Part shown: piece after piece, positions 1 through 64,000 of the stretch | Layout of the letters: each line of letters begins with the position of its first letter | Numbering within the stretch: the stretch's first letter is position 1 | IMG/VR virus record: IMGVR_UViG_3300043399_000272 | Span: 186,001 to 250,000 of that record | Direction: 5' to 3' (one strand) | Length of the DNA: 64,000 nucleotides | Notes under the pieces: model-generated | What the model was told of the DNA's origin: nothing | What the model saw: the letters and a program-made list of their open reading frames with translations, nothing else | The model's database searches: none | Position numbers and translations under genes: made by a program

Positions 1-134
1 AATCTACTCCCCCGTTTGATGCTGACGAACCAGTCCAAGCAAGTTCTCCTGTTGAAGTTCCTAAAACAAGCGGAACATCAAGCGACAAAGCACAAGACAT
101 CCTAGCGATGATTCGTGCTAGACAAGCGAAGTAA
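1..134 (+). CDS. 3' end of probable ssDNA-binding protein (gp32-like), truncated by window
   Basis: Frame 3 reads STPPFDADEPVQ...SDKAQDILAMIRARQAK*; acidic/Pro-rich tail; lies upstream of uvsX/uvsY and is followed by a hairpin. Confidence 0.5.
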   Translation, partial: STPPFDADEPVQASSPVEVPKTSGTSSDKAQDILAMIRARQAK

Positions 135-136
135 AA

Positions 137-158
137 TCTAGGGGCTACGGCCCCTAGA
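137..158 (+). terminator. GC-rich hairpin with cUACGg tetraloop (terminator or RNA-stabilising stem)
   Basis: tctaggggc-tacg-gcccctaga; short U-tract. Confidence 0.55.
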
Positions 159-173
159 CTTAAGGAGAAATCT

Positions 174-428
174 ATGACATTACCGGACGAACGCTACCGT
201 GCCCTTAAGCAAGGTAAAAAATTATTAGAGGAGTTATGTGACCCCGGTCGCACCCCTCGTGTCCCTAGTATTATCAGAGATAAAGCAAGAGGTGCATTGC
301 GCCATTTCCCACAAGATTGGGAAATCGATGCGTTAGCAGATAAATGCCCAGATATGCTTGATAAAGTATCATTTACTGATAAACTATTACAAAAACAACT
401 TGGAGATAAAATTGGCAAAACCATTTGA
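174..428 (+). CDS. hypothetical phage protein
   Basis: 84 aa ORF with SD taaggag upstream. Confidence 0.7.
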   Translation: MTLPDERYRALKQGKKLLEELCDPGRTPRVPSIIRDKARGALRHFPQDWEIDALADKCPDMLDKVSFTDKLLQKQLGDKIGKTI

Positions 429-1482
429 TGTAAGCAAATTTAGAAAAGACATTACTAAAAGTATTGAAGGATTGAGCATTGGATTTAACGACCCTACAGA
501 TTGGGTATCTACAGGAAATTACGCTCTTAATTATCTCATTAGTGGTGATTTTAACAAAGGTGTTCCTTTGGGCAAAGTCACTGTATTCGCTGGCGAATCT
601 GGATCTGGTAAAAGCTACATCTGTAGTGGTAACTTGGTTCGTCACGCTCAGGAACAAGGTATTTTCGTTGTTCTAGTCGATAGCGAAAACGCATTGGATG
701 AGGAGTGGTTGCGTAATTTAGGTGTAGATACATCAGAAGATAAACTACTAAAACTTAACATGGCTATGATTGATGACGTAGCCAAGACGATTTCAGAATT
801 TATGAAATCATACAAAACACTACCAGCAGAAGACAAACCTAAAGTATTGTTCATCATTGACTCACTGGGTATGTTGTTGACTCCTACTGACGTTAATCAG
901 TTTGAAGCAGGTGATATGAAAGGTGACATGGGTCGTAAGCCTAAAGCATTGACTGCACTTGTTCGCAATTGTGTTAACATGTTCGGTAGTCATAACGTAG
1001 GTCTAGTTGCTACTAATCACACATATGCTTCACAGGATATGTTTGATCCTGATGATAAGATTTCAGGTGGTCAGGGTTTCATCTACGCAAGTTCAATTGT
1101 TGTTGCTATGCGTAAACTAAAACTCAAGGAAGACGAAGACGGTAACAAGGTTAGTGAAGTGCGAGGTATTCGTTCAGCCTGTAAGGTTATGAAAACTCGT
1201 TATGCAAAGCCCTTTGAATCTGTTCAAGTTAAGATTCCTTATGAGACTGGTATGAATCCTTATTCTGGACTACTTGACTTGTTCGAAGGTCAAGGTCTAT
1301 TGACTAAAGAAGGCAATCGTTTGGCATACACAACTGAAGACGGTGAAGTATTGAAATCATTCCGTAAGGGATGGGAATCTAACGATGATGGTTGCCTTGA
1401 TAAAGTGATGGAAGAATTCCAGAAAAAAAATGCAAATAAGCTAAGTACTGTTACTGCCGATGAAGGAGCGGCGACAGAATGA
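412..1482 (+). CDS. uvsX: RecA-like recombinase UvsX
   Basis: Walker A GESGSGKS, DSENALD, Walker B IIDSLG, NHTY, SGG motifs; TTG start after ggag at 412. Confidence 0.92.
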   Translation: MAKPFDVSKFRKDITKSIEGLSIGFNDPTDWVSTGNYALNYLISGDFNKGVPLGKVTVFAGESGSGKSYICSGNLVRHAQEQGIFVVLVDSENALDEEWLRNLGVDTSEDKLLKLNMAMIDDVAKTISEFMKSYKTLPAEDKPKVLFIIDSLGMLLTPTDVNQFEAGDMKGDMGRKPKALTALVRNCVNMFGSHNVGLVATNHTYASQDMFDPDDKISGGQGFIYASSIVVAMRKLKLKEDEDGNKVSEVRGIRSACKVMKTRYAKPFESVQVKIPYETGMNPYSGLLDLFEGQGLLTKEGNRLAYTTEDGEVLKSFRKGWESNDDGCLDKVMEEFQKKNANKLSTVTADEGAATE

Positions 1483-1736
1483 GTTTAGACTTGGTAACTG
1501 AAGTATGGGATGTTCTACGATCCCACATTGATTTTAATGAACGAGGCGATGCGGCTGACACACTCGTTAATTTTCTAATTGATAACAACTACGAGGCAGA
1601 GGATATCAAAGATGCCTTTAGGGGTGACAAAGAGATTATTACCGCAGTGAAAGATTACTTGTCTCAACATGAAGATGAACTAGAGTATGAAGATGAAGAT
1701 TACTACGGTGATTCGGATGACGATGAATGGGATTAA
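1479..1736 (+). CDS. acidic hypothetical protein
   Basis: 85 aa, D/E-rich tail, overlaps uvsX stop (ATGA). Confidence 0.7.
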   Translation: MSLDLVTEVWDVLRSHIDFNERGDAADTLVNFLIDNNYEAEDIKDAFRGDKEIITAVKDYLSQHEDELEYEDEDYYGDSDDDEWD

Positions 1737-2192
1737 ATGAACTGGTACACACGCATAACACAAAACTTAGGCGTGCTACCCGATTTCATTCTTCACTATG
1801 AGAATGAACTTCTCGGGGCGAAGAACGAGGTTAAAATTTTTGGCAATGTTGAAAAGAACATTGCCAATTTACCCGGTATCACTGAGCACCGTTTTAATCA
1901 ACTACAAGAAATTGAGGCTGTACTAAACTTCCTCAACATTCAACTTCGGAAAATTCGCCGAAAGCATTTTCAAAAATATTTAGAAGCGTATAATAGAGTA
2001 TTGACTAGCCGTGATGCAGAAAAATATGTAGACGGCGAAGATGAAGTCATTGATTTTGAAACCATCATTAATGAAGTTGCCCTATTACGTAACAAATGGT
2101 TGGGTGTCATTAAAGGTCTAGAAGCAAAACAATGGCAAATGGGTCATATCGTCCGTCTGAGAACGGCTGGTATGGAAGATATTACTATTTAA
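1737..2192 (+). CDS. uvsY: recombination mediator UvsY-like
   Basis: 151 aa helical protein next to uvsX; EKYVDGEDE and C-terminal KQWQMGHIVRLRTAG resemble UvsY. Confidence 0.75.
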   Translation: MNWYTRITQNLGVLPDFILHYENELLGAKNEVKIFGNVEKNIANLPGITEHRFNQLQEIEAVLNFLNIQLRKIRRKHFQKYLEAYNRVLTSRDAEKYVDGEDEVIDFETIINEVALLRNKWLGVIKGLEAKQWQMGHIVRLRTAGMEDITI

Positions 2193-2201
2193 GGATTCAC
2201 A

Positions 2202-2987
2202 ATGACCATTAACACGCACACATTCCAATTTCATCCTACCTCTGCACAAACAGGTATTATTGCCAATACAGTAAATTTATCTTTCGATGATTTTGTATCC
2301 AATGATTATCATCCTTCTGTTAAAAAATACGAAGTGTTTGAGTCACCTGAAGATGTTTTGGCACTGAGTGTCGCATGGAAACGTATGCGTGATAAAGGTG
2401 TATCCCCTACAGGTAAGTTGTTAGACAAAACATTATTTGATAGAGTAACACAAGAGGATCGTGACACTGCAAATATTATCCGTGATTATTATAGCAAAAA
2501 GTTTATGATTAATGCATTAATGAATGACGGACGAGAAATGTCACCTTTTAGAAAAGAAATTTCTAAAATCATTAACAGTGAAGGTAAAATGATTTCTAAA
2601 GAGGCATTTGGTCCAGTATATTATTTGCCTATTTTCTATGAATATGATACTGACCTTGATTATGTTAAAAGCTGTGTAACTATTAATCAAGATTTTAAAA
2701 ACAGTCAAGCACCTAGGGTTATATCGAATATTGTTGATTTACAACCTATTAAAAGAATTGTAAAAAAATCAAAACATACTACTACCGTTGAATATTGGTT
2801 GAAGAGTAATAACAAGCATAATTCAGCTAATGTAATTAGTATTCCTAAAGATAATCCATTGTTACATATTTGGGATCATGTGTTTAGTACTAAAGAAGTA
2901 TTACAAATTCAGGGCGGATATGAACAGAAACGCTTGGACAATTTTGAATACTATTCAATTAAGGCTTGGAAACTAGCCCAGGATTGA
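2202..2987 (+). CDS. hypothetical protein
   Basis: 261 aa ORF with SD aagga. Confidence 0.7.
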   Translation: MTINTHTFQFHPTSAQTGIIANTVNLSFDDFVSNDYHPSVKKYEVFESPEDVLALSVAWKRMRDKGVSPTGKLLDKTLFDRVTQEDRDTANIIRDYYSKKFMINALMNDGREMSPFRKEISKIINSEGKMISKEAFGPVYYLPIFYEYDTDLDYVKSCVTINQDFKNSQAPRVISNIVDLQPIKRIVKKSKHTTTVEYWLKSNNKHNSANVISIPKDNPLLHIWDHVFSTKEVLQIQGGYEQKRLDNFEYYSIKAWKLAQD

Positions 2988-3012
2988 CAATAAATCATTT
3001 CGGGCATATAAT
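2984..3012 (+). promoter_or_regulatory. consensus sigma70 (early) promoter
   Basis: TTGACA-17 nt-TATAAT. Confidence 0.85.
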
Positions 3013-3041
3013 ACATGTATTGATTGATTAAAGGAGCATGT

Positions 3042-3281
3042 ATGACTGAGTTTGAGACTAACTGCTATGGTATGTCTGTTGAAGATATCCGTGAGCAGTA
3101 CATGGAAAGTATTACCGCTCGTTTCTCTGGTCTTGAAATGGTTGTCATGGGCATTCTGTCTGACTGTCAGGAAATGATGGCAATGGGCACTGGTCCCCGT
3201 TCGGTTGAATATGTTCGCAAGCAAATGAATGTCGCCAAGTACATTCTGTCCGAAATGCAAGAAGCCAAGCAGGCAGCTTGA
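3042..3281 (+). CDS. small early hypothetical protein
   Basis: ATG at 3042 after aaggag, directly downstream of a perfect promoter. Confidence 0.7.
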   Translation: MTEFETNCYGMSVEDIREQYMESITARFSGLEMVVMGILSDCQEMMAMGTGPRSVEYVRKQMNVAKYILSEMQEAKQAA

Positions 3282-3306
3282 CATAAAAATCAAGTCGTTG
3301 TATAAT
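3278..3306 (+). promoter_or_regulatory. consensus sigma70 (early) promoter
   Basis: TTGACA-17 nt-TATAAT. Confidence 0.85.
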
Positions 3307-3328
3307 AATCTTTTATTCAGGAGCTTCA

Positions 3329-4330
3329 ATGTCTGTAATTCGTGTGTTGTCTGGTTCTTATCGTAACGAACCTGTTAAAGGCGAAATCTTTACTTTGGTA
3401 AAAGGTTACCAACTCGGTGCCAAAGGCGGTTTTGTTACAGTTAAGAACGAAGGTCAATTCCCCGGTCGTCCGGCAGAAGTTCGTGTTCAAGTTGACAATC
3501 AGGAATGTGTTCAGTTTATGTCCGGTAAATCGGAAATTGTAGAGACTCCTAAAGAAACTGATGAACAGGCAATGGATCGTATTGCCGCACGATTTGCAGT
3601 TTTGGATGAAATGTCCGCTGCCTGTATTGCAGGTAACATTCGTGCTATGATTGTTACAGGTCCTGCAGGCATTGGTAAGTCGCACGGTGTGACTACTCAA
3701 ATGGAAAAAGCATCGATGTTTGACAAAATCTCGGGTAAGCGTCCCCGCTTCGAAATTGTCAAAGGTGCTATTTCTGGTATCGGTCTGTTCGCTACATTGT
3801 ACAAGTACTCTGACAAGAAAAACGTTTTGGTGTTCGATGACTGTGATGTTTGGGAAGACCAGGACGCAATTAACGTTCTGAAGGGTGCATTGGATTCTGG
3901 TAAAACTCGCCGTATCTCTTGGAACAAGGACAGTCGTCTGTTGCGTGACGAAGGTGTGCCGAATCAATTCAATTTCAACGGCTCTATCATTTTCATCACT
4001 AACAAGACTTTCGATAACAAGAAGGCTAGTAAGATTCAACCTCACTTGGATGCTCTCCAATCTCGTTGTCACTTTCTTGACCTGACCGTTGACAGTGAGC
4101 GTGACAAGATGCTCCGCATCAAGCAAGTTCACCGTGATGCTGATGGCGGCCTGTTTGCGGACTATGATTTCAATCAGGAACAAACTGATGAAATTATGAA
4201 TTTCATTTGGGACAATCATACCAAACTGCGTGAAGTGTCTTTGCGTATGTGTCTCAAGATTGCAGACTTGGTTAAGATTTCCGCTAACTGGCGTGAACTT
4301 GCTAAGGCAACTTGCATGAAGGGCATTTAA
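3329..4330 (+). CDS. AAA+-like P-loop ATPase, early
   Basis: Walker A GPAGIGKS, Walker B LVFDDCD, sensor IIFITN, arginine-finger-like ALQSR. Confidence 0.8.
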   Translation: MSVIRVLSGSYRNEPVKGEIFTLVKGYQLGAKGGFVTVKNEGQFPGRPAEVRVQVDNQECVQFMSGKSEIVETPKETDEQAMDRIAARFAVLDEMSAACIAGNIRAMIVTGPAGIGKSHGVTTQMEKASMFDKISGKRPRFEIVKGAISGIGLFATLYKYSDKKNVLVFDDCDVWEDQDAINVLKGALDSGKTRRISWNKDSRLLRDEGVPNQFNFNGSIIFITNKTFDNKKASKIQPHLDALQSRCHFLDLTVDSERDKMLRIKQVHRDADGGLFADYDFNQEQTDEIMNFIWDNHTKLREVSLRMCLKIADLVKISANWRELAKATCMKGI

Positions 4331-4384
4331 TTAACGCCGTGTGAAGGCAGAGGGCAACGTCAATAAGACCCTCCCCTATTCTGA

Positions 4385-4408
4385 ATAAAGGACGTAGTGT
4401 CCTTTTAT
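4385..4408 (+). terminator. rho-independent terminator candidate
   Basis: ataaaggac-gtagt-gtccttttat. Confidence 0.5.
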
Positions 4409-4453
4409 CCATTGATGTTGCAATTACTATTTTGATTATGCTATAATAATGAA

Positions 4454-5491
4454 ATGTCAGCAGTAAAACCCTCTACCAAGGAACAGTTAATCCATTATCT
4501 ATTGAATCATATTAGTTTAGGTACATATGATAGAAAGTTTCTATCCAGCCTTCAGACTATGTATGTTACAGCACAAAAGCCAGTAACCACTAATCAATCC
4601 AATTTATTGAGCAGGATTATATTACGCTACAAAAGGCAACTGTTAAAGCATGAGATTACAGTTGATGAGGCTAATTCACTACCTTGGACACATGATCCTA
4701 TACCTAGCTTACCTGAATTTACTGAAACACATTTGATTTTAGTAGATGATGAATTAATTTTGCGTAGTCCGTATAAAACAAACTTTGTCAAAGACTTTAG
4801 AAAATTAGAAATATACGGAAAATGGGAACAAGAGGATAGGTTTTGGAGAATACCTGCGAATACATTTACTCTGCGTGAAGTAAAAAAGTGTATTGAACAT
4901 CATTATCCCAAGATAAATTATTGCGACCAATTAACTGCCCTTCTGAAAGACATTGACTCTTTATCCGAAAAAGATTATTGGGACCCTACATATGTAAATA
5001 AGAATGGTAACTTTTATGTTGCCCCAATTACAGAATCGTTGCACAACGCTATTGAAAAAATTCCTCTCGATATAGAATTTAAAAACATCACTAGATTAGT
5101 TTCTAGTGGAATCAACATAGATAGTAGCGTAACAGAACTTTGCCGTAGTAAATATTCGGATAAGGAGATCAATTTTGTTAAGTCTCCTGTTGCGACAATT
5201 GAATATCTAGACCCGCAGCTTAGTGACTTGTTAATTTCACTGGAACCCGATTTAGTTATATTTTTAGAATACGTTTCGTCAATGAAACCTTACCTTAAAA
5301 CTATCAAAGAAAAATTAAAAGAGTATAATATAAAAACAATAACTCCTGTGTATTCTAACCTAGCTATAGATATGACACAGCACGGTTACATAGTAATTGT
5401 AGAAACTGGCATTTCATTACGTCAGCAAATACTACCCTATGCTAGTAAAATAGTCCAGGTAGTAAATAATAAACCCGTACATATTAAATGA
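4454..5491 (+). CDS. hypothetical protein
   Basis: 345 aa; preceded by TTGCAA-18-TATAAT; overlaps uvsW start. Confidence 0.7.
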   Translation: MSAVKPSTKEQLIHYLLNHISLGTYDRKFLSSLQTMYVTAQKPVTTNQSNLLSRIILRYKRQLLKHEITVDEANSLPWTHDPIPSLPEFTETHLILVDDELILRSPYKTNFVKDFRKLEIYGKWEQEDRFWRIPANTFTLREVKKCIEHHYPKINYCDQLTALLKDIDSLSEKDYWDPTYVNKNGNFYVAPITESLHNAIEKIPLDIEFKNITRLVSSGINIDSSVTELCRSKYSDKEINFVKSPVATIEYLDPQLSDLLISLEPDLVIFLEYVSSMKPYLKTIKEKLKEYNIKTITPVYSNLAIDMTQHGYIVIVETGISLRQQILPYASKIVQVVNNKPVHIK

Positions 5492-6975
5492 AAGAATGTA
5501 AATTAATCATAAAAGATGAAGTAAACGTAAAGCTAGAAGGTCTAGAACTTGGTGACCGTAAGACGCTGATGAAGATGTTTGAGTTTGAAGTTCCTGGTGC
5601 AAGATATTTACCTAGTGTAAGGCTCGGCAGATGGAATGGTAAAACAAGTTATTTTAGTTTAGGTGGTAGCACATACATTAATCTATTGCCAGAGATTCTT
5701 CCTCTGCTAGATCAAGCCGGGTATGATATTGAACTAGATGACCAGCGTGAATACACTACAACATTCAATTTCGCTCAAGTGTCCGAGGAGACATTCAAAC
5801 ACAAAGTCTGGCCAGCAAAGCACCCAATGGCAGGTCAACCTGTTGTATTGCGTGACTATCAGATCGAAATCATCAACAACTTCCTTGCTAACCCACAATC
5901 AATCCAAGAAGTAGCTACGGGTGCAGGTAAGACACTAACAACAGCAGCATTAAGTTTAAGTGTAGAAGACTATGGGAGAAGTATCGTTATTGTCCCTAAT
6001 AAGGACCTCGTCAGACAAACGGAAGCCGATTATATTAATCTGGGCTTGGACGTTGGTGTATATTTTGGTGACCGTAAAGAAGTCGGACGCACTCATACTA
6101 TCTGTACTTGGCAATCACTAAACAACATGATGAAGAAAACTCAGTCAGGAGAGGCTGAAATTTCTATCATTGACTTTATTGAAGATGTTGTTTGTGTTAT
6201 GGTTGACGAAGTGCATATGGCTAAAGCGGATGCATTGAAAGCATTATTAACAGGTCCAATGTCACGTATTCCTATTCGTTGGGGACTCACTGGTACGATA
6301 CCTAAATCTAAATTTGAATTTATGTCATTGTTCGTCAGTCTCGGTAACGTGATTGGCAAACTGTCTGCTAAAGAGTTGCAAGATAAAGGTGTACTTGCAC
6401 AATGTCACGTAAACATTGTTCAATTGAAAGACGATGTTGAATTCAGTAACTACCAAAGCGAATTAAAATATTTAACAGAAAACAGTGAACGTCTAGACGC
6501 AATTGCAGGATTGATTGGCAAAATAGTTGAGAGCGGAAACACACTTATTCTAGTCGACCGCATTAGTGCAGGCAAAGAATTACAACGCAGACTGAGTGAT
6601 ATATTCAGTCTACTGAAAGACGCACCTGAAGTAGCTTTTGTTTCAGGTGAAACTAATTTAACAGAAAGAAGGGAAAACTATGATGAAGTCGCAACATCAA
6701 ACAACAAAATCATTATCGCAACTTATGGGGTTGCCGCTGTGGGTATTAACATACCCCGCATATTTAACCTCGTGTTATTGGAACCAGGTAAGTCGTTTGT
6801 TAGAGTCATACAATCCATTGGACGAGGAATCAGAAAAGCCGAAGACAAAGACTTTGTCCAAATCTGGGACATTACAAGTTCCTGCAAATTCGCAAAAAGA
6901 CACCTCACCCAAAGAAAAGCGTTCTACAAAGAAGCTGCATACCCGTTCGACCTTGAAAAACTTACCTACAAATGA
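5488..6975 (+). CDS. uvsW: SF2 DNA helicase UvsW
   Basis: Q motif LRDYQ, ATGAGKT, DEVH, TGT, QSIGRGIR; N-terminal WNGK typical of UvsW. Confidence 0.9.
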   Translation: MKECKLIIKDEVNVKLEGLELGDRKTLMKMFEFEVPGARYLPSVRLGRWNGKTSYFSLGGSTYINLLPEILPLLDQAGYDIELDDQREYTTTFNFAQVSEETFKHKVWPAKHPMAGQPVVLRDYQIEIINNFLANPQSIQEVATGAGKTLTTAALSLSVEDYGRSIVIVPNKDLVRQTEADYINLGLDVGVYFGDRKEVGRTHTICTWQSLNNMMKKTQSGEAEISIIDFIEDVVCVMVDEVHMAKADALKALLTGPMSRIPIRWGLTGTIPKSKFEFMSLFVSLGNVIGKLSAKELQDKGVLAQCHVNIVQLKDDVEFSNYQSELKYLTENSERLDAIAGLIGKIVESGNTLILVDRISAGKELQRRLSDIFSLLKDAPEVAFVSGETNLTERRENYDEVATSNNKIIIATYGVAAVGINIPRIFNLVLLEPGKSFVRVIQSIGRGIRKAEDKDFVQIWDITSSCKFAKRHLTQRKAFYKEAAYPFDLEKLTYK

Positions 6976-6987
6976 TACACTTTAATT

Positions 6988-7488
6988 ATGAACATTTTAT
7001 TATTAGACAATATAAAATACAATTTAGAAAATCTACCTGAAGAAGTAGATGATGTTAGATTTGCTATTTTAGATAACAGCAATCCGCAGAACGTAGATTA
7101 CCATTATATTCCATTAATCTTTCTGGAGAGTTTCAACTCACCTGCACTTGTTTTACGAATTGGAGATCAACATATTAAGATGCCTGTTGATTGGCAAATA
7201 CTAATCGGGGAACCTGAAATGGGTGACTTGGAAACATTACCACTAACTAGTATCAATGATCGAGGATTCAAAGCATTCGAGTTTAACCCATTAACCTCAT
7301 TTAGACCCAGCTTTCTTGACATTGACATTGTAGATATATACCATGATGTTACATGGTATGCCCCTAGATTAAAAAACGGACAGTTCTTGTGTGTACCAAT
7401 TGATGATGGATACAAACCTAGGTGTGTGTACTTTGTTAAAGAAATTAGTAGAAATTGTGAAATTGTTGACTACCAACAGGCATTCTAA
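6988..7488 (+). CDS. hypothetical beta-rich protein
   Basis: 166 aa; preceded by TTGAAA-17-TACACT. Confidence 0.7.
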   Translation: MNILLLDNIKYNLENLPEEVDDVRFAILDNSNPQNVDYHYIPLIFLESFNSPALVLRIGDQHIKMPVDWQILIGEPEMGDLETLPLTSINDRGFKAFEFNPLTSFRPSFLDIDIVDIYHDVTWYAPRLKNGQFLCVPIDDGYKPRCVYFVKEISRNCEIVDYQQAF

Positions 7489-8078
7489 TGGCAACTAAAA
7501 AAGCAACTCCGTCAGAAGAAAAATTCGAGAAACAAGACTTTGATTTGTTCAAGGCTTTAGAAGCGATTGACAAGAAAGACTATTCATATTACGATAGACT
7601 GACAGAAGAACAGCAAAAGAAGTTCGTACCGTTTATGATGACTCACTGGATGAGCCAAATCAAAAGCAATGGTAGTATGCAGGGATATTACGTGCGTAGT
7701 GTTGATTATCACGCTAATCAACATTTATTCAATGAAAACGTGATGAAACATCCCAAACTACAGTGGCTAATGTTGTGTGCTAGTAGCCCTGATATGGGAA
7801 AGCAATTCCATCAATGGGTGCCGCACTTGTCTAGCAAAGTTGCTACATTGAAAGAAACACCCAAAGAACGTGAAATTAGAGAGTATTTTAGTAAAATTTA
7901 TCCTAAGGCAAGCGAAGCAAACCTATATGCTATAAGCGAAGCATATGTTACAGAACACAAGAAAAAATCATACCTAGCCAAAAGATTTGAAAATCTAAAA
8001 TACGAAGATATTGAAATATTAGCAAATTTAGTGACCGACGATGACATTCGTAGATATGAAGAAGACCGAGGAAATTGA
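7488..8078 (+). CDS. clamp loader small subunit (gp62-like)
   Basis: DLFKALEAI...FVPFMMTHWMS...ANQ...LQWLML pattern resembles gp62; a gp44 homolog lies at 54390. Confidence 0.5.
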   Translation: MATKKATPSEEKFEKQDFDLFKALEAIDKKDYSYYDRLTEEQQKKFVPFMMTHWMSQIKSNGSMQGYYVRSVDYHANQHLFNENVMKHPKLQWLMLCASSPDMGKQFHQWVPHLSSKVATLKETPKEREIREYFSKIYPKASEANLYAISEAYVTEHKKKSYLAKRFENLKYEDIEILANLVTDDDIRRYEEDRGN

Positions 8079-8754
8079 AACGAAACACAGTTGCGAATTC
8101 TGCAACCGAACATTCGTCAGAGAAAAAACTCTGTTCACCCACATGTGTGAGACAAAGAATAGATGGTTGTCAAAAGATAAAATTGCAAATAGAATAGGAT
8201 TTCAAAGTTTCGTTCAATTTTATAAAAAACATTCTGCTGCTAAAAAGACAAAAACATATGATGAATTCATTCGTAGTCCATACTACACAGCTTTTGTAAA
8301 GTTTGGAAATTATTGTAGTGATATCAATGCTATCAACATTTCTCGTTTTGTTGATTGGTTATTAGCAGAACAAGTGTCAATTGATAATTGGAATAGTGAT
8401 AAAGTATATACTAGGTATTTGATCGAATATCTTAGAAAAGAAGATCCAATGGATGCTATACATCGTAGTGTAGAAACGTCAATAGAATTAGTAAAATCTG
8501 AAGGTATTCTTCCTAAAGACTTGTTGAGATTCGGTAATACAAACAAGATTTGTTATGCAATAACTACTGGTAAGATTAGCCCTTGGATGTTGTATCAAAG
8601 TAAAAGTGGCCCTAAGTTTTTAGACACGTTACACCCTGACCAAGTTAAATTCATTATAGATTATATTGATCCAGAGCAATGGGCACTAAAATTTCACAGA
8701 GAGCCGGAAAATGTCAGAGCAGTCAAAGAAATCCTTGATGTTGGGGGGTATTGA
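8056..8754 (+). CDS. hypothetical protein with N-terminal Zn finger
   Basis: CEFC-x12-HMC. Confidence 0.65.
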   Translation: MKKTEEIETKHSCEFCNRTFVREKTLFTHMCETKNRWLSKDKIANRIGFQSFVQFYKKHSAAKKTKTYDEFIRSPYYTAFVKFGNYCSDINAINISRFVDWLLAEQVSIDNWNSDKVYTRYLIEYLRKEDPMDAIHRSVETSIELVKSEGILPKDLLRFGNTNKICYAITTGKISPWMLYQSKSGPKFLDTLHPDQVKFIIDYIDPEQWALKFHREPENVRAVKEILDVGGY

Positions 8755-8965
8755 TATTAATCATGATTATAGAGTAAGAATACCCTTTACAGTAGGGTTC
8801 ATGAGTGACGGCGAAATAAATATGTGGAATGAAACATGTGCTAGAGCAATCGAGATGTTCGGATTGCCGGGTGACAAATACACATGTAGATTTACTAAAG
8901 AAGCGATTGAGTTTTGGTTCTTAGAAGAAAAAGATGCTATGATTTTTGAGTTGACTTGTGGATAA
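8711..8965 (+). CDS. array member (LRW-motif family)
   Basis: EMFGLPGDKY...FWFLEEKDAMIFELTCG. Confidence 0.7.
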   Translation: MSEQSKKSLMLGGIDINHDYRVRIPFTVGFMSDGEINMWNETCARAIEMFGLPGDKYTCRFTKEAIEFWFLEEKDAMIFELTCG

Positions 8966-9218
8966 GTGTTTAGAGTTTATATTGCCTAGCGGAGCAGCAG
9001 GTATGGCAGCCGGCATGACTCGTCAAGCTATAGGTAAAAAAATCAGAAAATTACAAGAAGATAAAAAAATAGGTCAGTATAAAACTAAAACGACAGGATA
9101 TAGATTTAAGGTATGGTTTGAGAATGAAATTGACTACACTACTTTTTTCCTTGTTTGGGAAGCCATTAACTCTTGGCATAAACCTAAAATCATTGAAGAA
9201 GATTACGATCCGAATTAA
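8958..9218 (+). CDS. array member (LRW-motif family, extended C-terminus)
   Basis: VWFENEIDYTTFFLVW. Confidence 0.65.
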   Translation: MDKCLEFILPSGAAGMAAGMTRQAIGKKIRKLQEDKKIGQYKTKTTGYRFKVWFENEIDYTTFFLVWEAINSWHKPKIIEEDYDPN

Positions 9219-9621
9219 AGCTCTTATAAGAATATTAAAAGCAAATCGCAAACTCAAAAAGAGTGGTTACAATAATTGGGCACATTATAAACATAACCGT
9301 GACCCCGATGTCGAAAGGTATGCTAATTGCATAGATGACTTCTACAAGGGTTATCCATATATCTATGCTTGCCCAAACCCAAACCACTATGCATATCAAC
9401 ACATAGCCGATTATGGACCAGGTGGTGACATATATGGGTTTAATGAGATAGAATTTTGGTGTCACGAAAAAATAAGGTGGAACTTTCGTTGTGACATGCA
9501 TAGAGTTTATGAGAATCAATGGGGAAAAATTGAGTTCAATGATATCGGAGGTTATGATAGAATATACTTTGCTTTTAAACGTGAACAAGATTTTACACAC
9601 TTTTTATTGCGATGGGCCTAA
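9118..9621 (+). CDS. array member (LRW-motif family); true start may be TTG at 9193
   Basis: IEFWCHE...YFAFKREQDFTHFLLRWA. Confidence 0.7.
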   Translation: MRMKLTTLLFSLFGKPLTLGINLKSLKKITIRIKALIRILKANRKLKKSGYNNWAHYKHNRDPDVERYANCIDDFYKGYPYIYACPNPNHYAYQHIADYGPGGDIYGFNEIEFWCHEKIRWNFRCDMHRVYENQWGKIEFNDIGGYDRIYFAFKREQDFTHFLLRWA

Positions 9622-9854
9622 AAAGAATATACATAATGTATCATACACCTAGATCGATGGAAGTTCTTTCATGGTTTTATGATACATTCGGTGAACCTCA
9701 GGAATGGGGAGGTATAATGTCAGAGCCTGTTCAATTGAAAAGTGGATATCAGTGGGCCAATGGTCAACATTCTACTAATTATCATGATGAAGCTAGTCCA
9801 TGTATTTGGTGTACAGAACAAGCGTTTATGATGTATTCTCTAAGGTGGTTATAA
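9612..9854 (+). CDS. array member (LRW-motif family)
   Basis: WFYDTFGEP...EQAFMMYSLRWL. Confidence 0.7.
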   Translation: MGLKRIYIMYHTPRSMEVLSWFYDTFGEPQEWGGIMSEPVQLKSGYQWANGQHSTNYHDEASPCIWCTEQAFMMYSLRWL

Positions 9855-10108
9855 TGGAACAAGGTAGCTTTACATATAAAACAACTAATTACTATGGTAG
9901 TCAACGAAAGATTCACATCGTATCTTGGAAAGGTAAGGGTGAAGTTGACGGGGATGAAATCCGAAAGTGGTGTATTGAAAACTTCGGAAATCCAGGTTAT
10001 CAGGAAGAACATTCTCAAGCTCGATGGCTAGATGATATTAAAGATTCGGGTGAAATCTATCTGTGTAAAGATGAAGATTTGACCTTTTTCTTACTCAAGT
10101 GGACATGA
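9854..10108 (+). CDS. array member (LRW-motif family)
   Basis: KWCIENFGNPG...IYLCKDEDLTFFLLKWT; TAATG overlap with previous stop. Confidence 0.75.
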   Translation: MEQGSFTYKTTNYYGSQRKIHIVSWKGKGEVDGDEIRKWCIENFGNPGYQEEHSQARWLDDIKDSGEIYLCKDEDLTFFLLKWT

Positions 10109-10314
10109 TGTACGATGATTTGACCCATAGGGTATTTCTAAAATGTCCAACTACAGACACAGATACAGTTGACAGGTGGTGTTACGAACATTTTGGTGAA
10201 CAGGGTGACAAATGGGATGCTTGGTTCGCAGATGATAGTCTCTGGAATTATGACCAAATTTATGCTTTCGTTAACCACGAAGATGCAGTACTTTTTACTC
10301 TAACTTGGGTATGA
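10105..10314 (+). CDS. array member (LRW-motif family)
   Basis: RWCYEHFGEQGDKW...YAFVNHEDAVLFTLTWV. Confidence 0.75.
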   Translation: MMYDDLTHRVFLKCPTTDTDTVDRWCYEHFGEQGDKWDAWFADDSLWNYDQIYAFVNHEDAVLFTLTWV

Positions 10315-10544
10315 GAAGATTACATTTTGATGGCTCTACTTGGCATGATACCAAACCCGGTTGGCATGAAATTGAATTGAATTTGAACGGTCAACCAAAA
10401 CGCTATCGTGAAATACTAGAATGGCTGTATAATACTATAGACAAGCCGGAAAGGCATTGTAGGTGGTTCCAAACGTCTGTTGGAATCAAAATTAAATTTA
10501 GGTACGAACGAGATTTTATTATCGCAACATTGAGGTGGACATGA
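10311..10544 (+). CDS. array member (LRW-motif family)
   Basis: EWLYNTI...IKFRYERDFIIATLRWT. Confidence 0.75.
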   Translation: MRRLHFDGSTWHDTKPGWHEIELNLNGQPKRYREILEWLYNTIDKPERHCRWFQTSVGIKIKFRYERDFIIATLRWT

Positions 10545-10894
10545 GAGTAGGTGTTTGGTATCGTACAGAATTACAACAACCCCCTAAGTCAGGTTACTAC
10601 CTTAGCTACAGAGGATGGGGTATCGCTGGCAAGGCAGATGACGACAGCGATTGGGGTTATGTCTATTACGATAAGAAAATAAATGAGTGGCGTGATTATC
10701 AAAATGTTAGCAGTAGCTATGCTATTGTCTATTACTGGACTGACGCTACGCCTGATGATTGGGTAAATCAAGACCCACCCGGTGTCACATTACATAAAGT
10801 AAAAGAAGAACACAATGTAGCACTGGAAGATGCGTGGAAGAAAGTTCAGGAGGCAATCGACCAGTACAACATGATTAAAGAGTTGGTGCGATGA
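10541..10894 (+). CDS. unrelated small protein inside the array (DUF551-like W..PP.SGYYL pattern)
   Basis: Coupled ATGA start; lacks the LRW motif. Confidence 0.6.
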   Translation: MRVGVWYRTELQQPPKSGYYLSYRGWGIAGKADDDSDWGYVYYDKKINEWRDYQNVSSSYAIVYYWTDATPDDWVNQDPPGVTLHKVKEEHNVALEDAWKKVQEAIDQYNMIKELVR

Positions 10895-11265
10895 CAATAC
10901 AATTACACGACTATCAATTGTGCGTTTTAGAACACTTAAAGGGATGGAAGCCGGGCGAAATGATGCTTATCTCTACTCCTAGACAAACTGGTAAAACTTA
11001 TCTCAATCAATTATTCGGTAAAATGAGTAACAGACAAATTTTTATGATGGGACCAGAACCTAAGTATAAATTCAGTCGTGCCAACTGGTATCAAGCAGAA
11101 TTTGACTGGCGAAAGTATGATGAAGTTGAAGAATGGTGCGAACAACAGTTTGGGCCGCACCCACAGAGACCAGATGCGTGGAGTCGCTGGTGGCATAAGT
11201 TTGAGAATAGCATTCTGTTCCGTGACGAAAAAGACTATGTATTGTTCATGTTGAGGTGGTCGTGA
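10891..11265 (+). CDS. array member with terminase-like P-loop fragment at N-terminus
   Basis: LHDYQ...PRQTGKT then EWCEQQFG...ILFRDEKDYVLFMLRWS. Confidence 0.75.
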   Translation: MTIQLHDYQLCVLEHLKGWKPGEMMLISTPRQTGKTYLNQLFGKMSNRQIFMMGPEPKYKFSRANWYQAEFDWRKYDEVEEWCEQQFGPHPQRPDAWSRWWHKFENSILFRDEKDYVLFMLRWS

Positions 11266-11507
11266 TGTTTATTCACACATACCAACAACAGGAGGATTGG
11301 AGAGATCCCGTACCCTGGTTTGTTGCTGCATTTACGACACCTAAGGAAAATCGTAAAGAGATTACCAAATGGTGTTACAAAACTTTTGGTGCCCCTAGTA
11401 TGAATCATCTTACTAAACAGATTCGTTGGAAAGATAGTATTCAATACGGTGAAATATATTTCAGTAATCAAAAAGACCTGGAGTGGTTTGTACTGAGGTG
11501 GTCATGA
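11265..11507 (+). CDS. array member (LRW-motif family)
   Basis: KWCYKTFG...IYFSNQKDLEWFVLRWS. Confidence 0.75.
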   Translation: MFIHTYQQQEDWRDPVPWFVAAFTTPKENRKEITKWCYKTFGAPSMNHLTKQIRWKDSIQYGEIYFSNQKDLEWFVLRWS

Positions 11508-11710
11508 CTATGCACAAAGTTGTTTATGCTCAAACTACAGATGGCACACTGTCTGCGTATCAGCGTAGCTATAAAGACCACCTAGTAGACGAATGGCTTA
11601 AAGAATATTGTAAAGGCCCTTACTATCATAACCCGGGCTGGACTACAGAAAAGTTTATTGAGTTTGAACGCAATGAAGATGCGTTTTGGTTTGCGTTAAG
11701 GTGGTGTTGA
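11504..11710 (+). CDS. array member (LRW-motif family)
   Basis: EWLKEYC...IEFERNEDAFWFALRWC. Confidence 0.75.
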   Translation: MTMHKVVYAQTTDGTLSAYQRSYKDHLVDEWLKEYCKGPYYHNPGWTTEKFIEFERNEDAFWFALRWC

Positions 11711-11952
11711 TGAATAACATTTCAGTTCATAATCTTATCGACAATCATATTATCAACTATCTTAGAGAGATTGATAAGCCCAGTAGAACATATTGGCCCT
11801 ATCTAATTCAGCTAAAATCTTGGGCTGACGTAAGCCCTGCTGAAAGATTCTGCTATACCCACTTCAAGAGTCGAAACTGGAGAAATATCAGCGCCGATTT
11901 TTATTTCAAACATAAAGAAGATTATGAATGGTTTATGTTAAGGTGGTCTTGA
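11710..11952 (+). CDS. array member (LRW-motif family)
   Basis: RFCYTHF...FYFKHKEDYEWFMLRWS. Confidence 0.75.
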   Translation: MNNISVHNLIDNHIINYLREIDKPSRTYWPYLIQLKSWADVSPAERFCYTHFKSRNWRNISADFYFKHKEDYEWFMLRWS

Positions 11953-12131
11953 TGGAAACAAATATTGTATATAGAGCTATGGCAGCAGGCAACTGGGATG
12001 AAAAAGTCGAATGGTGCAGAGAAAACTTGTATCCTGGAGGACACTATGAACCAAAATGGTATATGCGTTATCCTTGGATAGAATTTGATGATGAAAAAGA
12101 ATATATCTGGTTCAAGTTGAGGTGGGAATGA
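11952..12131 (+). CDS. array member (LRW-motif family)
   Basis: EWCRENL...IEFDDEKEYIWFKLRWE. Confidence 0.75.
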   Translation: METNIVYRAMAAGNWDEKVEWCRENLYPGGHYEPKWYMRYPWIEFDDEKEYIWFKLRWE

Positions 12132-12328
12132 GCCTAATTGACGATATCGATGATTTGATGTGGCCAGTATTTGTCAAGTTTGATAAAGCATTGGTTCCTG
12201 ACGAATGGTACGAACTAGATTGCTGGTGTAATCAGCAGTTTGGTAAAGATGGTTGGTGGCTTGAGAAAGGTGTCATGCGTCTTAGAAAAGAAGAACATGC
12301 TACAATATTCTTACTAAGATGGGGTTAA
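12128..12328 (+). CDS. array member (LRW-motif family)
   Basis: CWCNQQFGKDGWW...RLRKEEHATIFLLRWG. Confidence 0.75.
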   Translation: MSLIDDIDDLMWPVFVKFDKALVPDEWYELDCWCNQQFGKDGWWLEKGVMRLRKEEHATIFLLRWG

Positions 12329-12528
12329 TAGTTACAAAGTACATTTATGAAAATTTTGATACCGACGCCGCGGTAGAGTGGGCCATAGAAAATTGTCCTA
12401 GTTTTGAAAAGTACATGATAATAGAACTAGACTGGGAAGAAAAAGAAGATTTGGGTTGTTGGTTTAAATTTGAGGTATATTTTGGTGACGAAAAAGATGC
12501 AATGTTTTATTCATTGAGGTGGGCGTAA
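12319..12528 (+). CDS. array member (LRW-motif family)
   Basis: EWAIENC...VYFGDEKDAMFYSLRWA. Confidence 0.7.
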   Translation: MGLIVTKYIYENFDTDAAVEWAIENCPSFEKYMIIELDWEEKEDLGCWFKFEVYFGDEKDAMFYSLRWA

Positions 12529-12747
12529 TTGATTGAAGTGACATTAGAAGATAAATTACCTAGTGAGTTTTTAGAAATTGTTAGAGAAATTAAAGACAAA
12601 GGGTATGTTCAGGGAACTGACTTTGACTTTGCTTACCATCCACCCAAATTTGATAACTTTTCAGGGGATGCAGTGTATAATAGATGCGTCATATTCAAAT
12701 TTTATAAAGAAGAAATTGCAACATGGTTCAACCTAAAGTATCTTTGA
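12529..12747 (+). CDS. array member (LRW-motif family, LKY variant)
   Basis: FKFYKEEIATWFNLKYL; TTG start right after previous stop. Confidence 0.7.
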   Translation: MIEVTLEDKLPSEFLEIVREIKDKGYVQGTDFDFAYHPPKFDNFSGDAVYNRCVIFKFYKEEIATWFNLKYL

Positions 12748-12995
12748 TGGATGAAATAATCAAAGAAAAATTAGAAGAAATGGAAAAAAGTATAGACAAC
12801 GATGTGATGAGGTCTTGTCTAGTCGAAGGTGGATGGACAGAAATTAAATTTCATTATCACAGTGGTAAACACGCAGTTGATGTGTTAGAATGGTGCGGTG
12901 AAACGTTTAAAGAAAATCAATGGTCGAGACTGAATGGTTACTTTGTATTTCGCAAGAAAAAAGATGCTGAATGGTTTATGTTAAGGTGGCTATGA
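12747..12995 (+). CDS. array member with acidic N-terminal helix
   Basis: EEMEKSIDNDVMRSCL...EWCGETF...FVFRKKKDAEWFMLRWL. Confidence 0.75.
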   Translation: MDEIIKEKLEEMEKSIDNDVMRSCLVEGGWTEIKFHYHSGKHAVDVLEWCGETFKENQWSRLNGYFVFRKKKDAEWFMLRWL

Positions 12996-13333
12996 AAATC
13001 ATATGGGGAAGAAGCATAGGATGGAATATTTCCTATAATAATTACAGAAGCATACTGAAATACGCCGGCGATAATAATTTCGATATCACCCATAAAAATA
13101 TTAAAATGGAATATACTATAATAGAAAACGGTGCAGACTGCTATCCCTGGATGGAATACTTTGCGATATTACCTAGAAAAACAGTGACAGGTAAACGCAT
13201 ATGGTGGCAGAAAGCATATAAGCGTAAAGTATGGGTAGTGTGGGGCATAGGCTTTCACATGGAACCACATGTACAATATGCAACAGCCTTTGATTTGTTA
13301 ATGTATGACAACAACTATAACACTAAAAGGTAA
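12992..13333 (+). CDS. small protein, paralog of 32538-32762
   Basis: FAILPRKTVTGKRIWWQKAYKR...YATAFDLL. Confidence 0.65.
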   Translation: MKIIWGRSIGWNISYNNYRSILKYAGDNNFDITHKNIKMEYTIIENGADCYPWMEYFAILPRKTVTGKRIWWQKAYKRKVWVVWGIGFHMEPHVQYATAFDLLMYDNNYNTKR

Positions 13334-13526
13334 TTTAACTGGTGAACAAGAACAATGGCTCGCAAAGAATATCGGGCCTAGGATGCATTACATTCACAAT
13401 AGTATAGGTGGTCAAGGTTGGATAGCAAGACACGAATGGAAACCTGGAATGGTTTCTAAGTATTGGAATCTTTCTATTGAAGATGACCGTCTCGCTACAT
13501 TTTTTGTACTGATGTTCCCGCAATGA
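13305..13526 (+). CDS. array member (divergent)
   Basis: QWLAKNIG...GW...SIEDDRLATFFVLMF. Confidence 0.65.
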   Translation: MTTTITLKGNLTGEQEQWLAKNIGPRMHYIHNSIGGQGWIARHEWKPGMVSKYWNLSIEDDRLATFFVLMFPQ

Positions 13527-13867
13527 TAGAAAATCATCCTTTTAAAATTACAGAGTACGACAGGTTTGTAACTGTGACTTGGCCTGCTTTTCATGACATA
13601 CGAGACAAAATGACTAAAGTAAAATTAGTTGAGGCAGCATTTCAGCAATCTAAAGCAGTTGAGGTCGGGTTTGTATTAGAACTCAATAACAAAGAATATG
13701 ATATCATGTGGATCAATTCTTTTCTTAGTTTAACTCAAAATGATTATGTGCATTATGTACAAGACATGTATGTGATTAGAGGTGTTGCTTATAGAGATAA
13801 GCAAGACGCAGAAAAGTTATATAATTGGTTAGAAGGAAAGTATATATGGCAGCTATTAAAGGACTAG
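13523..13867 (+). CDS. hypothetical protein (possible divergent array member)
   Basis: VAYRDKQDAEKL. Confidence 0.6.
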   Translation: MIENHPFKITEYDRFVTVTWPAFHDIRDKMTKVKLVEAAFQQSKAVEVGFVLELNNKEYDIMWINSFLSLTQNDYVHYVQDMYVIRGVAYRDKQDAEKLYNWLEGKYIWQLLKD

Positions 13868-14100
13868 GAAGTTTTCAACCAATGATTGAGTATGTTGATG
13901 TGGTTCGTAATAACACGGATTACACCTCAAAGAAAACGTATATCCCTAAGCCCAATGATTCAGATGAACACATTAGATGGTGCCGCAGAAATTTAGGAGC
14001 TAGGGGTGATGGTTGGGACTTTGCAGGTTCTGGTAAAACGTTGACTATTTTTATTTGGTCACACAAATTGCAATTTATGTATGAAATGTGGCAACAATAG
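13825..14100 (+). CDS. array member (divergent)
   Basis: RWCRRNLGARGDGWDF...FMYEMW. Confidence 0.65.
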   Translation: MVRRKVYMAAIKGLGSFQPMIEYVDVVRNNTDYTSKKTYIPKPNDSDEHIRWCRRNLGARGDGWDFAGSGKTLTIFIWSHKLQFMYEMWQQ

Positions 14101-14924
14101 TGAAGAATAAAATAGGTATTGATATCGGCAAAACCAAAACTGAATGCTGTGTCATTTCACTTAACAACGAAGTGTTGTTTCGTGAAAGATTACCTACAGG
14201 TACCGTCTTTAATGAAATAAAAGAATTGTATCAAAAGGCTATCAAATACACAGATACAACGAATCACACCATCGGTGTGTGTATGCCGGGAAAATTAAGC
14301 AACGTTAGTGGGTTAATGATTAATTCTAGTATTGAATTTTTGAATAATACTGACTTTGTAAAAAATCTACAACTTGTTTTAAACCATGATTTTAAAACAG
14401 CAAATGATTCACAATGTTTTGCATTAGCAGAAGCATTACTAGGGGCAGGGAAAAATTATAATATTGTTTATGGCTTAATATTGGGCACTGGCGTGGGCGG
14501 GGGCATCGTAATAAACGGTAGAAGTACACAAAGCGAGTTTGGTCACACTAGTCTAGATAGTTCAAACAAAATACTATGTAGATGTAAGAGAATTGGTTGC
14601 GTTGAAACATGGCTCAGTGGCTCAGGTGTCGATGTATGGGCAAAAGAATTGTTAGGGATCGATATGTCTACTGTAGACTATATGAAAGATCCCAAAGTAA
14701 AGCAGATATACTTTGAAAAGTTTGGATTAGCTCTATCTAATTTAATTCAAACAGTTAATCCAGAATGTATTGTAATCGGTGGTGGAATCAGTAATAATAG
14801 TGAAGTATATTCCGTAGGTGTAGAGCGCATCAAACAAAAGTTGTTTGATGATGAATTGTCTATACCTGTAGTCAAAGCAGAACTAGGAGATAGTGCAGGC
14901 GTTATAGGTGCTGCACTTTTATAA
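14088..14924 (+). CDS. ROK-family sugar kinase
   Basis: GIDIGKT, NDSQCFALAE, LGTGVGGG, EFGH, CxC..GCxE Zn site, IGGG, AGVIGAA. Confidence 0.88.
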   Translation: MATIVKNKIGIDIGKTKTECCVISLNNEVLFRERLPTGTVFNEIKELYQKAIKYTDTTNHTIGVCMPGKLSNVSGLMINSSIEFLNNTDFVKNLQLVLNHDFKTANDSQCFALAEALLGAGKNYNIVYGLILGTGVGGGIVINGRSTQSEFGHTSLDSSNKILCRCKRIGCVETWLSGSGVDVWAKELLGIDMSTVDYMKDPKVKQIYFEKFGLALSNLIQTVNPECIVIGGGISNNSEVYSVGVERIKQKLFDDELSIPVVKAELGDSAGVIGAALL

Positions 14925-14926
14925 TT

Positions 14927-15496
14927 ATGGCAAATGATATAATGATTGACCTTGAAACACTTGACACGACACCGTATTGTGTAATTCTCACAATCGGTGC
15001 AGTCAGGTTCGATCCTAGAGGTCAAGGAGTGGTTGAACGATTAGAACTACGTCCTACGATTGAGGATCAAACAGAAATTCATAATAGAATAATTGATGAT
15101 GACACATTACGGTGGTGGTCTACACAGAGCCCTGATGCACTTGAAGAAGCATTGGGAGACAGGGGACGTACATCATTTAGAGAGTGCATGGAGGCCCTTT
15201 ATAAGTTTTGTTGGAACCGTCGTGCTGTTTGGGCTAATGGTTCTGCATTTGATATCGTAGCATGTGAAACAGGTATGCGTCAGACATTGACTGATTATCC
15301 TAATCCTATTCCGTGGCCATTCTGGACAGTTAGAGATACACGAACACTGTATGAAGTAGCAGGTGTTAGTTTGAAGGATAAGAAATACGGTAGCAAAACA
15401 ACGCACAAAGCAGTCGAAGATGCAGAACACCAAGCGATTGTTGTGCAAGACGCATACATGAAATTGATGAAAGCAGGATTGGCAACACCGCGATGA
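14927..15496 (+). CDS. DEDDh 3'-5' exonuclease (Rv2179c/exodeoxyribonuclease VIII-like)
   Basis: MIDLETL, WANGSAFD, RDTRT, HKAVEDA. Confidence 0.85.
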   Translation: MANDIMIDLETLDTTPYCVILTIGAVRFDPRGQGVVERLELRPTIEDQTEIHNRIIDDDTLRWWSTQSPDALEEALGDRGRTSFRECMEALYKFCWNRRAVWANGSAFDIVACETGMRQTLTDYPNPIPWPFWTVRDTRTLYEVAGVSLKDKKYGSKTTHKAVEDAEHQAIVVQDAYMKLMKAGLATPR

Positions 15497-15954
15497 AAAC
15501 ATACGGTGAATTATTACCTGGCTTAAAGATCATTGAACATACAAAGTACAATGATAATAGAGGTAATTTTTGTGAAACATGGAAGATAACAAATGATGGG
15601 ATGCGAGGATCGTTCCGTCAATTGAACACTGCAACATCTAAACAAAATGTCATTCGTGGTATGCACAGACAAGACCAATCTAAGTTGATTATGCCTGTTT
15701 ATGGTAGAATATTTGACGTTGCACTAGAACCTGAAACTGGTAAGTGGTTTGCGATTGAATTAGACAACACCTCAGGTTTATTAGTACCACCAGAATACGC
15801 ACACGGTTACATGACATTAACTGAAAACACGATAGTGCAGTATATTGTAGACATGCCCTATAATAAAGACGTTGAAGAAAATTTCAAATGGGATCAATAT
15901 AACATCGCTTGGCCAATCGTTGTTACACCCATACTATCAGAGAAAGACAAATGA
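15493..15954 (+). CDS. rmlC: dTDP-4-dehydrorhamnose 3,5-epimerase
   Basis: DNRGNFCE, RGMH, AHGY, ILSEKD cupin motifs. Confidence 0.85.
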   Translation: MKTYGELLPGLKIIEHTKYNDNRGNFCETWKITNDGMRGSFRQLNTATSKQNVIRGMHRQDQSKLIMPVYGRIFDVALEPETGKWFAIELDNTSGLLVPPEYAHGYMTLTENTIVQYIVDMPYNKDVEENFKWDQYNIAWPIVVTPILSEKDK

Positions 15955-16442
15955 AAGTAGGATTTAATTGTTCAAGTTTTGATTTGTTTCATGCTGGGCA
16001 TGTTACCATGCTTAAAATGGAAAAAAAGTTATGTGACTATCTAATTGTTGCACTTCAAGTTGATCCTACTATTGATAGGCCTGGCATCAAAAATAAACCT
16101 ACACAATCTGTCTATGAACGATACGTACAATTGCAGTCATGTAAATATGTAGACGAGATACTAGTATATTCTACCGAATATGACCTACTTCAATTATTGA
16201 TGACCCAAAAGATCGACATTCGTTTTTTGAGTGAAGAATATCTTAACAGAGATTTCACGGGCAAGCAATATTGCATTCAAAATGGAATCGAGTTATACTA
16301 TCACAAACGTGAACATGATTATAGTTCAACCGAGTTGCGTAACAGAATATATATGTTAGAAAAACTCAAGCGTGAAACAACTCAACCAGAAACAGAGATA
16401 CCGCAACACAGTCCTGAATTGGTTAAAAAGAATGAAATTTAA
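15951..16442 (+). CDS. cytidylyltransferase (TagD/glycerol-3-phosphate CTase-like)
   Basis: FDLFHAGH (HxGH), ER...SCKYVDE, SSTELR. Confidence 0.85.
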   Translation: MKVGFNCSSFDLFHAGHVTMLKMEKKLCDYLIVALQVDPTIDRPGIKNKPTQSVYERYVQLQSCKYVDEILVYSTEYDLLQLLMTQKIDIRFLSEEYLNRDFTGKQYCIQNGIELYYHKREHDYSSTELRNRIYMLEKLKRETTQPETEIPQHSPELVKKNEI

Positions 16443-17013
16443 TAGTGACATTGACATTGATTTTAGTAACCGTGATGATATACTAAAGCATATCAGGCAC
16501 ATACCTGCAGCCATGCGTAATGTTAATCCAATTCGTAAACATGCGACTGGAATCTATGTGACAGACATTCCATATGATGCAGTGAATGACATGGCTAACA
16601 TTGATTATGTAGAAGCAGAGGATCGTGGATATATTAAGTTAGATATGCTTAATGTGCATGTATATAATCAAGTCAAAGACGAAATGCACTTAATCGAGTT
16701 GATGCGTGAGCCTGACTGGAATAAGTTAAAAGATCGAGAATTTGTTGAAAAACTGATACACTTGTCAAATCACTACAATAGTCTTTGCAAAATGCCAGAA
16801 CCAGTTGACAGTATTCCTAGACTAGCTATGTTTTTGGCTATTATTCGTCCAGGAAAAAAGCATTTAATTGGTCTGCCCTGGAAAGAAGTAGCTAAAACTG
16901 TATGGGAAAAAGGAAGTGACGGGTATAGCTTCAAAAAAGCACATGCAATTGGGTATTCTTGGTTAGTAGCAGTTCATATGAACTTGCTTACAGAATCTTC
17001 TTCACAAGGGTAA
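16432..17013 (+). CDS. miniature DNA polymerase III alpha (DnaE), C-terminal catalytic half
   Basis: SDIDIDF, KHATGIYV, GYIKLDML, LAIIRPG and GYSFKKAHA occur in DnaE order within 193 aa. Confidence 0.85.
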   Translation: MKFNSDIDIDFSNRDDILKHIRHIPAAMRNVNPIRKHATGIYVTDIPYDAVNDMANIDYVEAEDRGYIKLDMLNVHVYNQVKDEMHLIELMREPDWNKLKDREFVEKLIHLSNHYNSLCKMPEPVDSIPRLAMFLAIIRPGKKHLIGLPWKEVAKTVWEKGSDGYSFKKAHAIGYSWLVAVHMNLLTESSSQG

Positions 17014-17377
17014 TTGATTTTCTTTTAGATTTCTTTTTACTGAGTTCAAGCATACTACATATAGGTCCGTGTAATACTGTCAAACTCTTATTGTTAAATG
17101 TTCTTAAGTAGGGCTTAAAGATAGCCCAGTCTTCTTTTAGAAACATATTAATGGGTACTAATCTGTTTGATTCCCACCACCAAACATCCCCTAATAACAA
17201 AAATTGCTCTCTTAACTCTTGTTGTGCTATAGATCCATAATCATATATAGTGGTGACTAAATCATCACGGTTTTGTACTATACCAACATAATCTTGGCCA
17301 GCATAGGAACAAACGGTGATGAATGGGTGATTTTCTGTTAGTTTTTTAAAGAAATCGTTATGAAGCATAAAAATCAA
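16988..17377 (-). CDS. hypothetical protein (late)
   Basis: 129 aa ORF; GATAAATA on minus strand at 17386-17393. Confidence 0.7.
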   Translation of the reverse strand: MIFMLHNDFFKKLTENHPFITVCSYAGQDYVGIVQNRDDLVTTIYDYGSIAQQELREQFLLLGDVWWWESNRLVPINMFLKEDWAIFKPYLRTFNNKSLTVLHGPICSMLELSKKKSKRKSITLVKKIL

Positions 17378-17417
17378 TTACCAAATATTTATCAAATCTC
17401 GTTACCCAATATATTTT

Positions 17418-17425
17418 TATAAATA
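17418..17425 (+). promoter_or_regulatory. T4-type late promoter TATAAATA (divergent pair with 17386-17393)
   Basis: Exact T4 gp55 consensus upstream of a structural-type gene. Confidence 0.7.
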
Positions 17426-17442
17426 TATAAAAGGAGCAAACT

Positions 17443-18213
17443 GTGTATTCAACAAGTGTTTATTTTTATATCCCAAGACAAACTGTTGTGGTTTACAGTG
17501 GCAATTCTACTAGGAGGTATGCGATTGTGTATGCTAAGAATCTAACATTGAACAAGGGCGTGGATAATAAAATCCAATTTCAGTTCTTAAACCAAGAACA
17601 AAAACCATTTGATATTACAGGTAAGAGTATTACCTTTAGACTATTAGATGAAAGTGGAAGTGAAATCTTATTGCAAAAAGGAGTATTACCTACACTAGCT
17701 TTAAAGGGAATATGTGAATTAACAACTACTGCAAGCGAAATTGAAGATATTAACCCACAGTATTGTTCATATAGTTTAGAAATCTCTGATAATGATTATG
17801 ATCTTCCGGTATTTGTTAGTTCAGAAGCCTCTGCAAGAGGGGCAGTTAGTGTTGTAGACAGTGTGTTTCCTAGTTTTGTTCCTGCAATAAATGTAGAAAT
17901 CCCCACACATTTGTTGCCTAATACTATCGCTAATACAAGCACTGTAAATTATTCAACTAGCATTATTAACACCAAAGATAATCCTATGCTAAGTATTCAG
18001 TGCTATCTTGACAGCTATAGTGGTACTGTCGAGATATATGGATCCACTATTTATAGCCCGGATTTGTCTGCAATAGGATATCAAATATCCAATAATGGTC
18101 CTTATACCACTGAATCTGGTTCTAAAGGCTATAGTATTTCAGGATATCACCCGTATGTGCAATTAAAATTTACCAGCACTGAGGGTAATGTCACCAAAGT
18201 ATTAGCCAGATAA
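17443..18213 (+). CDS. putative virion structural protein (Ig-like/beta-sandwich)
   Basis: Late promoter; S/T/Y-rich; C-terminal domain resembles 62368-62724. Confidence 0.55.
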   Translation: MYSTSVYFYIPRQTVVVYSGNSTRRYAIVYAKNLTLNKGVDNKIQFQFLNQEQKPFDITGKSITFRLLDESGSEILLQKGVLPTLALKGICELTTTASEIEDINPQYCSYSLEISDNDYDLPVFVSSEASARGAVSVVDSVFPSFVPAINVEIPTHLLPNTIANTSTVNYSTSIINTKDNPMLSIQCYLDSYSGTVEIYGSTIYSPDLSAIGYQISNNGPYTTESGSKGYSISGYHPYVQLKFTSTEGNVTKVLAR

Positions 18214-18215
18214 TA

Positions 18216-18244
18216 TTGATTTATTCTAGTAAGAAGTATACAAT
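18216..18244 (+). promoter_or_regulatory. sigma70-like promoter for primase-helicase
   Basis: TTGATT-17-TACAAT. Confidence 0.55.
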
Positions 18245-18250
18245 ATAAGA

Positions 18251-19222
18251 ATGTTCGACATTCTAGGTTTAATTCCGGGTAAAAAGAAGCATACAAACAG
18301 CGGGTGGACTAGCTTTAACGCAGTCTGCTGTAGCCATCGCGGCCATAATCCAGACAGAAGAATGCGAGGCGGGCTACGTATTGATGGAAATAATTGGGTG
18401 ATGCATTGCTTCAACTGCGGATATAGTTGTAGCTTTATGCTCGGTAGGAGTATAAATGCAAAAACCAGACAGTTCCTTATTTGGTGCGGAGTAGATAGTG
18501 AACAAGTACAAAAATGGAGTTTAGAAAGCCTTCAGAAAAAAGATTTGCTTCAACTATACCTAGAACAGAAAAAACGCTTTACGATTAAATTTAAATCTAA
18601 GAGGCTGCCGGACAATTCTGAACAAATTACTGAACAAGGTACTCATAAGTTCTATGTAGATTATTTGAAAAAGCGCAAAATAGACTATGAAAAATATGTT
18701 CTCTATTGCAACCCTTCCGGTGGTCAACGTAAAAAATATGGTATTATAATTCCCTACACATATAAAGGAAAAATAGTAGGACACACTACAAGGTTTCTGG
18801 ATAACAAAAGTCCTAAATATATCAATGAACAACAACAAGGCTATGTCTTTAATATTGACATGCAGAAACCAGAATGGAATGTATGCATTGTAACTGAAGG
18901 TATTTTTGATGCAATGGCAATCGATGGTGTTGCACTGATGCATGACGATATTAGTAATGAGCAAGCAATACTACTAAGTACACTAAACAGAAAAATTATT
19001 GTAGTGCCGGATTTTGACAAAACTGGTTTGAAAATTACAGATAGGGCGTTAGAACTTGGATATCATGTCAGCTTACCCAACTGGGGTCCTGATATTAAAG
19101 ACGTTAACGATGCAGTAGTAAAGTATGGTAAGCTCCCTACATTATTGGCAATACTTGAAAACGCAACGATGAGCAAGATAAAAATTGAAATGAGGAAGAA
19201 ACAGATTGCTAAAGGATTATAA
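18251..19222 (+). CDS. DNA primase (gp61-like)
   Basis: Zn ribbon CC...HCFNCG, KYIN, TOPRIM EGIFDA, PDFD, KDVND. Confidence 0.85.
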   Translation: MFDILGLIPGKKKHTNSGWTSFNAVCCSHRGHNPDRRMRGGLRIDGNNWVMHCFNCGYSCSFMLGRSINAKTRQFLIWCGVDSEQVQKWSLESLQKKDLLQLYLEQKKRFTIKFKSKRLPDNSEQITEQGTHKFYVDYLKKRKIDYEKYVLYCNPSGGQRKKYGIIIPYTYKGKIVGHTTRFLDNKSPKYINEQQQGYVFNIDMQKPEWNVCIVTEGIFDAMAIDGVALMHDDISNEQAILLSTLNRKIIVVPDFDKTGLKITDRALELGYHVSLPNWGPDIKDVNDAVVKYGKLPTLLAILENATMSKIKIEMRKKQIAKGL

Positions 19223-20633
19223 TATTGATGTACAGACCCTATTTCTGCGTATGTTAGTAACAAACGCAGAATTGTTTACAAGGGTTACAAACATCATGAA
19301 TCCACAAAACTTTGATAAGTCTCTCAGACCTGTGGCTGAGCTACTTAAGGAGCACAGTGAAAAATACAGTGTGTTACCTTCTCCTGAACAAATCAAAGCA
19401 ACGACTGGAGTTGAAATTGATGTAGTACCAGAGTTAAACGAAGGTCACTCTGAATGGTTTTTAGATGAATTTGAAAAATTTACTAAGCGCCAAGAACTTG
19501 AACGTGCTATCCTTCAAGCAGCCGATATGCTTGAAAAGGGTGATTACGGTCCTGTTGAAAAGATGATTAAGGACGCTGTACAAATCAGTTTACAAAAAGA
19601 CATGGGTACAGATTACTTTGCTGACCCCAAGACACGAATTAATAAGTATTTCAATGCAGGTGGGCAGGTTAGTACAGGATGGCCACAACTTGACAGACTA
19701 CTATATGGTGGTTTTAGTCGGGGTGAACTAAACATCTTTGCAGGTGGTTCTGGTTCAGGTAAGTCTTTGGTTATGATGAATATTGCATTGAACTGGTTGA
19801 ACGTAGGTCTAAGTGGTGTTTACGTTTCACTAGAACTTTCAGAAGAACTAACATCATTGCGTACTGATGCGATGTTGACCAGTATGAGTACCAAAGATAT
19901 TCGCAAAGATATTGATTCTGCTGAATTGAAGATTAAAATGATGAGTAAGAAGTCTGGTCAATATCGAGTTAAAGGTATGCCTGCACAATCTAACGTTAAC
20001 GATATTCGTGCTTATTTGAAAGAAGTACAAATTCAGACAGGAATCAAAATTGATTTTGTGATGATTGATTATTTGGATCTGGTTATGCCCGTGTCTGTTA
20101 AAGTAAATCCCAATGATCAGTTTATCAAAGACAAGTATGTTTCAGAAGAATTGCGTAACTTAGCAAAAGAGCTAGGCATTTTAATGGTAACTGCATCTCA
20201 GTTGAATCGTAGTGCTGTAGAGGAAATTGAGTTTGATCATAGTCACATTGCAGGTGGCATTTCAAAGATTAACACTGCGGATAACGTCTTTGGTATATAT
20301 CGTACTAGAAGTATGATGGAGCGAGGAAAGTATCAGATTCAATGTATGAAATCTCGTAGTAGTACAGGCGTAGGTCAAAAAATCGATTTAGACTATAATA
20401 TGGAAACTATGCGTATTACAGATGATGATCCTGAAGGATACGCAGACCAGCAAGCAAAGTATAAACAGCAACCTAGTGCAAATGACATAATGAGTAAATT
20501 GAAGCCGCAAAGCACTATAACAACAAACGATCAGGTTCAGTCTTTTGTCCAACCAGAAGCAAAACGAGTAGTAGGTGATGTTCAGGGTGCTAAATTAAAA
20601 GCACTATTGAATACGATTCAAAAAGATAAATAA
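19206..20633 (+). CDS. replicative DnaB-like helicase (gp41-like)
   Basis: STGW, GGSGSGKS, SLEL, IDYLD, TASQLNR, KSR. Confidence 0.9.
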   Translation: MLKDYNIDVQTLFLRMLVTNAELFTRVTNIMNPQNFDKSLRPVAELLKEHSEKYSVLPSPEQIKATTGVEIDVVPELNEGHSEWFLDEFEKFTKRQELERAILQAADMLEKGDYGPVEKMIKDAVQISLQKDMGTDYFADPKTRINKYFNAGGQVSTGWPQLDRLLYGGFSRGELNIFAGGSGSGKSLVMMNIALNWLNVGLSGVYVSLELSEELTSLRTDAMLTSMSTKDIRKDIDSAELKIKMMSKKSGQYRVKGMPAQSNVNDIRAYLKEVQIQTGIKIDFVMIDYLDLVMPVSVKVNPNDQFIKDKYVSEELRNLAKELGILMVTASQLNRSAVEEIEFDHSHIAGGISKINTADNVFGIYRTRSMMERGKYQIQCMKSRSSTGVGQKIDLDYNMETMRITDDDPEGYADQQAKYKQQPSANDIMSKLKPQSTITTNDQVQSFVQPEAKRVVGDVQGAKLKALLNTIQKDK

Positions 20634-20651
20634 TAGTAGGACATATTTATT

Positions 20652-20891
20652 ATGCAAAGAAAAACTCGTAGCTTACTAGAGGAATTAGAGTCCCTAGGAC
20701 AAAATCGTGATACTAAGCATATCATCGAAAACCGAGCCCAACATATCATCACTAGTGCTATAAATTTGCTAGAAATGATCAATAAATATTACGATCCTGA
20801 CAAGGCCCAGATCCTAGAGCGTAAACTTTTAAACGCAATCAAGACTAGAGATCAAGAAAAATTCAGCAAATCCATCAAAAAAGATAGTTAA
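20652..20891 (+). CDS. small late protein
   Basis: GATAAATA at 20625-20632; N-terminal SLLEE. Confidence 0.65.
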   Translation: MQRKTRSLLEELESLGQNRDTKHIIENRAQHIITSAINLLEMINKYYDPDKAQILERKLLNAIKTRDQEKFSKSIKKDS

Positions 20892-20978
20892 AAATCTATC
20901 TGCAAACCCAACTTTTTTTGCAAAAGGCATAAATAAAAGTAGAGCCTATATGGCTCAACTATTTAAAGGAAAATTAAA

Positions 20979-21368
20979 ATGGCACAACAAACTAAAGTTC
21001 ACGGTGATTTCAAAGGCGTAGCTAACTATGACGTTCGTGATTATACAGTAGGTTCTCTAAATGCAGTTACTTCTGCTCAAACAGTACAACCACAAGGTCC
21101 TAAGCTAGACTTTGGTACTATCACTTTCACAGGTGCAGCAAGCCCATCATTAGCTGACATCAAGACAGCTATTGACACAATCCAACAATTAGCAGTTGTT
21201 TATGTATATGAGTATACTGAAGTTGGTGACAATACTGACACTCTAGCAGTTGCAGTATACCCAACAGGTGCATGGGATTTCGCAAACGGTGGTTCTTTAG
21301 ACGCAGCTTTAACTTCTGCTCTAGGATATGCTGTTACTACAGCCGCTACAGCAACATTCACTAACTAA
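20979..21368 (+). CDS. probable abundant virion protein (monocistronic late gene)
   Basis: CATAAATA at 20928, SD aagga, own terminator, Ala/Thr-rich. Confidence 0.6.
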   Translation: MAQQTKVHGDFKGVANYDVRDYTVGSLNAVTSAQTVQPQGPKLDFGTITFTGAASPSLADIKTAIDTIQQLAVVYVYEYTEVGDNTDTLAVAVYPTGAWDFANGGSLDAALTSALGYAVTTAATATFTN

Positions 21369-21383
21369 TTTAAAACTTAGTCT

Positions 21384-21413
21384 AAAAACCCGAGAATATT
21401 CTCGGGTTTTTTT
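21384..21413 (+). terminator. rho-independent terminator
   Basis: aaaaacccgagaa-ta-ttctcgggttttttt. Confidence 0.85.
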
Positions 21414-21431
21414 ACCTCTATAAATATCATT

Positions 21432-21890
21432 ATGAGTTATAGAATAAGATGCTATACGTTATTTGATATCACGCAAACCGGAGTTTTGATTAGACGACCC
21501 CCGATAAATTTGTCAGACGACCAAAGAGTCGATTGGGAAAATCGCAGAAATTCACAGTCTAATTTTGACACGGTTGTTCAGGTGATAAATCTAAGAAGCC
21601 AACCTGAAGAAATGTCAATAACTACCTCGTCTTACATCAACTTCAAAGAATTTCAAAACTTTGGATTTATGTATGAAGATGAAGAAGATCAAATGTGTTG
21701 GCAATTTGATTTTTCGATTAGACATAAAAGTGTATTTGACGACGGAGTAAGTGAACTAGGAGCATTATTCGATGATTGCGAAGGTGTACCTATGATTAAA
21801 CACGGTATAAAGTGGGAGAAACTTGCATCATTTTTAGATACATCCCCTGAATTTCGAAATATTTATTTTGAGGTACTATCAAATGAGTGA
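21432..21890 (+). CDS. hypothetical late protein
   Basis: TATAAATA at 21419-21426. Confidence 0.7.
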   Translation: MSYRIRCYTLFDITQTGVLIRRPPINLSDDQRVDWENRRNSQSNFDTVVQVINLRSQPEEMSITTSSYINFKEFQNFGFMYEDEEDQMCWQFDFSIRHKSVFDDGVSELGALFDDCEGVPMIKHGIKWEKLASFLDTSPEFRNIYFEVLSNE

Positions 21891-22356
21891 GCAAAACATG
21901 TTTGACATTCTTAAAAAGATGTTAGATAAAACTAATATCACCGAACTTTCAGAAAAATTGGTGTTAACGACTGAAAGCGGTTATGAATTATTTGGAAAAT
22001 ACGTAATAACACATGTAAATAATCAGTATATAGTTTCTGCTCATAAGAGGCACCTGTCACAATCATTTTATACATTAAAAAATGCAGTAATATGGACTAC
22101 CTTATACGCTAATAATAAGATATCAGATTCTAAAAGAATTTTAGATTTAGATGTTGCCTTAGAAGGTGCAAACTTTGAAATAAAATTACATGATACTTTA
22201 GCCAAAAAAGCTAAATCGTTAGAAGCTAAATCAATCCATGCAACCAAAGTTGTAGAAAATAAACACCGAAAATACCTTATAAATCGTGAATTAGCTGAAT
22301 ATGAGGAGAGAGTCAAGAAATGGCAATATACTCAGTTCTCTAAGATAACTGCCTAA
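21883..22356 (+). CDS. hypothetical protein
   Basis: ATG after gaggt; overlaps previous stop. Confidence 0.65.
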   Translation: MSEQNMFDILKKMLDKTNITELSEKLVLTTESGYELFGKYVITHVNNQYIVSAHKRHLSQSFYTLKNAVIWTTLYANNKISDSKRILDLDVALEGANFEIKLHDTLAKKAKSLEAKSIHATKVVENKHRKYLINRELAEYEERVKKWQYTQFSKITA

Positions 22357-22406
22357 AAATAATTTAGAAAAAGATAAATACATAATCAGTACTCTAGGAC
22401 AATACT

Positions 22407-23123
22407 ATGAAACTAACCGAATTTAACGCAAAACCATTACAAGTCACTAAGAAGGCTCTAAAAGAGCATTTCAATACTGACATGAAATTAGATGGAATGA
22501 GTCTATATGACACACAAAGAATGATGAGAAAAGTAAGCACATTAATGGCTGAAATGCGTCAGTCTTCAAATGGGTTGAATACAGAAAACAATCCGGCATA
22601 TTTAAAACTAGTGTTCATGGAACAGGCATTAACTCATCACTACGGTGAACTTAAAGCTCTACCAATGTACAATACTAGAATGGTAGTAGAAAATGAAGAG
22701 GTTGAAAAATCTCAAGTTATTCTTGCTGCACAAGAAATGGTCGATTCAATTCAAAAAATGGTTGAGCAAGTTTCTGATATGTTAGTCAAAGAGCTACCTG
22801 CAGTTGTAGACGGCGTCAATAGTGAAGTCGGCACACAGCAAGGACAGCAATTCAACACAACCATGACAGAAGCTCTATCTGGATTGCAGGGCGCATTGAC
22901 ACAAGCTAAATCAAGCATTCAAGGTGGTCTAGGTATTATCACTGGTCAAAGCAGCGATATGGCTGATATGGGTATGGGCGGTGAAATGGGCGGAGAAGCC
23001 GATCTAGGTGGCGAAGACATGGAAGATTTAGGTGGTGAGCAACCTGACGCAGAATTGCCTGAGCTACCTGAAGAACCTGACGAAGACGAGACTGTTGCCG
23101 GCGTCGGCCGCGCAATGCGCTAA
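22407..23123 (+). CDS. putative prohead core/internal protein
   Basis: GATAAATA at 22373; MKLTE leader; helical with acidic G/M-rich tail. Confidence 0.5.
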   Translation: MKLTEFNAKPLQVTKKALKEHFNTDMKLDGMSLYDTQRMMRKVSTLMAEMRQSSNGLNTENNPAYLKLVFMEQALTHHYGELKALPMYNTRMVVENEEVEKSQVILAAQEMVDSIQKMVEQVSDMLVKELPAVVDGVNSEVGTQQGQQFNTTMTEALSGLQGALTQAKSSIQGGLGIITGQSSDMADMGMGGEMGGEADLGGEDMEDLGGEQPDAELPELPEEPDEDETVAGVGRAMR

Positions 23124-23126
23124 AAT

Positions 23127-23456
23127 ATGAGAATTTTTGAATTCGCAGGAGATGATCCTCTTCGTGTTAAATTAGCAGCAATTGCTAAACAATTACAAAC
23201 ACGAGCTATTGAAAAAGATCGTCCGATGGACACAGATGAGTTCCTGCGTTTTCTAAATGACAGTGGTATTAGTTTAGAATTATCCGACTTGTTTGATATA
23301 GTTCAAAAAGAACCACTGAGTAACATAGTTCAATCAGTGAACAAGGATCAAGTCATATTCAAAGGACAAAAAGGCGCCGAAACTACAGGGACTACGCCCG
23401 ATAAATCAGATGCTGAAAAGGTTCGTCAGCAGATGGCTAGAAAAGCAATGAAATAA
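23127..23456 (+). CDS. hypothetical late protein
   Basis: MRIFE leader. Confidence 0.6.
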   Translation: MRIFEFAGDDPLRVKLAAIAKQLQTRAIEKDRPMDTDEFLRFLNDSGISLELSDLFDIVQKEPLSNIVQSVNKDQVIFKGQKGAETTGTTPDKSDAEKVRQQMARKAMK

Positions 23457-23465
23457 CCAAATAGA

Positions 23466-23494
23466 TTGTACTATGTAGAAATATATAGTACAAT
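23466..23494 (+). promoter_or_regulatory. sigma70-like promoter
   Basis: TTGTAC-17-TACAAT. Confidence 0.5.
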
Positions 23495-23500
23495 TTTTTT

Positions 23501-24187
23501 ATGTATATTCCTGATAAATTCAAATATGTTGCTATTAATAGAATTGACACTCCTGAGGGTCGAAGATACGCAACTCCCGACGGTGAAAAACTTCCTAGCG
23601 TTACAACTATATTAGACGCAACTAAATCTGAAGAATCTAAAAAAGCACTACAAGAATGGCGCAATAGAGTAGGACATAAACAAGCACAAGCAATTACTAC
23701 AGAAGCAGCTGGCCGCGGCACACGAATGCATAAGTGGCTAGAGAACTATGTAAAGACAGGAGAAACAGGTGAGCCCGGAAGCAATCCATACAGTATCCAA
23801 AGCCATAAAATGGCGCAATCTATTATCTATCAGGGACTATCTAAATGTAATGAGTTCTGGGGTACAGAAGTTCCTCTCTATTTTCCTAAAGTATATGCCG
23901 GAACAACTGACTTGGTTGGCGTTCATGACGGTAGTCCTGCTATCATGGATCACAAACAAGCTAACAAACCAAAGAAAAAAGAATGGATCTCTGATTACTT
24001 TATTCAATTAGCAGCCTATGCTAACGCACACAATGAAGTACACGGGACTGACATTCGAAAAGGTGTCATTTTCATGTGTACCGCAGATAATAAATACCAA
24101 GAGTTTATAATTGAGGGTTCTGAGTTCGACCACTGGACTAATGAATGGTTTAAACGTGTAGAGAAATTCTACATGCAGTTCTTATAA
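23501..24187 (+). CDS. PD-(D/E)XK exonuclease (RecB/Cas4-like)
   Basis: LPSVTTIL, RGTRMH, E..L..YAGTTD..IMDHK, QLAAY. Confidence 0.85.
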   Translation: MYIPDKFKYVAINRIDTPEGRRYATPDGEKLPSVTTILDATKSEESKKALQEWRNRVGHKQAQAITTEAAGRGTRMHKWLENYVKTGETGEPGSNPYSIQSHKMAQSIIYQGLSKCNEFWGTEVPLYFPKVYAGTTDLVGVHDGSPAIMDHKQANKPKKKEWISDYFIQLAAYANAHNEVHGTDIRKGVIFMCTADNKYQEFIIEGSEFDHWTNEWFKRVEKFYMQFL

Positions 24188-24224
24188 TTCGAGATAAATA
24201 GTATAATCAAATAAAGATTATACT

Positions 24225-25463
24225 ATGGCTATCGTACAAATATCTAAAGTTCAAGCAAGAACAGGCGCAAACGTTGATTTACCACAATTAGATGTGGGGG
24301 AATTAGGTTACGCAACGGATGAAGGTAAATTATATATCGGAAATGATCCAGCAGAACCACTGCCGACCATTGATGGTAAATATATTTCTGAAATTCTAAC
24401 GACTACATCATCACTTGACTTTTCAAGATTAAACGGTTCTGATAACGTGTCAATGGACATGACTAGCGTAAGTTCAGGTGAGTTATTAGGAATTAGTGTA
24501 TCTGGGAATATTGCTACAGTAGTTAATGTAGGTGGTGATGCCGGCGGCGAGATTAACTTAGGGGATGCTAGTAACGTCAAAATTTCAGGTAACGGTGTCG
24601 TTGGTGGCTATGTCCTAGCAAGTGACGGAAATGGTGGACTAACTTGGGTAACTAACGGTGTTTTAAAATCAGTTATTCAGTCTATCGGAAACGCAAGTGG
24701 TACGGCGTTGTTTACTACGCAAGGTGATCACTTATTCGGTACTGGTACAATTTGTTCAGTAACAAATATTCAGCCATCAGGTGTCCAGGGTATTATTCAA
24801 GTATCAGGGGTTGACGATAGTAATAAATTTTATGTTAACCGCAGATCAAGTAATACATTCTCCTTGCACAAAGCTGCCAATGCAATGGCGGGTAATTTAC
24901 CATACGATATTCAATTCGCTAACTATACTGCAAATAGTGGTTCAATAGTTGGCATGATAACACCTAGTGGAAACATAAGTATTGCCGGTACTAGCAATAC
25001 TCAACTATTTTTTAATGACACTGGAGCTACAATAGGTGGTAGTAGTAATCTAACATTTAACAAAACCACATCAGTTTTAACGCTAATTGGTAACATAACA
25101 ACCACTAATGCTAATTTAGGTAATGCTGCAACTGCGAATTATTTCATTGGTTCGTTTAGGGGTGCAGTTGGTAATGCAGCGACCGCTAACGCCGGAACTT
25201 TTACTACAGTAATAGCTAACAATAGTACAGTTTCAGGAAATATTGATGTAGGTGGAAATTTAGATGTAACTGGAAACATTACATTTGATTCTAGTTCAGG
25301 TGCTAATGTTACTGCAACCGGATTTATGCAGCTTCCTGTATATGCCGACGATACAGCACGTGATGCAGCTATCTTATCCCCTTCAGAGGGTATGATGATT
25401 TTCAATCAGTCCGGCGCCAAGTTTCAAGGATATGACGGTACTGATTGGGTAAATCTCAATTAA
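24225..25463 (+). CDS. tail fibre/adhesin-like protein (Mtd N-terminal-like motif)
   Basis: IVQISKVQARTG...LPQL..GELGYATD..KLYIG; G/N/T-rich; C-terminal GMMIFN...FQGY.G..W. Confidence 0.65.
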   Translation: MAIVQISKVQARTGANVDLPQLDVGELGYATDEGKLYIGNDPAEPLPTIDGKYISEILTTTSSLDFSRLNGSDNVSMDMTSVSSGELLGISVSGNIATVVNVGGDAGGEINLGDASNVKISGNGVVGGYVLASDGNGGLTWVTNGVLKSVIQSIGNASGTALFTTQGDHLFGTGTICSVTNIQPSGVQGIIQVSGVDDSNKFYVNRRSSNTFSLHKAANAMAGNLPYDIQFANYTANSGSIVGMITPSGNISIAGTSNTQLFFNDTGATIGGSSNLTFNKTTSVLTLIGNITTTNANLGNAATANYFIGSFRGAVGNAATANAGTFTTVIANNSTVSGNIDVGGNLDVTGNITFDSSSGANVTATGFMQLPVYADDTARDAAILSPSEGMMIFNQSGAKFQGYDGTDWVNLN

Positions 25464-25556
25464 ACAGATAAATATATAATACACTCTTAATTCTGAGAGT
25501 TTATGCGGTCCCCGCCGCGTAGTGGCTAGAACCCACAACTAACAAGGAGAAAACAA

Positions 25557-26417
25557 ATGGGACGCCCAATTAAAGCAAATAAATGGAATGGATCAACCAA
25601 CATCGACTATGGTTATCCTAACGACGGTACTACCGATAATGGCTACGATACAGATAAACCAGGTGTAGTAATCGGAGACCCTGAGGATAGATGGGAAATT
25701 GTACAATCATATGTATGTATTAAAGTAAATGGATTAGGAACTATCACTACTGATTCCACTGCCACCACAGTTACCGGTACAGGTACAAACTTTACTGGAC
25801 TACTTTTAGGCGGTGCTAAACTTTACACATCTGCAGGAGTGTATATCGGTACCGTTGATTCAGTAACCGATGACGGTGAACTAGAATTAGCAGCAAACGC
25901 AGAAGTGGATGTTACTGACAGTGCCTTCTACTATGGTGATGCAGACAGTGAAGGTATAATTCTTCGTCAAAAAGGTAAAAGAAAGTTTTTAGTAGCTAGA
26001 AGGGACAATATCCAAGATGAATATATCGTAGCAGGCAATACATATTTCATTGATACTGTCGGTAATACTGATTGGGAAGCATTAGGAGCCGGAGTAGGCG
26101 CAGGGTACGGAAAAGTGTTTACTGCTACTGCAAACGGTACAGGTCTTGGAACAGACGGCTCAGTGTACAATGTAGGTATATGCTCATTAGTCGATACCAC
26201 TGATTCAACTGAATTAGAGCCCGGAGAAATGTACATTTCTTACTACGATCCAGTACAAGACGATACTTATGCTGCAAGTGAACTTACTAACCATTGGTTA
26301 AGACCGTGGGGTGCTCAAGCTTCCGCAACCAAGTATGTTGCACAATTGACTGACTCTAGTTCAACACCTGATCCAGCTACAGGATATACAAGTGTTGACG
26401 TTAATGATTGGGATTAA
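25557..26417 (+). CDS. putative virion structural protein
   Basis: Late promoter GATAAATA at 25467, strong SD aaggag, VTGTGTNF motif, terminator downstream. Confidence 0.6.
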   Translation: MGRPIKANKWNGSTNIDYGYPNDGTTDNGYDTDKPGVVIGDPEDRWEIVQSYVCIKVNGLGTITTDSTATTVTGTGTNFTGLLLGGAKLYTSAGVYIGTVDSVTDDGELELAANAEVDVTDSAFYYGDADSEGIILRQKGKRKFLVARRDNIQDEYIVAGNTYFIDTVGNTDWEALGAGVGAGYGKVFTATANGTGLGTDGSVYNVGICSLVDTTDSTELEPGEMYISYYDPVQDDTYAASELTNHWLRPWGAQASATKYVAQLTDSSSTPDPATGYTSVDVNDWD

Positions 26418-26435
26418 TAAATCTCATTTGACAAC

Positions 26436-26463
26436 AAAAAAGCCGCATTATGCGGCTTTTTTT
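26436..26463. terminator. bidirectional terminator
   Basis: aaaaaagccgca-tta-tgcggctttttt between convergent genes. Confidence 0.85.
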
Positions 26464-26861
26464 ATTAGTACTTTTAATTTTTCTTGTACTATATCAAAGT
26501 TAATCGTATTGAACAATCCCGGATGTAATGGTTTAGGGTATTGTCCTGATTCTACCCAAGCATATCCGCAATGCTCATCGTTTAATTTAGGAATAAATTC
26601 ATCTTCAATTTCACAAAAGAATGTGTGATACACAAATGAATGATTAATAAATTTTTGAATAGGTATTAATTTAGCTTTAAGGGGGAAGTAACCTATTTCT
26701 TCTTCACACTCTCTTTGAATACCTTCAATCAAAGTTTCATTATCTTCTATTTTGCCACCAGGAATTCCCCAATTACCTGGATTCTTTTTATCTGTTCTTA
26801 GTAGGAACAAGAATCTTTCAGTATTTTTTGAATAAAAGAAAACGCCGGCTGAAGTATTCAT
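26448..26861 (-). CDS. Nudix hydrolase
   Basis: Nudix box GGKIEDNETLIEGIQRECEEEIG. Confidence 0.9.
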   Translation of the reverse strand: MNTSAGVFFYSKNTERFLFLLRTDKKNPGNWGIPGGKIEDNETLIEGIQRECEEEIGYFPLKAKLIPIQKFINHSFVYHTFFCEIEDEFIPKLNDEHCGYAWVESGQYPKPLHPGLFNTINFDIVQEKLKVLIKKAA

Positions 26862-26879
26862 ACTATCATTTATCTTAAT

Positions 26880-28253
26880 TTAGATAACGATAGAATAATC
26901 TCCTTCACCATACCATCCCTCATATGATTTCATCCACATTCCTTCTGCATATCTATATTGAACTCTAGTAGTTAAGTTTAATACATATTGCACATCCGTT
27001 AATAATGTACTGTCAAAACTGACAAACCAATTGGTTCCATCATATTCAATAATATCATTCGCAACAGCAACTAAATCACCCCACGCTATTGTTCCCGGGA
27101 AGTTAACATCATTGCTACCTATGTCTTCTACTATCAAGTAGCGTTGCCCTGCTTCTGCGGGCGGTAAGTTATTGCCCGGACTTTTTTGTTGAGGATTAAT
27201 GATACTATCTACTGGTTCTAACGTGTTCTCCGGTAAAGTATCCGGGTCAATATTGTATATTAGTAATCTGTCATCTGTCGGATTAAATGTAATAGTGCCT
27301 GCAATTTCAGTACTCATATACGGATTCTGTAACCATATCTGACTTATTCCCGGTCTTACAGTGCCGTATACTTGCAAAACACTTTGCCAATACACACTAG
27401 TGTTTGGATTAGTCGGTAAATCAGTTGATGCATTATTTGGATTGAATGGTTGATTAGCAGGTAGAATTTGAAGACTATTTCCAACTAATAATAACTTGTA
27501 TCCATATGGAGTAATCTTTTGTCTGGTACCTAATAATAAATCATCATCTTGCATGTCCGATATTGCTTTACCCTTAAAGATACTTGCAATAATCTTGTGA
27601 ATAACACCCATCTTTGTAATTTTAGCACTAGAACTAATCCAGATTGGCATGTAGAATTTCCAAGACAGTACATCTATCGGATTTCCTGAACCTTGAGGTA
27701 TCTGTCTGCTAGTAAAAGTTAATCCATCCTGGTATACTACGCTTAGAGATGTCCAGTCAATAAAGTTATCTGTACTTTGTAATTCCATACTCGGGTTAAA
27801 CAACACACCTAACTGTTCAATCAATTCTAATTTTTGCAAATAGTTAGTTGTCCAGAAATCCACTGTGATACGTAATGTATACGGTACTGGCATGATTCTT
27901 TGTACACCAAACGCCTCGCCTTGGGTAGTTTCATATGTTCCTGTTTCTTGATTGAATGTACGCTGACGTACAGATAATTTGTCGATAAAAAATGGGTCTT
28001 GTGTTCTTTTTTGATCGTATTCTAAACCGCTAATGTAATATGTAATTAACGGAGCACTAGGTAAACTGCTAGCACTGTTGCCTGCAATTTGCGTAGCTGC
28101 CATTCTACTGCTATCACCGTACATGATAGGTACCCTAACAAGAATATTATTACCTGCAGGATCCTTACCTTTAGTAACTTGCCAGTTGCTAAAAATACGT
28201 GCGAACTGAAGTAAAAAACGCTTTATCTGATTGTCATAAAAATAATTTGCCAT
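26880..28253 (-). CDS. tail sheath stabiliser/terminator (gp15-like) with C-terminal extension
   Basis: YFYDNQIKRFLLQF..IFSN, VPIMYG, MPVPY, EQL...FNP. Confidence 0.75.
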   Translation of the reverse strand: MANYFYDNQIKRFLLQFARIFSNWQVTKGKDPAGNNILVRVPIMYGDSSRMAATQIAGNSASSLPSAPLITYYISGLEYDQKRTQDPFFIDKLSVRQRTFNQETGTYETTQGEAFGVQRIMPVPYTLRITVDFWTTNYLQKLELIEQLGVLFNPSMELQSTDNFIDWTSLSVVYQDGLTFTSRQIPQGSGNPIDVLSWKFYMPIWISSSAKITKMGVIHKIIASIFKGKAISDMQDDDLLLGTRQKITPYGYKLLLVGNSLQILPANQPFNPNNASTDLPTNPNTSVYWQSVLQVYGTVRPGISQIWLQNPYMSTEIAGTITFNPTDDRLLIYNIDPDTLPENTLEPVDSIINPQQKSPGNNLPPAEAGQRYLIVEDIGSNDVNFPGTIAWGDLVAVANDIIEYDGTNWFVSFDSTLLTDVQYVLNLTTRVQYRYAEGMWMKSYEGWYGEGDYSIVI

Positions 28254-28261
28254 TGTCTTCC

Positions 28262-30166
28262 TTAATCTGGAACTATACTGAATAATGTACTTAGTGGTTG
28301 CTGTGACGGAACTACAGTACCGTCAGTTAGCACTAGTGTCTGTTCATTATTAATGAACGAAGACAATTGATTTTGTTCGCTAGGTATCGTAGAGTCAAAC
28401 GCAACACCTGCTCTATTGCTAATACCAATTCTTACCCATAGTGTGCCATCCCAACGATATAGTAAGTTAGGTAGATAGTCAACTCGTAAGAAATAATCAC
28501 CTACGTTAGGATTTACTGGGAATGTAATACCTGATCCAACCGGTAATCCGTTAGGAGCAGTACCGTCACCTATTAGATACCCATCTGTGTATCCAAAATC
28601 TCTAGGACTTACCCTCGCAATAAACACAAATCTAGGATCACTATCCGCTCTAAAATCCATTTGTTGTGTAACAGTATATGTAAAGCTAGGTGCAATTTGA
28701 ATAGCAGTTCCTGCAGGCATGAGCTGAAGTGTAGGATTGTTAACTGTAATAACGCTGTTTACAAAATCTACACTCACTACTCTAGTATCTGGTGGGAATA
28801 CAGATAATACTGTACCGTTGGAAGTCGTTAACGTTGCAGCAACATCTACTTCTGGCCAAGGATCTTGCTGAGGTGTAAATGCTTGGCAAGGTATTACTGT
28901 ACTTCCTATAGGGACTTCTAATGAAGTTAATTCAAATGATGGGAAATTATCAGCAGTCGAGTAGGTATTATCAGCAGTGCCGTAAGGTCCTGTAATATCA
29001 CCCATTGATTTTGCTGTTAATACTAGTGTTCCATCAACTTGACCTGAACCAGTCTCCGTCCTTTCAGGAGCTAATTTCCCCGTGCTTAATGACAAGTTAA
29101 GAAACTTTCTTAGAGCATCACTTTCATTAGATGTTAATTTTTCTAATTTTTTTCTTGCTTCTGCACCAATACGCAACACTGGACTAGGGACTCTATATAA
29201 AGGACTAGTGACCATGAAAACTTCAGCCCTAATTGGTTCTGGGTTTCCGGGTGTTATTACTACGTTTACTGGTGGTGCTGGTTGATTATTTTCATATGTA
29301 GGTACTAGGTATAACTGACTTCTATCATATCCTGCTTGAGGTAGAATACGTCTAGCTTCTTCTATTACTGCGTTATTGATTTCAATGTTTTTGTTATAAC
29401 GACCTAAGATATCACGTAGATTGTCCGCAGGATCTAGTTCCCAATAATTAGGATCAGTTGGTGCGATTCCTGCTGGTACAGGACCTTTTGGTCTATATGT
29501 TTTGTCCCCGTATGTTACAGTATATCCAGGTACATATGTTTTAGTAGGATCCCAGTCACCTAGATAATTGTCTTGGTCTATTGGTTGACTTAGAATGTTA
29601 CTAAATTCTTGACTGTCAACCAATGGTTCGCACTTGATTCTCCAAAGATGTGGGTACCAAGTTTGACTGAAACCCTCACTTGCATAATTTGCATCAGTAA
29701 TTTGATAATATCTACGTAAACCTACAGGGATAGATTCATTTAATGGATGATAATCAGTTAAATGTGGTAATTCAAGTACATCACCTACCATTAACTTGCG
29801 CCCAATTAAATCTATCATTTCGTTATAATGTACAGTAATGAAAATAATATCGTTATTTAAAAATAATCCAAATTGACTTAAATCAAAATCTAAATTTTGT
29901 ACATTATAATGACCGCGAATTCTGTAAATACTAGTTTCATATTTTCTGTCACGGTTTTCCAGGAATAATAAATCTTGAATATTAGTGGGGTCTAATTGGT
30001 CATATTGTGGTAATGTAGCATCTTGACTGGGTCCAGTATTAGGTACACCTAAATATTTGTGAATATATAAATCCGTGCCTCCCACGACTAATTGTTCTTT
30101 GACTATTCTATCTAAGAACTTATAATCCTTAGTTTTTTCGGGACGATATAATGATATTCTAGGCAT
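28262..30166 (-). CDS. neck protein (gp14-like) with large insertions
   Basis: LLFLENRDRKY, DLSQFGLF, GDVLELPH; adjacent to gp15-like; late promoter CATAAATA at 30187-30194 (-). Confidence 0.6.
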   Translation of the reverse strand: MPRISLYRPEKTKDYKFLDRIVKEQLVVGGTDLYIHKYLGVPNTGPSQDATLPQYDQLDPTNIQDLLFLENRDRKYETSIYRIRGHYNVQNLDFDLSQFGLFLNNDIIFITVHYNEMIDLIGRKLMVGDVLELPHLTDYHPLNESIPVGLRRYYQITDANYASEGFSQTWYPHLWRIKCEPLVDSQEFSNILSQPIDQDNYLGDWDPTKTYVPGYTVTYGDKTYRPKGPVPAGIAPTDPNYWELDPADNLRDILGRYNKNIEINNAVIEEARRILPQAGYDRSQLYLVPTYENNQPAPPVNVVITPGNPEPIRAEVFMVTSPLYRVPSPVLRIGAEARKKLEKLTSNESDALRKFLNLSLSTGKLAPERTETGSGQVDGTLVLTAKSMGDITGPYGTADNTYSTADNFPSFELTSLEVPIGSTVIPCQAFTPQQDPWPEVDVAATLTTSNGTVLSVFPPDTRVVSVDFVNSVITVNNPTLQLMPAGTAIQIAPSFTYTVTQQMDFRADSDPRFVFIARVSPRDFGYTDGYLIGDGTAPNGLPVGSGITFPVNPNVGDYFLRVDYLPNLLYRWDGTLWVRIGISNRAGVAFDSTIPSEQNQLSSFINNEQTLVLTDGTVVPSQQPLSTLFSIVPD

Positions 30167-30217
30167 GATTAAATCCGTTTACTTACTATTTATGACAAAA
30201 GTATTACCGTAATTCTA

Positions 30218-30246
30218 TTGACAATAATTGGACATGGCTATACAAT
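30218..30246 (+). promoter_or_regulatory. sigma70 early promoter
   Basis: TTGACA-17-TACAAT. Confidence 0.8.
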
Positions 30247-30270
30247 ACATACATTGTTTAAGGAGAAGTT

Positions 30271-31434
30271 ATGGCAACCCGCAAGCCTAAAAAGACAGCC
30301 GATCATTTTATCAAAGCACTAAATCCCCGAGACCCTGATACAAAGTATATGGGGGACGAGCCGTTCTTTGCCCTCCAGCCTGATTCAGGTTATCGTGGGG
30401 TAGCACTTGCACGTAGCTTCAATTGGTATAACCGTTTTTATAGCAAAAAAGATGCTAAAGAATTGATTTCTCAATATCTGGAACATCACGACCGGCATGA
30501 TGACGCTAAAAAAATGCGTAAGGTCGATGACAAAGAATTCCTAATGACACTGTGTTGGCTTGCAAGAATGACTTTGCGCGGCCTTGAACTTACCGAACAT
30601 GAAGAAGCCACATTGGAAAATGAAATTAGTCGATTGCTGAAATTGGTTGCCAAACCAGTTGTAGTTGAAAAAGTAGAAGACAAGCCTGTGATTTCTCGCC
30701 CCAACATTCAGGATATTATGCGAGACAAAGCACGTGAGGCTGCAGGCGAACTTGAAGGTATGTTTGATGAATTTGTTGCTACTGGAAAGGTATCTGACAA
30801 GACAGTTGATGTGGTTGCAAGATTCAATGTGATGCCTCAACACATTCCACTGATTGTTGAATTCTGGAAGCGTAAGCAGGAAGAATTTGAAGTCCTGCAA
30901 GAAGGTAATGATAAAGATATCAAAGAAGCATACAGTTTTCTGGGCAAAATTCAAGTACGAAACATTCTGAAATTTATTGATCAGGTACTGGGTGATTTGA
31001 ATAGTTACATTTCTATTAAGAAAGCAAGCAAAGCTCCTCGTAAGAAGAAGGCTGTACCGATCGAAAAGGTTGTAGCTAAACTTAAGTATCTCAAAGAATT
31101 TAAAGACCCTGCAAACAAACTGGATCTCGTCAGTGTACATCCTACTAAATTGCATGGTGCAAGTGAGGCGTGGGTTTATGACACTGCGAAACGTAAACTC
31201 CACCACTACATTGCGGATGAGTACAGCAAAACCTTCACTGTCAAAGGTAATACTATTCTCGGCTTTGATACAAACAAATCTGAGATTAAAACACTGCGTA
31301 AGCCCGGTGAACAAATCAAAGAAGTAATGGGTTCAAAACCCGCGGCTCGCAAATTCTTTGCAGATATTAAAGCGGTTGCTACTACACCCAATGGTCGCTT
31401 TAATGAGAACATGCTGATTTTGAAGGCGTTTTAA
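30271..31434 (+). CDS. early hypothetical protein (basic)
   Basis: 387 aa; SD aaggag; own sigma70 promoter. Confidence 0.75.
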   Translation: MATRKPKKTADHFIKALNPRDPDTKYMGDEPFFALQPDSGYRGVALARSFNWYNRFYSKKDAKELISQYLEHHDRHDDAKKMRKVDDKEFLMTLCWLARMTLRGLELTEHEEATLENEISRLLKLVAKPVVVEKVEDKPVISRPNIQDIMRDKAREAAGELEGMFDEFVATGKVSDKTVDVVARFNVMPQHIPLIVEFWKRKQEEFEVLQEGNDKDIKEAYSFLGKIQVRNILKFIDQVLGDLNSYISIKKASKAPRKKKAVPIEKVVAKLKYLKEFKDPANKLDLVSVHPTKLHGASEAWVYDTAKRKLHHYIADEYSKTFTVKGNTILGFDTNKSEIKTLRKPGEQIKEVMGSKPAARKFFADIKAVATTPNGRFNENMLILKAF

Positions 31435-31435
31435 T

Positions 31436-31660
31436 ATGATTACAGGAGCCCTTTGGTATACAGGTAGCCACTGCATTGGTATTGTTCAAGTCGTTCAAGG
31501 CCACCAAGTAGAAGAATATCGACAAACCGGCGAAGCAGAATTTAAGTACTACATTGGTGTAGGTTTGGGTCAGGAAGAAAAATCTGATGCCCAGTATATT
31601 GCAGATTACGGCATGCCTTTTGACAAGGTCGCAGGTGATTCGTTATTCAGAGTAAATTAA
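31436..31660 (+). CDS. hypothetical protein
   Basis: 74 aa ORF in operon. Confidence 0.6.
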   Translation: MITGALWYTGSHCIGIVQVVQGHQVEEYRQTGEAEFKYYIGVGLGQEEKSDAQYIADYGMPFDKVAGDSLFRVN

Positions 31661-31670
31661 GGAGATAAAA

Positions 31671-31901
31671 ATGAAAGTTAGTAAAACAGATATGATTGTA
31701 AAAGATGAAAAAGCATTTAGGTTGCGTGTACGTCACTGGAAGGCAGATAACCCATCTGATCTAAATGCTATTGAATTTGTTCAGGAATGCATCGGTAAAG
31801 ACGGCGAAGTTGACTTCACTTCAACTTACCAGTACAATCTAACCAATGATGATTTAAAACAATTGGCCATCACAATGTCCAGACTAGCAGAAAGCGCATA
31901 A
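31671..31901 (+). CDS. hypothetical protein
   Basis: SD taaggag. Confidence 0.65.
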   Translation: MKVSKTDMIVKDEKAFRLRVRHWKADNPSDLNAIEFVQECIGKDGEVDFTSTYQYNLTNDDLKQLAITMSRLAESA

Positions 31902-32315
31902 ATGACACAACAAATTGATTTAAACAAATATCAGGACTTTGTCCAAGCAGTTACCAGTGACGCAAGCAACGACTTTGCGGCTATGGTTAAACGACTACAA
32001 GAACTTGATGACCAACCCAACCTGAACATCAGTCTACTGATGACTGCTGGTATTGGTCTAGCAAGTGAAGGCGGCGAGTTTAACGAAATCATTAAAAAGA
32101 TGGTCTTCCAAGGTAAGCCATTCAATGAAGAAAATCGCTTTCACATGAAGCGTGAACTAGGTGATATCTTTTGGTATTGGACTAATGCATGTAGGGCACT
32201 TGGATATGACCCTAACGAGGTGATTGCTGAGAATGTAGGCAAACTTGAAGCACGATATCCAGGAGGCTCATTCGATGCGTTCTATTCAGAAAATCGCAAG
32301 GCCGGGGACCTCTAA
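31902..32315 (+). CDS. mazG: MazG-like NTP pyrophosphohydrolase
   Basis: GLASEGGEF.EIIKK...ELGDIFWY...N..KL..RYP. Confidence 0.85.
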   Translation: MTQQIDLNKYQDFVQAVTSDASNDFAAMVKRLQELDDQPNLNISLLMTAGIGLASEGGEFNEIIKKMVFQGKPFNEENRFHMKRELGDIFWYWTNACRALGYDPNEVIAENVGKLEARYPGGSFDAFYSENRKAGDL

Positions 32316-32541
32316 AGTGCATCCTTGGGACGAAAACCTGACGTTGTTCACCCCCGAAGAATTTGACCAATTGCCTGATGGGACTGAATTATATTCAATC
32401 ATGCAGGGTGATAAACCTGTAATCAAAGGTAAAGATGACATTGACATGGATACACGATTCGGGCACATTGCTTATGGAGTTAATGATCCATGGAATCATC
32501 CCTTGAAGGACTTGTTCTTGATGTTCAAACTCAAGCAATGA
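32245..32541 (+). CDS. hypothetical protein (start uncertain)
   Basis: ORF filling the operon gap. Confidence 0.5.
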   Translation: MKHDIQEAHSMRSIQKIARPGTSKVHPWDENLTLFTPEEFDQLPDGTELYSIMQGDKPVIKGKDDIDMDTRFGHIAYGVNDPWNHPLKDLFLMFKLKQ

Positions 32542-32762
32542 ACTTCAGCCCAGCTCCCAAGTATCATACTTGGAACGATTATGTTGCGAGAAAGATTGTG
32601 AAATCTCCCTGGGAGCAGTGGTTTGCGTGGTATCCTGTCAAAGTTAATGGAAATCGAATCTGGTTAAAGACAGTATACCGCCGATGCATCAACACATATG
32701 TTGACATGGATAATTGGAAAAGATACGAATACGGTAATGTATTTGATATACTGAAAGACTAA
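32538..32762 (+). CDS. small protein, paralog of 12992-13333
   Basis: WFAWYPVKVNGNRIWLKTVYRR...YGNVFDIL. Confidence 0.65.
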   Translation: MNFSPAPKYHTWNDYVARKIVKSPWEQWFAWYPVKVNGNRIWLKTVYRRCINTYVDMDNWKRYEYGNVFDILKD

Positions 32763-32793
32763 CTCCTGATAAATACACTATCAGGAGTTTTCC

Positions 32794-33555
32794 ATGGCTA
32801 ATCAGCGACTACAAGATTTAAAAGATGAATTGTTCAAAAATTTAAGATTTCGTCTAGGTGATGGTATGGTTGATGTTGAACTTGACCCAGAGCATTACGA
32901 AGCTGCATACAATTACACCATTAAACTATATAGACAACGAGCACAAAACGCAACGCAAGAATCATATACTTTGATGGAAATTCATAAAAATAAAGATGTG
33001 TATGTCCTGCCTTCAGAATTTATCAACGTAAGACAAGTATTTAGAAGAACAGTGGGTTTAGAAACAGGTCCTGCGGCAAGTTCTTTTGACCCATTTTCTA
33101 GTGCGATTCTTAACACGTATTTGTTAAACTATAACTACGCAGGTGGTCTAGCAACATATGATTTTTATGCCCAGTACATCGAATTAGCTGCTAGAATGTT
33201 CGGTGGATACGTAATTTACACGTTTAACCCTGTAACCAAAGAAATTAGAATTGTAAGAGACCCTAAAGGATCAGGCGAAAAGATTCTAATTTGGGCTGAT
33301 ATTATTCGTCCAGAAGAACAATTATTACAAGATCCAGGGGCAGGGGTTTGGATTGGTGACTATACACTTGCGGTGCTTAAAGGCATATTAGGCGAAGCCC
33401 GTGAAAAATTCGCTAGTATAGCTGGTCCAAGTGGCGGAACTTCTTTAAATGGTGCTTCGCTCAAAGCAGAATCAAAAGCAGAACAAGAAAGATTAATTGA
33501 GGATCTAAAACGCTTTGTAGATTATAGTCAACCATATTCATTCGTTATTGGTTAA
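32794..33555 (+). CDS. neck protein (gp13-like)
   Basis: RLG...VDVELD, KGILG..R.KF....GP.GG.SLNG; late promoter at 32768. Confidence 0.8.
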   Translation: MANQRLQDLKDELFKNLRFRLGDGMVDVELDPEHYEAAYNYTIKLYRQRAQNATQESYTLMEIHKNKDVYVLPSEFINVRQVFRRTVGLETGPAASSFDPFSSAILNTYLLNYNYAGGLATYDFYAQYIELAARMFGGYVIYTFNPVTKEIRIVRDPKGSGEKILIWADIIRPEEQLLQDPGAGVWIGDYTLAVLKGILGEAREKFASIAGPSGGTSLNGASLKAESKAEQERLIEDLKRFVDYSQPYSFVIG

Positions 33556-33615
33556 ACTGCTCTTTATTTTAAGACACTCCTGTAATACAATAAGTACTGC
33601 AGGAGTTTTCTTTTT

Positions 33616-34248
33616 ATGATTATAGGTGTTACCGGATTGATCGGCAGCGGCAAAGATACTATCGCCGATTATTTAGTTACCCATCATGGGTTTAAGCGTA
33701 TAAGTTTTGCAGCTAGTCTCAAAGATGCAGTATCGTCAGTATTTGGTTGGGACCGAGAATTACTAGAAGGAACGACTAAATCAAGTCGTGAATGGCGAGA
33801 ACAAAAAGATGAATGGTGGAGCAACCGTCTAGGTAGAGAAATTACACCACGCTGGGTACTGCAATTTTGGGGCACAGAAGTTTTACGTAATCATTTTCAT
33901 AATGATATATGGGTTGCGAGTGTAGAAAACAAATTGCGCCAAGCAAAGGATGATATTGTAATCACAGATTGCAGATTTGCTAATGAGGTCAATGCTATAA
34001 AAGATGCAGGCGGTCTAACGATGCGTGTTTCACGCGGGCCCGATCCAGAATGGTATCAATATGCAACTGATTATAACAAAGGACCTGATGGAAATTCCAT
34101 GTGGTCTATTAGTAAAACTAAATTAGATAAATTTGGTATACATGCCAGCGAATATTCTAGCGTTGGCTTGATGTATGACTATTACGTTGATAATAACGGC
34201 TCAATTGATGATTTGCATAATAAAGTGAAATCAATAGTCAACCTCTAA
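33616..34248 (+). CDS. deoxynucleoside monophosphate kinase (gp1-like)
   Basis: GLIGSGKDT, FAASLK, TPRWVLQFWGTE, DCRF.NE, H.SE. Confidence 0.9.
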   Translation: MIIGVTGLIGSGKDTIADYLVTHHGFKRISFAASLKDAVSSVFGWDRELLEGTTKSSREWREQKDEWWSNRLGREITPRWVLQFWGTEVLRNHFHNDIWVASVENKLRQAKDDIVITDCRFANEVNAIKDAGGLTMRVSRGPDPEWYQYATDYNKGPDGNSMWSISKTKLDKFGIHASEYSSVGLMYDYYVDNNGSIDDLHNKVKSIVNL

Positions 34249-34578
34249 ATCACCCCTGCGCCAAGTTACTTCCTTTCGTTTTACTACTTCTACGCAATTA
34301 AGACACACCGTTCTTAAGTTGACGTAGTTATTATTTTCTAGATTACCATCTATGTGGTATACAGTCATCTGAGAAGAAAATAGACTCTTAAACCCGCATA
34401 CGTCACATGTGGGTTTTTTCTTGTATCCTGCCCTTTGCCAAGTAGGAACGCTGGGTTTCTTCTTAGCTTTCTTGCGCCCGCACTCATCACATATGCTGCG
34501 ATAGTATGTTTTTCCTTTGCGGATGTAATTAACTGCACAAAGATTCTTGTTACAAGTCTTACATATTGGTCTTTTCAT
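34231..34578 (-). CDS. Zn-ribbon/HNH-like protein (degenerate catalytic residues)
   Basis: Several CxxC; VYHIDGNLENN..NLRTVCLNC. Confidence 0.65.
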   Translation of the reverse strand: MKRPICKTCNKNLCAVNYIRKGKTYYRSICDECGRKKAKKKPSVPTWQRAGYKKKPTCDVCGFKSLFSSQMTVYHIDGNLENNNYVNLRTVCLNCVEVVKRKEVTWRRGDLEVDY

Positions 34579-34696
34579 ACAGTATTTAACAAAACACCTT
34601 TAAAGGTATGGTTATTGGCTGTTTTTATAAATTTTCGCTAAATATTATTACGTATAGGGCGTTAACCCTCAAAATCATAACATAAAGGAAAACAAC

Positions 34697-37600
34697 ATGG
34701 CACTAGTATCACCAGGCGTAGAAGTTACAATTATTGATGAAAGTCAATATTTACCTCCTGCCTCATCATCTGTCCCCTTCGTTCTATTAGCAACTGCACA
34801 AAATAAAGCGAACGCTACCGGGACAGCAATTGCGCCAGCGACTACAGCCGCTAATGCAAACAAATTATACACAGTAACAAGTCAGCGTGACTTAGTAAAC
34901 TTATTCGGTAATCCGTTCTTTTACAAAACTTCGAATAATACCCCTATTCAGGGATATGAACTAAATGAATATGGTCTTTTGGCTGCATACTCATTGCTAG
35001 GTGCTACTAATCGTTGCTTTATCTTACGTGCTGACATTGACTTGGCTAGCTTAGTAGGTACATTATCTCGTCCAACAGGAGCTCCTGCTGACGGTACTTA
35101 TTGGTTAGATACAACAACTACTACCTGGGGTATCTATGAGTTTAATCAATCTACTGGTAAATTCACTAATAAACTACCACTAGTTATTACTGACGCTAAC
35201 CAAATGTCTGGCGGCGCGCCACTAACATCATTGGGTACGATCGGATCATACGCACAATATGCTGAATTGAATTCAGAAACTGGTGTTTATAGTAACCCTA
35301 CATTCTTCTATAAGAACATGAACAACTCATGGGTTGTCGTAGGTAGTCAAGACTGGAAAAATTCAATACCTACTGTAACTACTGTTGCTCCTACAGGTGC
35401 ATTACTTAGTGGAACAGAATACTCATTCACTATTACGTTTAATGGAACTACCGGCAATGCTCAAGTAATAACGTTTGACGGAGCTACTGGCATTTACGCT
35501 ATTCAGAATGCAATTCACAATGCAGGTGGATATTTAGATGCTCAAGTTGTAAACAACACACTTCAAATTTATTACTCTAATCCAGATCCTGATTCTTTCA
35601 TCAATATTACTGACGGAGCAAATACACCATTAGCTACATTATTTGGAGCAGCAGCACCAGTTAATCTCAACTATTTTAACCCATTGATGGTTACTAGTCC
35701 ATCATCTCAGATGCCTTTATGGACAGTTGGCCAATTAACTTCTAGACCTACTGGATCTGTTTGGGTTAAATCAAGTGTATCTGGTAATGGTTTGAATCCT
35801 GCTCTCAACGTTTATCGTAGTAGTTTAGCTAGTTGGGTAGGCGTAAATGTATCTTATTATGACTTATCTGGAAATGCAATCTTTGCGTTAGATTCAACTG
35901 GTGGCCAATCAATACCAGTAGGCACTGTTATCATGTCTGGTGCACCTGCAGGCTTATTAAGAAGAAAAGCTACAGGTAGCACAATTGTAACTGGCTCTAC
36001 TACTTCGCCAGAACCAACTGTAGGATCCGTATTGTATGCTACTGTATCAACTCCGGGTGTTCCTGCTGCATCGGTCCATCAAATTACTATGACCGGTTCA
36101 ACAGGATCTTCGTTTGTAGTTGATTGGCTTGCAGCCGATATCCCTAATACAGATGCATATTTGACTACTAATGGAGCAATTCAAATCGAACACACCGCCG
36201 GCGGCGACATCTATTTAACTGATGTTAATCCTACAACAGGTATTAGTTCGGGACTTCTTGCTGAAATAGGTTTTGACACAGTATCTAACCCAGATGTACT
36301 AGTTGGTTTTGCTCTAAGTAACTACAACACATTCCAGTACACTGACATTGGCGGCGCAGTATTCTCTGTAACTATTGAAAGAGATTACTATTCTGTTTCT
36401 GCTAACTTAGGATCCGGTAACTACTCTAGTTCTGGTACTACTCAGGTAGTAATACCAGGAACTGATTTAGGTGGTTCATCTCCTGCAAATGATATTACAA
36501 TTAACATTGAAGGTGGTTCATCTCCTACTTGGACATTCATGTCCGGCACACCTAACATTAAATATGTTTCAACTTTATCTAATTGGGAATGGTTGTCCTA
36601 CACACCAAATGAAGGTCCACTAGCAACAAACCCAGCAAACGGAACTAATTGGTACTACAGTACAATTTCTGAAGTTGACATTATGGTAAACCAAAATGGT
36701 GCTTGGAAAGGGTATCGTGAAGTATCTTACGATAGTAATGGTCACCCCCTACCAAGCGGTGTTAACACAACTGATCCTAACGGTCCGATTCTTGCAACCG
36801 ATGAGCCAACTACTCAGAGTGACGGTACTGCTCTAGTGTACGGTGATCTATGGATTGACACTAATGATTTAGAAAACTATCCAATGATTTATCGTTGGCA
36901 ATTGGTTGATGGTCAAGATCAATGGGTACAAATCGACAACACAGACCAAGTCAGTCAAAACGGTGTTCTATTTGCAGACGCACGTTGGGGCACTTCTGGT
37001 AGCGTAGATCCAGTAAATGATCCGATACCTGAAATCGTTGATTTGCTAGAAAGCAATTATCTAGATTTAGATGCACCTAATCCAGTTGCGTATCCACAAG
37101 GTATGTTGTTATGGAATACCCGTCGTTCTGGATATAACGTAAAGCAGTTTAGAACTAATTACTTTACAAGTGCTAACTATCCAGGTGAATCATTACCTAC
37201 ATTCTCATACACATGGGTAAGTGTAAGTGGATTGAATACTAATGGATCAGCTTACATGGGCCGCAAAGCTCAGCGTAATATGGTTGTACAAGCCATGAAA
37301 GCTGCAATTGGTACTAACCAGACAATTCGTGAAGAAGATACATTCTTCAACTTAATGGCTACACCAAACTATCCTGAGTTGCAACCTGATATGGTCGTTC
37401 TAAACAATGACCGTAACAACACTGCTTACATCATTGGTGATACACCATTGCGCTTACCAGATCAAGCTACTGCATTGACTAACTGGGCTACAAACGCTGC
37501 AGGAGCATCAAGCACAGGTGAAGATGGATTAGTTACACGTAACGAATATATGGGTCTATTCTATCCAAGCGGTATCACTGTAAACCCAACAGATGGTTCT

Positions 37601-38206
37601 GCAGTGGTGGTACCTGCTTCACATATGATGCTTCGTACATTCTTACGCAATGATACTATTGCTTATCCTTGGTTAGCACCAGCTGGTACTCGTAGAGGTA
37701 ATATCGACAATGCAACAAACATTGGTTATTTAGACGCAACTACTGGCGAGTTTGTAGCTATCAAGAATCGTTTAGGAATTCGTGACGTATTGTACACAAA
37801 CCAGATCAACCCACTAGCATTCTTCACAGGTGTTGGCTTGTTGAACTATGGTAATAAGAACAGCAAGGATACACAGTCTGCACTAGATCGTATCAACGTA
37901 GCTCGTTTAGTTTGCTATGTACGTGAAAGACTGCAAGTTCTTGCTCGTCCGTTCGTATTCGAACCTAACGATTCTGTAACACGTAATCAAATTGCAGGTG
38001 TGGTACAGTCATTGTTTATAGATTTAGTCGCTAAACGTGGCCTATATGACTACCTAGTTGTATGTGATGAATCTAACAATACTCCTGCACGTATCGACAG
38101 AAATGAATTGTGGATCGATGTTGCGATTGAGCCAGTGAAAGCTGCTGAATTCATCTACATCCCAGTTCGTGTCCTTAACACAGGGGAAATTCAAGGAGCC
38201 CAATAA
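34697..38206 (+). CDS. tail sheath protein (gp18-like), large
   Basis: MALVSPGVEVTIIDES; PWLAPAG..RG; RINVARL; FEPND; C-terminal P.KAAEFIYI. Confidence 0.93.
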   Translation: MALVSPGVEVTIIDESQYLPPASSSVPFVLLATAQNKANATGTAIAPATTAANANKLYTVTSQRDLVNLFGNPFFYKTSNNTPIQGYELNEYGLLAAYSLLGATNRCFILRADIDLASLVGTLSRPTGAPADGTYWLDTTTTTWGIYEFNQSTGKFTNKLPLVITDANQMSGGAPLTSLGTIGSYAQYAELNSETGVYSNPTFFYKNMNNSWVVVGSQDWKNSIPTVTTVAPTGALLSGTEYSFTITFNGTTGNAQVITFDGATGIYAIQNAIHNAGGYLDAQVVNNTLQIYYSNPDPDSFINITDGANTPLATLFGAAAPVNLNYFNPLMVTSPSSQMPLWTVGQLTSRPTGSVWVKSSVSGNGLNPALNVYRSSLASWVGVNVSYYDLSGNAIFALDSTGGQSIPVGTVIMSGAPAGLLRRKATGSTIVTGSTTSPEPTVGSVLYATVSTPGVPAASVHQITMTGSTGSSFVVDWLAADIPNTDAYLTTNGAIQIEHTAGGDIYLTDVNPTTGISSGLLAEIGFDTVSNPDVLVGFALSNYNTFQYTDIGGAVFSVTIERDYYSVSANLGSGNYSSSGTTQVVIPGTDLGGSSPANDITINIEGGSSPTWTFMSGTPNIKYVSTLSNWEWLSYTPNEGPLATNPANGTNWYYSTISEVDIMVNQNGAWKGYREVSYDSNGHPLPSGVNTTDPNGPILATDEPTTQSDGTALVYGDLWIDTNDLENYPMIYRWQLVDGQDQWVQIDNTDQVSQNGVLFADARWGTSGSVDPVNDPIPEIVDLLESNYLDLDAPNPVAYPQGMLLWNTRRSGYNVKQFRTNYFTSANYPGESLPTFSYTWVSVSGLNTNGSAYMGRKAQRNMVVQAMKAAIGTNQTIREEDTFFNLMATPNYPELQPDMVVLNNDRNNTAYIIGDTPLRLPDQATALTNWATNAAGASSTGEDGLVTRNEYMGLFYPSGITVNPTDGSAVVVPASHMMLRTFLRNDTIAYPWLAPAGTRRGNIDNATNIGYLDATTGEFVAIKNRLGIRDVLYTNQINPLAFFTGVGLLNYGNKNSKDTQSALDRINVARLVCYVRERLQVLARPFVFEPNDSVTRNQIAGVVQSLFIDLVAKRGLYDYLVVCDESNNTPARIDRNELWIDVAIEPVKAAEFIYIPVRVLNTGEIQGAQ

Positions 38207-38231
38207 ATGAAGCCCGAAAGGGCTTCATTTT
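38205..38231 (+). terminator. terminator hairpin with GAAA loop
   Basis: aaatgaagccc-gaaa-gggcttcatttt. Confidence 0.8.
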
Positions 38232-38265
38232 ATAAAAGATAAATATATATAACAGGAGAAATAAT

Positions 38266-38895
38266 ATGGCAACAGCCTCTCAATCATTGTTCAACATGAC
38301 CGTAGCATCTGATAATGCTACAAATAGTCAAGGCTTGTTGATGCCAAAATTACAATATCGCTTCAGAGCTTTATTTTTGAATTTTGGAGTTGGCGGTGCA
38401 ACAACTGAACTTACTAAGCAAGTTATTGATATCGCTAGACCTAGTCTATCATTTACTGAAATACCAATTGATATTTACAACAGTAAAATTTACCTATCAG
38501 GTAAGCACGAATGGGCTGCTACTACAATCAACTTACGTGATGATGCACAAGGTAACGTAGCTAAGTTAGTAGGTCAACAGATTCAAAAGCAAATGGATTT
38601 CGTAGAGCAAGCAAGTGCTGCTACTGGTCAGGACTATAAGTTCCAGATCAACTATGAAGTTCTTGACGGTGGAAATGGCTTACTCACACCTACAGTTTTA
38701 GAAACTTGGGAATTGTATGGGTGCTTCGTACAACAAGCTAACTATAATACAATGAACTATTCTACCAATGAACCTGCAACAATTTCGTTAACTGTACGTT
38801 ACGATAACGCAATTCAGAGTCCGTTGACTTCTGGTATCGGTACTAACGTCGGTCGTGCATTCGGTGGCGGTACTGTAACAGGTATCGGTTCTTAA
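38266..38895 (+). CDS. tail tube protein (gp19-like)
   Basis: Follows sheath; PKLQYRFR, GKHEW..T, WELYGCF, TVRYD; late promoter at 38238. Confidence 0.85.
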   Translation: MATASQSLFNMTVASDNATNSQGLLMPKLQYRFRALFLNFGVGGATTELTKQVIDIARPSLSFTEIPIDIYNSKIYLSGKHEWAATTINLRDDAQGNVAKLVGQQIQKQMDFVEQASAATGQDYKFQINYEVLDGGNGLLTPTVLETWELYGCFVQQANYNTMNYSTNEPATISLTVRYDNAIQSPLTSGIGTNVGRAFGGGTVTGIGS

Positions 38896-38907
38896 TTAGG
38901 AGCCTAA

Positions 38908-40065
38908 ATGGCAGGTTTTTTTCAAGACCTTTTAGGGGACGCTACCAAAGCGTTCTTCGGTAATGACTACTTGCGTGATTATACTCACGCAAGTCTTACC
39001 TTTAGATCCAACGCATACCAATACTCACCCAAGTTTAAGTTTTTATTTCATGTTTATTTTGATATAAACACAGAGTATATTTCTACACAATTTCCTCAAG
39101 GAAGTAACTTTGGATTAGCTGTTAAAAACATACAACTACCTAAGTACACTGTTGATGTTACAACACTTAATCAATATAATAGAAAACGTCTAGTGCAGAC
39201 GAAATTAAAATACGATCCCATCAACATAGTATTTCACGATGATAACGGTAATTTAATTAGAAATTTATGGAATGCATATTATACATACTACTATAAAGAC
39301 GGATTACAAATAGATTCGTTTAGTAACGTCACTGCAGGTCCTCCTAATCCAAAATTTGATTTAAATAAGAGAAATGTGTATGATAGTAGTATCTCAGGAA
39401 ACGATGATTGGGGATACATCGGAGAATCTAGTAGAACACCGGTGACCACAGCAGGATCTGCGTTGGGTCAGACGAAAGCTCCGTTCTTCAGAGCTATTAA
39501 TATATACGGTTTTAACCAACACAATTTTGCATTGTATCGACTTATCAATCCTATGATTGAAAGTTTTAGCCACGACACCTACGACTACTCACAATCAAAC
39601 GGTGTAATGGAAAATCAAATGTCAATTGCGTATGAAACTGTAAATTATTTCCAAGGTGCAATTGACGGTAGAAGACCTGATCAGATTGTTAAACAATTTG
39701 GTGTCGATGGTCAATATGATAGAACATTGAGTCCTATCGCACGTCCGGGATCGAATGCCGCAATATTAGGTCCGGGTGGTTTATTAGATGCAGCAGGTGG
39801 TATCTTAGAAAATTTAGAAAGCGGAAACATTTTAGGTGCAATCCAGAAAGCAGGAGCTGCAAAAAATACTTTTAAGAACCCTCAAAATATAGTGAAGATA
39901 GCAACTGCAGAGGCGTTGGGAATGGCTAATACAGCATTACAGGGTTCACCTAACAGAAATACTCAGTTCACATTCCCAACTGAAGCAGCAACATTTATCA
40001 AGGGTGTTCCTGGACAAGTACAACAGGGTGTCCAGCAAATGTTGAAAAAGCCACCAACTGTATAA
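38908..40065 (+). CDS. tail-tube-like baseplate protein (gp48/gp54-like)
   Basis: PKFKFLFHV, LPK, YDPINIVFHDD, NPMI.SF, MSIAYE. Confidence 0.65.
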   Translation: MAGFFQDLLGDATKAFFGNDYLRDYTHASLTFRSNAYQYSPKFKFLFHVYFDINTEYISTQFPQGSNFGLAVKNIQLPKYTVDVTTLNQYNRKRLVQTKLKYDPINIVFHDDNGNLIRNLWNAYYTYYYKDGLQIDSFSNVTAGPPNPKFDLNKRNVYDSSISGNDDWGYIGESSRTPVTTAGSALGQTKAPFFRAINIYGFNQHNFALYRLINPMIESFSHDTYDYSQSNGVMENQMSIAYETVNYFQGAIDGRRPDQIVKQFGVDGQYDRTLSPIARPGSNAAILGPGGLLDAAGGILENLESGNILGAIQKAGAAKNTFKNPQNIVKIATAEALGMANTALQGSPNRNTQFTFPTEAATFIKGVPGQVQQGVQQMLKKPPTV

Positions 40066-40076
40066 TAAATACTTTT

Positions 40077-40439
40077 ATGGCACAACTAATTGACGCACCT
40101 AGAAATAATCTAGATAACACTGTTAGAATTTATGACCAGTTTTACAACTTTGATTTAGTTGTTGACGGTGGTCAATTTGATTTGGTTTATTCGTATTTCT
40201 TAAAGATCACTGGTAATAAAAATACAGCTAACAATTTCACCGGTATAATGTTTAGAATTTCTAACATTACTGGTGAAAATGTATTGTCATTACTTGATCA
40301 AATGAAGAACACAAGTAATCTTACAACTAGTAATCTTCTGACTTATTACTTAAACAGCTTAAGAAGTAAAACTACTTTGTACGGAATAGCCAATTTTCCT
40401 ATACCTAATGAAACTGTTCAACGAAACGTAGTACAATAA
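40077..40439 (+). CDS. hypothetical late protein
   Basis: AATAAATA at 40064. Confidence 0.65.
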   Translation: MAQLIDAPRNNLDNTVRIYDQFYNFDLVVDGGQFDLVYSYFLKITGNKNTANNFTGIMFRISNITGENVLSLLDQMKNTSNLTTSNLLTYYLNSLRSKTTLYGIANFPIPNETVQRNVVQ

Positions 40440-40440
40440 T

Positions 40441-40878
40441 ATGGCTAATTGGGCACAAGGTATCTATACTCCTAAAAACCCTGACAAATACATAGGAAAA
40501 CATAAGCCTAAGTATCGCAGTGGTTGGGAGTTTACCTTTATGCAATTTTGTGACAATAACGCATCTGTTCTTAAATGGGCAAGCGAGGCAATATCCATAC
40601 CTTACATGCATCCATTGACTGGTAAAAGAACTAATTACATACCAGACTTTTTCATAATCTACCAGAATAAATTTGGAAAACAATTAGCAGAAATAGTTGA
40701 GATTAAACCCAAAAAGCAAAGTTTGATTGAAAGCAGAGTAGCAAGTGCTAAGGACAGGGCAGTTGTTGCAATAAACCATGCTAAGTGGGCCGCAGCTATG
40801 GCCTACTGTAAACAAAACGGGTTTACATTCAGAGTTATCACAGAAGACGATTTGTTTAGAAACGGTAAACGCAAGTAA
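40441..40878 (+). CDS. head completion nuclease (gp4-like, TnsA fold)
   Basis: PKNPDKYIG, YRSGWE, WASE, Y.PDF, EIKP, N.AKW.AA. Confidence 0.9.
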   Translation: MANWAQGIYTPKNPDKYIGKHKPKYRSGWEFTFMQFCDNNASVLKWASEAISIPYMHPLTGKRTNYIPDFFIIYQNKFGKQLAEIVEIKPKKQSLIESRVASAKDRAVVAINHAKWAAAMAYCKQNGFTFRVITEDDLFRNGKRK

Positions 40879-40905
40879 TAAATACTACTATTACTTAATC
40901 GTCAA

Positions 40906-41397
40906 ATGACAAAAAAACTTTCAGAATTATTTGATTTACCTGAACCCGACGAACCTGATAATCTCAATGAACAGATTATCGAAAGTGCTGAGGTCCGAGA
41001 AATTACTCAAGAAGCCTTTTCTAATTTAGAAAAAATAGAAAATGCGTTGCCACAAGTTAAGGGTTTAGAAGCTGCTGACGGCGAGATGGATGATCTTGCT
41101 CAATTAGCACAAGACAGTTATAAAGATTTAATGGATCTTGGTATGCAAGTTGACAGTCGTTTTGCTAGTGAAATCTTTGGTGTAGCCGGTACTATGTTAG
41201 GACATGCTATTACAGCTAAAACAGCAAAGATTAATAAGAAATTAAAAATGTTAGACCTTCAATTAAAGAAGGCCCAACTAGATCAAAAAGCACTCTCACA
41301 AACTAAAGAAATAGAAAATACACCTGTCGGAGAAGGTCAACTGTTAGATAGAAACGAATTGCTCAAGCAAATTCTAGCTAACAAAAAATCCGACTGA
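40906..41397 (+). CDS. terminase small subunit-like (gp16-like)
   Basis: Helical core, SRFASEIFGVA; C-terminal DRNELLK; adjacent to gp4. Confidence 0.5.
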   Translation: MTKKLSELFDLPEPDEPDNLNEQIIESAEVREITQEAFSNLEKIENALPQVKGLEAADGEMDDLAQLAQDSYKDLMDLGMQVDSRFASEIFGVAGTMLGHAITAKTAKINKKLKMLDLQLKKAQLDQKALSQTKEIENTPVGEGQLLDRNELLKQILANKKSD

Positions 41398-41425
41398 TTG
41401 ATAAATAATATATAGGAATAACAAA

Positions 41426-42025
41426 ATGAAGAACCTACGTCATTATCTAACAGAAAGTGCTAGAACGTATAACTACACCATCAAAATTCTTGGTGACGTT
41501 GACAGCAAGTTTATGGACATGTTTAAATACAATCTTACAAAGTTTGATCCAGTAAAGATTGATGATCCAAAGACTACCCCTATTCAAAAAACTGTTGCTG
41601 GATTTCCTGATGCAGAGAACAATAGCTTAACTATTATTAGAGCAGAATTTAGATATCCAGCAACAGAGCCAATGATTCAACAATGTGCTCAAGCATGCGG
41701 ATGTAATATCAATCGTGTAAGAATGTTTACAACTGATTTTGCAGATTCAGTCGAGCACGAAGCAAAACAATATCAAAATGAGGTTGATGATAGTCCTTTA
41801 TTGTTAGATTCTGAATTGTCAGATAGCGGGAAAGAAGCTAGCAAAGAATACGCAAACCAATATCTAGATAGAGTTGTTCCTAAGAAACCTAGTGTTGATA
41901 TCCCGTTCGCCGCAAAGCCTACTCCTATCGCACCTAAGAACAACAAAGAAGAAAGTCATATGAGTCCGATGAGTAAAATTACTCGTCCTCAAAAACCAGC
42001 TACAGGAGCTAGTAAGGCAAAATGA
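41426..42025 (+). CDS. hypothetical late (head-associated?) protein
   Basis: GATAAATA at 41400; MKNLRHYLTE leader. Confidence 0.6.
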   Translation: MKNLRHYLTESARTYNYTIKILGDVDSKFMDMFKYNLTKFDPVKIDDPKTTPIQKTVAGFPDAENNSLTIIRAEFRYPATEPMIQQCAQACGCNINRVRMFTTDFADSVEHEAKQYQNEVDDSPLLLDSELSDSGKEASKEYANQYLDRVVPKKPSVDIPFAAKPTPIAPKNNKEESHMSPMSKITRPQKPATGASKAK

Positions 42026-42252
42026 TTGATTTTACATCTTCACAGTTGAGTTGGATACTCATCGGTGCTTGTAGTATCGGTGGCACCGGTTATATTACCA
42101 TTGATAACAAAATCAATGATATGGACGTAAAAATGGCAATAGTTCAAACTAAAGCTGATGCAACTGAGAAGAAGTTGAATGAAATGGCTGTTCAATTAGA
42201 CAGGGTTGAACAACTGTTAATAGCACAAAATACGAAAAAAGGATCACGATAA
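42022..42252 (+). CDS. small membrane-anchored coiled-coil protein
   Basis: N-terminal hydrophobic segment followed by heptads. Confidence 0.55.
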   Translation: MIDFTSSQLSWILIGACSIGGTGYITIDNKINDMDVKMAIVQTKADATEKKLNEMAVQLDRVEQLLIAQNTKKGSR

Positions 42253-44447
42253 TGGATTTTAGAAATATGTTACAATCGTTAACCTCATTAGCTGAAGGTG
42301 AAACAAAAGATACCAAGACTGGTCGTGTACATAAAGGCAGTTATGGTACTTCTTATGACGGTGACGATGATAAAAAAGAAAAGAAACCTGAAGTAAAGCG
42401 TGGTCGTGGCCGCCCTAAAAAGGACGCAGGTGAAGACGGCGAAGTAAAGAAATATGATACTAAAGGTCTACATGATGTGTTCGGTGGCGGTAAGAAACCT
42501 AAGAAAGAAGTCGGCAAGACTTCTAAGAAACACTCATTAAAAGAATACATTGAAGAAGTTGCTGATAGCAAAACTCAGTTAGATGAGGCAGAGCAGATTA
42601 CTATTCAACCTGCACAACAAAATACACAGGTCATCAAGCAAGGTAATAAGACATTAGGTACAGTTACTAACCCACAATTAGCTCAGCAAATTAAGCAGTC
42701 AATAGGTAAGGGTGAAATGTCTTTAGCCGGTGATGAGTTAACTGACGAAGGTGTAATGGACACCATGAAGAAAGCAGGTTCTGCTGTTTTGAATAAATTA
42801 GGTCACGGTAGTGATGCTGAATTATTGAAGAAGTTACAAAAACAAGCCGGCGCGCAAAATGCACAAGTTCACGGTAAGCCATCGATGGCATCTTCTAATA
42901 CACAAAAGCCTGTAACAGAAAAAGCTCCTGAAGGTTGGGAAGGTACAGTTAAAGCGATGAAGAAGCACAAGGATGAGATTGATAATCCTTGGGCTCTAGC
43001 ACACTACATGAAGAACAAAGGTTATAAGAGTCATAAAAAGGCTGAAGAGATGACTGAATCTTTTAAAATGGAAGACGGCTCTCTTTTGACTGAGGGTTCT
43101 TTAAGAAGTTTAGTTCTCTGTTTGATGGATGATCTAAGAAATGGTCCTGAAGGTTATAATATCTTACCTGCAGTAGAAATGCAAGATCGTGCAAAAGCAC
43201 AGCGAACAATTGATAAAGTATTACAGCACGGTGATCGTTATAAGCGTTTAGCTGGAACATTAAAAGGTCATTTACGTGATGCTGCCTTAGAAGAATTTGG
43301 ATTCACAGACTATGATGCCAGCTTAGAAGAAGCAGACACACGTCCTGAGCCAGAACTATTAGCACCTGTTCCTAGCAAAGAAGCGTTTAGAACTACTGGA
43401 ATGGATAGCAAATTAGGCAATCCTAAAGAGTTTGTTCCTAGTAGAACGCAAGCTCCTGCAGCAAAGCCTGGTATTTTCAGAGCAGCTGGGTCAGTAGCTA
43501 GCAAATTAAATCCATTCAGAAAACTCGGAGAAAATAAAGAAATGAAAGATACTCAATTAGAAAGCTGGGAACAGCATTTAAATTCATTATTAAATGAAGG
43601 TATTACTGTTACTAGCAGTACTGGACAGCAAGGCTCCCCAGACTCAGTGAGTATAAATGCCACAGACACTGACGCACAAGAATTATTAGCAATTGTAAGA
43701 CAAGCTGGTCTAGGTGTTTTTGGTAATCAAGAACAAGAGGTTAGTGATTACGGTGCTCCAATGAGTACTGGAAGTGAAGAACCAGCAGGACATGGAACAG
43801 ACCCTGAGGTTTCACCTACTGTAGTTGGCGACGGTGACGATATGATGGCATTAATCAAAAAAATGACAGGTATTGACACGAGTGGTTCTGAAGACTATGC
43901 TGATGAAGAAGGTGAAGAAACACACACATTAGAACCTGCAGATTCTGATGAAAGTGAAGATGACACAGAAGAAAAAACTGATGAAGGTAATGCTTTCACC
44001 GGTGCCTTAGCAAAAGCAAAAGCTGATGGTGTGCAGCCCGGTGAAAAAATGAAAGTTGGTGGAAAAGAATATCCTGTCAAAGAAGAAGATGAAGTCGAAG
44101 AAGGTAACAAGTTTACTGGTAATTTAGCAAAAGCACGTGCCGCTGGAAAGAAAGAAGCTGACTTAGACGGCGACGGCGACATGGAAAAAGTGCATGAGGG
44201 TGAACATACTTGCAATGAATGTGGAATGTATGAGTCACAATGCGGTTGCGAAGAGCCTGTTGAAGAAGGATTCTCAAACGATGCGGGCGGTGACGCAATG
44301 GCCGATACAGAAATGGCAAAGTTAAAAGCACTCCTATCAATGGGAAATGATCTACACAAATTAAAAAGAAATCAAACTGTAGGTAACCCCACGCAAGTTG
44401 CATTTGAATCACAAATAAATGACTGGAAGAAGTTAAGCGGTCTGTAA
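42252..44447 (+). CDS. large charged low-complexity protein; putative prohead core/internal protein
   Basis: Many (L/V)xE-(G/A/S) sites; repeat EGNAFTGALAKA/EGNKFTGNLAKA. Confidence 0.55.
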   Translation: MDFRNMLQSLTSLAEGETKDTKTGRVHKGSYGTSYDGDDDKKEKKPEVKRGRGRPKKDAGEDGEVKKYDTKGLHDVFGGGKKPKKEVGKTSKKHSLKEYIEEVADSKTQLDEAEQITIQPAQQNTQVIKQGNKTLGTVTNPQLAQQIKQSIGKGEMSLAGDELTDEGVMDTMKKAGSAVLNKLGHGSDAELLKKLQKQAGAQNAQVHGKPSMASSNTQKPVTEKAPEGWEGTVKAMKKHKDEIDNPWALAHYMKNKGYKSHKKAEEMTESFKMEDGSLLTEGSLRSLVLCLMDDLRNGPEGYNILPAVEMQDRAKAQRTIDKVLQHGDRYKRLAGTLKGHLRDAALEEFGFTDYDASLEEADTRPEPELLAPVPSKEAFRTTGMDSKLGNPKEFVPSRTQAPAAKPGIFRAAGSVASKLNPFRKLGENKEMKDTQLESWEQHLNSLLNEGITVTSSTGQQGSPDSVSINATDTDAQELLAIVRQAGLGVFGNQEQEVSDYGAPMSTGSEEPAGHGTDPEVSPTVVGDGDDMMALIKKMTGIDTSGSEDYADEEGEETHTLEPADSDESEDDTEEKTDEGNAFTGALAKAKADGVQPGEKMKVGGKEYPVKEEDEVEEGNKFTGNLAKARAAGKKEADLDGDGDMEKVHEGEHTCNECGMYESQCGCEEPVEEGFSNDAGGDAMADTEMAKLKALLSMGNDLHKLKRNQTVGNPTQVAFESQINDWKKLSGL

Positions 44448-44467
44448 ATAACAAAACCGTACCTCAT

Positions 44468-44496
44468 AGCCCGAGTAAATTTACTCGGGCTTTTTT
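44468..44496 (+). terminator. rho-independent terminator
   Basis: agcccgagtaa-at-ttactcgggctttttt. Confidence 0.85.
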
Positions 44497-44551
44497 ACGG
44501 GCATACTAAGAATAATAAAACGATAAATACTAGATAAGGTAGACTATTGAT

Positions 44552-47500
44552 ATGGCTCAACAATACATAGACTTTGGTACATTTCCAAACGATCCATCGG
44601 CTGATCCGATTCGATCAGCATTTCAGAAAATAAACGAAAACTTCAATGAACTTTACGGTACTTTTTTCTCGTCCGGTGTTACATCTATTACCACTACTGG
44701 TGGTATTACAGCTCCGGCAGGAGGAACAGGGGACGTATTAATTGAGGGTAATTTCCCTAGAATTCAGATTATTACAGGTAGTAATTTAACAGTTGGAGCA
44801 GGTGCACCTAACACTACCCAGTCAGCAAATATCACTACCTTTTCTGTTCCGTTTTATTTAGATTTAGCTAATTCGATTAATACACAATCAGCTACTTTTA
44901 CAACAGGTGTAACTACATCTAATCTTAGCGTAGGCAACGTAGTAACTAGCTCATTAATTCCCAATGCATCTACCGGTCAATTAGGAAATAGTACCAATAG
45001 ATGGGGTAATTTATTTGTTACTTCTAATATAAATTTAGGAGCAGCAGCCAATAGTCAAACGATTAGATCAAACACTTCAGGTGTAATTCTAACTAATCTT
45101 TTTGTAACATCAAACACTGTAATAGGTAATGCTAACATCACCGGATTAGTTACTGCAGGCAATGCTACTGTGACAGGTCTAACGACTACAAATAATTTAA
45201 CAGTAACTGGAAATTTGATCGGTAACTTAATTCCTGATCAAGACGAAGTTTATAATTTAGGTAGCCCCACACGTAAGTTTAAAGAATTATTTCTTGCTGC
45301 GAATACTTTGACATTGGGTGCAGTTACAATATCAGCAGACTCAAATAGCATTATTGTTCCTAATTTATCAGTCACTGACACAATCAGTGTAGGTACGATA
45401 ACTGCAGGATTTGTCGACGGTATAATAACTGCAACATCACAACCATTAATTACTAGTTTGGGCGCATTAAGCAACTTGACTGTTGCTGGTTGTGTAGCGA
45501 TTGGTAATACATTAATTGATTCTAACGGGGCAATCACAGTAGGTAGTACAGTTATTGATCCTTCCGGTAACATTATACTACCGGCTAATGGTACAATTAC
45601 TGGAACAGTTATTACTCCACCGGGCGGAACAGTTAGTGCTCCGGGTTCTAATACACAAATCTTATTCAATGATGACGGTAACTTAGCAGCAGTTCCAGGA
45701 CTACAATTCAACAAAGTAACTAGTTTATTAAGTATTTCAGGTAATGTAGCAGGAGGAAACTTAGTATCTTCAGGTGCTCTATCAGTTACTGGTAACGGTA
45801 GTGTAGGCGGCACATTTAGTGCTACTGGAAATGTGAACGCTGGCAATTTAATTACCTTAGGTGTTTTAAGTGCTAGCGGCAATATTTCAGGCGGTAATAT
45901 TTCAACTAATGGATTCTTACAAGTAGTAGGCAATGCTAGTTTGGGCAATATTACAACAACTAGAATAGATGGTACTATAGTTAGTGTATCGGGTAATATT
46001 TCAGGCGCTAACTTAATTGCTAGCGGTATAATGCGAGTAGACGGTAACGCAAACGTAGGTAACCTAACTACTAGTGGTTTAGTGTCAGCCGCAACAATAA
46101 ATGCATCAGGAAATGTGTCTGCTGGTAATATTAGTGTTTCCGGATCACTAGCAGTTGACACATTATCAGGAAATAACTTAAGTTCTAGTGGCAACTTAAC
46201 TGTTACCGGTAATTCTTCTTTAGCAAATGCAATAGCTACAAGTCTATCTGCTATAGGTAATATTTCAAGTAGTAATTTAAATATTACCGGTAATTCTTCT
46301 TTAGCAAATGCAATAGCTACAAGTCTATCTGCTATAGGTAATATTTCAAGTAGTAACTTAATCATCACTGGTAATTCTACACTAGCTAATGCATTGGCTG
46401 CGAGTCTTGCAGCTACGGGTAATGTTTCAGGTGGAAACATATTGACTGGTGGACTAATTAATGCTACTGGTAATATATTAGGTGGTAACTTATCCACCAC
46501 TGGTGTAGTTTCTGCTACAGGTAATGTTTCAGGTGGCAATATAACAACTACAGGGTTAATCACTGCGAATGGCACCATCGTCGGCGGCAATCTATCCACT
46601 GCTGGTGTAGTTTCTGCTACAGGTAATGTTTCAGGTGGAAACTTAACTACAAACGGATTAATTGTAGCTACAGGCAATGTCTCAGGTGGTAACTTATCTA
46701 CTACAGGTGTAGTCTCTGCTACAGGTAATATATTAGGTGGTAACTTATCTACTACAGGTGTAGTCTCTGCTACAGGTAATATATTAGGTGGTAACATTAA
46801 TGCTAACGGTAGCGTTACAGGTAACTTGTTTAGTGCTAATTTCTTCAGCGGTGATGGAAACAGCATAACAAACTTGAATGCGTTAAATGCTAAGAATAAG
46901 ATTGTGCCAACTGGTTTATTAATTGGTTCAGGAACAGCAACTATAACTTTCTCTACGCAATCTTTTGCCCCGTTTGATATTGGACAAACAGTAAATGTTT
47001 CAAACATTTTACCAAGTGGATTAAACGGTTCACAGACCATTACGTTCTGCAACGCAGACACATTAACATTTAGTACTGCACTAACCTCAAACGTTGGATT
47101 TGTGCCAGGTACATCAATAGTATCAGGTGACATTAAAGTTTCAAGTGCTATAAGTGCTGCTTCGGCAAATACTGCTAATTCTGCGAATACTGCTAACTCA
47201 GCAACGATTGCTGGACAAGTTACAGGTGCAACACAAGGAAACATCACAAGTGTAGGAACTTTAGTAGGATTGACTGTTGCTCCAACTGGATCAATAACCG
47301 GTGCTAATACTATTTCAGGTAATTTTATTTCAGGTAATTTTGTTCTTGCAAGTGTTACTAGTGGCATCGTTGCTTCTGGTACTACTCAAAGCACCGCATA
47401 TCCGTTGATTAGTCAATATAATGTTGTTTCTACTTCTAGTACAGGAACTGCTGATGGTGTACGTTTACCAACAGCTACAGTGGGTATGCAAGTTATTATC

Positions 47501-47662
47501 ATCAATAATACTGCAAACAGTGTTAAAGTTTATCCAGCATCAAGTGCAAAAATAGATTCCCTAGCAACAAATGCATCATTCTCATTGGGTACAGGTGCAA
47601 GACTATTATTAGTAGCAACAGGGATTTCTCAGTGGTACACAATGGTTGGTGTTTACGGTTAA
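44552..47662 (+). CDS. long tail fibre with gp9/gp10-like N-terminus
   Basis: DPIRSAFQKINENFNELY resembles the T4 gp9/gp10 N-terminus; GN(V/I)SGGN repeats; late promoter at 44522. Confidence 0.75.
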   Translation: MAQQYIDFGTFPNDPSADPIRSAFQKINENFNELYGTFFSSGVTSITTTGGITAPAGGTGDVLIEGNFPRIQIITGSNLTVGAGAPNTTQSANITTFSVPFYLDLANSINTQSATFTTGVTTSNLSVGNVVTSSLIPNASTGQLGNSTNRWGNLFVTSNINLGAAANSQTIRSNTSGVILTNLFVTSNTVIGNANITGLVTAGNATVTGLTTTNNLTVTGNLIGNLIPDQDEVYNLGSPTRKFKELFLAANTLTLGAVTISADSNSIIVPNLSVTDTISVGTITAGFVDGIITATSQPLITSLGALSNLTVAGCVAIGNTLIDSNGAITVGSTVIDPSGNIILPANGTITGTVITPPGGTVSAPGSNTQILFNDDGNLAAVPGLQFNKVTSLLSISGNVAGGNLVSSGALSVTGNGSVGGTFSATGNVNAGNLITLGVLSASGNISGGNISTNGFLQVVGNASLGNITTTRIDGTIVSVSGNISGANLIASGIMRVDGNANVGNLTTSGLVSAATINASGNVSAGNISVSGSLAVDTLSGNNLSSSGNLTVTGNSSLANAIATSLSAIGNISSSNLNITGNSSLANAIATSLSAIGNISSSNLIITGNSTLANALAASLAATGNVSGGNILTGGLINATGNILGGNLSTTGVVSATGNVSGGNITTTGLITANGTIVGGNLSTAGVVSATGNVSGGNLTTNGLIVATGNVSGGNLSTTGVVSATGNILGGNLSTTGVVSATGNILGGNINANGSVTGNLFSANFFSGDGNSITNLNALNAKNKIVPTGLLIGSGTATITFSTQSFAPFDIGQTVNVSNILPSGLNGSQTITFCNADTLTFSTALTSNVGFVPGTSIVSGDIKVSSAISAASANTANSANTANSATIAGQVTGATQGNITSVGTLVGLTVAPTGSITGANTISGNFISGNFVLASVTSGIVASGTTQSTAYPLISQYNVVSTSSTGTADGVRLPTATVGMQVIIINNTANSVKVYPASSAKIDSLATNASFSLGTGARLLLVATGISQWYTMVGVYG
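46203..46356 (+). repeat. 81-nt-period tandem duplication (73 nt identical) in fibre gene
   Basis: ttaccggtaattcttc...tcaagtagtaa at 46203 and 46284. Confidence 0.9.
46684..46795 (+). repeat. 51-nt (17 aa) tandem repeat in fibre gene
   Basis: aggtggtaacttatctactacaggtgtagtctctgctacaggtaatatatt x2; degenerate copies extend upstream. Confidence 0.9.
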
Positions 47663-47673
47663 TAGGAGTTTTT

Positions 47674-48297
47674 ATGATTACAGTAGATATTTTACAAAAA
47701 ATATGCCCAAAGACGAAAACGGCAGTATTAGAAAGATATGCGTTACCTCTTCACGAAGTAGCAGAGTACTACGATATGTACAAAAATCCAAAACGTGCGG
47801 CTGCCTTTTTAGCACAAATCGCACACGAGTCAGGTGGATTTAATTTTGTAACAGAAAATTTAAACTACAGTGCTAAGGGGTTGATGACTACTTTCAAAAA
47901 GTATTTCCCAACAGAAGAATTAGCAAAGCAATATGAGAGAAAGCCTGAAAAGATTGCTAATCGTGTTTATGCTAATCGAATGAGTAACGGAGATGAAAAT
48001 AGTGGTGATGGCTGGAAGTTCAGAGGTCGTGGATTAATACAATTGACAGGCCGAGCTAACTATACACGGTTTGCCGAAGACTTAGGCATTAGCCTTGACG
48101 AAACGGTTGCATATTTAGAAACTCCTGCAGGCGCAGTTTCTAGTGCAGGATGGTTCTGGGATAACAATAACTTAAATCAGTTATGTGATAAAGATGATTT
48201 CGTGACTCTTACGAAAAGAATTAACGGTGGCACTATTGGTTTAGAAGATAGAAAACATCACTATCATATTGCATTAGAGGCATTAGGCGTTCACTAA
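47674..48297 (+). CDS. glycoside hydrolase family 19 endolysin
   Basis: FLAQIAHESG, ENLNYS, GRGLIQLTG..NY, INGG..GL.DR. Confidence 0.9.
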   Translation: MITVDILQKICPKTKTAVLERYALPLHEVAEYYDMYKNPKRAAAFLAQIAHESGGFNFVTENLNYSAKGLMTTFKKYFPTEELAKQYERKPEKIANRVYANRMSNGDENSGDGWKFRGRGLIQLTGRANYTRFAEDLGISLDETVAYLETPAGAVSSAGWFWDNNNLNQLCDKDDFVTLTKRINGGTIGLEDRKHHYHIALEALGVH

Positions 48298-48298
48298 C

Positions 48299-50449
48299 AT
48301 GTCACAACTATTATGGAATACACCTGCAGGTAATATAGGTACTTATCCTAGTCGATTGCCTATAACTTACACATTTTCTGCCATTGCACCTACTGTGGGA
48401 GACAGTGTAGAATACATTCTATTAAACGGAGTATTGCCTATTGGTGTAAGTCTTCTCAGTAACGGACAGTTAACAGGTGTTATTGGTAGCATCGCTGAAG
48501 AAACCGTATATAGTTTTACGATACGTGCTAAAGATAGTTTTAATTCTATATCAGATAGAACATTCTCGTTGACCGTATCAGGTGTAGGTATACCTGTTAT
48601 TTCAACTCCTGACGGTCAAATAGCTAACACATTAGATAGTGTGTATGTTGATAAGACCATTAATGTCACAAACTATGCTAATATACCTTATATTATTAAA
48701 CTGTCTGGTGGAAGTCTTCCGCCTGGGTTATCAATATCTAATACAGGTAGAATAACAGGATATGCAGAACCACCTATTTTAACCAATGGTTCACCTACTA
48801 CTAAAACATACGAATTTGCATTACAACTAATTAGTGAGTACGGTGTCGATGGTGGAATTTTCAATATAGTAGTTCGAAATCAATTGTTAACAAAATCCCC
48901 ACACCAGATCAATCCTGTAATTTTAAATAGTTACCCATTGGAATTGCCTATTAGTACTACTGATCCTTATTATTCTTATTATTTGGTTGACACTATAAAT
49001 CTAGGTACAACTAAATCCGGTGAGTACTTCAACTTTAAATTTATAGGTTATGATTTTGAAGATGATAGTTTGACATATTCTTTCGGTTCTTTACCACCGG
49101 GATTAACTGGAAACAGTACTACTGGTTGGATTACGGGAGTACCGATCATTGCATCTAATACGATAATAGAGTATGGTTTTACTGTTGTAGTATATAAAAC
49201 ATTATATCCTAGTATTAAGTCCTCTATCCAGCGATTTGTTATTCGAGTTTCTAACGAAGTTGATGAAACAATTACATGGAATACTGATTCGGATTTAGGT
49301 ACATTACTAAATGGGGAACTAAGTGATTTGTATGTTGATGCAACTGGATTTGGCAATCTTTCCTACGAATTAGTATCCGGTAGATTACCTGATAATCTAT
49401 CTTTGTTATCTAATGGTAGCATTATTGGAAAAGTATCATTTGAGCCTGAATCTTTTCTAACTATGGTTGGTACTAAAATAACATATGCATTTACAGTTAA
49501 AGCATTCTTAACGGACAATCCTATCGTTTCTTCAACAAAAGAATTTACTTTAACAACAGACAAACAGTTCTTAGAGCCAACTGAAAGTGTTTATTTGAAA
49601 GCGACACCTGATCTGCCTGGTCGTGCTATTATTCAATCATTGTTGACTGACACCTCTATAATTCCTAACGAATATTTGTATAGACCGGAAGATGTTTATT
49701 TTGGTAAAGCGTCGGATATTAGAGTTGTAGTGACATATGGAGTTAATGCTAGTAAATTAACAACGTATTTGGACACATTGAACACAAACTTTTATTATAG
49801 AAAAATAGTATTAGGTGAATTAAAAACTGCGATTGCAACAAATGAAAACAACGAAACACTGTATGAAGTTGTCTATTCTGAGATAGTAGACGGCTTAATA
49901 ACACCCGACGGAGTGTCAATACCGGATGAGATAGTTTGGCCTAGAAAAATAAGTTTGAACCAAGGTGATTATTATACTTCCAATACCTCTATATATAATA
50001 GCTCGACAGAAGTATTCACTAGTGCTAGTCCTGGATTTGTTCAAAAACTGTATCCAGCAAGTTTACAGAATATGAGAAATAAAATAATTTCTACTATTCC
50101 GTATAATAACAGTCAAACATTTTTACCACTTTGGATGACTAGTCAGCAGGCTGATGGTAGTACATTGGGATTTAAGCAAGTTTGGGTAATATGTTACACG
50201 TTGCCCGGAAAGTCACAGGAAGTTTTGAACAATATTAATGATTCCTGGCCATACAAACTTAACCAAATTGATTTCTCAATTGATCGTTTTATAGTAGATA
50301 AGAGCGCAACATACAATTATAACTTGTATCCAGGTATTCCTAGCTGGAGTTCATTACCAGGTGCAACGCCAACACCTGATCCGTTGGATACATATGATTT
50401 ACCTGTGCTGTTTTCGAACACAAACATTTTACCTAACAGTAATCAATAA
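48299..50449 (+). CDS. structural protein with repeated Ig-like (He_PIG-type) domains
   Basis: Repeated G.LP.GL.L...G.ITG motifs. Confidence 0.7.
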   Translation: MSQLLWNTPAGNIGTYPSRLPITYTFSAIAPTVGDSVEYILLNGVLPIGVSLLSNGQLTGVIGSIAEETVYSFTIRAKDSFNSISDRTFSLTVSGVGIPVISTPDGQIANTLDSVYVDKTINVTNYANIPYIIKLSGGSLPPGLSISNTGRITGYAEPPILTNGSPTTKTYEFALQLISEYGVDGGIFNIVVRNQLLTKSPHQINPVILNSYPLELPISTTDPYYSYYLVDTINLGTTKSGEYFNFKFIGYDFEDDSLTYSFGSLPPGLTGNSTTGWITGVPIIASNTIIEYGFTVVVYKTLYPSIKSSIQRFVIRVSNEVDETITWNTDSDLGTLLNGELSDLYVDATGFGNLSYELVSGRLPDNLSLLSNGSIIGKVSFEPESFLTMVGTKITYAFTVKAFLTDNPIVSSTKEFTLTTDKQFLEPTESVYLKATPDLPGRAIIQSLLTDTSIIPNEYLYRPEDVYFGKASDIRVVVTYGVNASKLTTYLDTLNTNFYYRKIVLGELKTAIATNENNETLYEVVYSEIVDGLITPDGVSIPDEIVWPRKISLNQGDYYTSNTSIYNSSTEVFTSASPGFVQKLYPASLQNMRNKIISTIPYNNSQTFLPLWMTSQQADGSTLGFKQVWVICYTLPGKSQEVLNNINDSWPYKLNQIDFSIDRFIVDKSATYNYNLYPGIPSWSSLPGATPTPDPLDTYDLPVLFSNTNILPNSNQ

Positions 50450-50472
50450 TAAATATATTACGGAATACAAAT

Positions 50473-51264
50473 ATGAGCGCAATAAACACTAACAGTATCG
50501 ATGCTAATTACCCTGTGCCGGGCGTTAATAATAGCACACAGGGTTTTAGAGATAACTTTTCAAGCATTAAGAATAACTTAAATACGGCAGGATCTGAATT
50601 AACAGACTTGCAATCCAAAGCAATATTAAAGTCACCGTTGACTGGTACATTGTTGAATAATGATATGGCTGGTGCTCCGCTAAGCAATGCACTAGTAAAT
50701 GGATTTAGAGCCAAGACATATAATTTAGGTGAAAATTTATCAGGAACAGTAACTGTTAATGTCAGCAAAGCTGATGTGCAGTACGGTACAATACAGTCAG
50801 ATTGCACTATCAACTTTGGTGGCTGGCCACCTACAGGAACTAGGGCAAGTGTCGAACTACATTTAACTATTGCTAATCCTAATGTAACAATTACATTACC
50901 GCCCACTACAGTTAACGCAGGTGAAATAACTTCAGGTATGCGTGATAGTGTTAAATTGTTGGAAAATTATTATGCTACCGGTACTACCGCTTCATATAGT
51001 AATTTTATCACTACCCCATATCAAGTAACTGAATTGGTATTGCAATTTATAACACTTGATTGTGGCGCCACGTTAGATGTGATTCCTGTGAATCGAAACC
51101 AACGTAGTTCCCAGTTATCAATTAGGACTCCTACTAGTATAGGACAACCTGGAGACTTTCCTGGACAAATGTGTATGGATCAAAATGGGTACGTTTACTT
51201 TTGTGTAGGTCAATATGACGGTGAAAACGTTATTTGGGGTAAAGTAACATTATCCGGAATTTAA
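50473..51264 (+). CDS. tail/baseplate-associated structural protein
   Basis: Late promoter at 50448; FRDNFSSIK N-terminal motif; C-terminal G..GQMC.D..YVYFC. Confidence 0.6.
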   Translation: MSAINTNSIDANYPVPGVNNSTQGFRDNFSSIKNNLNTAGSELTDLQSKAILKSPLTGTLLNNDMAGAPLSNALVNGFRAKTYNLGENLSGTVTVNVSKADVQYGTIQSDCTINFGGWPPTGTRASVELHLTIANPNVTITLPPTTVNAGEITSGMRDSVKLLENYYATGTTASYSNFITTPYQVTELVLQFITLDCGATLDVIPVNRNQRSSQLSIRTPTSIGQPGDFPGQMCMDQNGYVYFCVGQYDGENVIWGKVTLSGI

Positions 51265-51296
51265 TAAACCGATAATTGTTGCATATAAATATCAAT

Positions 51297-51533
51297 ATGC
51301 AACACCCATTCATAAACGATCTTAGTGGTAAGTCTATGGAAGACTTGCAAAACACAATCCAAGAACTAACCAAAAAATTAAATTTTGTATATAGGACTCA
51401 GAACGGTCCTATGATATCGCAAATCCAAATGGTTTTAGAAAGTTACAAAACTGAGTACACCAAACGAATGGATGATATCTACAAAAAACAAAACTTAACA
51501 AATAAAATTAACATTTCCAACGATAATAAATGA
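51297..51533 (+). CDS. small coiled-coil late protein
   Basis: TATAAATA at 51284. Confidence 0.6.
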   Translation: MQHPFINDLSGKSMEDLQNTIQELTKKLNFVYRTQNGPMISQIQMVLESYKTEYTKRMDDIYKKQNLTNKINISNDNK

Positions 51534-52129
51534 CAGCCCGAGTACAGCGAAACTTTGAGTTTGTGGCAGGTGTATTCATTGACAATGAGTTGCACATGAA
51601 TGTATACGACATAGAAGTCAATTTCTTCATTGAAACTGACAGCATCTATGAACAAAATATTGCCCTTGACAGAATAAAATATTTGTTTATTGAAAAAATA
51701 GAAAATGCAATTTTTATAAATGAGACAGAATCGGTAATTTTTGAGAAAATATCTAATTTAGGTTTAAAATGTGTGCAACTACCAGAAGATCCGTACGATC
51801 AAATTTTGGGAATCGCATTAATGGCAAAAATAGATTCTGTTATAGAAGACCGTTTAACTGTTTCTGATATAAGAATTTCTAGTAGGATGAGCGATGGTGT
51901 GAGCTATCTACACAGTATGGAAGAAAGTAGGGGTCCGCTCAGCGAAAAAGGTTGGTGGAATGATTCAAGCCCGAATACATCAACTAAACCCACAAAAAAT
52001 AAAAAGGTTGTGAAGTTAAAAGAAATAACTACTAGTTGGGATGACTTACTGCTTGGTTGGCAACCACCGATAAAAAGACCCGATTCTGACGTTATTATGG
52101 TAGACTTTGATTCTAAAACGGATAAATGA
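51530..52129 (+). CDS. hypothetical protein, possible degenerate QueD/PTPS T-fold
   Basis: FEFVAG...HMNVYDIEV...IFINE...EDPYDQILG spacing resembles QueD; catalytic His residues mostly absent. Confidence 0.4.
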   Translation: MTARVQRNFEFVAGVFIDNELHMNVYDIEVNFFIETDSIYEQNIALDRIKYLFIEKIENAIFINETESVIFEKISNLGLKCVQLPEDPYDQILGIALMAKIDSVIEDRLTVSDIRISSRMSDGVSYLHSMEESRGPLSEKGWWNDSSPNTSTKPTKNKKVVKLKEITTSWDDLLLGWQPPIKRPDSDVIMVDFDSKTDK

Positions 52130-52132
52130 TAT

Positions 52133-52161
52133 TTGCTTTTTTGTAATAAGTCTGCTAAACT
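52133..52161 (+). promoter_or_regulatory. sigma70-like promoter with extended -10 for the DnaE N-half
   Basis: TTGCTT-17-TAAACT with TGn. Confidence 0.5.
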
Positions 52162-52168
52162 AGTAGCA

Positions 52169-52675
52169 ATGAAAACTGACCAGTATAGCCGACAGATTTT
52201 ATCAGAAGATGATTTGTGTGACATTTTCCTACGAAATCCAGAACACAAACTATCAACGGTATTAACCGATACAGTAATACATTTTCATCCAGATTTAGAA
52301 TTAAATAATACTTTTCATACAACAGAACCTACTACACAAACTATCAGCGTGTCAGAATTTGATGATATAAATCAATCAACATGGTTTATGCCTGATGAAT
52401 ATAAGTCAATGGATATTGCTAAATATCTTTTAGATTTATGCACCTCAGATGAAGAATTACAGCGTGTAGGTAAAGAACTTATTCTTTATCAAGAAAGGAA
52501 TATGTTTCCCTTGCTTAGATTCTGCAAATACTTGGTAGACACAATGAGAGCTAATAATGTAGTATGGGGAGTAGGTAGGGGAAGCAGTGTTAGTAGTTAT
52601 GTACTGTTTTTGCTAGGAGTACATAAGATAAATTCAATATATTACGATTTGGATGTAGAAGAATTTTTAAAATAA
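52169..52675 (+). CDS. miniature DNA polymerase III alpha (DnaE), N-terminal half
   Basis: RV.KEL..Y, YLVD, VWGVGRGSSVSSYVLFLLGVHKINSIYYDL.VEEFL matches DnaE GPGRGSAAGSLV.Y.LGIT.IDP..YDLLFERFL. Confidence 0.85.
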   Translation: MKTDQYSRQILSEDDLCDIFLRNPEHKLSTVLTDTVIHFHPDLELNNTFHTTEPTTQTISVSEFDDINQSTWFMPDEYKSMDIAKYLLDLCTSDEELQRVGKELILYQERNMFPLLRFCKYLVDTMRANNVVWGVGRGSSVSSYVLFLLGVHKINSIYYDLDVEEFLK

Positions 52676-52721
52676 ACGATGTTTTTCAATAATTAAATAC
52701 TTATTTAACAGGAGAGTTGCT

Positions 52722-53024
52722 ATGCCATTACATAGAACAGCACAAGGTAAAATGATAGATATGTCATCTATCGTTGCAAAAAATGAGAAAGTCAGAGCAG
52801 TGGGTAACATGAATGTTAATGCACGAGGAGATATTCTCGACAGCAATAACAAAGTTATCAAAGACAACAACAAAAGAGTAAAGGCTAATTATCAAAAAGT
52901 CGTTAGCAAGGCACCGGCAAAGCCAGCACCCTCGCAGCCCGCCCCAGTTAAGTCTCAACCAGTAGAACAATTAACTAAAGAAGAAAGAGAAATTTTTGAT
53001 GATGATGAGGATTTTGAAAAGTGA
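52722..53024 (+). CDS. hypothetical late protein
   Basis: ATTAAATA plus SD aggag upstream; AVGNMNVNARGD. Confidence 0.65.
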   Translation: MPLHRTAQGKMIDMSSIVAKNEKVRAVGNMNVNARGDILDSNNKVIKDNNKRVKANYQKVVSKAPAKPAPSQPAPVKSQPVEQLTKEEREIFDDDEDFEK

Positions 53025-53392
53025 AAAAAGCAGCATTTGACCCGCATAAGATATCCAAAAGCAAATTCAAACCATTAGGTGAACATGTAATTGTTTATGA
53101 TATGGTATTTGACGAACGTATTACTAGAAGCGGAATCATCATACCCAACGATGACATGAAATCTCAAGGAATCAGACCACGCTGGGCACAAATCTATGCT
53201 GTAGGACCTGATCAGAAAGACCCTGAATTAGTACCCGGAAAATGGATTTGCGTCAGCCATGGTCGCTGGACGAGAGGAGTACAAATTGAAGATGAAACGG
53301 GTAAACACACTATACGCCGAGTTGACATTAATGATATACTGTTAGTCAGTGACGAACCCGTCAATGACATGACAATGAGTGATAAGGTATAA
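53021..53392 (+). CDS. groES: GroES-like co-chaperonin (gp31-like)
   Basis: KPLGEHVIV, TRSGIIIP, IYAVGP, DILLV. Confidence 0.8.
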   Translation: MKKAAFDPHKISKSKFKPLGEHVIVYDMVFDERITRSGIIIPNDDMKSQGIRPRWAQIYAVGPDQKDPELVPGKWICVSHGRWTRGVQIEDETGKHTIRRVDINDILLVSDEPVNDMTMSDKV

Positions 53393-53394
53393 TT

Positions 53395-53706
53395 ATGAAA
53401 TGGTTTTACAAATGGCTAGGGTCTAAGATTCACGATTCTCAATATAGTGACGAGGCAATCCCTCAAATATTAGGAACCACTAAAGCCAATAGAGCAAGAA
53501 GAAGTTTGGTCAGTGAATCCGAGGATTTAAGTTCAGAACCCATTACGTTTAAAATGTTCAAGGCAAGCGGCGGCTGGGCAATTGAGTTTAGACAATACGA
53601 CAACCGAAATGATAGAGTTGACGTTAATTTATATGTAGTGAATGATGAACAAGAATTAGGAAAGCATATTTCACAAATTATTACTATGGAGGCATTAAAA
53701 AGATGA
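53395..53706 (+). CDS. hypothetical protein
   Basis: 103 aa ORF in operon. Confidence 0.65.
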   Translation: MKWFYKWLGSKIHDSQYSDEAIPQILGTTKANRARRSLVSESEDLSSEPITFKMFKASGGWAIEFRQYDNRNDRVDVNLYVVNDEQELGKHISQIITMEALKR

Positions 53707-54389
53707 GTTATTCAGATACATTGATATATCGCAGTGCGGCTCAAATCAACGAAGCAATGGGTCGTGTGTATGGCTACATGGGACTTGCTACATTGGTAAG
53801 TTTGTTTGTAAGCTATGTAGTAGGTTCCAGTCCAGAACTTGTGCAATTTTTCTTCACGGGGTGGATGAAGTGGGTAACTATTCTTTCTCCACTTGTAGCA
53901 GTTGTATTAATTACGATTGCATTGAATAGTAATCCCCCGAAAGAAATGGCACTGTTTATGCTAGTACTCTTTGCTGGCATCATGGGCTTGAGTTTTGCAG
54001 TAATCTTTGCTGTCTACACAATGGCAAGTATTGTTAGCGCATTTATGGGGTCAGCAGTGCTATTTGGAACTATGAGCATTTATGGTTACTTTACTAAACA
54101 AAGTTTAGATAGTCTGGGCAAGTTTCTATTTGTAGGCTTGATTGCAATTGTGATTGCTAGTATAATCAATCTTTTCATAGGAAGCACAGTGGGACAGATG
54201 GTAATTTCTGCACTTGCAGTTATTATCTTCTTGGGACTTACAGCCTATGATACACAAAAAATCCGTGAACAATTAATGGATTCTAGTGACTCGACTGTTG
54301 CAGAAGTCTCCGGAGCATTAACATTGTACCTAGATTTCATTAATATATTCTTGTCGTTGTTACAACTTTTTGGCAATAAGAAAGACTAA
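53703..54389 (+). CDS. Bax inhibitor-1/YccA family membrane protein
   Basis: About 7 TM segments; AYDTQKI, ALTLYLDFINIFL.LL. Confidence 0.9.
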   Translation: MSYSDTLIYRSAAQINEAMGRVYGYMGLATLVSLFVSYVVGSSPELVQFFFTGWMKWVTILSPLVAVVLITIALNSNPPKEMALFMLVLFAGIMGLSFAVIFAVYTMASIVSAFMGSAVLFGTMSIYGYFTKQSLDSLGKFLFVGLIAIVIASIINLFIGSTVGQMVISALAVIIFLGLTAYDTQKIREQLMDSSDSTVAEVSGALTLYLDFINIFLSLLQLFGNKKD

Positions 54390-55313
54390 ATGAAGAATCA
54401 ACTTTGGGTAGAGAAATACAGACCGCAATCAGTAAAAGAGTACGTCTTTGTAAATGACAGTCAAAAGCAACAAGTAGAAGGCTGGATTAAAAACGAATCT
54501 ATTCCTCACTTGTTGCTCAGTGGTGATCCTGGTACAGGTAAAACTACACTAGCAAAAGTTCTTATACACGAACTTGGTATTGAAGATTATGATGTACTAG
54601 AAATTAACGCAAGTCGTGAAAACTCTGTGGATGTAGTCAGAGACAAAATAGTTGGCTTTGTACAAACAATGCCTTTTGGTAAGTTCAAAGTCGTGTTGCT
54701 AGACGAGGCTGATTATTTGACTCCGGCAGGTCAGGCGGCGTTGCGTAATGATATGGAAGCATATCATGCGACTGCTAGATTTATTTTGACTTGTAATTAT
54801 CAGCATAGAATTATTCCTGCGCTAAAAAGCAGATGCCACGAGTTTCACATCAGTAAAACAGACAAAACTGAGTTTACAGCTAGAGTAGCTACTGTTTTAG
54901 TGACTGAAAATGTAGAATTTGATTTAGATACATTGGATAGTTATGTTGGAGCTACTTATCCTGATTTGCGTAAATGTTTGAATCAAGTTCAAGTAAATAG
55001 TAGTAGTGGTAAATTATTAGCGTCAGTTAATCAAACTAACAGTGAAGATGAACTATTGATTGAAGCAACTAACTGCTTTAAGAGTCAAAAAGTATTTGAG
55101 GGAAGGCAATTGTTGTTGCAATATCTAAGTTTGTATCCTACACGCATCGAAGATGTATACAGATGGATGTATAATAACTTAGACTTGTGGGGTAACACTA
55201 ATGAAAAACGTGATGCTAGTATTATCATTATTAGAAATGGTTTAGCTAATTTGAGTTTAGTGGGTATTCCTGAAATTTCACTAGCAGCCACTCTGATAGA
55301 GTTAACCAGTTAA
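54390..55313 (+). CDS. clamp loader large subunit (gp44/RFC-like)
   Basis: LWVEKYRP, GDPGTGKT, INAS, LDEAD, LKSRC, PDLRK. Confidence 0.92.
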   Translation: MKNQLWVEKYRPQSVKEYVFVNDSQKQQVEGWIKNESIPHLLLSGDPGTGKTTLAKVLIHELGIEDYDVLEINASRENSVDVVRDKIVGFVQTMPFGKFKVVLLDEADYLTPAGQAALRNDMEAYHATARFILTCNYQHRIIPALKSRCHEFHISKTDKTEFTARVATVLVTENVEFDLDTLDSYVGATYPDLRKCLNQVQVNSSSGKLLASVNQTNSEDELLIEATNCFKSQKVFEGRQLLLQYLSLYPTRIEDVYRWMYNNLDLWGNTNEKRDASIIIIRNGLANLSLVGIPEISLAATLIELTS

Positions 55314-55321
55314 GGATTATT

Positions 55322-55576
55322 ATGAGATACATGTTAATTACATATTATAAAAAAGCCGGTGGTCAGATTGACGAACAGGTTGAAATTTCTAGAAATTTAA
55401 AACCTAAGGATCATTCTACTTGTAATGTTATTATGGACTTCAAAGAAAAGAAAGTCGAAAAATGCGTGATTGAAGGACAAACACTAACAAAAGAGTGGAA
55501 CCAACTACGTGATTATTACTTTAAAGTATATCCTGATGTAGTTGAAAAAATAGAAAAACTTATGAACGAGAGCTAA
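55322..55576 (+). CDS. hypothetical protein
   Basis: SD aagga; 84 aa. Confidence 0.65.
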   Translation: MRYMLITYYKKAGGQIDEQVEISRNLKPKDHSTCNVIMDFKEKKVEKCVIEGQTLTKEWNQLRDYYFKVYPDVVEKIEKLMNES

Positions 55577-55600
55577 AAAGGGGCGTTAAGCCCCTTTTTT
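55575..55600. terminator. bidirectional terminator
   Basis: aaaaaggggc-gttaa-gcccctttttt between convergent genes. Confidence 0.85.
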
Positions 55601-56390
55601 ATGAGTATAATTTTAAAACGTGCTCAATAATTTTATGCCGTTGAACATCTTGCAGTTCAAACTCGCATAACTGCAACCCTGGAATCACCCCCTTTCTCAA
55701 TCGATTTTGTAAGTCTAGTAGCCCATTGTCGGCTGTTTTTCTATCGGCTTGCTCAATGTCACCAGTAATTACAATCTTACTGCCAACGCCGATCCTAGTC
55801 ATAATCATTTTGAGTTGACCAGGGGTTGCATTTTGAGATTCGTCTAATATTATATAACTATTTTTAAAGTTTCGACCTCGGCAAAATGCTAGGGGTGCAA
55901 TTTCCACTATTTGTTCGTCTAGCATGCGGGTGATTTCACGCATTGTATAATATTCACGTAACACATCTAACAACGGTCTTGTCCAGGGTTCCATCTTTTG
56001 ATTTAAGTCACCGGGTAAGAAACCGTGTTCTTCTTCCTCTACACCTACTGCAGGTCTTGATAAGATGATCCTATCAACTTCACCTTCTTTTAGTGCTTTG
56101 ATGGCTGCTTGCATAGCTAGATAAGTCTTGCCTGTTCCAGCAGGACCGCTAACTACTACAATATCAGTATCAGCATCAGTTAATGCGGAGATATATTTTT
56201 TTTGATTAATTGTCTTTGCGCTTAAATTAACCGGTCTAGAGTTAGATTTAGTGCGACTATGATCAAAATTAATAGTTTTTGATTCTTTCGTGTAAAATGT
56301 GGGTGTGTCTTCGTAATTGTATTTGTCGGTTTGTGTGTATCGTGTGTCTATTTGTTGTTTGCGTAAAGCGCCTGTTTTTCTCTTTCCCAA
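55599..56390 (-). CDS. phoH: PhoH-like ATPase
   Basis: GPAGTGKT, RPAV, GFLPG, RGR.F, DESQN, TRIG, GD..Q.D. Confidence 0.93.
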   Translation of the reverse strand: MGKRKTGALRKQQIDTRYTQTDKYNYEDTPTFYTKESKTINFDHSRTKSNSRPVNLSAKTINQKKYISALTDADTDIVVVSGPAGTGKTYLAMQAAIKALKEGEVDRIILSRPAVGVEEEEHGFLPGDLNQKMEPWTRPLLDVLREYYTMREITRMLDEQIVEIAPLAFCRGRNFKNSYIILDESQNATPGQLKMIMTRIGVGSKIVITGDIEQADRKTADNGLLDLQNRLRKGVIPGLQLCEFELQDVQRHKIIEHVLKLYS

Positions 56391-56563
56391 AATATACTCC
56401 TTTTATTGTGAAAGCCGAGTTCTCATAACACTCAGAGATATTTAAAACCTCATAACAAGCCTAAACTAGTAGAGTTTTAACGCATTTTTTAATGATAAAT
56501 ATTAGGCTAAGGGTTTTGTTCAAAGCATTTACGTATTCATACATATTTGATAAATACAATACT

Positions 56564-57172
56564 ATGAGCAAACTAAAAGCCGACGACTTTTTTAACAATA
56601 TTGATTTCCCTAGCATTGTTGATACTATCAAGGGTGTGTATTCCAGTGACGGCGCAATGAGCGCATTATTGGACTTCGAGCGAGTTCTTGACGAAAGTGA
56701 TCTATACGCATACAAGAATTGGGACTTAGGGGAATTAGTATCCGGTCCTGATGTGAAACGCTACACTGTTTCTTGCATGTTTATGTACCCACTAAAATTA
56801 ATGCCTGATCCAAGAGGTGCATTAAGATTACTAGGAGTAGGGTGCAATCTACAATTTAAGAAAACTAAAATAAAAGTACCGGTTGCTATTAAAGATCCAG
56901 GGGACTATAAAGCGGGAACCCACTTTCCGAAAATGACGGAAAAAGAAATCTGGTTAGTAAGAATTGAAATCCCCAAAACTCTAATGGATGATATTCGTGA
57001 AGGATCTATTGATTTAGCAGGTCAAAGCATTGACTTAGAAGAATTAGATAATGCATATGAGGAAGATTTAGATAAAGAATCTGCACAAGGACAAGAAGAC
57101 CAGGCGCAACAGCCTCAAGGAATGCAGCCAGCCCCAGCAGCCGGCACCCCACCAGCATTGCCAGGATTATAA
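56564..57172 (+). CDS. hypothetical late protein
   Basis: GATAAATA at 56549; ATG at 56564. Confidence 0.7.
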   Translation: MSKLKADDFFNNIDFPSIVDTIKGVYSSDGAMSALLDFERVLDESDLYAYKNWDLGELVSGPDVKRYTVSCMFMYPLKLMPDPRGALRLLGVGCNLQFKKTKIKVPVAIKDPGDYKAGTHFPKMTEKEIWLVRIEIPKTLMDDIREGSIDLAGQSIDLEELDNAYEEDLDKESAQGQEDQAQQPQGMQPAPAAGTPPALPGL

Positions 57173-57173
57173 T

Positions 57174-57746
57174 ATGAAACAGATACTAGTTGAAGGTTTT
57201 GACTATCACGATTTAGTAGGTCAAATTTTCCCAGAAATATCAGTAGATGAGTATTCTGCAAAAATGGGATCAGATGACAACATTGTCACACTTGCATTTA
57301 CTGTTAAAGGTAAAGCCGTAGGTGAAGATTTGTCTGATTGGTTTGAACGCGGTTATATATGGGTATTAGATGCACAAGTGAGTGAGGGAGAAATCACTCC
57401 GGGAAAATACTTAGTGTTCGTTGAAATTGATAGAAGAATGGCTGTACCTGAAAGAATTGTTCAGCTTATAGAAGATTTAGAAACATTGACAGACATGCCT
57501 CTTTCTGAATGGACTATTGAGGTAGATGATGAAAAACACAAAAATCCAACAGTTGAAGTGTTGAAATCAAAAATAATTTTGAGTCCTCATCAGTATAGAG
57601 AAAAGTACGGTACAGAAGAAGAACAAGAAAAAAAAGATGACAATAAGATTGATGAAATGAAAAATCTATCAGGATTAGATCCTAGCAAAAAGTTTAAAGA
57701 ACCTGATAGTTTATTAAAAGATTTTATTGCAAAAGCAGGACTATAA
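57174..57746 (+). CDS. hypothetical late protein
   Basis: MKQILVEG leader. Confidence 0.7.
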   Translation: MKQILVEGFDYHDLVGQIFPEISVDEYSAKMGSDDNIVTLAFTVKGKAVGEDLSDWFERGYIWVLDAQVSEGEITPGKYLVFVEIDRRMAVPERIVQLIEDLETLTDMPLSEWTIEVDDEKHKNPTVEVLKSKIILSPHQYREKYGTEEEQEKKDDNKIDEMKNLSGLDPSKKFKEPDSLLKDFIAKAGL

Positions 57747-57756
57747 GGAGAAAAAG

Positions 57757-58344
57757 ATGCCACAAACTTTACTAGCTAGAAAATCAGGTTCACAAGATAT
57801 GGCAATTGCCACAGATGATGAAGCACATCAACAACTAGCAACAGATCCTTCTATTCCACAATTTCCTGAAAGTAATAGTTTTGGAGCATCAAATGGATTC
57901 AATGTATCATCAAGCAACACTTCAGCATTTGGCTCTTCTCCGTCAGCAGGATTCGGCTCCTCACCCAGCTATTCCGCACCATCAAGTAGCATTGGCGGAA
58001 GCATGTCTGGAAGCGTACCTCAACCAAATCTCACCCAAGCAGGTTCAAATGCCGCCCAGGGTGCAGACGTATTAGTTCAGCACGATAAAGAAAGTTCAGA
58101 CTGGATAAACAAAAAATGGCGTCCTGCAATGGGATGGATGTACATGTTAACATGTACTGTTGACTTTGTTGTATTCCCAGTTTTATGGTCGCTATTGCAG
58201 GCATTGAGTAAAGGTTCCGTCACAAGTCAGTGGCAACCACTTACATTGCAAGGTGCAGGATTGTATCATATTGCAATGGGTGCTGTATTAGGTATCGCAG
58301 CATACGGTCGAACAAAAGAAAAACTCGAAGGCGCTGCAAAATAA
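57757..58344 (+). CDS. holin-like protein (3TM GTA-holin type) with Ser/Gly-rich N-terminus
   Basis: KWRPAMGW.Y, hydrophobic segments, LG..AYGRT.EK. Confidence 0.7.
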   Translation: MPQTLLARKSGSQDMAIATDDEAHQQLATDPSIPQFPESNSFGASNGFNVSSSNTSAFGSSPSAGFGSSPSYSAPSSSIGGSMSGSVPQPNLTQAGSNAAQGADVLVQHDKESSDWINKKWRPAMGWMYMLTCTVDFVVFPVLWSLLQALSKGSVTSQWQPLTLQGAGLYHIAMGAVLGIAAYGRTKEKLEGAAK

Positions 58345-58347
58345 ATA

Positions 58348-58376
58348 TTGACACTTGCACAATAATGTGCTAACAT
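58348..58376 (+). promoter_or_regulatory. sigma70 promoter for dnaJ-clp operon
   Basis: TTGACA-17-TAACAT (TGn extended); AATAAATA immediately upstream. Confidence 0.65.
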
Positions 58377-58382
58377 CAATAT

Positions 58383-59165
58383 ATGACCGATTATTACCAA
58401 ACTTTGGGTGTAGCGAAAAATGCTACACCGCAAGACATTAAAAAGGCATACCGTCGTTTAGCAGGAATACACCATCCAGACAAAGGCGGTGACACTTCCA
58501 AGTTCCAAGAAATCCAAACAGCATATGAAACGTTGAGCGATCCAAAAAAGAGACAAGAGTACGACAACCCTAGTTCGTTTGGTCCTTTCAATGATCGGCA
58601 CGGGTTCCATTTTAACTTTAATGGGTTTAACATTAATGATCTTTTCGGAGCAGCGTTTAGTCAAGGATTCAGACAACCTCAAATGCCTAGTTACCGCACG
58701 ACTGTACTGGTTACTTTAGAACAAGCATATTCGGGTTCAGAACAAACATTGCAATTCAATGCAGATGGGCAGCGACAAGTCGTAAAAATTCAAGTACCCA
58801 AAGGTGTCACTGATGGACAAACATTAAGGTATGAAAATCTTATTAAAAATGCTATCTTACTAGTTGAATTTAGAATTCAGCCGCACCCTACATTCGAGCG
58901 TGACGGTTCTAATTTATATAGCATTCAAGATATCGATGTTTTGGATTTGATAATCGGAACTGAAATTAGATTTACTGCTATTTCGGGCAAAGTATTAACT
59001 GTAAAAGTGCCACCTAAAACACAGCCCGGTGCTAAGCTACGAATTCAAAATGAGGGGATGCCAGTTAATAATGGTTTCGGAGACCAATATATCTTGCTAA
59101 AACCGTTCATACCTGATAAAATAGACAATCGAATTATTGATAGCATTTTGCAATCAAGAGCCTGA
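58383..59165 (+). CDS. dnaJ: DnaJ/CbpA-class co-chaperone
   Basis: J-domain with HPD, G/F-rich linker, C-terminal domain, no Zn finger. Confidence 0.9.
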   Translation: MTDYYQTLGVAKNATPQDIKKAYRRLAGIHHPDKGGDTSKFQEIQTAYETLSDPKKRQEYDNPSSFGPFNDRHGFHFNFNGFNINDLFGAAFSQGFRQPQMPSYRTTVLVTLEQAYSGSEQTLQFNADGQRQVVKIQVPKGVTDGQTLRYENLIKNAILLVEFRIQPHPTFERDGSNLYSIQDIDVLDLIIGTEIRFTAISGKVLTVKVPPKTQPGAKLRIQNEGMPVNNGFGDQYILLKPFIPDKIDNRIIDSILQSRA

Positions 59166-59190
59166 GTGAGACATTATTTAAAGGAAGTTT

Positions 59191-61464
59191 ATGAATTCAC
59201 CCGAAATTGAAGTAATTATTGAGCAAGCATTAAATTTGGCTAAAGAGAGGTCACACAAGTATTGTACACTTGAACATTTATTGCTTGCACTGATTACTCA
59301 TCAGCCCTTTAAAAAGTGCTTAGATAGTTTTGGTGCAGATGTTGAAACACTAACCAAAGAAGTTACTCATTATATTGACACACTACATGCCATTGTAGTT
59401 GATGTTAGTAACGGAGAAGAAGTGCATCCTCGCAAAACTAATTCTCTCGAAAGAGTCATGAACCGAAGCATTACACAAGTATTGTTTACTGGTCGTAAAA
59501 TGGTAACTACTATTGATTTGTATCTGAGTATTTCTAGCGAAACCAACAGTCATGCACATTATTACTTGCTGAAATATGGTATCACAAAGCAAGAATTTGT
59601 AGCACACTGGCAAAAGAATTATAAAAATCAGGATGCAGAAACTAAACTTACTGATTCGCAAGCATCTGAAATTCTCGAAGAATACACAGTTAATCTTAGC
59701 GAACTTGCACGTAACCATAAACTAGAACCGCTTGTGGGTCGTAGTGAAGAACTGGACGACATTATAAATGTGCTAGCTAAGAGATTCAAATCAAACGTAC
59801 TAATGGTGGGGGATCCAGGTGTAGGCAAGACCGCTATCGTAGAGGGACTAGCACAGCGTATTGCTGATGGTAAAGTACCTGAGTTTCTTAAGGACCATGA
59901 AGTATATTCAGTAGAAGTAGGTAACTTGCTTGCAGGTTCAAAGTATCGTGGAGATTTCGAAGAAAAGATCAAAGTAATCATTGAAGCACTGATTACAAAG
60001 AAAAAGGCTGTGTTGTTTATCGATGAAGCACATACTATGAAAGGTAGCGGGTCTTCAAATAACGGCAGTGTTGACTTTGCTAATATGATTAAGCCTGCAA
60101 TCACAAAGGGTAATTTGAAAGTTATCGCAAGCACTACATGGGAAGAATTCTATGAGTCCTTCGAAAAGGATCGTGCATTGATGCGTAGATTCTATCGTGT
60201 GGGTGTAGATGAACCTGATCGTGATTCTACGGTTCGCATTTTGACAGGGTTAAGTACTCGGTTGAATGACTTCCATGATGTGGATATTTCTCCTGACGCT
60301 ATCACTGCGGCAGTAGATAGCGCAATTAGGTATTTGCATGACCGTAAAAACCCTGATAAGTCTATCGACTTGCTAGACGCCGCATGTGCAAAACAGCGTG
60401 TAGCTGATAACAAGGGTGCAGTCATTACTAAAGAAATGGTGTATGACCAAGTTGAACGTATTGCAGGAGTTCCAGCAGATAAACTCAAGGATCAAACAGT
60501 TGATAAGATTCAACTATTGGAATCTAATATCAAAGATAAATTGTATGGGCAAGAAGATACGGTAGATAAAGTTTTGGAACGTATTTATGTTAGCTTTGCT
60601 GGCATCGGAAATCAAAGTAAACCTATTGCAAGTTTCTTATTCTTGGGCCCTACTGGTACTGGTAAAACAGAATTGGCTAGACTGTTAAGTAAGAACCTAG
60701 ATATGCCGCTAATCAAATATGACATGTCTGAATATTCTGAGAAATTCAACGTTAGTGCTTTGCTAGGTGCACCTCCCGGATATGTTGGGTTTGGAGAAGG
60801 TAGTCTTGGTGGCGGCAAACTAATTAACGACTTGAGTAAAAATCCGCACTCTATCTTGTTGTTTGATGAAGTAGAAAAAGCACACCCTGATATCTTTAAT
60901 ATTTTCTTGCAATTGCTTGACGACGGTAAAGTTACTGGTACTAATGGTAAGTCAGTAAATGCAAAGAACTGTATTGTTATTATGACTAGTAACTTGGGAA
61001 GTCAAGATGCAGAAAGAAACAATATTGGCTTTGGCAGTCAAGAAAAATCAGGTGAAGATGATAAAGCCTTGAAGGACTTCTTCAAGCCTGAATTCAGAAA
61101 TCGTATTGACTTGATTTGTAAATTCGGTAAACTTGATATGCTAGCAATCAAGAAAATTGTCATTAAATTTACTGATGATTTGAAGAAGTCATTGAAAGAT
61201 ACCCATGATATTACTCTTAATTTGCGTGAATCAGTTGTTGAATATCTCGCTGAAAAGGGTTATGATAAGAAGATGGGTGCAAGACCACTGGCTCGAAAGA
61301 TCGATGAATTGATTAGGGTTCCATTGTCAAAGAAGATTCTTTTTGAACGTATTAAAAACGCAACTATTAACGTTAGCGTCGGGGATGATGACAAGATTGA
61401 ATTCGAAATTCAACAAAAATTAACTGCTACGGTGAATGAAGATGGGATTATTGAAGTCAGTTGA
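59191..61464 (+). CDS. clpA: ClpA/ClpB-family AAA+ chaperone
   Basis: Clp N-domain, GDPGVGKT, GPTGTGKT, FDEVEKAH, IGF loop, GARPL; no ClpB middle coiled-coil. Confidence 0.9.
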   Translation: MNSPEIEVIIEQALNLAKERSHKYCTLEHLLLALITHQPFKKCLDSFGADVETLTKEVTHYIDTLHAIVVDVSNGEEVHPRKTNSLERVMNRSITQVLFTGRKMVTTIDLYLSISSETNSHAHYYLLKYGITKQEFVAHWQKNYKNQDAETKLTDSQASEILEEYTVNLSELARNHKLEPLVGRSEELDDIINVLAKRFKSNVLMVGDPGVGKTAIVEGLAQRIADGKVPEFLKDHEVYSVEVGNLLAGSKYRGDFEEKIKVIIEALITKKKAVLFIDEAHTMKGSGSSNNGSVDFANMIKPAITKGNLKVIASTTWEEFYESFEKDRALMRRFYRVGVDEPDRDSTVRILTGLSTRLNDFHDVDISPDAITAAVDSAIRYLHDRKNPDKSIDLLDAACAKQRVADNKGAVITKEMVYDQVERIAGVPADKLKDQTVDKIQLLESNIKDKLYGQEDTVDKVLERIYVSFAGIGNQSKPIASFLFLGPTGTGKTELARLLSKNLDMPLIKYDMSEYSEKFNVSALLGAPPGYVGFGEGSLGGGKLINDLSKNPHSILLFDEVEKAHPDIFNIFLQLLDDGKVTGTNGKSVNAKNCIVIMTSNLGSQDAERNNIGFGSQEKSGEDDKALKDFFKPEFRNRIDLICKFGKLDMLAIKKIVIKFTDDLKKSLKDTHDITLNLRESVVEYLAEKGYDKKMGARPLARKIDELIRVPLSKKILFERIKNATINVSVGDDDKIEFEIQQKLTATVNEDGIIEVS

Positions 61465-62164
61465 TGATGTTCCTGGTATTAATTATTACGAATACCGTGA
61501 TAATTTATACTACAACAATTATGAATATCGTTTGAGGGCAACAATACCGTGTATTAAATATACTTGGTATTGTAAGAATCCCGAAGAACTGGATAAAAAA
61601 ATTGAGGGCAAATTCAATAGATATGGCAATGTTCGTAAAGAAGATAAGCAAGATGTTATTGATAACTTACCGGCTTTAAAGTTTATAGTCAAATTACAAA
61701 AAGAAAAAAAGAAAAAGCAAATTGGTATTCGTATTGAAAGTGAAACAATTGCGGTTTTTTCTAATGATATAGCTATTCTAAAAGATATTGCTACGGAATT
61801 AGGAACTCGATATAAATGTAACTACACTCAGGTAAAAACAAGTCAATATGCTGGTATCAAACATTTTGTAAATGATCCTCCCCATAAATACCGTGTATAT
61901 TTGAAGTCAAAGCGAGTAGAAGATAACTTTCACATTGAATTTCGTAAAATGTGTGAAAGGCAACCAGGACTACACCCTAGTCCTGCTCTTAAAAGATGGT
62001 TGTACAACGACGGAAAACGCTATGGAATCTGGTATTTCCGTTGGGCTAGTTCAGCACATTTTATTGATTATGACGATGAAAGTACACTCAGTTACCTAGC
62101 ACTTATGTACGGCGAAATCTTAGGTAAAAAGTACAAATTAGAAAAGCGTCCTGATAATATCTAA
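61436..62164 (+). CDS. hypothetical protein
   Basis: 242 aa; C-terminal FIDYDDESTLSYLALMYG weakly resembles the array motif. Confidence 0.7.
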   Translation: MKMGLLKSVDDVPGINYYEYRDNLYYNNYEYRLRATIPCIKYTWYCKNPEELDKKIEGKFNRYGNVRKEDKQDVIDNLPALKFIVKLQKEKKKKQIGIRIESETIAVFSNDIAILKDIATELGTRYKCNYTQVKTSQYAGIKHFVNDPPHKYRVYLKSKRVEDNFHIEFRKMCERQPGLHPSPALKRWLYNDGKRYGIWYFRWASSAHFIDYDDESTLSYLALMYGEILGKKYKLEKRPDNI

Positions 62165-62200
62165 AAGTGATAAATACTCTATTACTATAGGGTATTTACC

Positions 62201-62368
62201 ATGGCAAAGATTGTAGAAGACGTATTAGTCGTTAAATTCAGCAAAATCGTTAAAGATGCAGACGCAGATAATGGTGGTTTAGTCAATAATGACATTCAAG
62301 CAGCATTAGAGCAAGTCGCCCAAGAATTAGTGGGTGACGGTGTCGTTGTAGAAGTGGAACGAGCATAA
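62201..62368 (+). CDS. small late protein (55 aa, below ORF-track cutoff)
   Basis: MAKIVEDVLVVKFSKIVKD...VVVEVERA*; late promoter at 62169; TAATG overlap with next gene. Confidence 0.7.
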   Translation: MAKIVEDVLVVKFSKIVKDADADNGGLVNNDIQAALEQVAQELVGDGVVVEVERA

Positions 62369-62724
62369 TGTCACAAGCCACTACATTAATACTATTACCA
62401 CAGACTTACTACCAAAATAACAACGTAAATGTTGTGGGTGAGAAGGTACAAGCTGCTGCGTATTATTTAGGTAATCAAGATTTACAAACTTTAAGCTGGA
62501 GTCTTAATTCGTTTTACGGAGTCATAGACATTCAAGCCACACTTGCATCAGACCCAACTGCAAATTCTGATTGGTTCAACGTTCATCAGATTTCAGGCAA
62601 CAATACTACTACAAATAGTTTTGCAAACTTAACTGGTAATTATGTTTGGCTAAGAGCGAAAGTTAGTTTTAATAACAGCACCGGAAATCCAGGTGTAATT
62701 CAATACGTTAAAGTGAGTTATTAA
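62368..62724 (+). CDS. putative structural beta-sandwich protein
   Basis: F.G.IDIQATL...W...GNYVWLRAKV; resembles the C-terminus of 17443-18213. Confidence 0.55.
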   Translation: MSQATTLILLPQTYYQNNNVNVVGEKVQAAAYYLGNQDLQTLSWSLNSFYGVIDIQATLASDPTANSDWFNVHQISGNNTTTNSFANLTGNYVWLRAKVSFNNSTGNPGVIQYVKVSY

Positions 62725-62725
62725 T

Positions 62726-63487
62726 ATGAAATTGTTTGAGGGCGGAAACATTTGGCCTGATGTTGTAACTAATTTTGATCCAGGTGTAGTTGGGAAACCA
62801 CTCACCGCCGCCACACAAAAATATCTAGAACCATTAGGTGCAACAGTTCACACAATAGGTAGCGCATGGAAGCCTAGATTTGATAAAGACGGCAACGTTG
62901 TTCCTAGCAATGACTTAGATGCTATGGTCGATCTTGCTGAATTACAAAAAGCATTTAACACTACTGATGCTAAAACAACAAGACAAGCATTAGATGATTA
63001 TCTACAGAAACAAGGTCTAAAGACTTATAAAGCAGGGGTAACAGTTCACACTAGAATGCCGTTAGGTGGAAAGTTTTATCAAGCTGACTTAAAGGTTGTA
63101 CCGAACGCAGCCAAAGTTGCACAATTTCATAGACACGAAATACCTCAAGGCAGTCAATACAAAGGTGTCAACAAGCAACTTGTAATGAACGCACTTGCTA
63201 GCAGTCAACGTATGCTATGGAGTCCCGATGAAGGATTGTATGCAAGAGATGCTAATGGTAAGAAAGCTGAATTATTAAGTGATGACTGGGATACGATTGC
63301 TCAGTATTTACTAGGCAAAGGTGCAACAGGAAATGATTTAGGCAGTGTTGAATCTATCATGGCAAAGATTCCTGATCCTAAGCGTAGAGAAGAAATAATG
63401 AATATGGCACGTTCAGGTCATAGTTGGCAAGCTGCAACTCCTAATGTGACTGAATGGTTCCGTAGAGCAATGGATATGTTAAAATGA
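62726..63487 (+). CDS. Pol-beta-superfamily nucleotidyltransferase-like protein
   Basis: IGS...NDLDAMVD...YQADL; MKLFEG leader. Confidence 0.6.
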   Translation: MKLFEGGNIWPDVVTNFDPGVVGKPLTAATQKYLEPLGATVHTIGSAWKPRFDKDGNVVPSNDLDAMVDLAELQKAFNTTDAKTTRQALDDYLQKQGLKTYKAGVTVHTRMPLGGKFYQADLKVVPNAAKVAQFHRHEIPQGSQYKGVNKQLVMNALASSQRMLWSPDEGLYARDANGKKAELLSDDWDTIAQYLLGKGATGNDLGSVESIMAKIPDPKRREEIMNMARSGHSWQAATPNVTEWFRRAMDMLK

Positions 63488-64000
63488 AAATTCAAACACT
63501 ATTAGAAGCTGCTGGACAAGTTGGGCGTAAGTATCAACACATTGAAGATTTAGTAATAGCTAATGGTAGTGCAGGTGGACTACATGCAGTTGAACGCATG
63601 AAGCACATGGTTGACAATTACGATTCAATTGAACTTAAGTGGGACGGTATGCCAGTAGTATACTGGGGCCGTGATGAAAAAGGTGTCTTTAGAATGATTC
63701 CTAAGAATGCTTGGGCTTACTTAAAGTCAGGCAAGACACAAACTAGTTCAGGTGCAAGTACAATCATGAACAGCCCCGATGACGTTTATAAATTTGTTAT
63801 GGGCACAGGAGACGGTGGAGAAGGTCGTGCAGGATTTGCAAAGCAATTTGCTAGCTTGTGGCCACTGTTCGAAAAGATAAGCCCTAAGCAAGGCTTCCTT
63901 GAAGGTGGTTTATTATTCTTCCCTGGTTCAATGCCTGTAGTTAATAAAAACACAAATACATACGATTTCAAACCTAATATTACTACATTCCATGTACCAG
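63484..64000 (+). CDS. KxDG ligase/nucleotidyltransferase-like protein, truncated by window
   Basis: MKIQTLLEA...HIEDL...ELKWDGMPVVYWG...FLEGGLLF; open to window end. Confidence 0.55.
   Translation, partial: MKIQTLLEAAGQVGRKYQHIEDLVIANGSAGGLHAVERMKHMVDNYDSIELKWDGMPVVYWGRDEKGVFRMIPKNAWAYLKSGKTQTSSGASTIMNSPDDVYKFVMGTGDGGEGRAGFAKQFASLWPLFEKISPKQGFLEGGLLFFPGSMPVVNKNTNTYDFKPNITTFHVP

What the first reader, a model, noticed from the sequence alone, without database searches (positions are those of the whole stretch)
14088..17013. Sugar-activation genes interleaved with a 3'-5' exonuclease and the mini-DnaE catalytic half in one coupled operon
Seen in sequence: ROK kinase, DEDDh exonuclease, RmlC epimerase, cytidylyltransferase and the DnaE C-half overlap or abut one another, directly after the LRW array. 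Established: kinase, NTP-transferase and epimerase are steps in making NDP-sugars or NDP-polyols, and DEDDh nucleases serve as the separate proofreading subunit (epsilon) of DnaE. Inference: either a glycosylation or DNA-modification precursor pathway, possibly feeding the odd polymerase, or a proofreader paired with the mini-DnaE. A phage-borne ROK kinase is itself unusual.
Basis: partly seen in the sequence, partly recalled or inferred. Interest (0 to 1): 0.6.

Follow-up and report, generated by a model that had tools for sequence, protein, structure and literature searches.

The report
Sugar genes inserted beside phage exonuclease
In this uncultured freshwater jumbo phage, three sugar-activation genes sit in a gene-insertion hotspot around a conserved exonuclease that lies next to half of the phage's split mini DNA polymerase III; relatives carry the sugar genes only here and there, so they are ordinary accessory genes and not part of the polymerase.

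Summary
Window 14088-17013 carries five tightly coupled + strand genes: a ROK sugar kinase, an Rv2179c/DexA-type DEDDh exonuclease, an RmlC-like cupin, a TagD/HldC-like cytidylyltransferase-family enzyme, and the Mg/template-binding half of the split minimal Pol III alpha already known from group 2.2 jumbo phages.

- **Sugar genes are sporadic.** In 82 related loci, CTPt, RmlC and ROK were each found in only a minority (16, 7 and 5 of the first 80). On a replication-gene tree, RmlC and ROK change state about as often as shuffled labels.
- **Cultured relatives lack the cluster.** PA5oct, Phosso and Vibrio phage 2.275.O have none of the four genes next to the polymerase half.
- **The slot holds other sugar genes.** In other relatives it carries a true RmlB and other SDR genes. 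The CTPt gene is 74% identical to a cyanophage gene that sits beside an RmlB. The genome also has glycosyltransferases and sulfotransferases elsewhere.

The likeliest role is NDP-6-deoxyhexose supply for glycan modification.

The exonuclease is the conserved neighbour (73 of 79 loci that could be judged). However, PA5oct and the Vibrio phage lack it, and a co-fold gave no verdict. A proofreader role stays possible but unlikely.

The parts
8041..8754 (+). Conserved upstream anchor: a 237-aa zinc-finger plus helical protein (phrog_11058). In PA5oct it lies directly upstream of the polymerase half.
   Evidence: PHROG; tblastn; invariant C18/C21/H34/C36; model pLDDT 86.7; no Foldseek match.
8711..14100 (+). 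At least 9 belong to one paralogous family. It fills the first part of the 7.7-kb insertion between the two conserved anchors.
   Evidence: ORF list; self-BLAST; clustering; no Pfam family.
14088..14924 (+). ROK-family sugar kinase, 278 aa (alternative start GTG 14100). It resembles Mak (fructo/mannokinase) and NagK but is not an equivalog of any named kinase. It has no N-terminal DNA-binding domain.
   Evidence: PF00480 166.9 bits. NCBIfam fructokinase 164.7 bits against cut-off 443, NagK 136.5. PDB 2ap1, 7p7i, 4db3. Homologues of 55-72% identity occur only on metagenome contigs; in the ones looked up they again lie as ROK-EXO-polymerase half.
14927..15496 (+). DEDDh 3'-5' exonuclease of the Rv2179c/T4 DexA family, 189 aa. 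It is the conserved neighbour of the polymerase half in this clade.
   Evidence: PF16473 114.4 bits; PF00929 only 18.5 bits against cut-off 24. phrog_255. 508 phage records including T4-like dexA. PDB 8kel. D8/E10/D109/H160/D165 conserved in 45 sequences. Present in 73 of 82 loci.
15493..15954 (+). RmlC-like cupin, 153 aa: a predicted NDP-4-keto-6-deoxy-sugar 3,5- or 3-epimerase.
   Evidence: PF00908 113 bits. TIGR01221 111.7 bits against cut-off 155.75. 32 PDB RmlC-type chains, best 7pvi E 1e-22. Found in only 7 of 80 related loci.
15951..16442 (+). Cytidylyltransferase-family (HIGH-motif) nucleotidyltransferase, 163 aa, TagD/HldC-like. Predicted to form an NDP-sugar.
   Evidence: PF01467 51.8 bits. 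rfaE_dom_II 66.4 and TagD 44.2 bits, both below cut-off. phrog_7878. PDB ECT and TagD. 74% identical to the 'TagD' of Synechococcus phage S-B43, which sits next to a 4,6-dehydratase. HAGH motif read.
16432..17013 (+). C-terminal (Mg2+ and template-binding) half of the split minimal DNA polymerase III alpha, 193 aa.
   Evidence: phrog_11778 E 8e-54. Homologues in 96 jumbo-phage records. Invariant D6/D8/D10/D71. VIA-align top 7 hits are all C-family polymerases, Z 7.5-5.2, mapping to E. coli alpha 554-781. Described by Iyer et al. 2021, PMC7824862.
16988..17377 (-). Conserved 129-aa gene of unknown function. It is convergent with the polymerase half and overlaps its 3' end by 26 nt. It marks the downstream edge of the unit.
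   Evidence: tblastn hits in all 80 loci and in PA5oct, Phosso and the Vibrio phage; no Pfam family.
52133..52675 (+). N-terminal (NTP-binding) half of the split minimal Pol III alpha, 35 kb downstream of its partner.
   Evidence: PF07733 36.6 bits against cut-off 23.9; phrog_11127 E 4e-44.

Best explanation
The cluster is a mosaic, not one pathway.

Two conserved replication-module genes are immediate neighbours in PA5oct: the zinc-finger protein (window 8041-8754) and the C-half of the split mini Pol III alpha (window 16432-17013). In this freshwater jumbo-phage clade they bracket an insertion hotspot. The simplest form of the slot holds only a DexA/Rv2179c-type 3'-5' exonuclease that abuts the polymerase half.

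In this phage the slot has grown to 7.7 kb. It contains an array of small ORFs, a ROK hexose kinase just upstream of the exonuclease, and an RmlC-like epimerase plus a TagD/HldC-like nucleotidyltransferase wedged between the exonuclease and the polymerase half.

I read the three sugar genes as accessory (auxiliary metabolic) genes that support an Rml-like route to an NDP-6-deoxyhexose:
1. The ROK kinase phosphorylates a hexose.
2. A host mutase would make the sugar-1-phosphate.
3. The nucleotidyltransferase makes the NDP-hexose.
4. A 4,6-dehydratase acts next. This is the host's enzyme, or the phage SDR at G000 173648-174610.
5. The cupin epimerase acts on the 4-keto intermediate.
6. A reductase finishes the sugar.

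The product would feed the phage's own glycosyltransferase, sulfotransferase and methyltransferase island (G000 56-69 kb). That island would remodel a host surface glycan or decorate virion proteins.

The exonuclease most likely does what DexA-type enzymes do in many phages, that is trim DNA or oligonucleotide 3' ends for salvage, repair or recombination. Its position next to the polymerase half is mainly inherited gene order.

The tight overlaps reflect the compact, same-strand packing of the whole module.

Shown: domain identities, junctions, distribution in relatives, and the existence of the hotspot. Inferred: substrates, order of steps, target of the sugar, and co-transcription.
For: **Hotspot**
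- In PA5oct the homologue of window 8041-8754 lies directly upstream of the polymerase half. In the Vibrio phage one small ORF separates them, and in Phosso three. None has ROK, EXO, RmlC or CTPt within 7 kb.
- In 54 IMG/VR loci with both anchors, the slot ranges from 550 bp (exonuclease only: L056, L069, L070, L082) to 8.8 kb, in 37 different gene orders.
- Homing-type EndoVII/HNH genes flank the exonuclease in several loci.

**Sporadic sugar genes**
- CTPt is in 16, RmlC in 7 and ROK in 5 of the first 80 loci.
- State changes on a DnaEc+primase+DnaB tree: ROK 4 (shuffle mean 4.9), RmlC 6 (5.8), CTPt 8 (10.2). Exonuclease absence takes only 3 changes (6.7; 0 of 200 shuffles reach it).
- ROK occurs as ROK-EXO-polymerase half without RmlC or CTPt in four other lineages (L067 type, L108, L109/L110).

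**Rml-like chemistry**
- Other relatives carry, in the same slot, an RmlB equivalog (TIGR01181 373.8 bits against cut-off 365.1) plus CTPt plus a second SDR-like gene.
- CTPt is 74% identical to the cyanophage S-B43 'TagD', which is followed by a 4,6-dehydratase (51% identical to the relatives' RmlB) and two further SDR genes.
- No RmlA-type NTP_transferase exists in G000, G001 or G002. CTPt is therefore the only candidate NDP-sugar-forming enzyme found with the family models tried (RmlA-type NTP_transferase PF00483; PF01467 on the cluster genes).

**Consumers**
- G000 56-69 kb holds a GT1/GT4 glycosyltransferase, two sulfotransferases, 2OG oxygenases and methyltransferases.

**Not DNA-directed**
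- The ThyA homologue is a true thymidylate synthase (349.2 bits against cut-off 327).

**Known precedent**
- Iyer et al. 2021 (PMC7824862) describe jumbo-phage sugar clusters with kinases, HIGH-superfamily NTases, cupin isomerases and GTases.
- Phapecoctavirus phages carry adjacent RmlA and RmlC genes.

**Composition**
- The cassette genes have the same GC and GC3 as their neighbours.
Against: - No enzyme was assayed. CTPt is below the equivalog cut-off for both HldE domain II and TagD, and its best PDB sequence matches are phospho-alcohol cytidylyltransferases (ECT, TagD). It could therefore make CDP-glycerol or a similar compound instead of an NDP-hexose.
- ROK kinases normally phosphorylate O6, so a mutase is needed, and I did not search for one.
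- G000 is only 74% complete. No clear 4,6-dehydratase or 4-reductase was found in it.
- RmlC and CTPt co-occur in 5 of 7 RmlC-bearing loci. A phylogeny-aware test of this is not significant.
- ROK shows no association with either gene, so it may not belong to the same route.
- The exonuclease-polymerase adjacency is strongly conserved in the clade. That could mean more than inherited order.
Confidence: 0.6

Rival explanations
1. Proofreader pairing. The exonuclease is a separate editing subunit for the split mini Pol III alpha, which has no PHP or exonuclease domain. This would be analogous to epsilon with E. coli alpha. On this reading the sugar genes are passengers inserted into a functional exonuclease-polymerase gene pair.
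For: - The exonuclease lies upstream of the polymerase half in 73 of 79 loci that could be judged, and abuts it (40 nt or less) in 44.
- Its absence is phylogenetically clustered: 3 changes against a shuffle mean of 6.7.
- DEDDh residues are invariant or nearly so in 45 sequences.
- The mini polymerase keeps only palm and fingers.
- One of three co-fold runs scored 0.33. The job as a whole gave no verdict, so this does not count as evidence.
Against: - The family is Rv2179c/DexA, not DnaQ. PF00929 scores 18.5 bits against a cut-off of 24.
- It occurs in 508 phage records, against only 96 records with a homologue of the polymerase half; the hits include T4-like and much smaller phages.
- PA5oct and Vibrio phage 2.275.O have the mini polymerase and no such exonuclease. 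In Phosso it lies 107 kb away.
- One clade replaces it with a PsiE-like gene.
- Epsilon binds the PHP domain, which is absent here.
- Complete relatives encode a family B polymerase, which in T4-like phages has its own editing domain (the editing domain is general knowledge, not tested).
- Unrelated genes and homing endonucleases are tolerated between the two genes.
Confidence: 0.17
2. DNA or nucleotide modification. The kinase, nucleotidyltransferase and epimerase make an activated sugar or polyol that is attached to phage DNA or to a dNTP used by the unusual polymerase.
For: - The genes are embedded in the replication module.
- PA5oct-type phages are reported to carry hypermodified DNA, predicted to be 7-deazaguanine (PMC12191111).
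- Sugar-modified phage DNA is an established phenomenon (T4 glucosyl-hmC; general knowledge).
Against: - The sugar genes are missing from most close relatives that share the same polymerase.
- The pyrimidine enzyme present is a true thymidylate synthase, not a hydroxymethylase.
- The one clear glycosyltransferase sits in an island with sulfotransferases, 2OG oxygenases and methyltransferases, typical of polysaccharide tailoring.
- The PA5oct modification is attributed to deazaguanine genes, not sugars.
Confidence: 0.06
3. Three unrelated host-metabolism boosters. Each sugar gene acts alone on a host pathway, with no shared product. The ROK kinase captures free hexose or GlcNAc for energy and precursors. 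The TagD-like enzyme makes CDP-glycerol or a similar head-group donor. The cupin boosts the host's dTDP-rhamnose supply.
For: - The three genes occur in relatives in nearly every combination, including each one alone.
- ROK shows no association with CTPt.
- CTPt's closest solved homologues use phospho-alcohols.
- The cyanophage literature treats the cytidylyltransferase as a stand-alone AMG of unclear role (PMC9146016).
Against: - CTPt recurs next to RmlB, RmlC or SDR genes in this slot and in cyanophage S-B43. That is hard to explain if it makes CDP-glycerol.
- RmlC is with CTPt in 5 of 7 RmlC-bearing loci.
Confidence: 0.17

Closest known systems
Jumbo-phage and cyanophage nucleotide-sugar gene clusters (Iyer et al. 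2021, PMC7824862; Synechococcus phage S-B43 TagD-RmlB-SDR cluster)
   Same: - HIGH-superfamily (cytidylyltransferase-like) NTase, cupin sugar isomerase/epimerase, SDR dehydratases, a sugar kinase, and glycosyltransferases elsewhere in the genome.
- Sporadic and polymorphic between related phages.
- CTPt is 74% identical to the S-B43 gene.
   Different: - The kinase here is ROK, not PfkB. No PfkB is present.
- The set in this phage is partial: no dehydratase or reductase in the cassette.
- It sits inside the replication module, between an exonuclease and a polymerase piece, not in a glycan island.
Bacterial dTDP-L-rhamnose pathway RmlA-RmlB-RmlC-RmlD, and the adjacent RmlA and RmlC genes annotated in Phapecoctavirus coliphages
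   Same: An NTase and a 3,5-epimerase encoded side by side without the other steps. Relatives carry a true RmlB in the same slot.
   Different: - The NTase belongs to the PF01467 family, not the RmlA/PF00483 family.
- RmlC scores below the equivalog cut-off (111.7 against 155.75).
- The nucleotide and sugar used are unknown.
Split minimal DNA polymerase III alpha of group 2.2 jumbo phages (Iyer et al. 2021)
   Same: - Two stand-alone proteins encoded far apart, here 35 kb.
- The C-half has the metal-binding aspartates and a fingers-like helical domain.
- It is accompanied by a family B polymerase in complete relatives.
   Different: Nothing essential. The new detail is that in this freshwater clade a DexA-type exonuclease is the usual upstream neighbour of the C-half.
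Phage T4 DexA / Mycobacterium Rv2179c 3'-5' exonucleases
   Same: Same Pfam family (PF16473). DEDDh residues are kept. It is a stand-alone protein of about 190 aa and is widespread in phages.
   Different: Only about 22% identity to T4-like dexA. The fixed position next to a polymerase gene is specific to this clade.
E. coli Pol III alpha-epsilon (DnaE-DnaQ) proofreading pair
   Same: A DEDDh exonuclease encoded separately from a C-family polymerase that lacks its own active editing domain.
   Different: - Different exonuclease family (PF00929 below cut-off).
- No PHP domain for epsilon to dock on.
- Co-occurrence is not universal.
- No support from co-folding (no verdict).

Membership tests
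ROK family (PF00480) sugar kinase | Whole-protein match to the ROK profile above the gathering score | tested here: met
   166.9 bits against 22.9, covering profile positions 2-290 of 294.
ROK family (PF00480) sugar kinase | Kinase type rather than repressor type: no N-terminal DNA-binding domain | tested here: met
   The ROK domain starts at residue 9 of 278. NagC and Mlc regulator models match only from their position 82 or 128 onward.
ROK family (PF00480) sugar kinase | ATP-binding DxGxT motif and Cys/His zinc motif | tested here: inconclusive
   Read from the translated sequence: GIDIGKTK near the N-terminus and H...CRCKRIGCVE. This fits the motif except that K stands where the consensus has G. 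It was not checked on a structure.
Named hexose kinases (Mak fructokinase NF007108, NagK NF009835) | Score above NCBIfam equivalog cut-off | tested here: not met
   164.7 against 443 for Mak, and 136.5 against 380 for NagK. The substrate is therefore open.
Rv2179c-like / DexA exonucleases (PF16473) | Profile match above the gathering score, with DEDDh residues conserved | tested here: met
   114.4 bits against 27. D8 is nearly invariant; E10, D109, H160 and D165 are invariant in 45 sequences. The profile hits PDB 8kel at E 2e-8.
DnaQ / epsilon proofreading subunit | Membership of the RNase_T/DnaQ family (PF00929) | tested here: not met
   18.5 bits, below the cut-off of 24. No NCBIfam match.
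DnaQ / epsilon proofreading subunit | Constant co-occurrence with its polymerase | tested here: not met
   Absent from PA5oct and Vibrio phage 2.275.O, which encode the mini polymerase. It lies 107 kb away in Phosso. It is absent from 6 of 79 clade loci that could be judged.
DnaQ / epsilon proofreading subunit | Physical binding to the polymerase | tested here: inconclusive
   Co-fold of the exonuclease with the C-half: ipSAE 0.33, 0.08 and 0.01, verdict 'no answer'.
dTDP-4-dehydrorhamnose 3,5-epimerase RmlC (PF00908 / TIGR01221) | Domain match above the Pfam gathering score | tested here: met
   113 bits against 27. 32 PDB chains of the RmlC type were matched.
dTDP-4-dehydrorhamnose 3,5-epimerase RmlC (PF00908 / TIGR01221) | Equivalog-level score (same substrate and reaction) | tested here: not met
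   111.7 against 155.75. GDP-heptose 3-epimerases and other 3-epimerases also match.
Cytidylyltransferase-like HIGH nucleotidyltransferases (PF01467) | Domain match above the gathering score, with an H-x-G-H motif | tested here: met
   51.8 bits against 21. HAGH was read in the sequence.
TagD (glycerol-3-phosphate cytidylyltransferase) or HldE domain II (heptose-1-phosphate adenylyltransferase) | Equivalog-level score | tested here: not met
   TagD 44.2 against 165.4. rfaE_dom_II 66.4 against 181.5.
ADP-heptose pathway (GmhA, HldA/HldE kinase, GmhB, HldC) | Presence of the heptose isomerase and the PfkB kinase | tested here: not met
   No SIS_2 and no PfkB match in G000 or in the complete relatives G001 and G002.
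C-family DNA polymerase (Pol III alpha) palm/fingers, split minimal form | Fold of the palm-fingers region | tested here: met
   Residues 66-192 align to PolC 3f2b (Z 7.5), Mtb DnaE1 5lew (7.4), E. coli alpha 5fku residues 554-781 (6.7) and Taq 2hpi (6.6). The next unrelated chain scores Z 3.8. The Z values are moderate, and residues 1-73 were modelled poorly.
C-family DNA polymerase (Pol III alpha) palm/fingers, split minimal form | Catalytic aspartates conserved | tested here: met
   D6, D8, D10 and D71 are invariant in 45 sequences and in PA5oct, Phosso and the Vibrio phage. Equating them with E. coli D401, D403 and D555 is inference.
C-family DNA polymerase (Pol III alpha) palm/fingers, split minimal form | Sequence-profile match to Pol III alpha | tested here: inconclusive
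   The C-half has no Pfam hit and no PDB hit with its profile. The partner N-half matches PF07733 above the cut-off. PHROG names both 'DNA polymerase'.

The most novel reading that the evidence does not exclude
In this freshwater clade of group 2.2 jumbo phages, the DexA-type exonuclease has been recruited as a trans-acting proofreader for the split minimal Pol III alpha. It would give a PHP-less, two-piece C-family polymerase an editing function through a non-DnaQ exonuclease. The gene pair would be a functional unit, repeatedly invaded by mobile sugar genes and homing endonucleases.
Probability: 0.15. Interest if true: 0.6.

Novelty: new member of a known kind. Interest (0 to 1): 0.3.

Why it matters
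The result removes an attractive but unsupported idea, that sugar activation feeds an odd polymerase. In its place is a concrete picture: a recombination hotspot inside the replication module of abundant freshwater jumbo phages, where Rml-like sugar genes are swapped in and out.

Three points may be useful to specialists:
- A ROK kinase is a recurrent phage accessory gene. It has no PHROG family and almost no cultured-phage homologues.
- A TagD-like nucleotidyltransferase repeatedly replaces RmlA next to RmlB or RmlC in phages. This suggests an unassayed route to NDP-6-deoxyhexoses.
- A DexA-type exonuclease is the fixed neighbour of the mini Pol III half in one clade. This gives a testable, though unlikely, candidate for its missing editing activity.

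Tried and rejected
- **Megablast of the region against 50,697 phage records:** no match. The phage is uncultured. Its source is a freshwater metagenome.
- **Co-fold of the exonuclease with the polymerase C-half**, using 45-row alignments: ipSAE 0.33, 0.08 and 0.01, verdict 'no answer'. This is neither support nor evidence against.
- **Foldseek against the PDB:** nothing at E 0.001 or better for the C-half model or for the zinc-finger neighbour. Only the exhaustive VIA-align search recovered C-family polymerases for the C-half.
- **HMM profile of the C-half against PDB sequences:** no hit at E 1 or better.
- **Sigma-70 promoter scan:** 55 sites against 52.5 expected. No informative terminator inside the cluster. 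The operon claim rests on spacing only.
- **ADP-heptose route considered and set aside:** no GmhA-type SIS_2 and no PfkB in G000, G001 or G002.
- **NAD-salvage NMN adenylyltransferase reading of the PF01467 gene considered and set aside:** no NadD, NadR or NMNAT model was among the NCBIfam hits, and the gene keeps company with RmlB, RmlC and SDR genes.
- **Family B polymerase not found in G000.** I first took this as a possible absence. Complete relatives have it about 68 kb downstream of the polymerase half, which would lie beyond the end of this 74%-complete record.
- **Literature search** for viral fructokinase auxiliary genes in freshwater: no paper.
- **Not used:** Read laying, because no RNA run held the stretch, and the large representative protein search, because word search and family scans sufficed.

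Full report
**Source and setting.** The window is bases 186001-250000 of a 260,148-bp IMG/VR virus record, estimated 74% complete. The only runs that hold most of the stretch are freshwater metagenomes. A second IMG/VR contig carries an identical copy. Megablast finds nothing in 50,697 phage records. Protein searches place the phage among group 2.2 jumbo phages such as PA5oct, RaK2, Atu_ph07 and Phosso. The surrounding genes are a T4-like replication/recombination module: UvsX, UvsY, a helicase, a primase and DnaB.

**Observation.**
- ROK kinase, 14088-14924: PF00480, 166.9 bits.
- Rv2179c-like DEDDh exonuclease, 14927-15496: PF16473, 114.4 bits.
- RmlC-like cupin, 15493-15954: PF00908, 113 bits.
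- Cytidylyltransferase-like enzyme: PF01467, 51.8 bits.
- A protein of phrog_11778, 'DNA polymerase': E 8e-54.

Reading the DNA moves two starts to ATG 15951 and ATG 16432. The junctions are then a 2-nt spacer, two ATGA overlaps and an 11-nt overlap.

The last protein is the metal- and template-binding half of the split minimal Pol III alpha that Iyer et al. described for group 2.2 jumbo phages (PMC7824862). D6, D8, D10 and D71 are invariant. Residues 66-192 of the model align best to seven C-family polymerases, Z 7.5-5.2, mapping to E. coli alpha 554-781, against Z 3.8 or less for the rest. The other half lies 35 kb away at 52133-52675 (PF07733, 36.6 bits).

**Cultured relatives.** In PA5oct the homologue of window 8041-8754, a zinc-finger helical protein of phrog_11058, sits directly upstream of the polymerase half. 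In the Vibrio phage one small ORF separates them, and in Phosso three. None of ROK, exonuclease, RmlC or CTPt lies within 7 kb. Window 8754-16432 is therefore a 7.7-kb insertion between two conserved neighbours.

**Uncultured relatives.** An alignment-based scan of IMG/VR found 522 loci that encode the polymerase half. I examined the best 80, at 70-85% identity, plus ROK-bearing metagenome contigs found separately, two of which were added to the tallies (82 loci in all).
- The downstream order is constant: antisense 129-aa gene, structural protein, primase, DnaB.
- The upstream slot varies from 550 bp to 8.8 kb, in 37 different gene orders.
- Its minimal form is zinc-finger gene, exonuclease, polymerase half.
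- The exonuclease is present in 73 of 82 loci. It is absent in 6 loci that have enough upstream DNA, and 3 loci cannot be judged. It abuts the polymerase half in 44.
- In the first 80 loci, CTPt is present in 16, RmlC in 7 and ROK in 5.

On a tree of polymerase half plus primase plus DnaB, RmlC needs 6 changes for 6 presences and ROK needs 4 for 5. These are the same as shuffled labels. CTPt needs 8, slightly fewer than the shuffle mean of 10.2. Exonuclease absence needs only 3 (shuffle mean 6.7). The window's nearest relative, L013, has the exonuclease only.

**What else fills the slot.** Between the exonuclease and the polymerase half, other relatives carry:
- a 307-aa SDR that passes the equivalog cut-off for dTDP-glucose 4,6-dehydratase (373.8 against 365.1 bits), together with CTPt and a second, weakly SDR-like 262-aa gene;
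- CTPt plus that 262-aa gene;
- RmlC plus CTPt, in either order;
- RmlC alone;
- EndoVII/HNH homing-type endonucleases.

Upstream of the exonuclease one finds ROK, a PhyH dioxygenase, methyltransferases or HNH genes.

CTPt is 74% identical to the 'TagD' of the unrelated Synechococcus phage S-B43. That gene is followed by a 4,6-dehydratase (51% identical to the relatives' RmlB) and two more SDR genes. The recurring company of RmlB, RmlC and SDR genes argues that this PF01467 enzyme makes an NDP-hexose, taking the place of RmlA. No RmlA-type NTP_transferase, PfkB kinase or GmhA exists in G000 or in two complete relatives of 359 and 367 kb.

The substrate remains unproven. The enzyme is below the cut-off for both HldE domain II and TagD, and its nearest solved homologues use phospho-alcohols.

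**Possible consumers of the sugar.** G000 has a GT1/GT4 glycosyltransferase, two sulfotransferases, 2OG oxygenases and methyltransferases at 56-69 kb. It also has a generic NDP-sugar SDR at 173,648-174,610, next to a true thymidylate synthase. This looks like glycan tailoring of the kind Iyer et al. describe for jumbo phages and cyanophages, not DNA glycosylation.

**ROK.** It matches no PHROG family. Of the 22 INPHARED records with a hit, 20 are unannotated, mostly short sequences and 2 are annotated E. coli phage records. About 28 metagenome protein clusters share 52-72% identity. The next tier, at about 40-46% identity, includes proteins named ROK family from freshwater bacteria such as Methylopumilus and Cytophagaceae. 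In the contigs I looked up, the order is again ROK, exonuclease, polymerase half, with no RmlC or CTPt. The kinase is thus a recurrent accessory gene of this slot. It is not tied to the other two sugar genes, and its substrate is open, because the Mak and NagK models are far below their cut-offs.

**Exonuclease.** It belongs to the family of T4 DexA and Mycobacterium Rv2179c. It occurs in 508 phage records, and its DEDDh residues are conserved. Its steady position beside the polymerase half keeps the proofreader idea alive. Several facts argue against it:
- PA5oct and the Vibrio phage have the mini polymerase without this exonuclease, and in Phosso it is 107 kb away.
- One clade replaces it with a PsiE-like gene.
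- Complete relatives carry a family B polymerase.
- The PHP domain that anchors epsilon is missing from the mini polymerase.

The co-fold gave no verdict. I put the proofreader reading at about 0.15-0.2.

**Verdict.** The cluster is real and tightly packed, but it is a mosaic. A conserved exonuclease-polymerase-half gene pair sits in an insertion hotspot. In this lineage the hotspot has collected a ROK kinase, an RmlC-like epimerase and a TagD/HldC-like nucleotidyltransferase. The sugar genes most likely contribute to an Rml-like NDP-6-deoxyhexose supply for glycan modification. They are not linked to the polymerase.

All the parts belong to known kinds. The modest new points are the ROK kinase as a recurring phage accessory gene, the RmlA-replacing role suggested for the TagD-like enzyme, and the clade-specific exonuclease neighbour of the mini Pol III half.

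Noticed in passing
window 8711-14100: About 20 small (60-125 aa) overlapping + strand ORFs. At least 9 belong to one paralogous family, which has 156 members in 47 related loci. Copy number and order differ in almost every relative. No Pfam or PHROG family matches.
   Followed up: partly
window 8041-8754: A 237-aa protein with an invariant C-C-H-C zinc finger and a confident all-helical model (pLDDT 86.7). It is always the upstream anchor of the slot. In PA5oct it is the immediate neighbour of the polymerase half. Foldseek finds no match in the PDB. It may be an unrecognised replication factor.
   Followed up: partly
window 16988-17377 (- strand): A 129-aa gene convergent with the polymerase half, overlapping its 3' end by 26 nt. 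It is conserved in all 80 IMG/VR loci and in PA5oct, Phosso and the Vibrio phage. It matches no family.
   Followed up: partly
L013:8382-9029, L014:9582-10004, L048 and L058 (cluster c24): EndoVII/HNH homing-type endonuclease genes lie immediately beside the exonuclease in several relatives. In L048, L053 and L058 a short exonuclease fragment precedes the intact copy. Endonuclease-driven exchange may explain the hotspot.
   Followed up: partly
G000:C1:56000-69000 (outside the window; locus L106): A glycan-tailoring island: two sulfotransferases, a 608-aa GT1/GT4 glycosyltransferase, a 2OG-Fe(II) oxygenase, a DUF6445 protein, weak GT-A-like hits and a Methyltransf_24 protein.
   Followed up: partly
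L037, L046, L049 (cluster c37, e.g. L049:9561-10001): In one sub-clade a PsiE-like (phosphate-starvation-inducible) 146-aa gene occupies the place of the exonuclease, directly upstream of the polymerase half.
   Followed up: no
window 45250-47367 (- strand), inside 44552-47662 (+ strand): A 705-aa open frame runs antisense within a 1036-aa ORF that has no PHROG match. This is unusually long for a chance antisense frame.
   Followed up: no
window 15951-16442 versus Synechococcus phage S-B43 (L090:5001-5486): The cytidylyltransferase gene is 74% identical at protein level to genes of T4-like cyanophages. More than 120 metagenome protein clusters share 79-91% identity with it. This points to exchange between unrelated phage lineages.
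   Followed up: partly
window 59191-61464: A 757-aa Lon-like ATP-dependent protease (phrog_4871, E 5e-232) is encoded by the phage.
   Followed up: no

What the first reader, a model, noticed from the sequence alone, without database searches (positions are those of the whole stretch)
16432..52675. Intein-free, split and heavily miniaturised family-C (DnaE) polymerase encoded by two genes about 35 kb apart
Seen in sequence: ORF 52169-52675 (168 aa) carries the DnaE GRGS motif and ends ...LLGVHKINSIYYDLDVEEFLK. ORF 16432-17013 (193 aa) begins MKFNSDIDIDF and continues through KHATG, GYIKLDML, LAIIRPG and GYSFKKAHA. Established: bacterial DnaE reads continuously GPGRGS...LGIT.IDP..YDLLFERFLNPER.SMPD(F/I)D(V/I)DF, and the catalytic Asp triad lies in DxD plus KxD. 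So the two genes meet exactly at one junction and keep all three Asp residues. The total is about 360 aa against about 1160 aa for E. coli DnaE; PHP, most thumb/finger insertions, the clamp-binding region and the OB fold appear missing. No intein ends are visible, unlike the cyanobacterial split dnaE. Inference: this is a heterodimeric minimal polymerase or nucleotidyltransferase in a T4-type replisome, which normally uses family-B gp43. It may have a specialised job such as priming, repair, lesion bypass or nucleotide transfer. The N-half has its own sigma70-like promoter, consistent with both halves being expressed early.
Basis: partly seen in the sequence, partly recalled or inferred. Interest (0 to 1): 0.9.

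Follow-up and report, generated by a model that had tools for sequence, protein, structure and literature searches.

The report
Split mini Pol III, jumbo phage
An uncultivated giant phage encodes a stripped-down core of the bacterial replicative DNA polymerase (Pol III alpha) as two small genes 36 kb apart; the feature is real and under strong selection, but the same split enzyme family was described by sequence analysis in 2021 and its job is still untested.

Summary
ORF 52169-52675 (168 aa) is the N-terminal, dNTP-binding part of a family-C polymerase palm. ORF 16432-17013 (193 aa) carries the three catalytic Asp and a cut-down finger. The two abut within about two residues of E. coli DnaE numbering, and there is no room for intein parts.

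Both halves belong to very large metagenomic families. They co-occur in about 90 jumbo myoviruses, lie on one strand 30-44 kb apart in most relatives, keep the same neighbours, and are under strong purifying selection. I also found natural single-chain fusions (375-376 aa, four samples) joined at exactly the predicted junction. Their AlphaFold model matches only Pol III alpha/PolC structures. Nearly all residues that touch the dNTP, primer end and templating base in E. coli Pol III are kept, including the steric-gate His.

This is not new. Iyer et al. 2021 (Viruses 13:63) described this "minimal, split Pol III alpha" in group 2.2 jumbo phages that also carry PolB. The window holds a new, divergent member (42-46% identity to PA5oct). 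Activity and role remain untested.

The parts
52169..52675 (+). N-half of the minimal Pol III alpha (168 aa). Residues ~65-168 form the N-terminal part of the Pol-beta-like palm, with the invariant GS motif G136-R137-G138-S139 (= E. coli G361-R362-G363-S364). Residues 1-64 are a variable N-terminal extension.
   Evidence: ORF. Pfam PF07733 at 4.6e-9. phrog_11127 at 6.5e-44. Profile against PDB matches E. coli alpha 320-392. Invariant columns. dN/dS is 0.09-0.19 where computable.
16432..17013 (+). C-half of the minimal Pol III alpha (193 aa). It carries the catalytic D6/D8 (= E. coli D401/D403), K69/D71 (= K553/D555), R139-P140-G141 (= R639-P640-G641) and the helix-loop-helix Y165-F167-K169-H171 (= Y754, F756, K758 and the steric-gate H760). 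The thumb and most of the fingers are deleted.
   Evidence: ORF. phrog_11778 at 7.6e-54. Profile against PDB gives three collinear blocks. Conservation counts. AF2 pLDDT 96.1, and the top 11 Foldseek hits are all Pol III alpha. dN/dS is 0.04-0.08.
16988..17377 (-). Conserved small gene of unknown function (phrog_11637). It lies tail-to-tail with the C-half and overlaps its 3' end by 26 nt. It is a constant neighbour and possible partner; no role is shown.
   Evidence: phrog_11637 at 8.7e-32. Homologues sit in the same position in PA5oct, GAP32, Vibrio phage 2.275.O and after the fused gene in L006.
18251..20633 (+). Context: DnaG/Toprim-type primase (18251-19222) and DnaB/gp41-type helicase (19206-20633). 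They lie two genes downstream of the C-half in all compared phages.
   Evidence: phrog_47 at 4.3e-37 and Toprim. phrog_19 at 3.7e-72. Same order in PA5oct, GAP32 and the Vibrio phage.
53021..55313 (+). Context downstream of the N-half: GroES-like (53021-53392), Bax1-I/YccA-like membrane protein (53703-54389) and a gp44/RFC-type clamp-loader AAA+ (54390-55313). A GroES-type gene follows the N-half in PA5oct, GAP32 (there labelled head morphogenesis; equivalence assumed from position and size) and the Vibrio phage. An annotated clamp loader was seen only in GAP32.
   Evidence: Pfam Cpn10, Bax1-I, AAA/Rad17/DNA_pol3_delta2. Synteny.

Best explanation
The two genes encode the two chains of one minimal family-C (Pol III alpha-type) nucleotidyltransferase. 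It belongs to the 'split minimal Pol III alpha' family of group 2.2 (RaK2/121Q/PA5oct/Atu_ph07-like) jumbo myoviruses.

The gene break falls inside the Pol-beta-like palm. The N-half supplies the GS motif that holds the dNTP sugar and triphosphate. The C-half supplies the two-metal Asp triad, the Lys that holds the primer-terminal phosphate, the RPG loop under the templating base, and the helix-loop-helix with the base-stacking Tyr and the steric-gate His. Neither chain can be active alone, so they must associate non-covalently, without an intein, to form an active site.

Shown here: homology, collinearity with DnaE, retention of active-site residues, selection, co-occurrence, and natural fusions.

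Inferred: the complex is a template-directed, dNTP-selective DNA polymerase. Its processivity is probably low, because the thumb, the clamp-binding motif, the OB fold and the PHP domain are absent. It would work beside the phage PolB replisome.

My best guess for its role, given with low confidence, is short-patch synthesis tied to priming or Okazaki-fragment handling, because the C-half is always next to the primase-helicase genes.
For: - Pfam and PHROG hits.
- Profile hits to solved Pol III alpha in collinear blocks.
- The AF2 model of the natural fusion has pLDDT 83.6 and pTM 0.80. Its only significant PDB matches are 15 C-family polymerase chains (E 2.5e-8 to 2.9e-4, TMq 0.47-0.58); the next hit has E 4.2.
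- The window C-half model has pLDDT 96.1, and its best hits are again Pol III alpha.
- Active-site residues are conserved: D6 84/85, D8 84/85, K69 85/85, D71 85/85, R139 and P140 85/85, H171 83/85, and GRGS 46/46. These are the residues within 4 A of the dGTP, template or primer in the E. coli ternary complex. H760 is the steric gate.
- Fusions P0274, P0391 and P0392 occur on four contigs from four samples and join the halves at the predicted point. The fusion matches a full-length DnaE PHROG contiguously across the junction at 2.2e-15.
- The halves are found in 90 and 96 phage records with the same taxon distribution. Six IMG/VR contigs hold both, on the same strand, 35-43 kb apart. Synteny is conserved.
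- dN/dS is 0.04-0.19 with saturated dS.
- At least 7986 clusters at 90% identity exist for each half, with fixed lengths.
Against: - No biochemical or genetic data exist for any member; I found no follow-up work.
- E. coli R390 contacts the dGTP, and R390A lowers catalytic efficiency 27-fold. Its counterpart here is an invariant Glu, E165.
- The index-finger region carrying R709/K714/K715 is deleted, as are the thumb, PHP domain, clamp-binding motif and OB fold. Templated synthesis on duplex DNA is therefore not guaranteed.
- Association of the two separate chains was not modelled, because the tools take no concatenated chains. Only the natural fusion was folded.
- PolB was not found in the window, nor within 10 kb upstream in close relatives. 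Its presence rests on the literature for related phages.
Confidence: 0.7

Rival explanations
1. The two chains do assemble, but the enzyme is not a templated DNA polymerase. It would be a different Pol-beta-fold nucleotidyltransferase, for example untemplated 3'-tailing, nucleotidylation of a protein or primer, or synthesis of a signalling nucleotide. It would have kept only the catalytic shell of DnaE.
For: About 70% of DnaE is lost, including the thumb, index finger, clamp-binding motif and OB fold. R390 is replaced by an invariant Glu. The phage relatives already have a PolB replicase. A sugar-nucleotide and exonuclease gene cluster lies directly upstream.
Against: The residues that form the nascent base-pair pocket are conserved, not only the metal ligands. 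These are R639-P640-G641 under the templating base, Y754 stacking on the incoming base, K553 on the primer phosphate and the steric-gate H760. That conservation is hard to explain without a primer-template substrate and dNTP selection.
Confidence: 0.18
2. The halves are independent proteins with separate functions or separate partners. Their joint presence would merely reflect shared ancestry in one phage lineage.
For: They are never adjacent in the split genomes. They sit in different gene neighbourhoods, one with primase-helicase and one with GroES (a clamp loader follows in the window and in GAP32). They evolve at different rates: 76% against 62% identity for the same pair of contigs.
Against: The break lies inside the minimal nucleotidyltransferase core, so neither half has a complete active site. 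Natural fusions join them in the DnaE order at the DnaE junction. The fused model folds as one Pol III-like unit. The two halves have the same distribution across phage records.
Confidence: 0.06
3. The genes are decaying remnants of a captured host dnaE (pseudogene fragments). Alternatively, they are joined after translation by a split intein or by recoding.
For: Earlier genome papers called the N-half a 'truncated' Pol III alpha. A split dnaE joined by an intein is known in cyanobacteria (my own knowledge).
Against: dN/dS is 0.04-0.19. Thousands of diverged copies keep fixed lengths and intact motifs. There is no Hint/intein domain and no spare residues at the junction. The fusions show a plain 9-10-residue linker without a Cys/Ser/Thr splice junction.
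Confidence: 0.02

Closest known systems
Split minimal DNA polymerase III alpha of group 2.2 jumbo phages (Iyer, Anantharaman, Krishnan, Burroughs & Aravind 2021, Viruses 13:63; PHROGs 11127 + 11778)
   Same: It has two standalone proteins from distant genes: an N-terminal NTP-binding part and a C-terminal Mg2+/template-binding part. No other Pol III domains are present. The context is a jumbo myovirus with T4-type replication genes.
   Different: The sequence is only 42-46% identical to the nearest cultured phage proteins, those of PA5oct. It sits in an uncultivated 260-kb IMG/VR contig. The single-chain fused variants found here are not mentioned in that paper as far as I read it.
Bacterial DnaE / PolC (family-C replicative polymerases; PDB 2hnh, 2hpi, 3e0d, 5lew, 3f2b)
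   Same: It shares the Pol-beta-like palm with the GS motif, the DxD plus KxD catalytic residues, the RPG loop and the Y-x-F-x-K-x-H helix-loop-helix. The order of elements is collinear.
   Different: It has 361 aa in two chains against about 1160 aa in one. It lacks the PHP domain (E. coli 1-270), the thumb (433-510), fingers ~642-739 and beyond ~780, the beta-clamp motif, the OB fold and the tau-binding end; domain boundaries are from my recollection of Lamers et al. 2006. R390 is replaced by an invariant Glu.
Cyanobacterial split dnaE joined by a split intein (my own knowledge; not tested here beyond the absence of an intein)
   Same: A family-C polymerase is encoded by two distant genes.
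   Different: In cyanobacteria the break lies in the fingers region and the halves are ligated by protein trans-splicing. Here the break is inside the palm between the GS motif and DxD, there are no intein parts, and the chains must stay separate.
Minimal Pol-beta-fold nucleotidyltransferases (the superfamily with hG[GS] ... DxD ... D motifs)
   Same: It shares the core fold and motif order. The size of the reconstituted core is similar.
   Different: Here the DnaE-specific finger elements that build a base-pair pocket are kept, and Foldseek finds only C-family polymerases as significant matches.

Membership tests
Family-C polymerase catalytic core (Pfam PF07733 DNA_pol3_alpha) | Significant match to the family model above the curated cut-off | tested here: met
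   The N-half scores 36.7 bits against a 23.9-bit cut-off, E 4.6e-9. The C-half alone has no Pfam hit, but its profile hits solved Pol III alpha at 3e-5.
Family-C polymerase catalytic core (Pfam PF07733 DNA_pol3_alpha) | GS motif (E. coli R362-G363-S364) that binds the incoming dNTP | tested here: met
   R137-G138-S139 is invariant in 46/46 N-halves. The role of the motif is described.
Family-C polymerase catalytic core (Pfam PF07733 DNA_pol3_alpha) | Catalytic Asp triad (E. coli D401, D403, D555) and K553 | tested here: met
   D6 84/85, D8 84/85, D71 85/85 and K69 85/85.
Family-C polymerase catalytic core (Pfam PF07733 DNA_pol3_alpha) | Finger helix-loop-helix with Y754 and steric-gate H760, and the R639-P640-G641 loop | tested here: met
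   Y165 63/85 (+5 F), F167 69/85, H171 83/85, R139 and P140 85/85. Mapping is and roles.
Family-C polymerase catalytic core (Pfam PF07733 DNA_pol3_alpha) | Pol III alpha-like three-dimensional fold | tested here: met
   For the fused relative, 15 C-family chains match at E <= 2.9e-4 and nothing else matches. For the window C-half, the top 11 hits are all Pol III alpha, with E from 3e-3.
Full-length DnaE/PolC replicase | PHP domain, thumb, complete fingers, clamp-binding motif and OB fold in one chain | tested here: not met
   Only E. coli residues ~320-392, ~398-430, 539-641 and 740-767 have counterparts. No PHP hit was found. It is therefore not a DnaE/PolC orthologue, only a derivative of their core.
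Full-length DnaE/PolC replicase | DNA-dependent DNA polymerase activity | not testable with these tools
   This needs protein expression and primer-extension assays.
Split minimal Pol III alpha of group 2.2 jumbo phages (Iyer et al. 2021) | Two standalone genes, N-part and C-part, distantly located in one genome | tested here: met
   The starts are 35,737 nt apart on one strand. The same holds in PA5oct (43.6 kb), GAP32 (34 kb), Vibrio 2.275.O (30 kb) and six IMG/VR contigs.
Split minimal Pol III alpha of group 2.2 jumbo phages (Iyer et al. 2021) | Jumbo myovirus with T4-type replication genes | tested here: met
   The contig is 260,148 nt. The window holds a tail sheath, DnaB/gp41-like helicase, primase, clamp loader and RecA/UvsX-like protein.
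Split minimal Pol III alpha of group 2.2 jumbo phages (Iyer et al. 2021) | Accompanied by a family-B DNA polymerase in the same genome | not tested
   PolB is not in the 64-kb window, and not within 10 kb upstream in close relatives. The rest of the contig could not be read. The literature reports PolB in RaK2 (gp100), CBB (CBB_263) and group 2.2 in general.
Intein-split DnaE (cyanobacterial type) | Intein N- and C-fragments flanking the break | tested here: not met
   No Hint/intein domain was found. The N-half ends on DnaE-homologous residues, and the C-half has only five residues before the DxD.

The most novel reading that the evidence does not exclude
The pair is a genuine template-directed DNA polymerase of about 40 kDa in two chains, the smallest family-C polymerase. 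Its activity would exist only when two separately transcribed subunits meet. It would act with the neighbouring primase-helicase as a primer-extension or hand-off polymerase for the PolB replisome, analogous to DnaE handing off to PolC in Bacillus. The derived re-fusions would show that the split is tolerated but not required.
Probability: 0.2. Interest if true: 0.7.

Novelty: new member of a known kind. Interest (0 to 1): 0.4.

Why it matters
If the complex is active, it defines the minimal set of elements a family-C polymerase needs: palm, RPG loop and one helix-loop-helix, about 300 residues. That bears on the origin of bacterial replicases, a point already raised by Iyer et al. 2021, and offers a very small polymerase scaffold.

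The family is not rare. Each half has at least about 8000 clusters at 90% identity in public metagenomes, so it is a widespread but biochemically untouched component of large aquatic and enteric phages.

For this scan, the main message is that the finding is correct but already published. It deserves a moderate score, not a high one. The natural fused forms, the nesting of the fusions within split forms, and the residue-level match to the new E. coli ternary complex are the additions made here.

Tried and rejected
- Single-sequence phmmer of each half against the PDB was too weak: N-half E 0.8, C-half nothing. Profiles were needed.
- Large MAFFT alignments that mixed fused proteins with many halves stacked the N-halves onto the C-half region (A2 and A4). 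Only the 27-row A3 was usable, and it still misplaces the last ~9 N-half residues.
The natural fusion was folded instead.
- The search for PolB failed. GAP32 250-285 kb has none. An exact-protein look-up of the window's RecA-like gene failed. The 10 kb upstream in close relatives L170 and L171 holds terminase, not PolB.
- The PA5oct omics paper gives no per-gene timing for gp220 or gp288 in its main text.
The single-protein scan found no relative in 185,579 species genomes, but that scan only sees close relatives.
- The sigma70 promoter idea is rejected.
- The pseudogene and intein ideas are rejected.


Full report
**1. What is in the sequence**

Both ORFs are present as described, on the + strand.
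- The N-half is 52169-52675 (168 aa). It carries GVGRGS and ends ...YYDLDVEEFLK.
- The C-half is 16432-17013 (193 aa). It begins MKFNSDIDIDF and carries KHATG, GYIKLDML, LAIIRPG and GYSFKKAHA.
- The two starts are 35,737 nt apart.
- The C-half ATG overlaps the stop of the upstream cytidylyltransferase-like gene by 11 nt. The N-half follows a 39-nt spacer.
- The window is part of IMG/VR contig UViG_3300043399_000272, 260,148 nt.
- The window also holds a tail sheath, a DnaB/gp41-type helicase, a primase, an RFC/gp44-type clamp loader, a RecA/UvsX-like protein, GroES and a Lon-like protease. It is therefore a jumbo myovirus with T4-type replication genes.

**2. Is it a Pol III alpha core?**

Sequence evidence:
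- The N-half passes Pfam's curated threshold for DNA_pol3_alpha (E 4.6e-9, profile positions 19-94 of 260).
- Both halves match PHROG families labelled DNA polymerase: phrog_11127 at 6.5e-44 and phrog_11778 at 7.6e-54.
- A profile of 85 diverse C-halves hits solved Pol III alpha chains (Taq 2hpi/3e0d at 3e-5; E. coli 2hnh at 8e-5; M. tuberculosis 5lew/7pu7). The match falls in three collinear blocks, equal to E. coli ~398-430, 539-641 and 740-767.
- A profile of 46 N-halves hits E. coli 320-392.

From the printed alignments the residue map is:

| Window residue(s) | E. coli residue(s) |
|---|---|
| N-half R137-G138-S139 | R362-G363-S364 |
| C-half D6 / D8 / D10 | D401 / D403 / D405 |
| C-half K69 / D71 | K553 / D555 |
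| C-half R139-P140-G141 | R639-P640-G641 |
| C-half G164-Y165-S166-F167-K168-K169-A170-H171 | G753-Y754-G755-F756-N757-K758-S759-H760 |

The last N-half residue falls at about N393, and the first C-half residue at about 396. The two genes therefore abut with roughly two DnaE residues missing and no overlap.

**3. Structure**

- AlphaFold2 on the window C-half, with 85 homologues, gives pLDDT 96.1 and pTM 0.89. Its 11 best PDB matches are all Pol III alpha, with E from 3e-3 and probability 0.96-1.00 for the first eight. After those come only chance-level hits.
- The natural single-chain relative P0274 gives pLDDT 83.6 and pTM 0.80. Residues 80-375 are mostly above 90 (the ~10-residue linker at the junction averages about 57), and the first 78 residues are poorly defined.
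- Foldseek finds 15 significant PDB chains for P0274, all family-C polymerases: Taq, M. tuberculosis and E. coli alpha, and PolC. E values run from 2.5e-8 to 2.9e-4 and TMq from 0.47 to 0.58. The next hit has E 4.2.

**4. What is kept and what is lost**

A 2026 preprint on the E. coli Pol III ternary complex lists the residues within 4 A of the incoming dGTP and the templating base. They are R362-G363-S364, D401/D403, Y754/F756/N757/H760, R390, R709/K714/K715, and R639-P640-G641/G753. It adds K553 on the primer phosphate; R362A and K553A are dead. H760 is the steric gate against rNTPs.

Conservation in the phage family:
- GRGS is kept in 46/46 N-halves.
- D6 and D8 are kept in 84/85 C-halves.
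- K69, D71, R139 and P140 are kept in 85/85.
- H171 is kept in 83/85.
- Y165 is kept in 63/85, with 5 more carrying F. F167 is kept in 69/85.

Two things differ:
- The R390 position is an invariant Glu (E165, 46/46), followed by an invariant Phe and a terminal Lys/Arg.
- The index-finger stretch with R709/K714/K715 is deleted. The RPG loop is followed directly by K142 (77/85) and K/R143.

Missing altogether are the PHP domain, the thumb, most of the fingers, the clamp-binding motif, the OB fold and the tau-binding end (domain limits are from my recollection of Lamers et al. 2006).

Retention of the base-pair pocket, not just the metal ligands, is my main reason to favour a templated, dNTP-selective polymerase. 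This is inference.

**5. Do the halves belong together?**

- *Distribution.* tblastn finds the N-half in 90 and the C-half in 96 phage records, with the same taxon distribution: Escherichia 33/34, Pseudomonas 11/11, Klebsiella 10/11, Salmonella 8/8, Erwinia 8/8 and so on. All listed complete genomes are jumbo myoviruses. The Vibrio phage missing from the listed N-half hits does carry a 122-aa N-half.
- *Same contig.* In IMG/VR, six contigs appear in both top-80 lists. In each, the C-half lies upstream on the same strand, 35.3-42.5 kb away. The gap is 43.6 kb in PA5oct, about 34 kb in GAP32 and CBB, and 30 kb in the Vibrio phage. It is about 180-220 kb in Atu_ph07 and Phosso.
- *Synteny.* At 38-46% protein identity the neighbourhoods are conserved. 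The C-half is followed by an overlapping minus-strand small gene, a gene annotated as a virion structural protein in PA5oct and GAP32, a primase and a DnaB helicase. The N-half is followed by a small protein, then a GroES-type gene (labelled head morphogenesis in GAP32); a clamp loader comes next in the window and GAP32.
- *Natural fusions.* P0274, P0391 and P0392 (375-376 aa, 78-81% identical to each other) lie on four contigs from four samples. P0274 residues 75-180 align with window N-half 65-168 (43% identity, 1e-26). Residues 190-372 align with C-half 5-181 (40% identity, 8e-44). A 9-10-residue linker sits where DnaE has NPER..P. The fused protein matches both PHROGs end to end. It also matches a full-length DnaE PHROG without a break across the junction (residues 102-207 = profile 358-462, 2.2e-15).
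- *Direction of change.* In a maximum-likelihood tree of C-halves, the fused clade (100/100) is nested four well-supported nodes deep among standalone C-halves. The fusion therefore looks derived: the split came first and was later undone in one small lineage. The tree's bootstrap had not fully converged, so this is a reasonable but not final reading.

**6. Selection**

- Synonymous sites are saturated against all available relatives.
- Where dS could be computed, dN/dS is 0.04-0.08 for the C-half and 0.09-0.19 for the N-half. Elsewhere pN/pS is 0.18-0.38.
- N-half residues 1-64 are much less conserved (33-49% identity) than residues 65-168 (67-75%). They are absent from the Vibrio phage protein and poorly predicted in the model.
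- Each half has at least 7986 clusters at 90% identity, with lengths fixed near 168 and 193 aa. The C-half has 379 clusters at 50% identity.
- Pseudogene remnants are excluded.

**7. Claims that do not hold**

- The promoter scan finds no sigma70-like site upstream of 52169. Promoter-like hits in 51200-53100 are at chance level: 10 against 8.4 +/- 3.3. The TTGCTT-17-TAAACT that can be read there scores 8 of 12 and would leave no leader.
- Expression timing is unknown. The only T4-late-type TATAAATA near the N-half is at 51284, two genes upstream.
- PolB is not in the window and could not be checked for this contig. It is reported for RaK2 (gp100), CBB (CBB_263) and group 2.2 phages in general.

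**8. Comparison with what is known**

Iyer et al. [quoted passage not shown] They suggest a role in synthesis of one strand or in repair.

Earlier genome papers had noted only a 'truncated' Pol III alpha (CBB_328). I found no experimental follow-up, and a 2026 review of jumbo phages does not mention the enzyme.

The window's proteins are a divergent new member from an uncultivated lineage. They are 42-46% identical to PA5oct and have thousands of closer metagenomic relatives. A single-protein scan of 185,579 species genomes found no close cellular relative. That agrees with 'phage-specific', but the scan is insensitive.

**9. Verdict**

- The feature is a new member of a known, computationally described kind. 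Its function is still untested.
- Interest is 0.4. The feature is a real and widespread oddity with an open biochemical question, but it is not a discovery.

Noticed in passing
window 16988-17377 (-); L001 4581-4979 (-); L003 3909-4262 (-); L004 3232-3609 (-); L006 1641-2000 (-): A small gene of unknown function (phrog_11637) always lies tail-to-tail with the C-half and overlaps its 3' end, by 26 nt in the window. It has a WWW(E/Q)S.R..PI motif and a basic KKRIKRR-like tail. It also follows the fused single-chain gene. It may be a partner of the mini-polymerase, or its position may simply be constrained.
   Followed up: partly
L005 1066-2193; L006 519-1649; L007 1827-2957; L008 1292-2422: These loci hold natural single-chain fusions of the N- and C-halves (375-376 aa) in four metagenome samples. 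In the C-half tree they are nested within split forms, so the fusion looks secondary. In L007 and L008 a C5 DNA methyltransferase gene overlaps the start of the fused gene.
   Followed up: yes
window 52169-52360 (N-half residues 1-64): The N-terminal extension of the N-half carries a weakly conserved D.YGR.I.SE.DL motif. It evolves much faster than the catalytic part, is absent from the 122-aa Vibrio phage protein, and is poorly predicted by AF2. Its role is unknown; it could be a docking segment.
   Followed up: partly
window 52661-52672 (N-half E165-F166-L167-K168): The position of E. coli R390 is an invariant Glu in all 46 N-halves. R390 is a dNTP contact, and R390A lowers catalytic efficiency 27-fold. 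The chain always ends in Lys or Arg three residues later.
   Followed up: partly
window 14088-16442: Directly upstream of the C-half, in the same gene string, lie four genes: a ROK-family sugar kinase (14088-14924), an Rv2179c-like DEDD 3'-5' exonuclease (14927-15496, PF16473 6e-33), a cupin/epimerase-like protein (15493-15954) and a cytidylyltransferase-like protein (15909-16442). I did not test whether the exonuclease could proofread for the mini-polymerase.
   Followed up: no
window 53703-54389: This is a strong Bax1-I / YccA-type membrane protein (PF01027, E 1.5e-54) between GroES and the clamp loader. It is unusual cargo for a phage. A Lon-like AAA+ protease lies at 59191-61464.
   Followed up: no
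window 17418, 21419, 51284 (+); 18048 (-): The T4-late-type motif TATAAATA occurs only 4 times against 8.95 expected. The + strand copy at 17418 lies 18 nt before the start of the gene at 17443 (whose counterparts in PA5oct and GAP32 are annotated as virion structural proteins); 21419 lies just before the ORF start at 21432, and 51284 lies at the 5' end of the small ORF 51276-51533. They may be real late promoters.
   Followed up: partly
window 45250-47367 (-) inside 44552-47662 (+): A 705-aa antisense ORF lies within a 1036-aa ORF that has no PHROG hit. It is probably a compositional artefact of a large structural gene. I did not examine it.
   Followed up: no

Follow-up and report, generated by a model that had tools for sequence, protein, structure and literature searches.

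A pair of predicted nucleotidyltransferases in a T4-like marine phage, frequently fused in other phages, suggests a possible fill-and-seal tool with DUF6267 as a previously uncharacterised ligase-like enzyme

Introduction

ASFV encodes a viral base-excision repair pair that consists of ASFV Pol X and ASFV DNA ligase, and this Pol X presumably lacks the fingers and 8-kDa domains. In bacteria, the NHEJ enzyme LigD is a polymerase-ligase-phosphoesterase fusion that adds nucleotides and then seals. The polymerase part adopts the archaeo-eukaryotic primase fold, while the ligase part belongs to the classical PF01068 enzymes with an OB domain. In RNA repair operons, a nucleotidyltransferase of the Pol-beta superfamily, RlaP (PF10127), is genetically coupled to a ligase; RlaP extends damaged RNA 3' ends by one or two nucleotides before they are ligated (PMC7824862; bioRxiv 10.64898/2025.12.29.696909). 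The second domain of PfRlaP is all-helical (bioRxiv 10.64898/2025.12.29.696909).

T4-like cyanophages have the T4 replisome, but neither a DNA ligase nor an RNase H is recognisable in them, and host enzymes are assumed to act as substitutes; homologues of g30 and rnh are missing from cyanomyoviruses, with distant homologues left possible (PMC2984593). In T4, the protease gp21 cleaves after L/I-X-E, and an N-terminal sequence of 10 residues suffices for head targeting (PMC9026906, PMC3012670).

Here we analyze two adjacent genes of a large T4-like marine phage. One encodes a member of Pfam family DUF6267 (PF19782), which is annotated everywhere as hypothetical and for which a literature search found no paper naming it. 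The other, ORF253, encodes a protein with a Pol-beta-type nucleotidyltransferase signature.

Results

The window analyzed comprises 64,000 nucleotides, positions 186,001 to 250,000 of the IMG/VR record IMGVR_UViG_3300043399_000272, a genome record that is ~74% complete. By direct reading, both genes lie on the (+) strand at its end, with the following features:

62726..63487, + strand: ORF253, predicted minimal family-X-polymerase-like nucleotidyltransferase with palm and thumb only
62738..62755, + strand: E5-G-G-N-I-W10, N-terminal motif of the PolX-like domain, invariant in 33 relatives
62858..62863, + strand: G45-S46, hG[GS] nucleotide-binding motif of Pol-beta-type nucleotidyltransferases, invariant in 33 relatives
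62912..62920, + strand: D63-L-D65, first two catalytic carboxylates, invariant in 33 relatives and 33 distant domains
63086..63088, + strand: D121, third catalytic carboxylate, in the invariant Q119-x-D121 strand, invariant in both sets
63484..64000, + strand: ORF374 (Pfam DUF6267), first 172 codons, predicted ligase-like covalent nucleotidyltransferase
63526..63552, + strand: R15-K-Y-Q-H-I-E-D-L23, conserved N-terminal motif ~30 residues before the motif I lysine
63637..63648, + strand: K52-W-D-G55, motif I (KxDG), predicted nucleotidyl-lysine site; K52, D54 and G55 invariant
63895..63918, + strand: F138-L-E-G-G-L-L-F145, motif III-like strand, conserved in the near family

Inspection of the genes beyond the window, as recommended in the original prediction, completed ORF374 to 374 codons (G000 249484-250608, corresponding to L002:4484-5608), of which 608 bases lie past the window. 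It also placed ORF614, whose N-terminal domain is an HxGH nucleotidyltransferase, directly after it. The start of ORF374 overlaps the stop of ORF253 by 4 bases (ATGA), and the same overlap is present at the ORF374/ORF614 junction. The co-directional block also holds ORF371, a second Pol-beta-type nucleotidyltransferase, and ORF328, a glycosyltransferase-like protein with Lys/Ala-rich tails. It sits between chaperone genes and virion-protein homologues and not beside replication genes; a clamp-loader gene is found 8 kb upstream, and homologues of virion structural proteins lie on both sides. The only strong terminator in our scan follows ORF488 (L002:13531-13552).

ORF253 carries I44-G45-S46, D63-L-D65 and D121 (direct reading), and the Pol-beta nucleotidyltransferase signature that had been predicted for it was thus confirmed. 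Among 33 relatives, G45, S46, D63, D65, D121 and the motif E5-G-G-N-I-W10 are invariant. The catalytic triad is also kept in 33 much more distant domains (23-50% identity), where G45 is found in all 33 and the E/G/G of EGGNIW in 30 to 32; down to 23% identity, G45, S61, D63, D65 and D121 do not vary. At the first two carboxylates the relatives read S-G-D-L-D-V-M, which we take to resemble the PolX pattern SGDxDhL. In the predicted structure, the 253 residues form a palm, directly followed by a PolX-type thumb, and a C-terminal helical tail, and this thumb corresponds to the one with which PolX enzymes bind the DNA template. The model contains neither fingers nor an 8-kDa (dRP lyase / HhH) domain. 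Since ASFV Pol X presumably lacks them too, their absence is compatible with a minimal PolX.

Sequence searches gave no such match. The PolX family models of Pfam did not match ORF253 at E values up to 1, and neither ORF253 nor its family profile retrieved a PolX chain from the PDB with phmmer or hmmsearch at E up to 10, the matches being at chance level only. The ORF253 family is not covered by any Pfam or PHROG model, and tblastn against 50,697 phage records yielded no match. Conserved residues and predicted structure together support the view that ORF253 is a Pol-beta-superfamily nucleotidyltransferase, and more exactly a predicted minimal, family-X-polymerase-like enzyme. While it shares the palm-and-thumb architecture with ASFV Pol X, it differs from it by the additional EGGNIW motif and the C-terminal tail, and the phage pair has no detectable sequence similarity to the ASFV pair.

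ORF374 matches DUF6267 with 54.9 bits (cut-off 27; E = 1.3e-14), and the genome scan returned the same match. The proposed motif I, KWDG, proved to be well founded: K52, D54 and G55 do not vary in any of the 30 near, 64 multi-domain or 69 diverse DUF6267 members. In the 69 diverse proteins (23-56% identity), H19, G342 and K362 are likewise invariant, while E21, D22 and E341 are kept in at least 90%. The wide consensus reads KWDGSPA ... GDLLY ... GGEGYV ... KLVxR, with motifs III, IV and V assigned by eye. FLEGGLLF, put forward as motif III, is indeed present at F138-F145 and resembles this motif only loosely, as the acidic residue shifts among subfamilies from E140 in ORF374 to two positions later (GDLLY) in the wider family. 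Ligases and capping enzymes are marked by a pattern of K-x-D-G, E-G and K, and these residues support a signature of covalent (lysine-AMP) nucleotidyltransferases in ORF374, as judged from sequence.

In the ORF374 model (pLDDT 86.3), matches to ligase folds are weak but recurrent. About 200 residues, including an inserted helical bundle, separate motifs III and IV, and no OB fold is seen; only 12 residues follow K362. An OB domain is present in every DNA ligase known so far. The predicted architecture of DUF6267 appears closer to RNA ligases than to DNA ligases, and its best VIA matches are the RNA ligases NgrRnl, REL1, Trl1 and T4 Rnl2. Like T4 Rnl2, REL1 and Naegleria NgrRnl, DUF6267 has no OB domain, but its helical domain interrupts the catalytic domain, between the motif III region and IV, and is not appended, and it has an extra invariant K320. 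Compared with ASFV DNA ligase and T4 gp30, the family lacks both OB and DNA-binding domains.

No sequence or profile method ties DUF6267 to any ligase family, which speaks against the ligase reading. PDB searches with ORF374 and the DUF6267 family gave chance-level matches only, and no profile-level homology was found to PF01068, PF01653, PF09414 or solved ligases, T4 Rnl2, REL1 and NgrRnl included. Since hhalign of a 134-sequence DUF6267 alignment against T4 Rnl2, T4 DNA ligase and an 18-member Rnl2 alignment returned probabilities below 1%, homology to ligases is unproven at the sequence level. The best local segment with T4 DNA ligase falls on ligase motif III and is not significant.

The likeness to RNA ligases raises the question of whether the pair repairs RNA, with the PolX-like enzyme, like RlaP, restoring one or two nucleotides at the 3' end of an RNA that host nucleases have cut, e.g., a tRNA, and DUF6267 resealing it. 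In favor of such a role, DUF6267 is OB-less with an extra helical domain in the model, KYQHIED of ORF374 is similar to the K-K-Y-S-S-L-E-N-H with which T4 Rnl2 begins (by eye, without statistics), and a feature search gave a weak lead to a PF09414 cluster (score 0.76). That a Pol-beta nucleotidyltransferase is paired with an RNA ligase is well established (RlaP: PMC7824862; bioRxiv 10.64898/2025.12.29.696909), and in pelagiphage HTVC008M an AAA_33/Zeta P-loop kinase is encoded beside DUF6267, as in heal-and-seal systems. However, the RlaP model PF10127 matches neither ORF253 nor anything else in the genome. The thumb of ORF253 is of the PolX type, while the C-terminal domain of RlaP is all-helical, and the partner is DUF6267 and not RtcB, Rnl1 or Rnl2. 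There is no hhalign signal to the Rnl2 family, the window contains no tRNA genes, and no end-healing phosphatase or kinase was noticed in the block, where the 5 neighboring ORFs checked have no P-loop motif. Cyanophage copies of DUF6267, moreover, lie inside the DNA replication cluster. We regard RNA repair as the main alternative, less probable than the reading developed below.

Gene order and fusions link the two proteins. The ORF253-ORF374 order is kept in 73 of 80 related loci. Of 150 DUF6267 cluster representatives, the 64 longest include 37 with a PolX-like domain, in both domain orders, 13 with an HxGH domain and 3 with all three domains. The ESM Atlas also has a cluster that combines DUF6267 with cytidylyltransferase-like domains. 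Because of the ATGA overlap, the conserved order and the many fusions, ORF253 and ORF374 clearly work together. In three distant DUF6267 proteins on short contigs, the upstream gene is unannotated (54, 243 and 262 codons) and the neighbors are uninformative.

ORF614, with G-H-T-G-H at its N-terminus, matches phrog_3041 'cytidyltransferase' (E = 6.8e-19). Pfam gives no match to ORF614 itself, but 9 fused relatives do match PF01467 (best E = 3e-8), and NMN/NaMN adenylyltransferase models match its HxGH domain weakly (E = 0.0017-0.14). No title addressing the function of the cytidyltransferase in cyanophages was found in the literature. The HxGH domain of ORF614 probably belongs to the same module.

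HxGH enzymes normally act on small molecules, and instead of joining polynucleotides the trio could produce a small molecule or modification that contains a nucleotide, or attach one, e.g., a cofactor, a signal, a nucleotidylated protein or DNA or, together with ORF328, a DNA or surface modification. The three linked nucleotidyltransferase domains differ in fold, the block holds ORF371 and a glycosyltransferase-like protein, and the ligase assignment has no profile-level support, all of which would suit this idea. In contrast, the PolX-specific match of palm and thumb points to a polynucleotide primer terminus, the invariant residues of DUF6267 follow the pattern of ligases and capping enzymes, and ORF328 and ORF371 were never fused to the trio in the sample of 64. 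We therefore consider a small-molecule role very unlikely, and nothing was found in support of protein nucleotidylation or interference with nucleotide-signal immunity, both of which had been suggested. Given the nucleotidyltransferase and ligase-type signatures and their linkage, nucleic-acid end repair is the most likely kind of function. The predicted end repair of RNA or tRNA is upheld in this respect, while DNA is somewhat more likely than RNA as the substrate.

The original prediction further placed the pair in a late operon and proposed removable head-targeting leaders, cut by a gp21-type protease after (L/I)xE, so that both proteins would be packaged and injected with the DNA. Direct reading confirmed the N-termini, MKLFE-G in ORF253 and MKIQTLLE-A in ORF374, which like those of T4 internal proteins and Alt show (L/I)xE followed by a small residue. 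The phage encodes a gp21-type protease (Peptidase_S77, E = 8e-29, G000 93105-93557) and a gp23-like capsid protein, and virion-structural homologues flank the block. The pattern [LI]xE[AGS] within the first 14 residues is rare (12 of 305 ORFs of the genome); the capsid protein is among its carriers, as are a scaffold-like protein and, 5 kb upstream, a homologue of a virion structural protein. In about half of the diverse DUF6267 proteins, the N-terminus is extended by a stretch that fits M(R/K)xx(E/D)(F/L/I)(L/I)xE(A/S), while the rest begin directly at the GR motif.

However, both glutamates are intrinsic to the domains. The Glu of MKLFE (E5) opens the invariant EGGN(I/V)(W/F), preceding the GGN, and this motif, together with the hydrophobic residues before it, persists where the domain sits centrally or C-terminally in a fusion protein, e.g., at residues 217, 399, 410, 550 and 720. 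Fusion linkers likewise retain the h-x-E-A before GRKYQHIED. The ORF253 leader would comprise 4-5 residues compared with 10 in T4 (PMC9026906), and ORF614 has no (L/I)xE-type N-terminus, although it is fused to DUF6267 in relatives. The DUF6267 relatives of cyanophage S-RSM4 and HTVC008M have no such leaders and are encoded among replication genes. We calculated that ~0.5 adjacent gene pairs with N-terminal [LI]xE[AGS] are expected in the genome by chance. A late operon is not supported either: the T4-type late promoter TATAAATA occurs 4 times in 64 kb, compared with ~9 expected by chance, and not within ~11 kb of the locus, a promoter scan gave chance level only, and the head genes are located ~155 kb away on the opposite strand. 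A cleaved head-targeting leader is unsupported because both glutamates are part of motifs kept internally in fusions, and we consider packaging of the pair unlikely.

The distribution of DUF6267 is complementary to that of known ligases. PF01068, PF01653 and PF09414 are absent from this genome, HTVC008M and S-RSM4, all three of which contain DUF6267, while T4 contains PF01068 and PF09414 and lacks DUF6267. Another ligase could sit in the missing part of the present genome, as the record is ~74% complete. DUF6267 was found in 720 representative protein clusters and in 468 phage records, of which 453 bear cyanophage names; a gp30-like ligase was found in 2,390 records, and no cyanophage name is among the ten commonest. 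In S-RSM4 the order is g43, uvsX, g41 ... DUF6267, cytidyltransferase ... g61, and in HTVC008M it is uvsX, primase-helicase, gp126, DUF6267, gp128, P-loop kinase (Zeta_toxin/AAA_33), cytidyltransferase. The genes upstream of DUF6267 in these two phages showed no PolX-like similarity by hhalign with the ORF253 family.

Discussion

The frequent fusion of the PolX-like and DUF6267 domains in other phages suggests a tool that fills and seals broken nucleic acid. We propose, with moderate confidence, that ORF253 and ORF374 are the core of a conserved phage module of this kind, and infer its steps as follows. ORF253 would add one or a few nucleotides to the 3'-OH at a gap or damaged end. ORF374, a putative divergent lysine-nucleotidyl-transferase charged on K52, would then seal the resulting 3'-OH/5'-phosphate nick, while the HxGH domain probably supplies or regenerates the nucleotide cofactor. 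The likeliest substrate would be phage DNA during replication and repair inside the infected cell, where the module may replace the gp30 ligase missing from these T4-like marine phages.

Such a module would recall LigD, in which polymerase and ligase domains for break repair share one polypeptide, but the phage polymerase is PolX-like and the ligase-like domain is the OB-less DUF6267. In contrast to the ASFV pair, the phage genes are frequently fused, and the host is a bacterium. With T4 gp30, DUF6267 would share the proposed nick-sealing role and shows a complementary distribution among T4-like phages, although it belongs to another family. Several observations argue against filling and sealing of DNA: the acidic residue of motif III shifts in position, DUF6267 is OB-less, the block lies away from replication genes here, and the upstream genes in S-RSM4 and HTVC008M are not detectably PolX-like.

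A bolder version, which we offer tentatively, is that DUF6267 is the missing nick-sealing ligase of cyanomyoviruses, HTVC008M and this jumbo clade. It would form a new OB-less branch of the lysine-nucleotidyl-transferase superfamily, in many lineages acting within one polypeptide or complex with a mini-PolX and an NMN-adenylyltransferase-like domain that makes or regenerates the cofactor, possibly NAD+. Such phages would then possess a self-contained machine for filling gaps and sealing them. It is less likely that, in the jumbo clade, copies are also loaded into the head via CTS-like N-termini.

The repeated fusion of three nucleotidyltransferase folds yields a clear and experimentally testable hypothesis. 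If DUF6267 is a ligase, a near-core gene of some of the ocean's most abundant viruses would gain a function, and enzymology would gain a new ligase architecture, OB-less with an internal helical insert, and possibly a tool enzyme. Its PolX-like partner would represent a new phage family of minimal family-X polymerases. The module may also explain why many marine T4-like phages are without a recognisable ligase.

Genomic context of the ORF253/ORF374 pair

The window covers bases 186001-250000 of a source record that comprises 260,148 bp, is estimated to be 74% complete, and represents, by its sequence, a T4-like phage. It encodes a gp23-type major capsid protein (E 1e-98, record positions 90657-91655) and a gp21-type prohead protease (Peptidase_S77, E 8e-29, record positions 93105-93557, minus strand). 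The original prediction described two overlapping genes near the window end, and its motifs, coordinates and N-termini proved right on rereading:

ORF253, window 62726-63487, plus strand; carries I-G45-S46, D63-L-D65 and D121; N-terminus MKLFE/G
ORF374, window 63484 onward, plus strand (4484-5608 of L002, which overlaps the window and adds the 10 kb past its end; L002 position + 59000 = window position); 374 codons; carries K52-W-D-G55 and F138-LEGGLLF145; N-terminus MKIQTLLE/A

The ORF253 stop and the ORF374 start overlap in ATGA. Since the window end truncates ORF374, the full gene was read from L002. The inspection of downstream genes that had been proposed showed that ORF374 is followed, again through an ATGA overlap, by the 614-codon ORF614, whose N-terminus carries G-H-T-G-H.

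Across 80 related IMG/VR loci, as far as each contig extends, the gene order stays DnaJ, ClpA-like, ORF242, ORF55, ORF118, PolX-like, DUF6267, HxGH protein, ORF328, ORF371. The DnaJ-like gene (260 codons, start MTDYYQTLGV) and the 757-codon gene for a ClpA/ClpB-like AAA+ chaperone, both identified by eye from their translations, lie immediately upstream of the block (window 58383-61464) and are kept with it in 50-59 of these loci. ORF55 (acidic, 55 codons) and ORF118 (phrog_13657; Asn/Thr-rich and, by composition, probably beta-rich) occupy window 62201-62724, are tightly coupled to ORF253 through an ATGA overlap and then a one-base spacer, and precede it in 68-71 loci. Downstream, ORF328 (L002:7500-8486; record 252500-253486) matches phrog_1574 and weakly Anp1, contains a D-A-D motif and looks like a GT-A-type glycosyltransferase; it has Lys/Ala/Pro-rich, histone H1-like tails at both ends and could be a DNA-associated modifying enzyme. 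ORF371 (L002:8518-9633; record 253518-254633; equivalent to window 67518-68633, past the window end) is the second Pol-beta-type nucleotidyltransferase of the block, with I-S-G-S, D-L-D-L-H and an acidic strand further on, weak matches to NTP_transf_2, Polbeta and MntA, a phrog_36119 match (E 1e-36) and a C-terminal DUF5661.

Replication, lysis-like and virion genes are intermixed in this region. A clamp-loader gene (phrog_168, E 5e-74; window 54390-55313) lies 8 kb upstream of the pair, and a 207-codon lysozyme/endolysin-like gene (phrog_181; window 47674-48297) lies between unannotated ORFs of 1036 and 716 codons. The sole strong intrinsic-terminator-like hairpin found on the plus strand (L002:13531-13552) follows ORF488, whose Laminin_G_3 product has homology to a virion structural protein; the co-directional array with the pair may therefore be transcribed through to ORF488.

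ORF253 is a minimal PolX-like enzyme

ORF253 matched no Pfam, PHROG or NCBIfam model and, by tblastn, no phage record; its 192 homologues are metagenomic. In 33 aligned homologues, E5-G-G-N-I-W10, G45-S46, D63, D65, T106-V-H108, Q119, D121 and K123 are invariant, and the family's S-G-D-L-D-V-M stretch resembles the signature that PolX enzymes have at their first two aspartates. AlphaFold gave a confident model based on this alignment (pLDDT 89.8, pTM 0.81), for which Pol lambda and Pol beta head the Foldseek matches in the PDB, at E 5e-7 over some 200 aligned columns. The 33 distant PolX-like domains taken from fusion proteins all share G45, S61, D63, D65, P112, Q119, D121, G147 and G170, and 32 of them have H108. 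The nucleotidyltransferase proposed originally can thus be narrowed: the model supports well a PolX palm and thumb without fingers or 8-kDa domain, that is, a minimal family-X-polymerase-like enzyme. ASFV Pol X has an equally reduced build. We use "PolX-like" because sequence models do not place ORF253 in PolX.

ORF374 is a putative ligase-like enzyme

ORF374 belongs to DUF6267 (Pfam, 54.9 bits against a cut-off of 27), for which an exhaustive profile search gave 720 representative clusters. The 69 diverse single-domain members compared share 23-56% identity with ORF374. They have just eight invariant positions (H19, K52, D54, G55, G62, K320, G342, K362), and E21, D22, R63 and E341 occur in at least 90% of them. 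The wide consensus, RIQHxEDL ... KWDGSPA ... GDLLY ... PNxVTY ... GGEGYV ... KLVxR, looks like motifs I, III, IV and V of lysine-nucleotidyl-transferases in order. The model (pLDDT 86.3) shows a beta-rich core with a helical bundle inserted at residues about 233-329; the bundle presumably includes the long N-terminal helix (20-44) as well. As just 12 residues remain after K362, there is no OB domain.

Ligases are the one annotated family that recurs in structure searches. With Foldseek against the PDB, the ligase domain of Trl1 was the top entry (E 0.07), followed by LigIV, ASFV ligase, REL1, Chlorella virus ligase and T4 DNA ligase. In BFVD, the DUF6267 relatives were immediately followed by RNA ligases, DNA ligases of nudiviruses and a capping enzyme of a mimivirus. 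No match was individually significant. A feature search gave a weak lead to a PF09414 cluster. Profile methods found no connection between DUF6267 and ligases, hence our term "ligase-like". Of the ligase-type claim made originally, the catalytic signature with its invariant KxDG stands; the fold resemblance is weak though recurrent, and common ancestry with ligases is a hypothesis. Overall, the enzymatic identity of ORF374 is moderately supported.

Fusions join the two enzymes to an HxGH domain

Sequence comparison marks ORF253 and ORF374 as a single functional unit, with the N-terminal HxGH domain of ORF614 as third partner. Natural PolX-like/DUF6267 fusions are common, P0227 and P0115 being the two proteins joined head to tail. 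From the 150 best DUF6267 representatives, the 64 longest were compared: 37 carry the PolX-like domain (detected by HMM) N- or C-terminal of DUF6267, 13 carry roughly the N-terminal 200 residues of ORF614, in every case on the C-terminal side of DUF6267, and three contain all three domains; ORF371 was never fused to the trio in this sample. ESM Atlas and BFVD also hold fusions of DUF6267 to cytidylyltransferase-like domains, one in cyanophage S-PM2. The HxGH domain matches phrog_3041 'cytidyltransferase', and Pfam CTP_transf_like was matched by fused relatives, 9 of the 64 proteins. In NCBIfam it has only weak matches, to models for NMN/NaMN adenylyltransferases (E 0.0017-0.14, well short of the cut-offs), and we treat this possible resemblance as no more than a lead. 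In one ESM Atlas cluster, 65 viral proteins combine DUF6267 with a Cu/Zn superoxide dismutase domain (PF00080), an unexpected companion for a ligase-like enzyme.

The N-terminal Glu residues belong to the enzyme domains

The two proteins had been predicted to carry gp21-cleaved leaders, to be packaged in the head and to be encoded in a late operon. In T4, L/I-X-E marks the site of gp21 cleavage, and the N-terminal 10 residues of IPIII are enough for head targeting (PMC9026906; PMC3012670). The phage does encode a gp21-type protease, and the co-directional block is bordered by virion-protein homologues. Few ORFs (12 of 305, versus 2.2% of internal windows) have [LI]xE[AGS] in their first 14 residues; among the 12 are those of the capsid protein, of a scaffold-like protein and of a homologue of a virion structural protein (window 57174-57746, MKQILVE/G). 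Moreover, about half of diverse DUF6267 proteins have an N-terminal extension M(R/K)xx(E/D)(F/L/I)(L/I)xE(A/S), the others beginning at the GR motif.

However, the invariant EGGN(I/V)(W/F) motif starts with the Glu of MKLFE and is kept, hydrophobics at -2/-3 included, in fusions with an internal or C-terminal PolX-like domain (residues 217, 399, 410, 550, 720); likewise, h-x-E-A ahead of GRKYQHIED in ORF374 is kept in linkers of fused forms. Since these motifs persist in fusion proteins, both Glu residues belong to the domains and not to separable leaders. Cleavage would cost ORF253 only five residues, and cyanophage and pelagiphage DUF6267 copies lack such N-termini. About 0.5 adjacent gene pairs with [LI]xE[AGS] N-termini are expected by chance in this genome. 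The late operon gained no support either: no TATAAATA occurs near the locus, and the head genes lie on the opposite strand, about 155 kb distant. Head targeting is unlikely, and we give packaging a low probability.

The 12 motif ORFs could serve as first candidates for substrates of the gp21-type protease of this phage. They include, at record positions 90618-92956, the gp23-like capsid protein (MSQVLLE/S) and the adjacent scaffold-like protein (..PLLE/S), and the MKQILVE/G protein is a homologue of phrog_13138 'virion structural protein'. The DUF6267 extension is 8-14 residues long (P0255-P0390 in A5, the diverse alignment; the rest begin at GR..QH.ED) and recalls T4 propeptides. In related lineages, MLL(R/N)ELF stands at the N-terminus of whichever domain leads (P0227, P0115, P0244 versus P0229, P0353, P0261, P0316).

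DUF6267 and known ligase families in other phages

DUF6267 was found in 468 of 50,697 phage records, 453 of them named Synechococcus, Prochlorococcus or Cyanophage and the remainder including pelagiphage HTVC008M and Methylophilales phage Melnitz; the annotation was hypothetical in all records looked at, and our literature search found no paper mentioning it. In S-RSM4 the gene lies inside the replication cluster (g43, uvsX, g41, mazG ... SRSM4_065, DUF6267, cytidyltransferase ... g61), and in HTVC008M the order is uvsX, primase-helicase, gp126, DUF6267, gp128, Zeta_toxin/AAA_33 P-loop kinase, cytidyltransferase. This kinase, gp129 (positions 6703-7365 of the HTVC008M locus), could be a polynucleotide 5'-kinase for end healing.

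PF01068, PF01653, PF09414 and PF10127 had no match in the source genome (estimated 74% complete), HTVC008M or S-RSM4, while T4 has PF01068 and PF09414 and lacks DUF6267. A gp30-like ligase occurs in 2,390 phage records, whose ten commonest names include no cyanophage. Cyanomyoviruses lack g30 and rnh homologues according to a review that left undetected distant homologues possible and judged host substitution more probable (PMC2984593), and Iyer and colleagues describe one jumbo phage subgroup without any known DNA ligase (PMC7824862).

A candidate fill-and-seal module

The best-supported reading is that the trio forms a fill-and-seal module for nucleic-acid breaks. The PolX-like enzyme would extend the 3'-OH at a gap or damaged end, DUF6267 would be charged on K52 and then seal the nick, and the HxGH domain would supply a nucleotide cofactor. 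We favor DNA as the substrate because of the PolX-type thumb, the replication-cluster synteny and a distribution complementary to DNA ligases. RNA repair is a serious rival: the predicted DUF6267 build, with no OB domain and an extra helical domain, is an RNA-ligase architecture, its N-terminal KYQHIED resembles KYSSLEN of T4 Rnl2, and a Pol-beta enzyme working with an RNA ligase is precisely what RlaP exemplifies. Speculatively, the two readings could be reconciled: there are NHEJ polymerases that add ribonucleotides, with partner ligases that prefer a 3'-ribonucleotide at the nick.

Polymerase-plus-ligase repair modules are already known as a kind; examples are ASFV Pol X with its ligase, LigD, and RlaP with RNA ligases. 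What is new is a phage family of minimal PolX-like enzymes without an existing model, the reading of DUF6267 as an unusually built, ligase-like lysine nucleotidyltransferase, the recurring two- and three-domain fusions of PolX-like, DUF6267 and HxGH domains, and the tie between DUF6267 and the missing ligase of marine T4-like phages.
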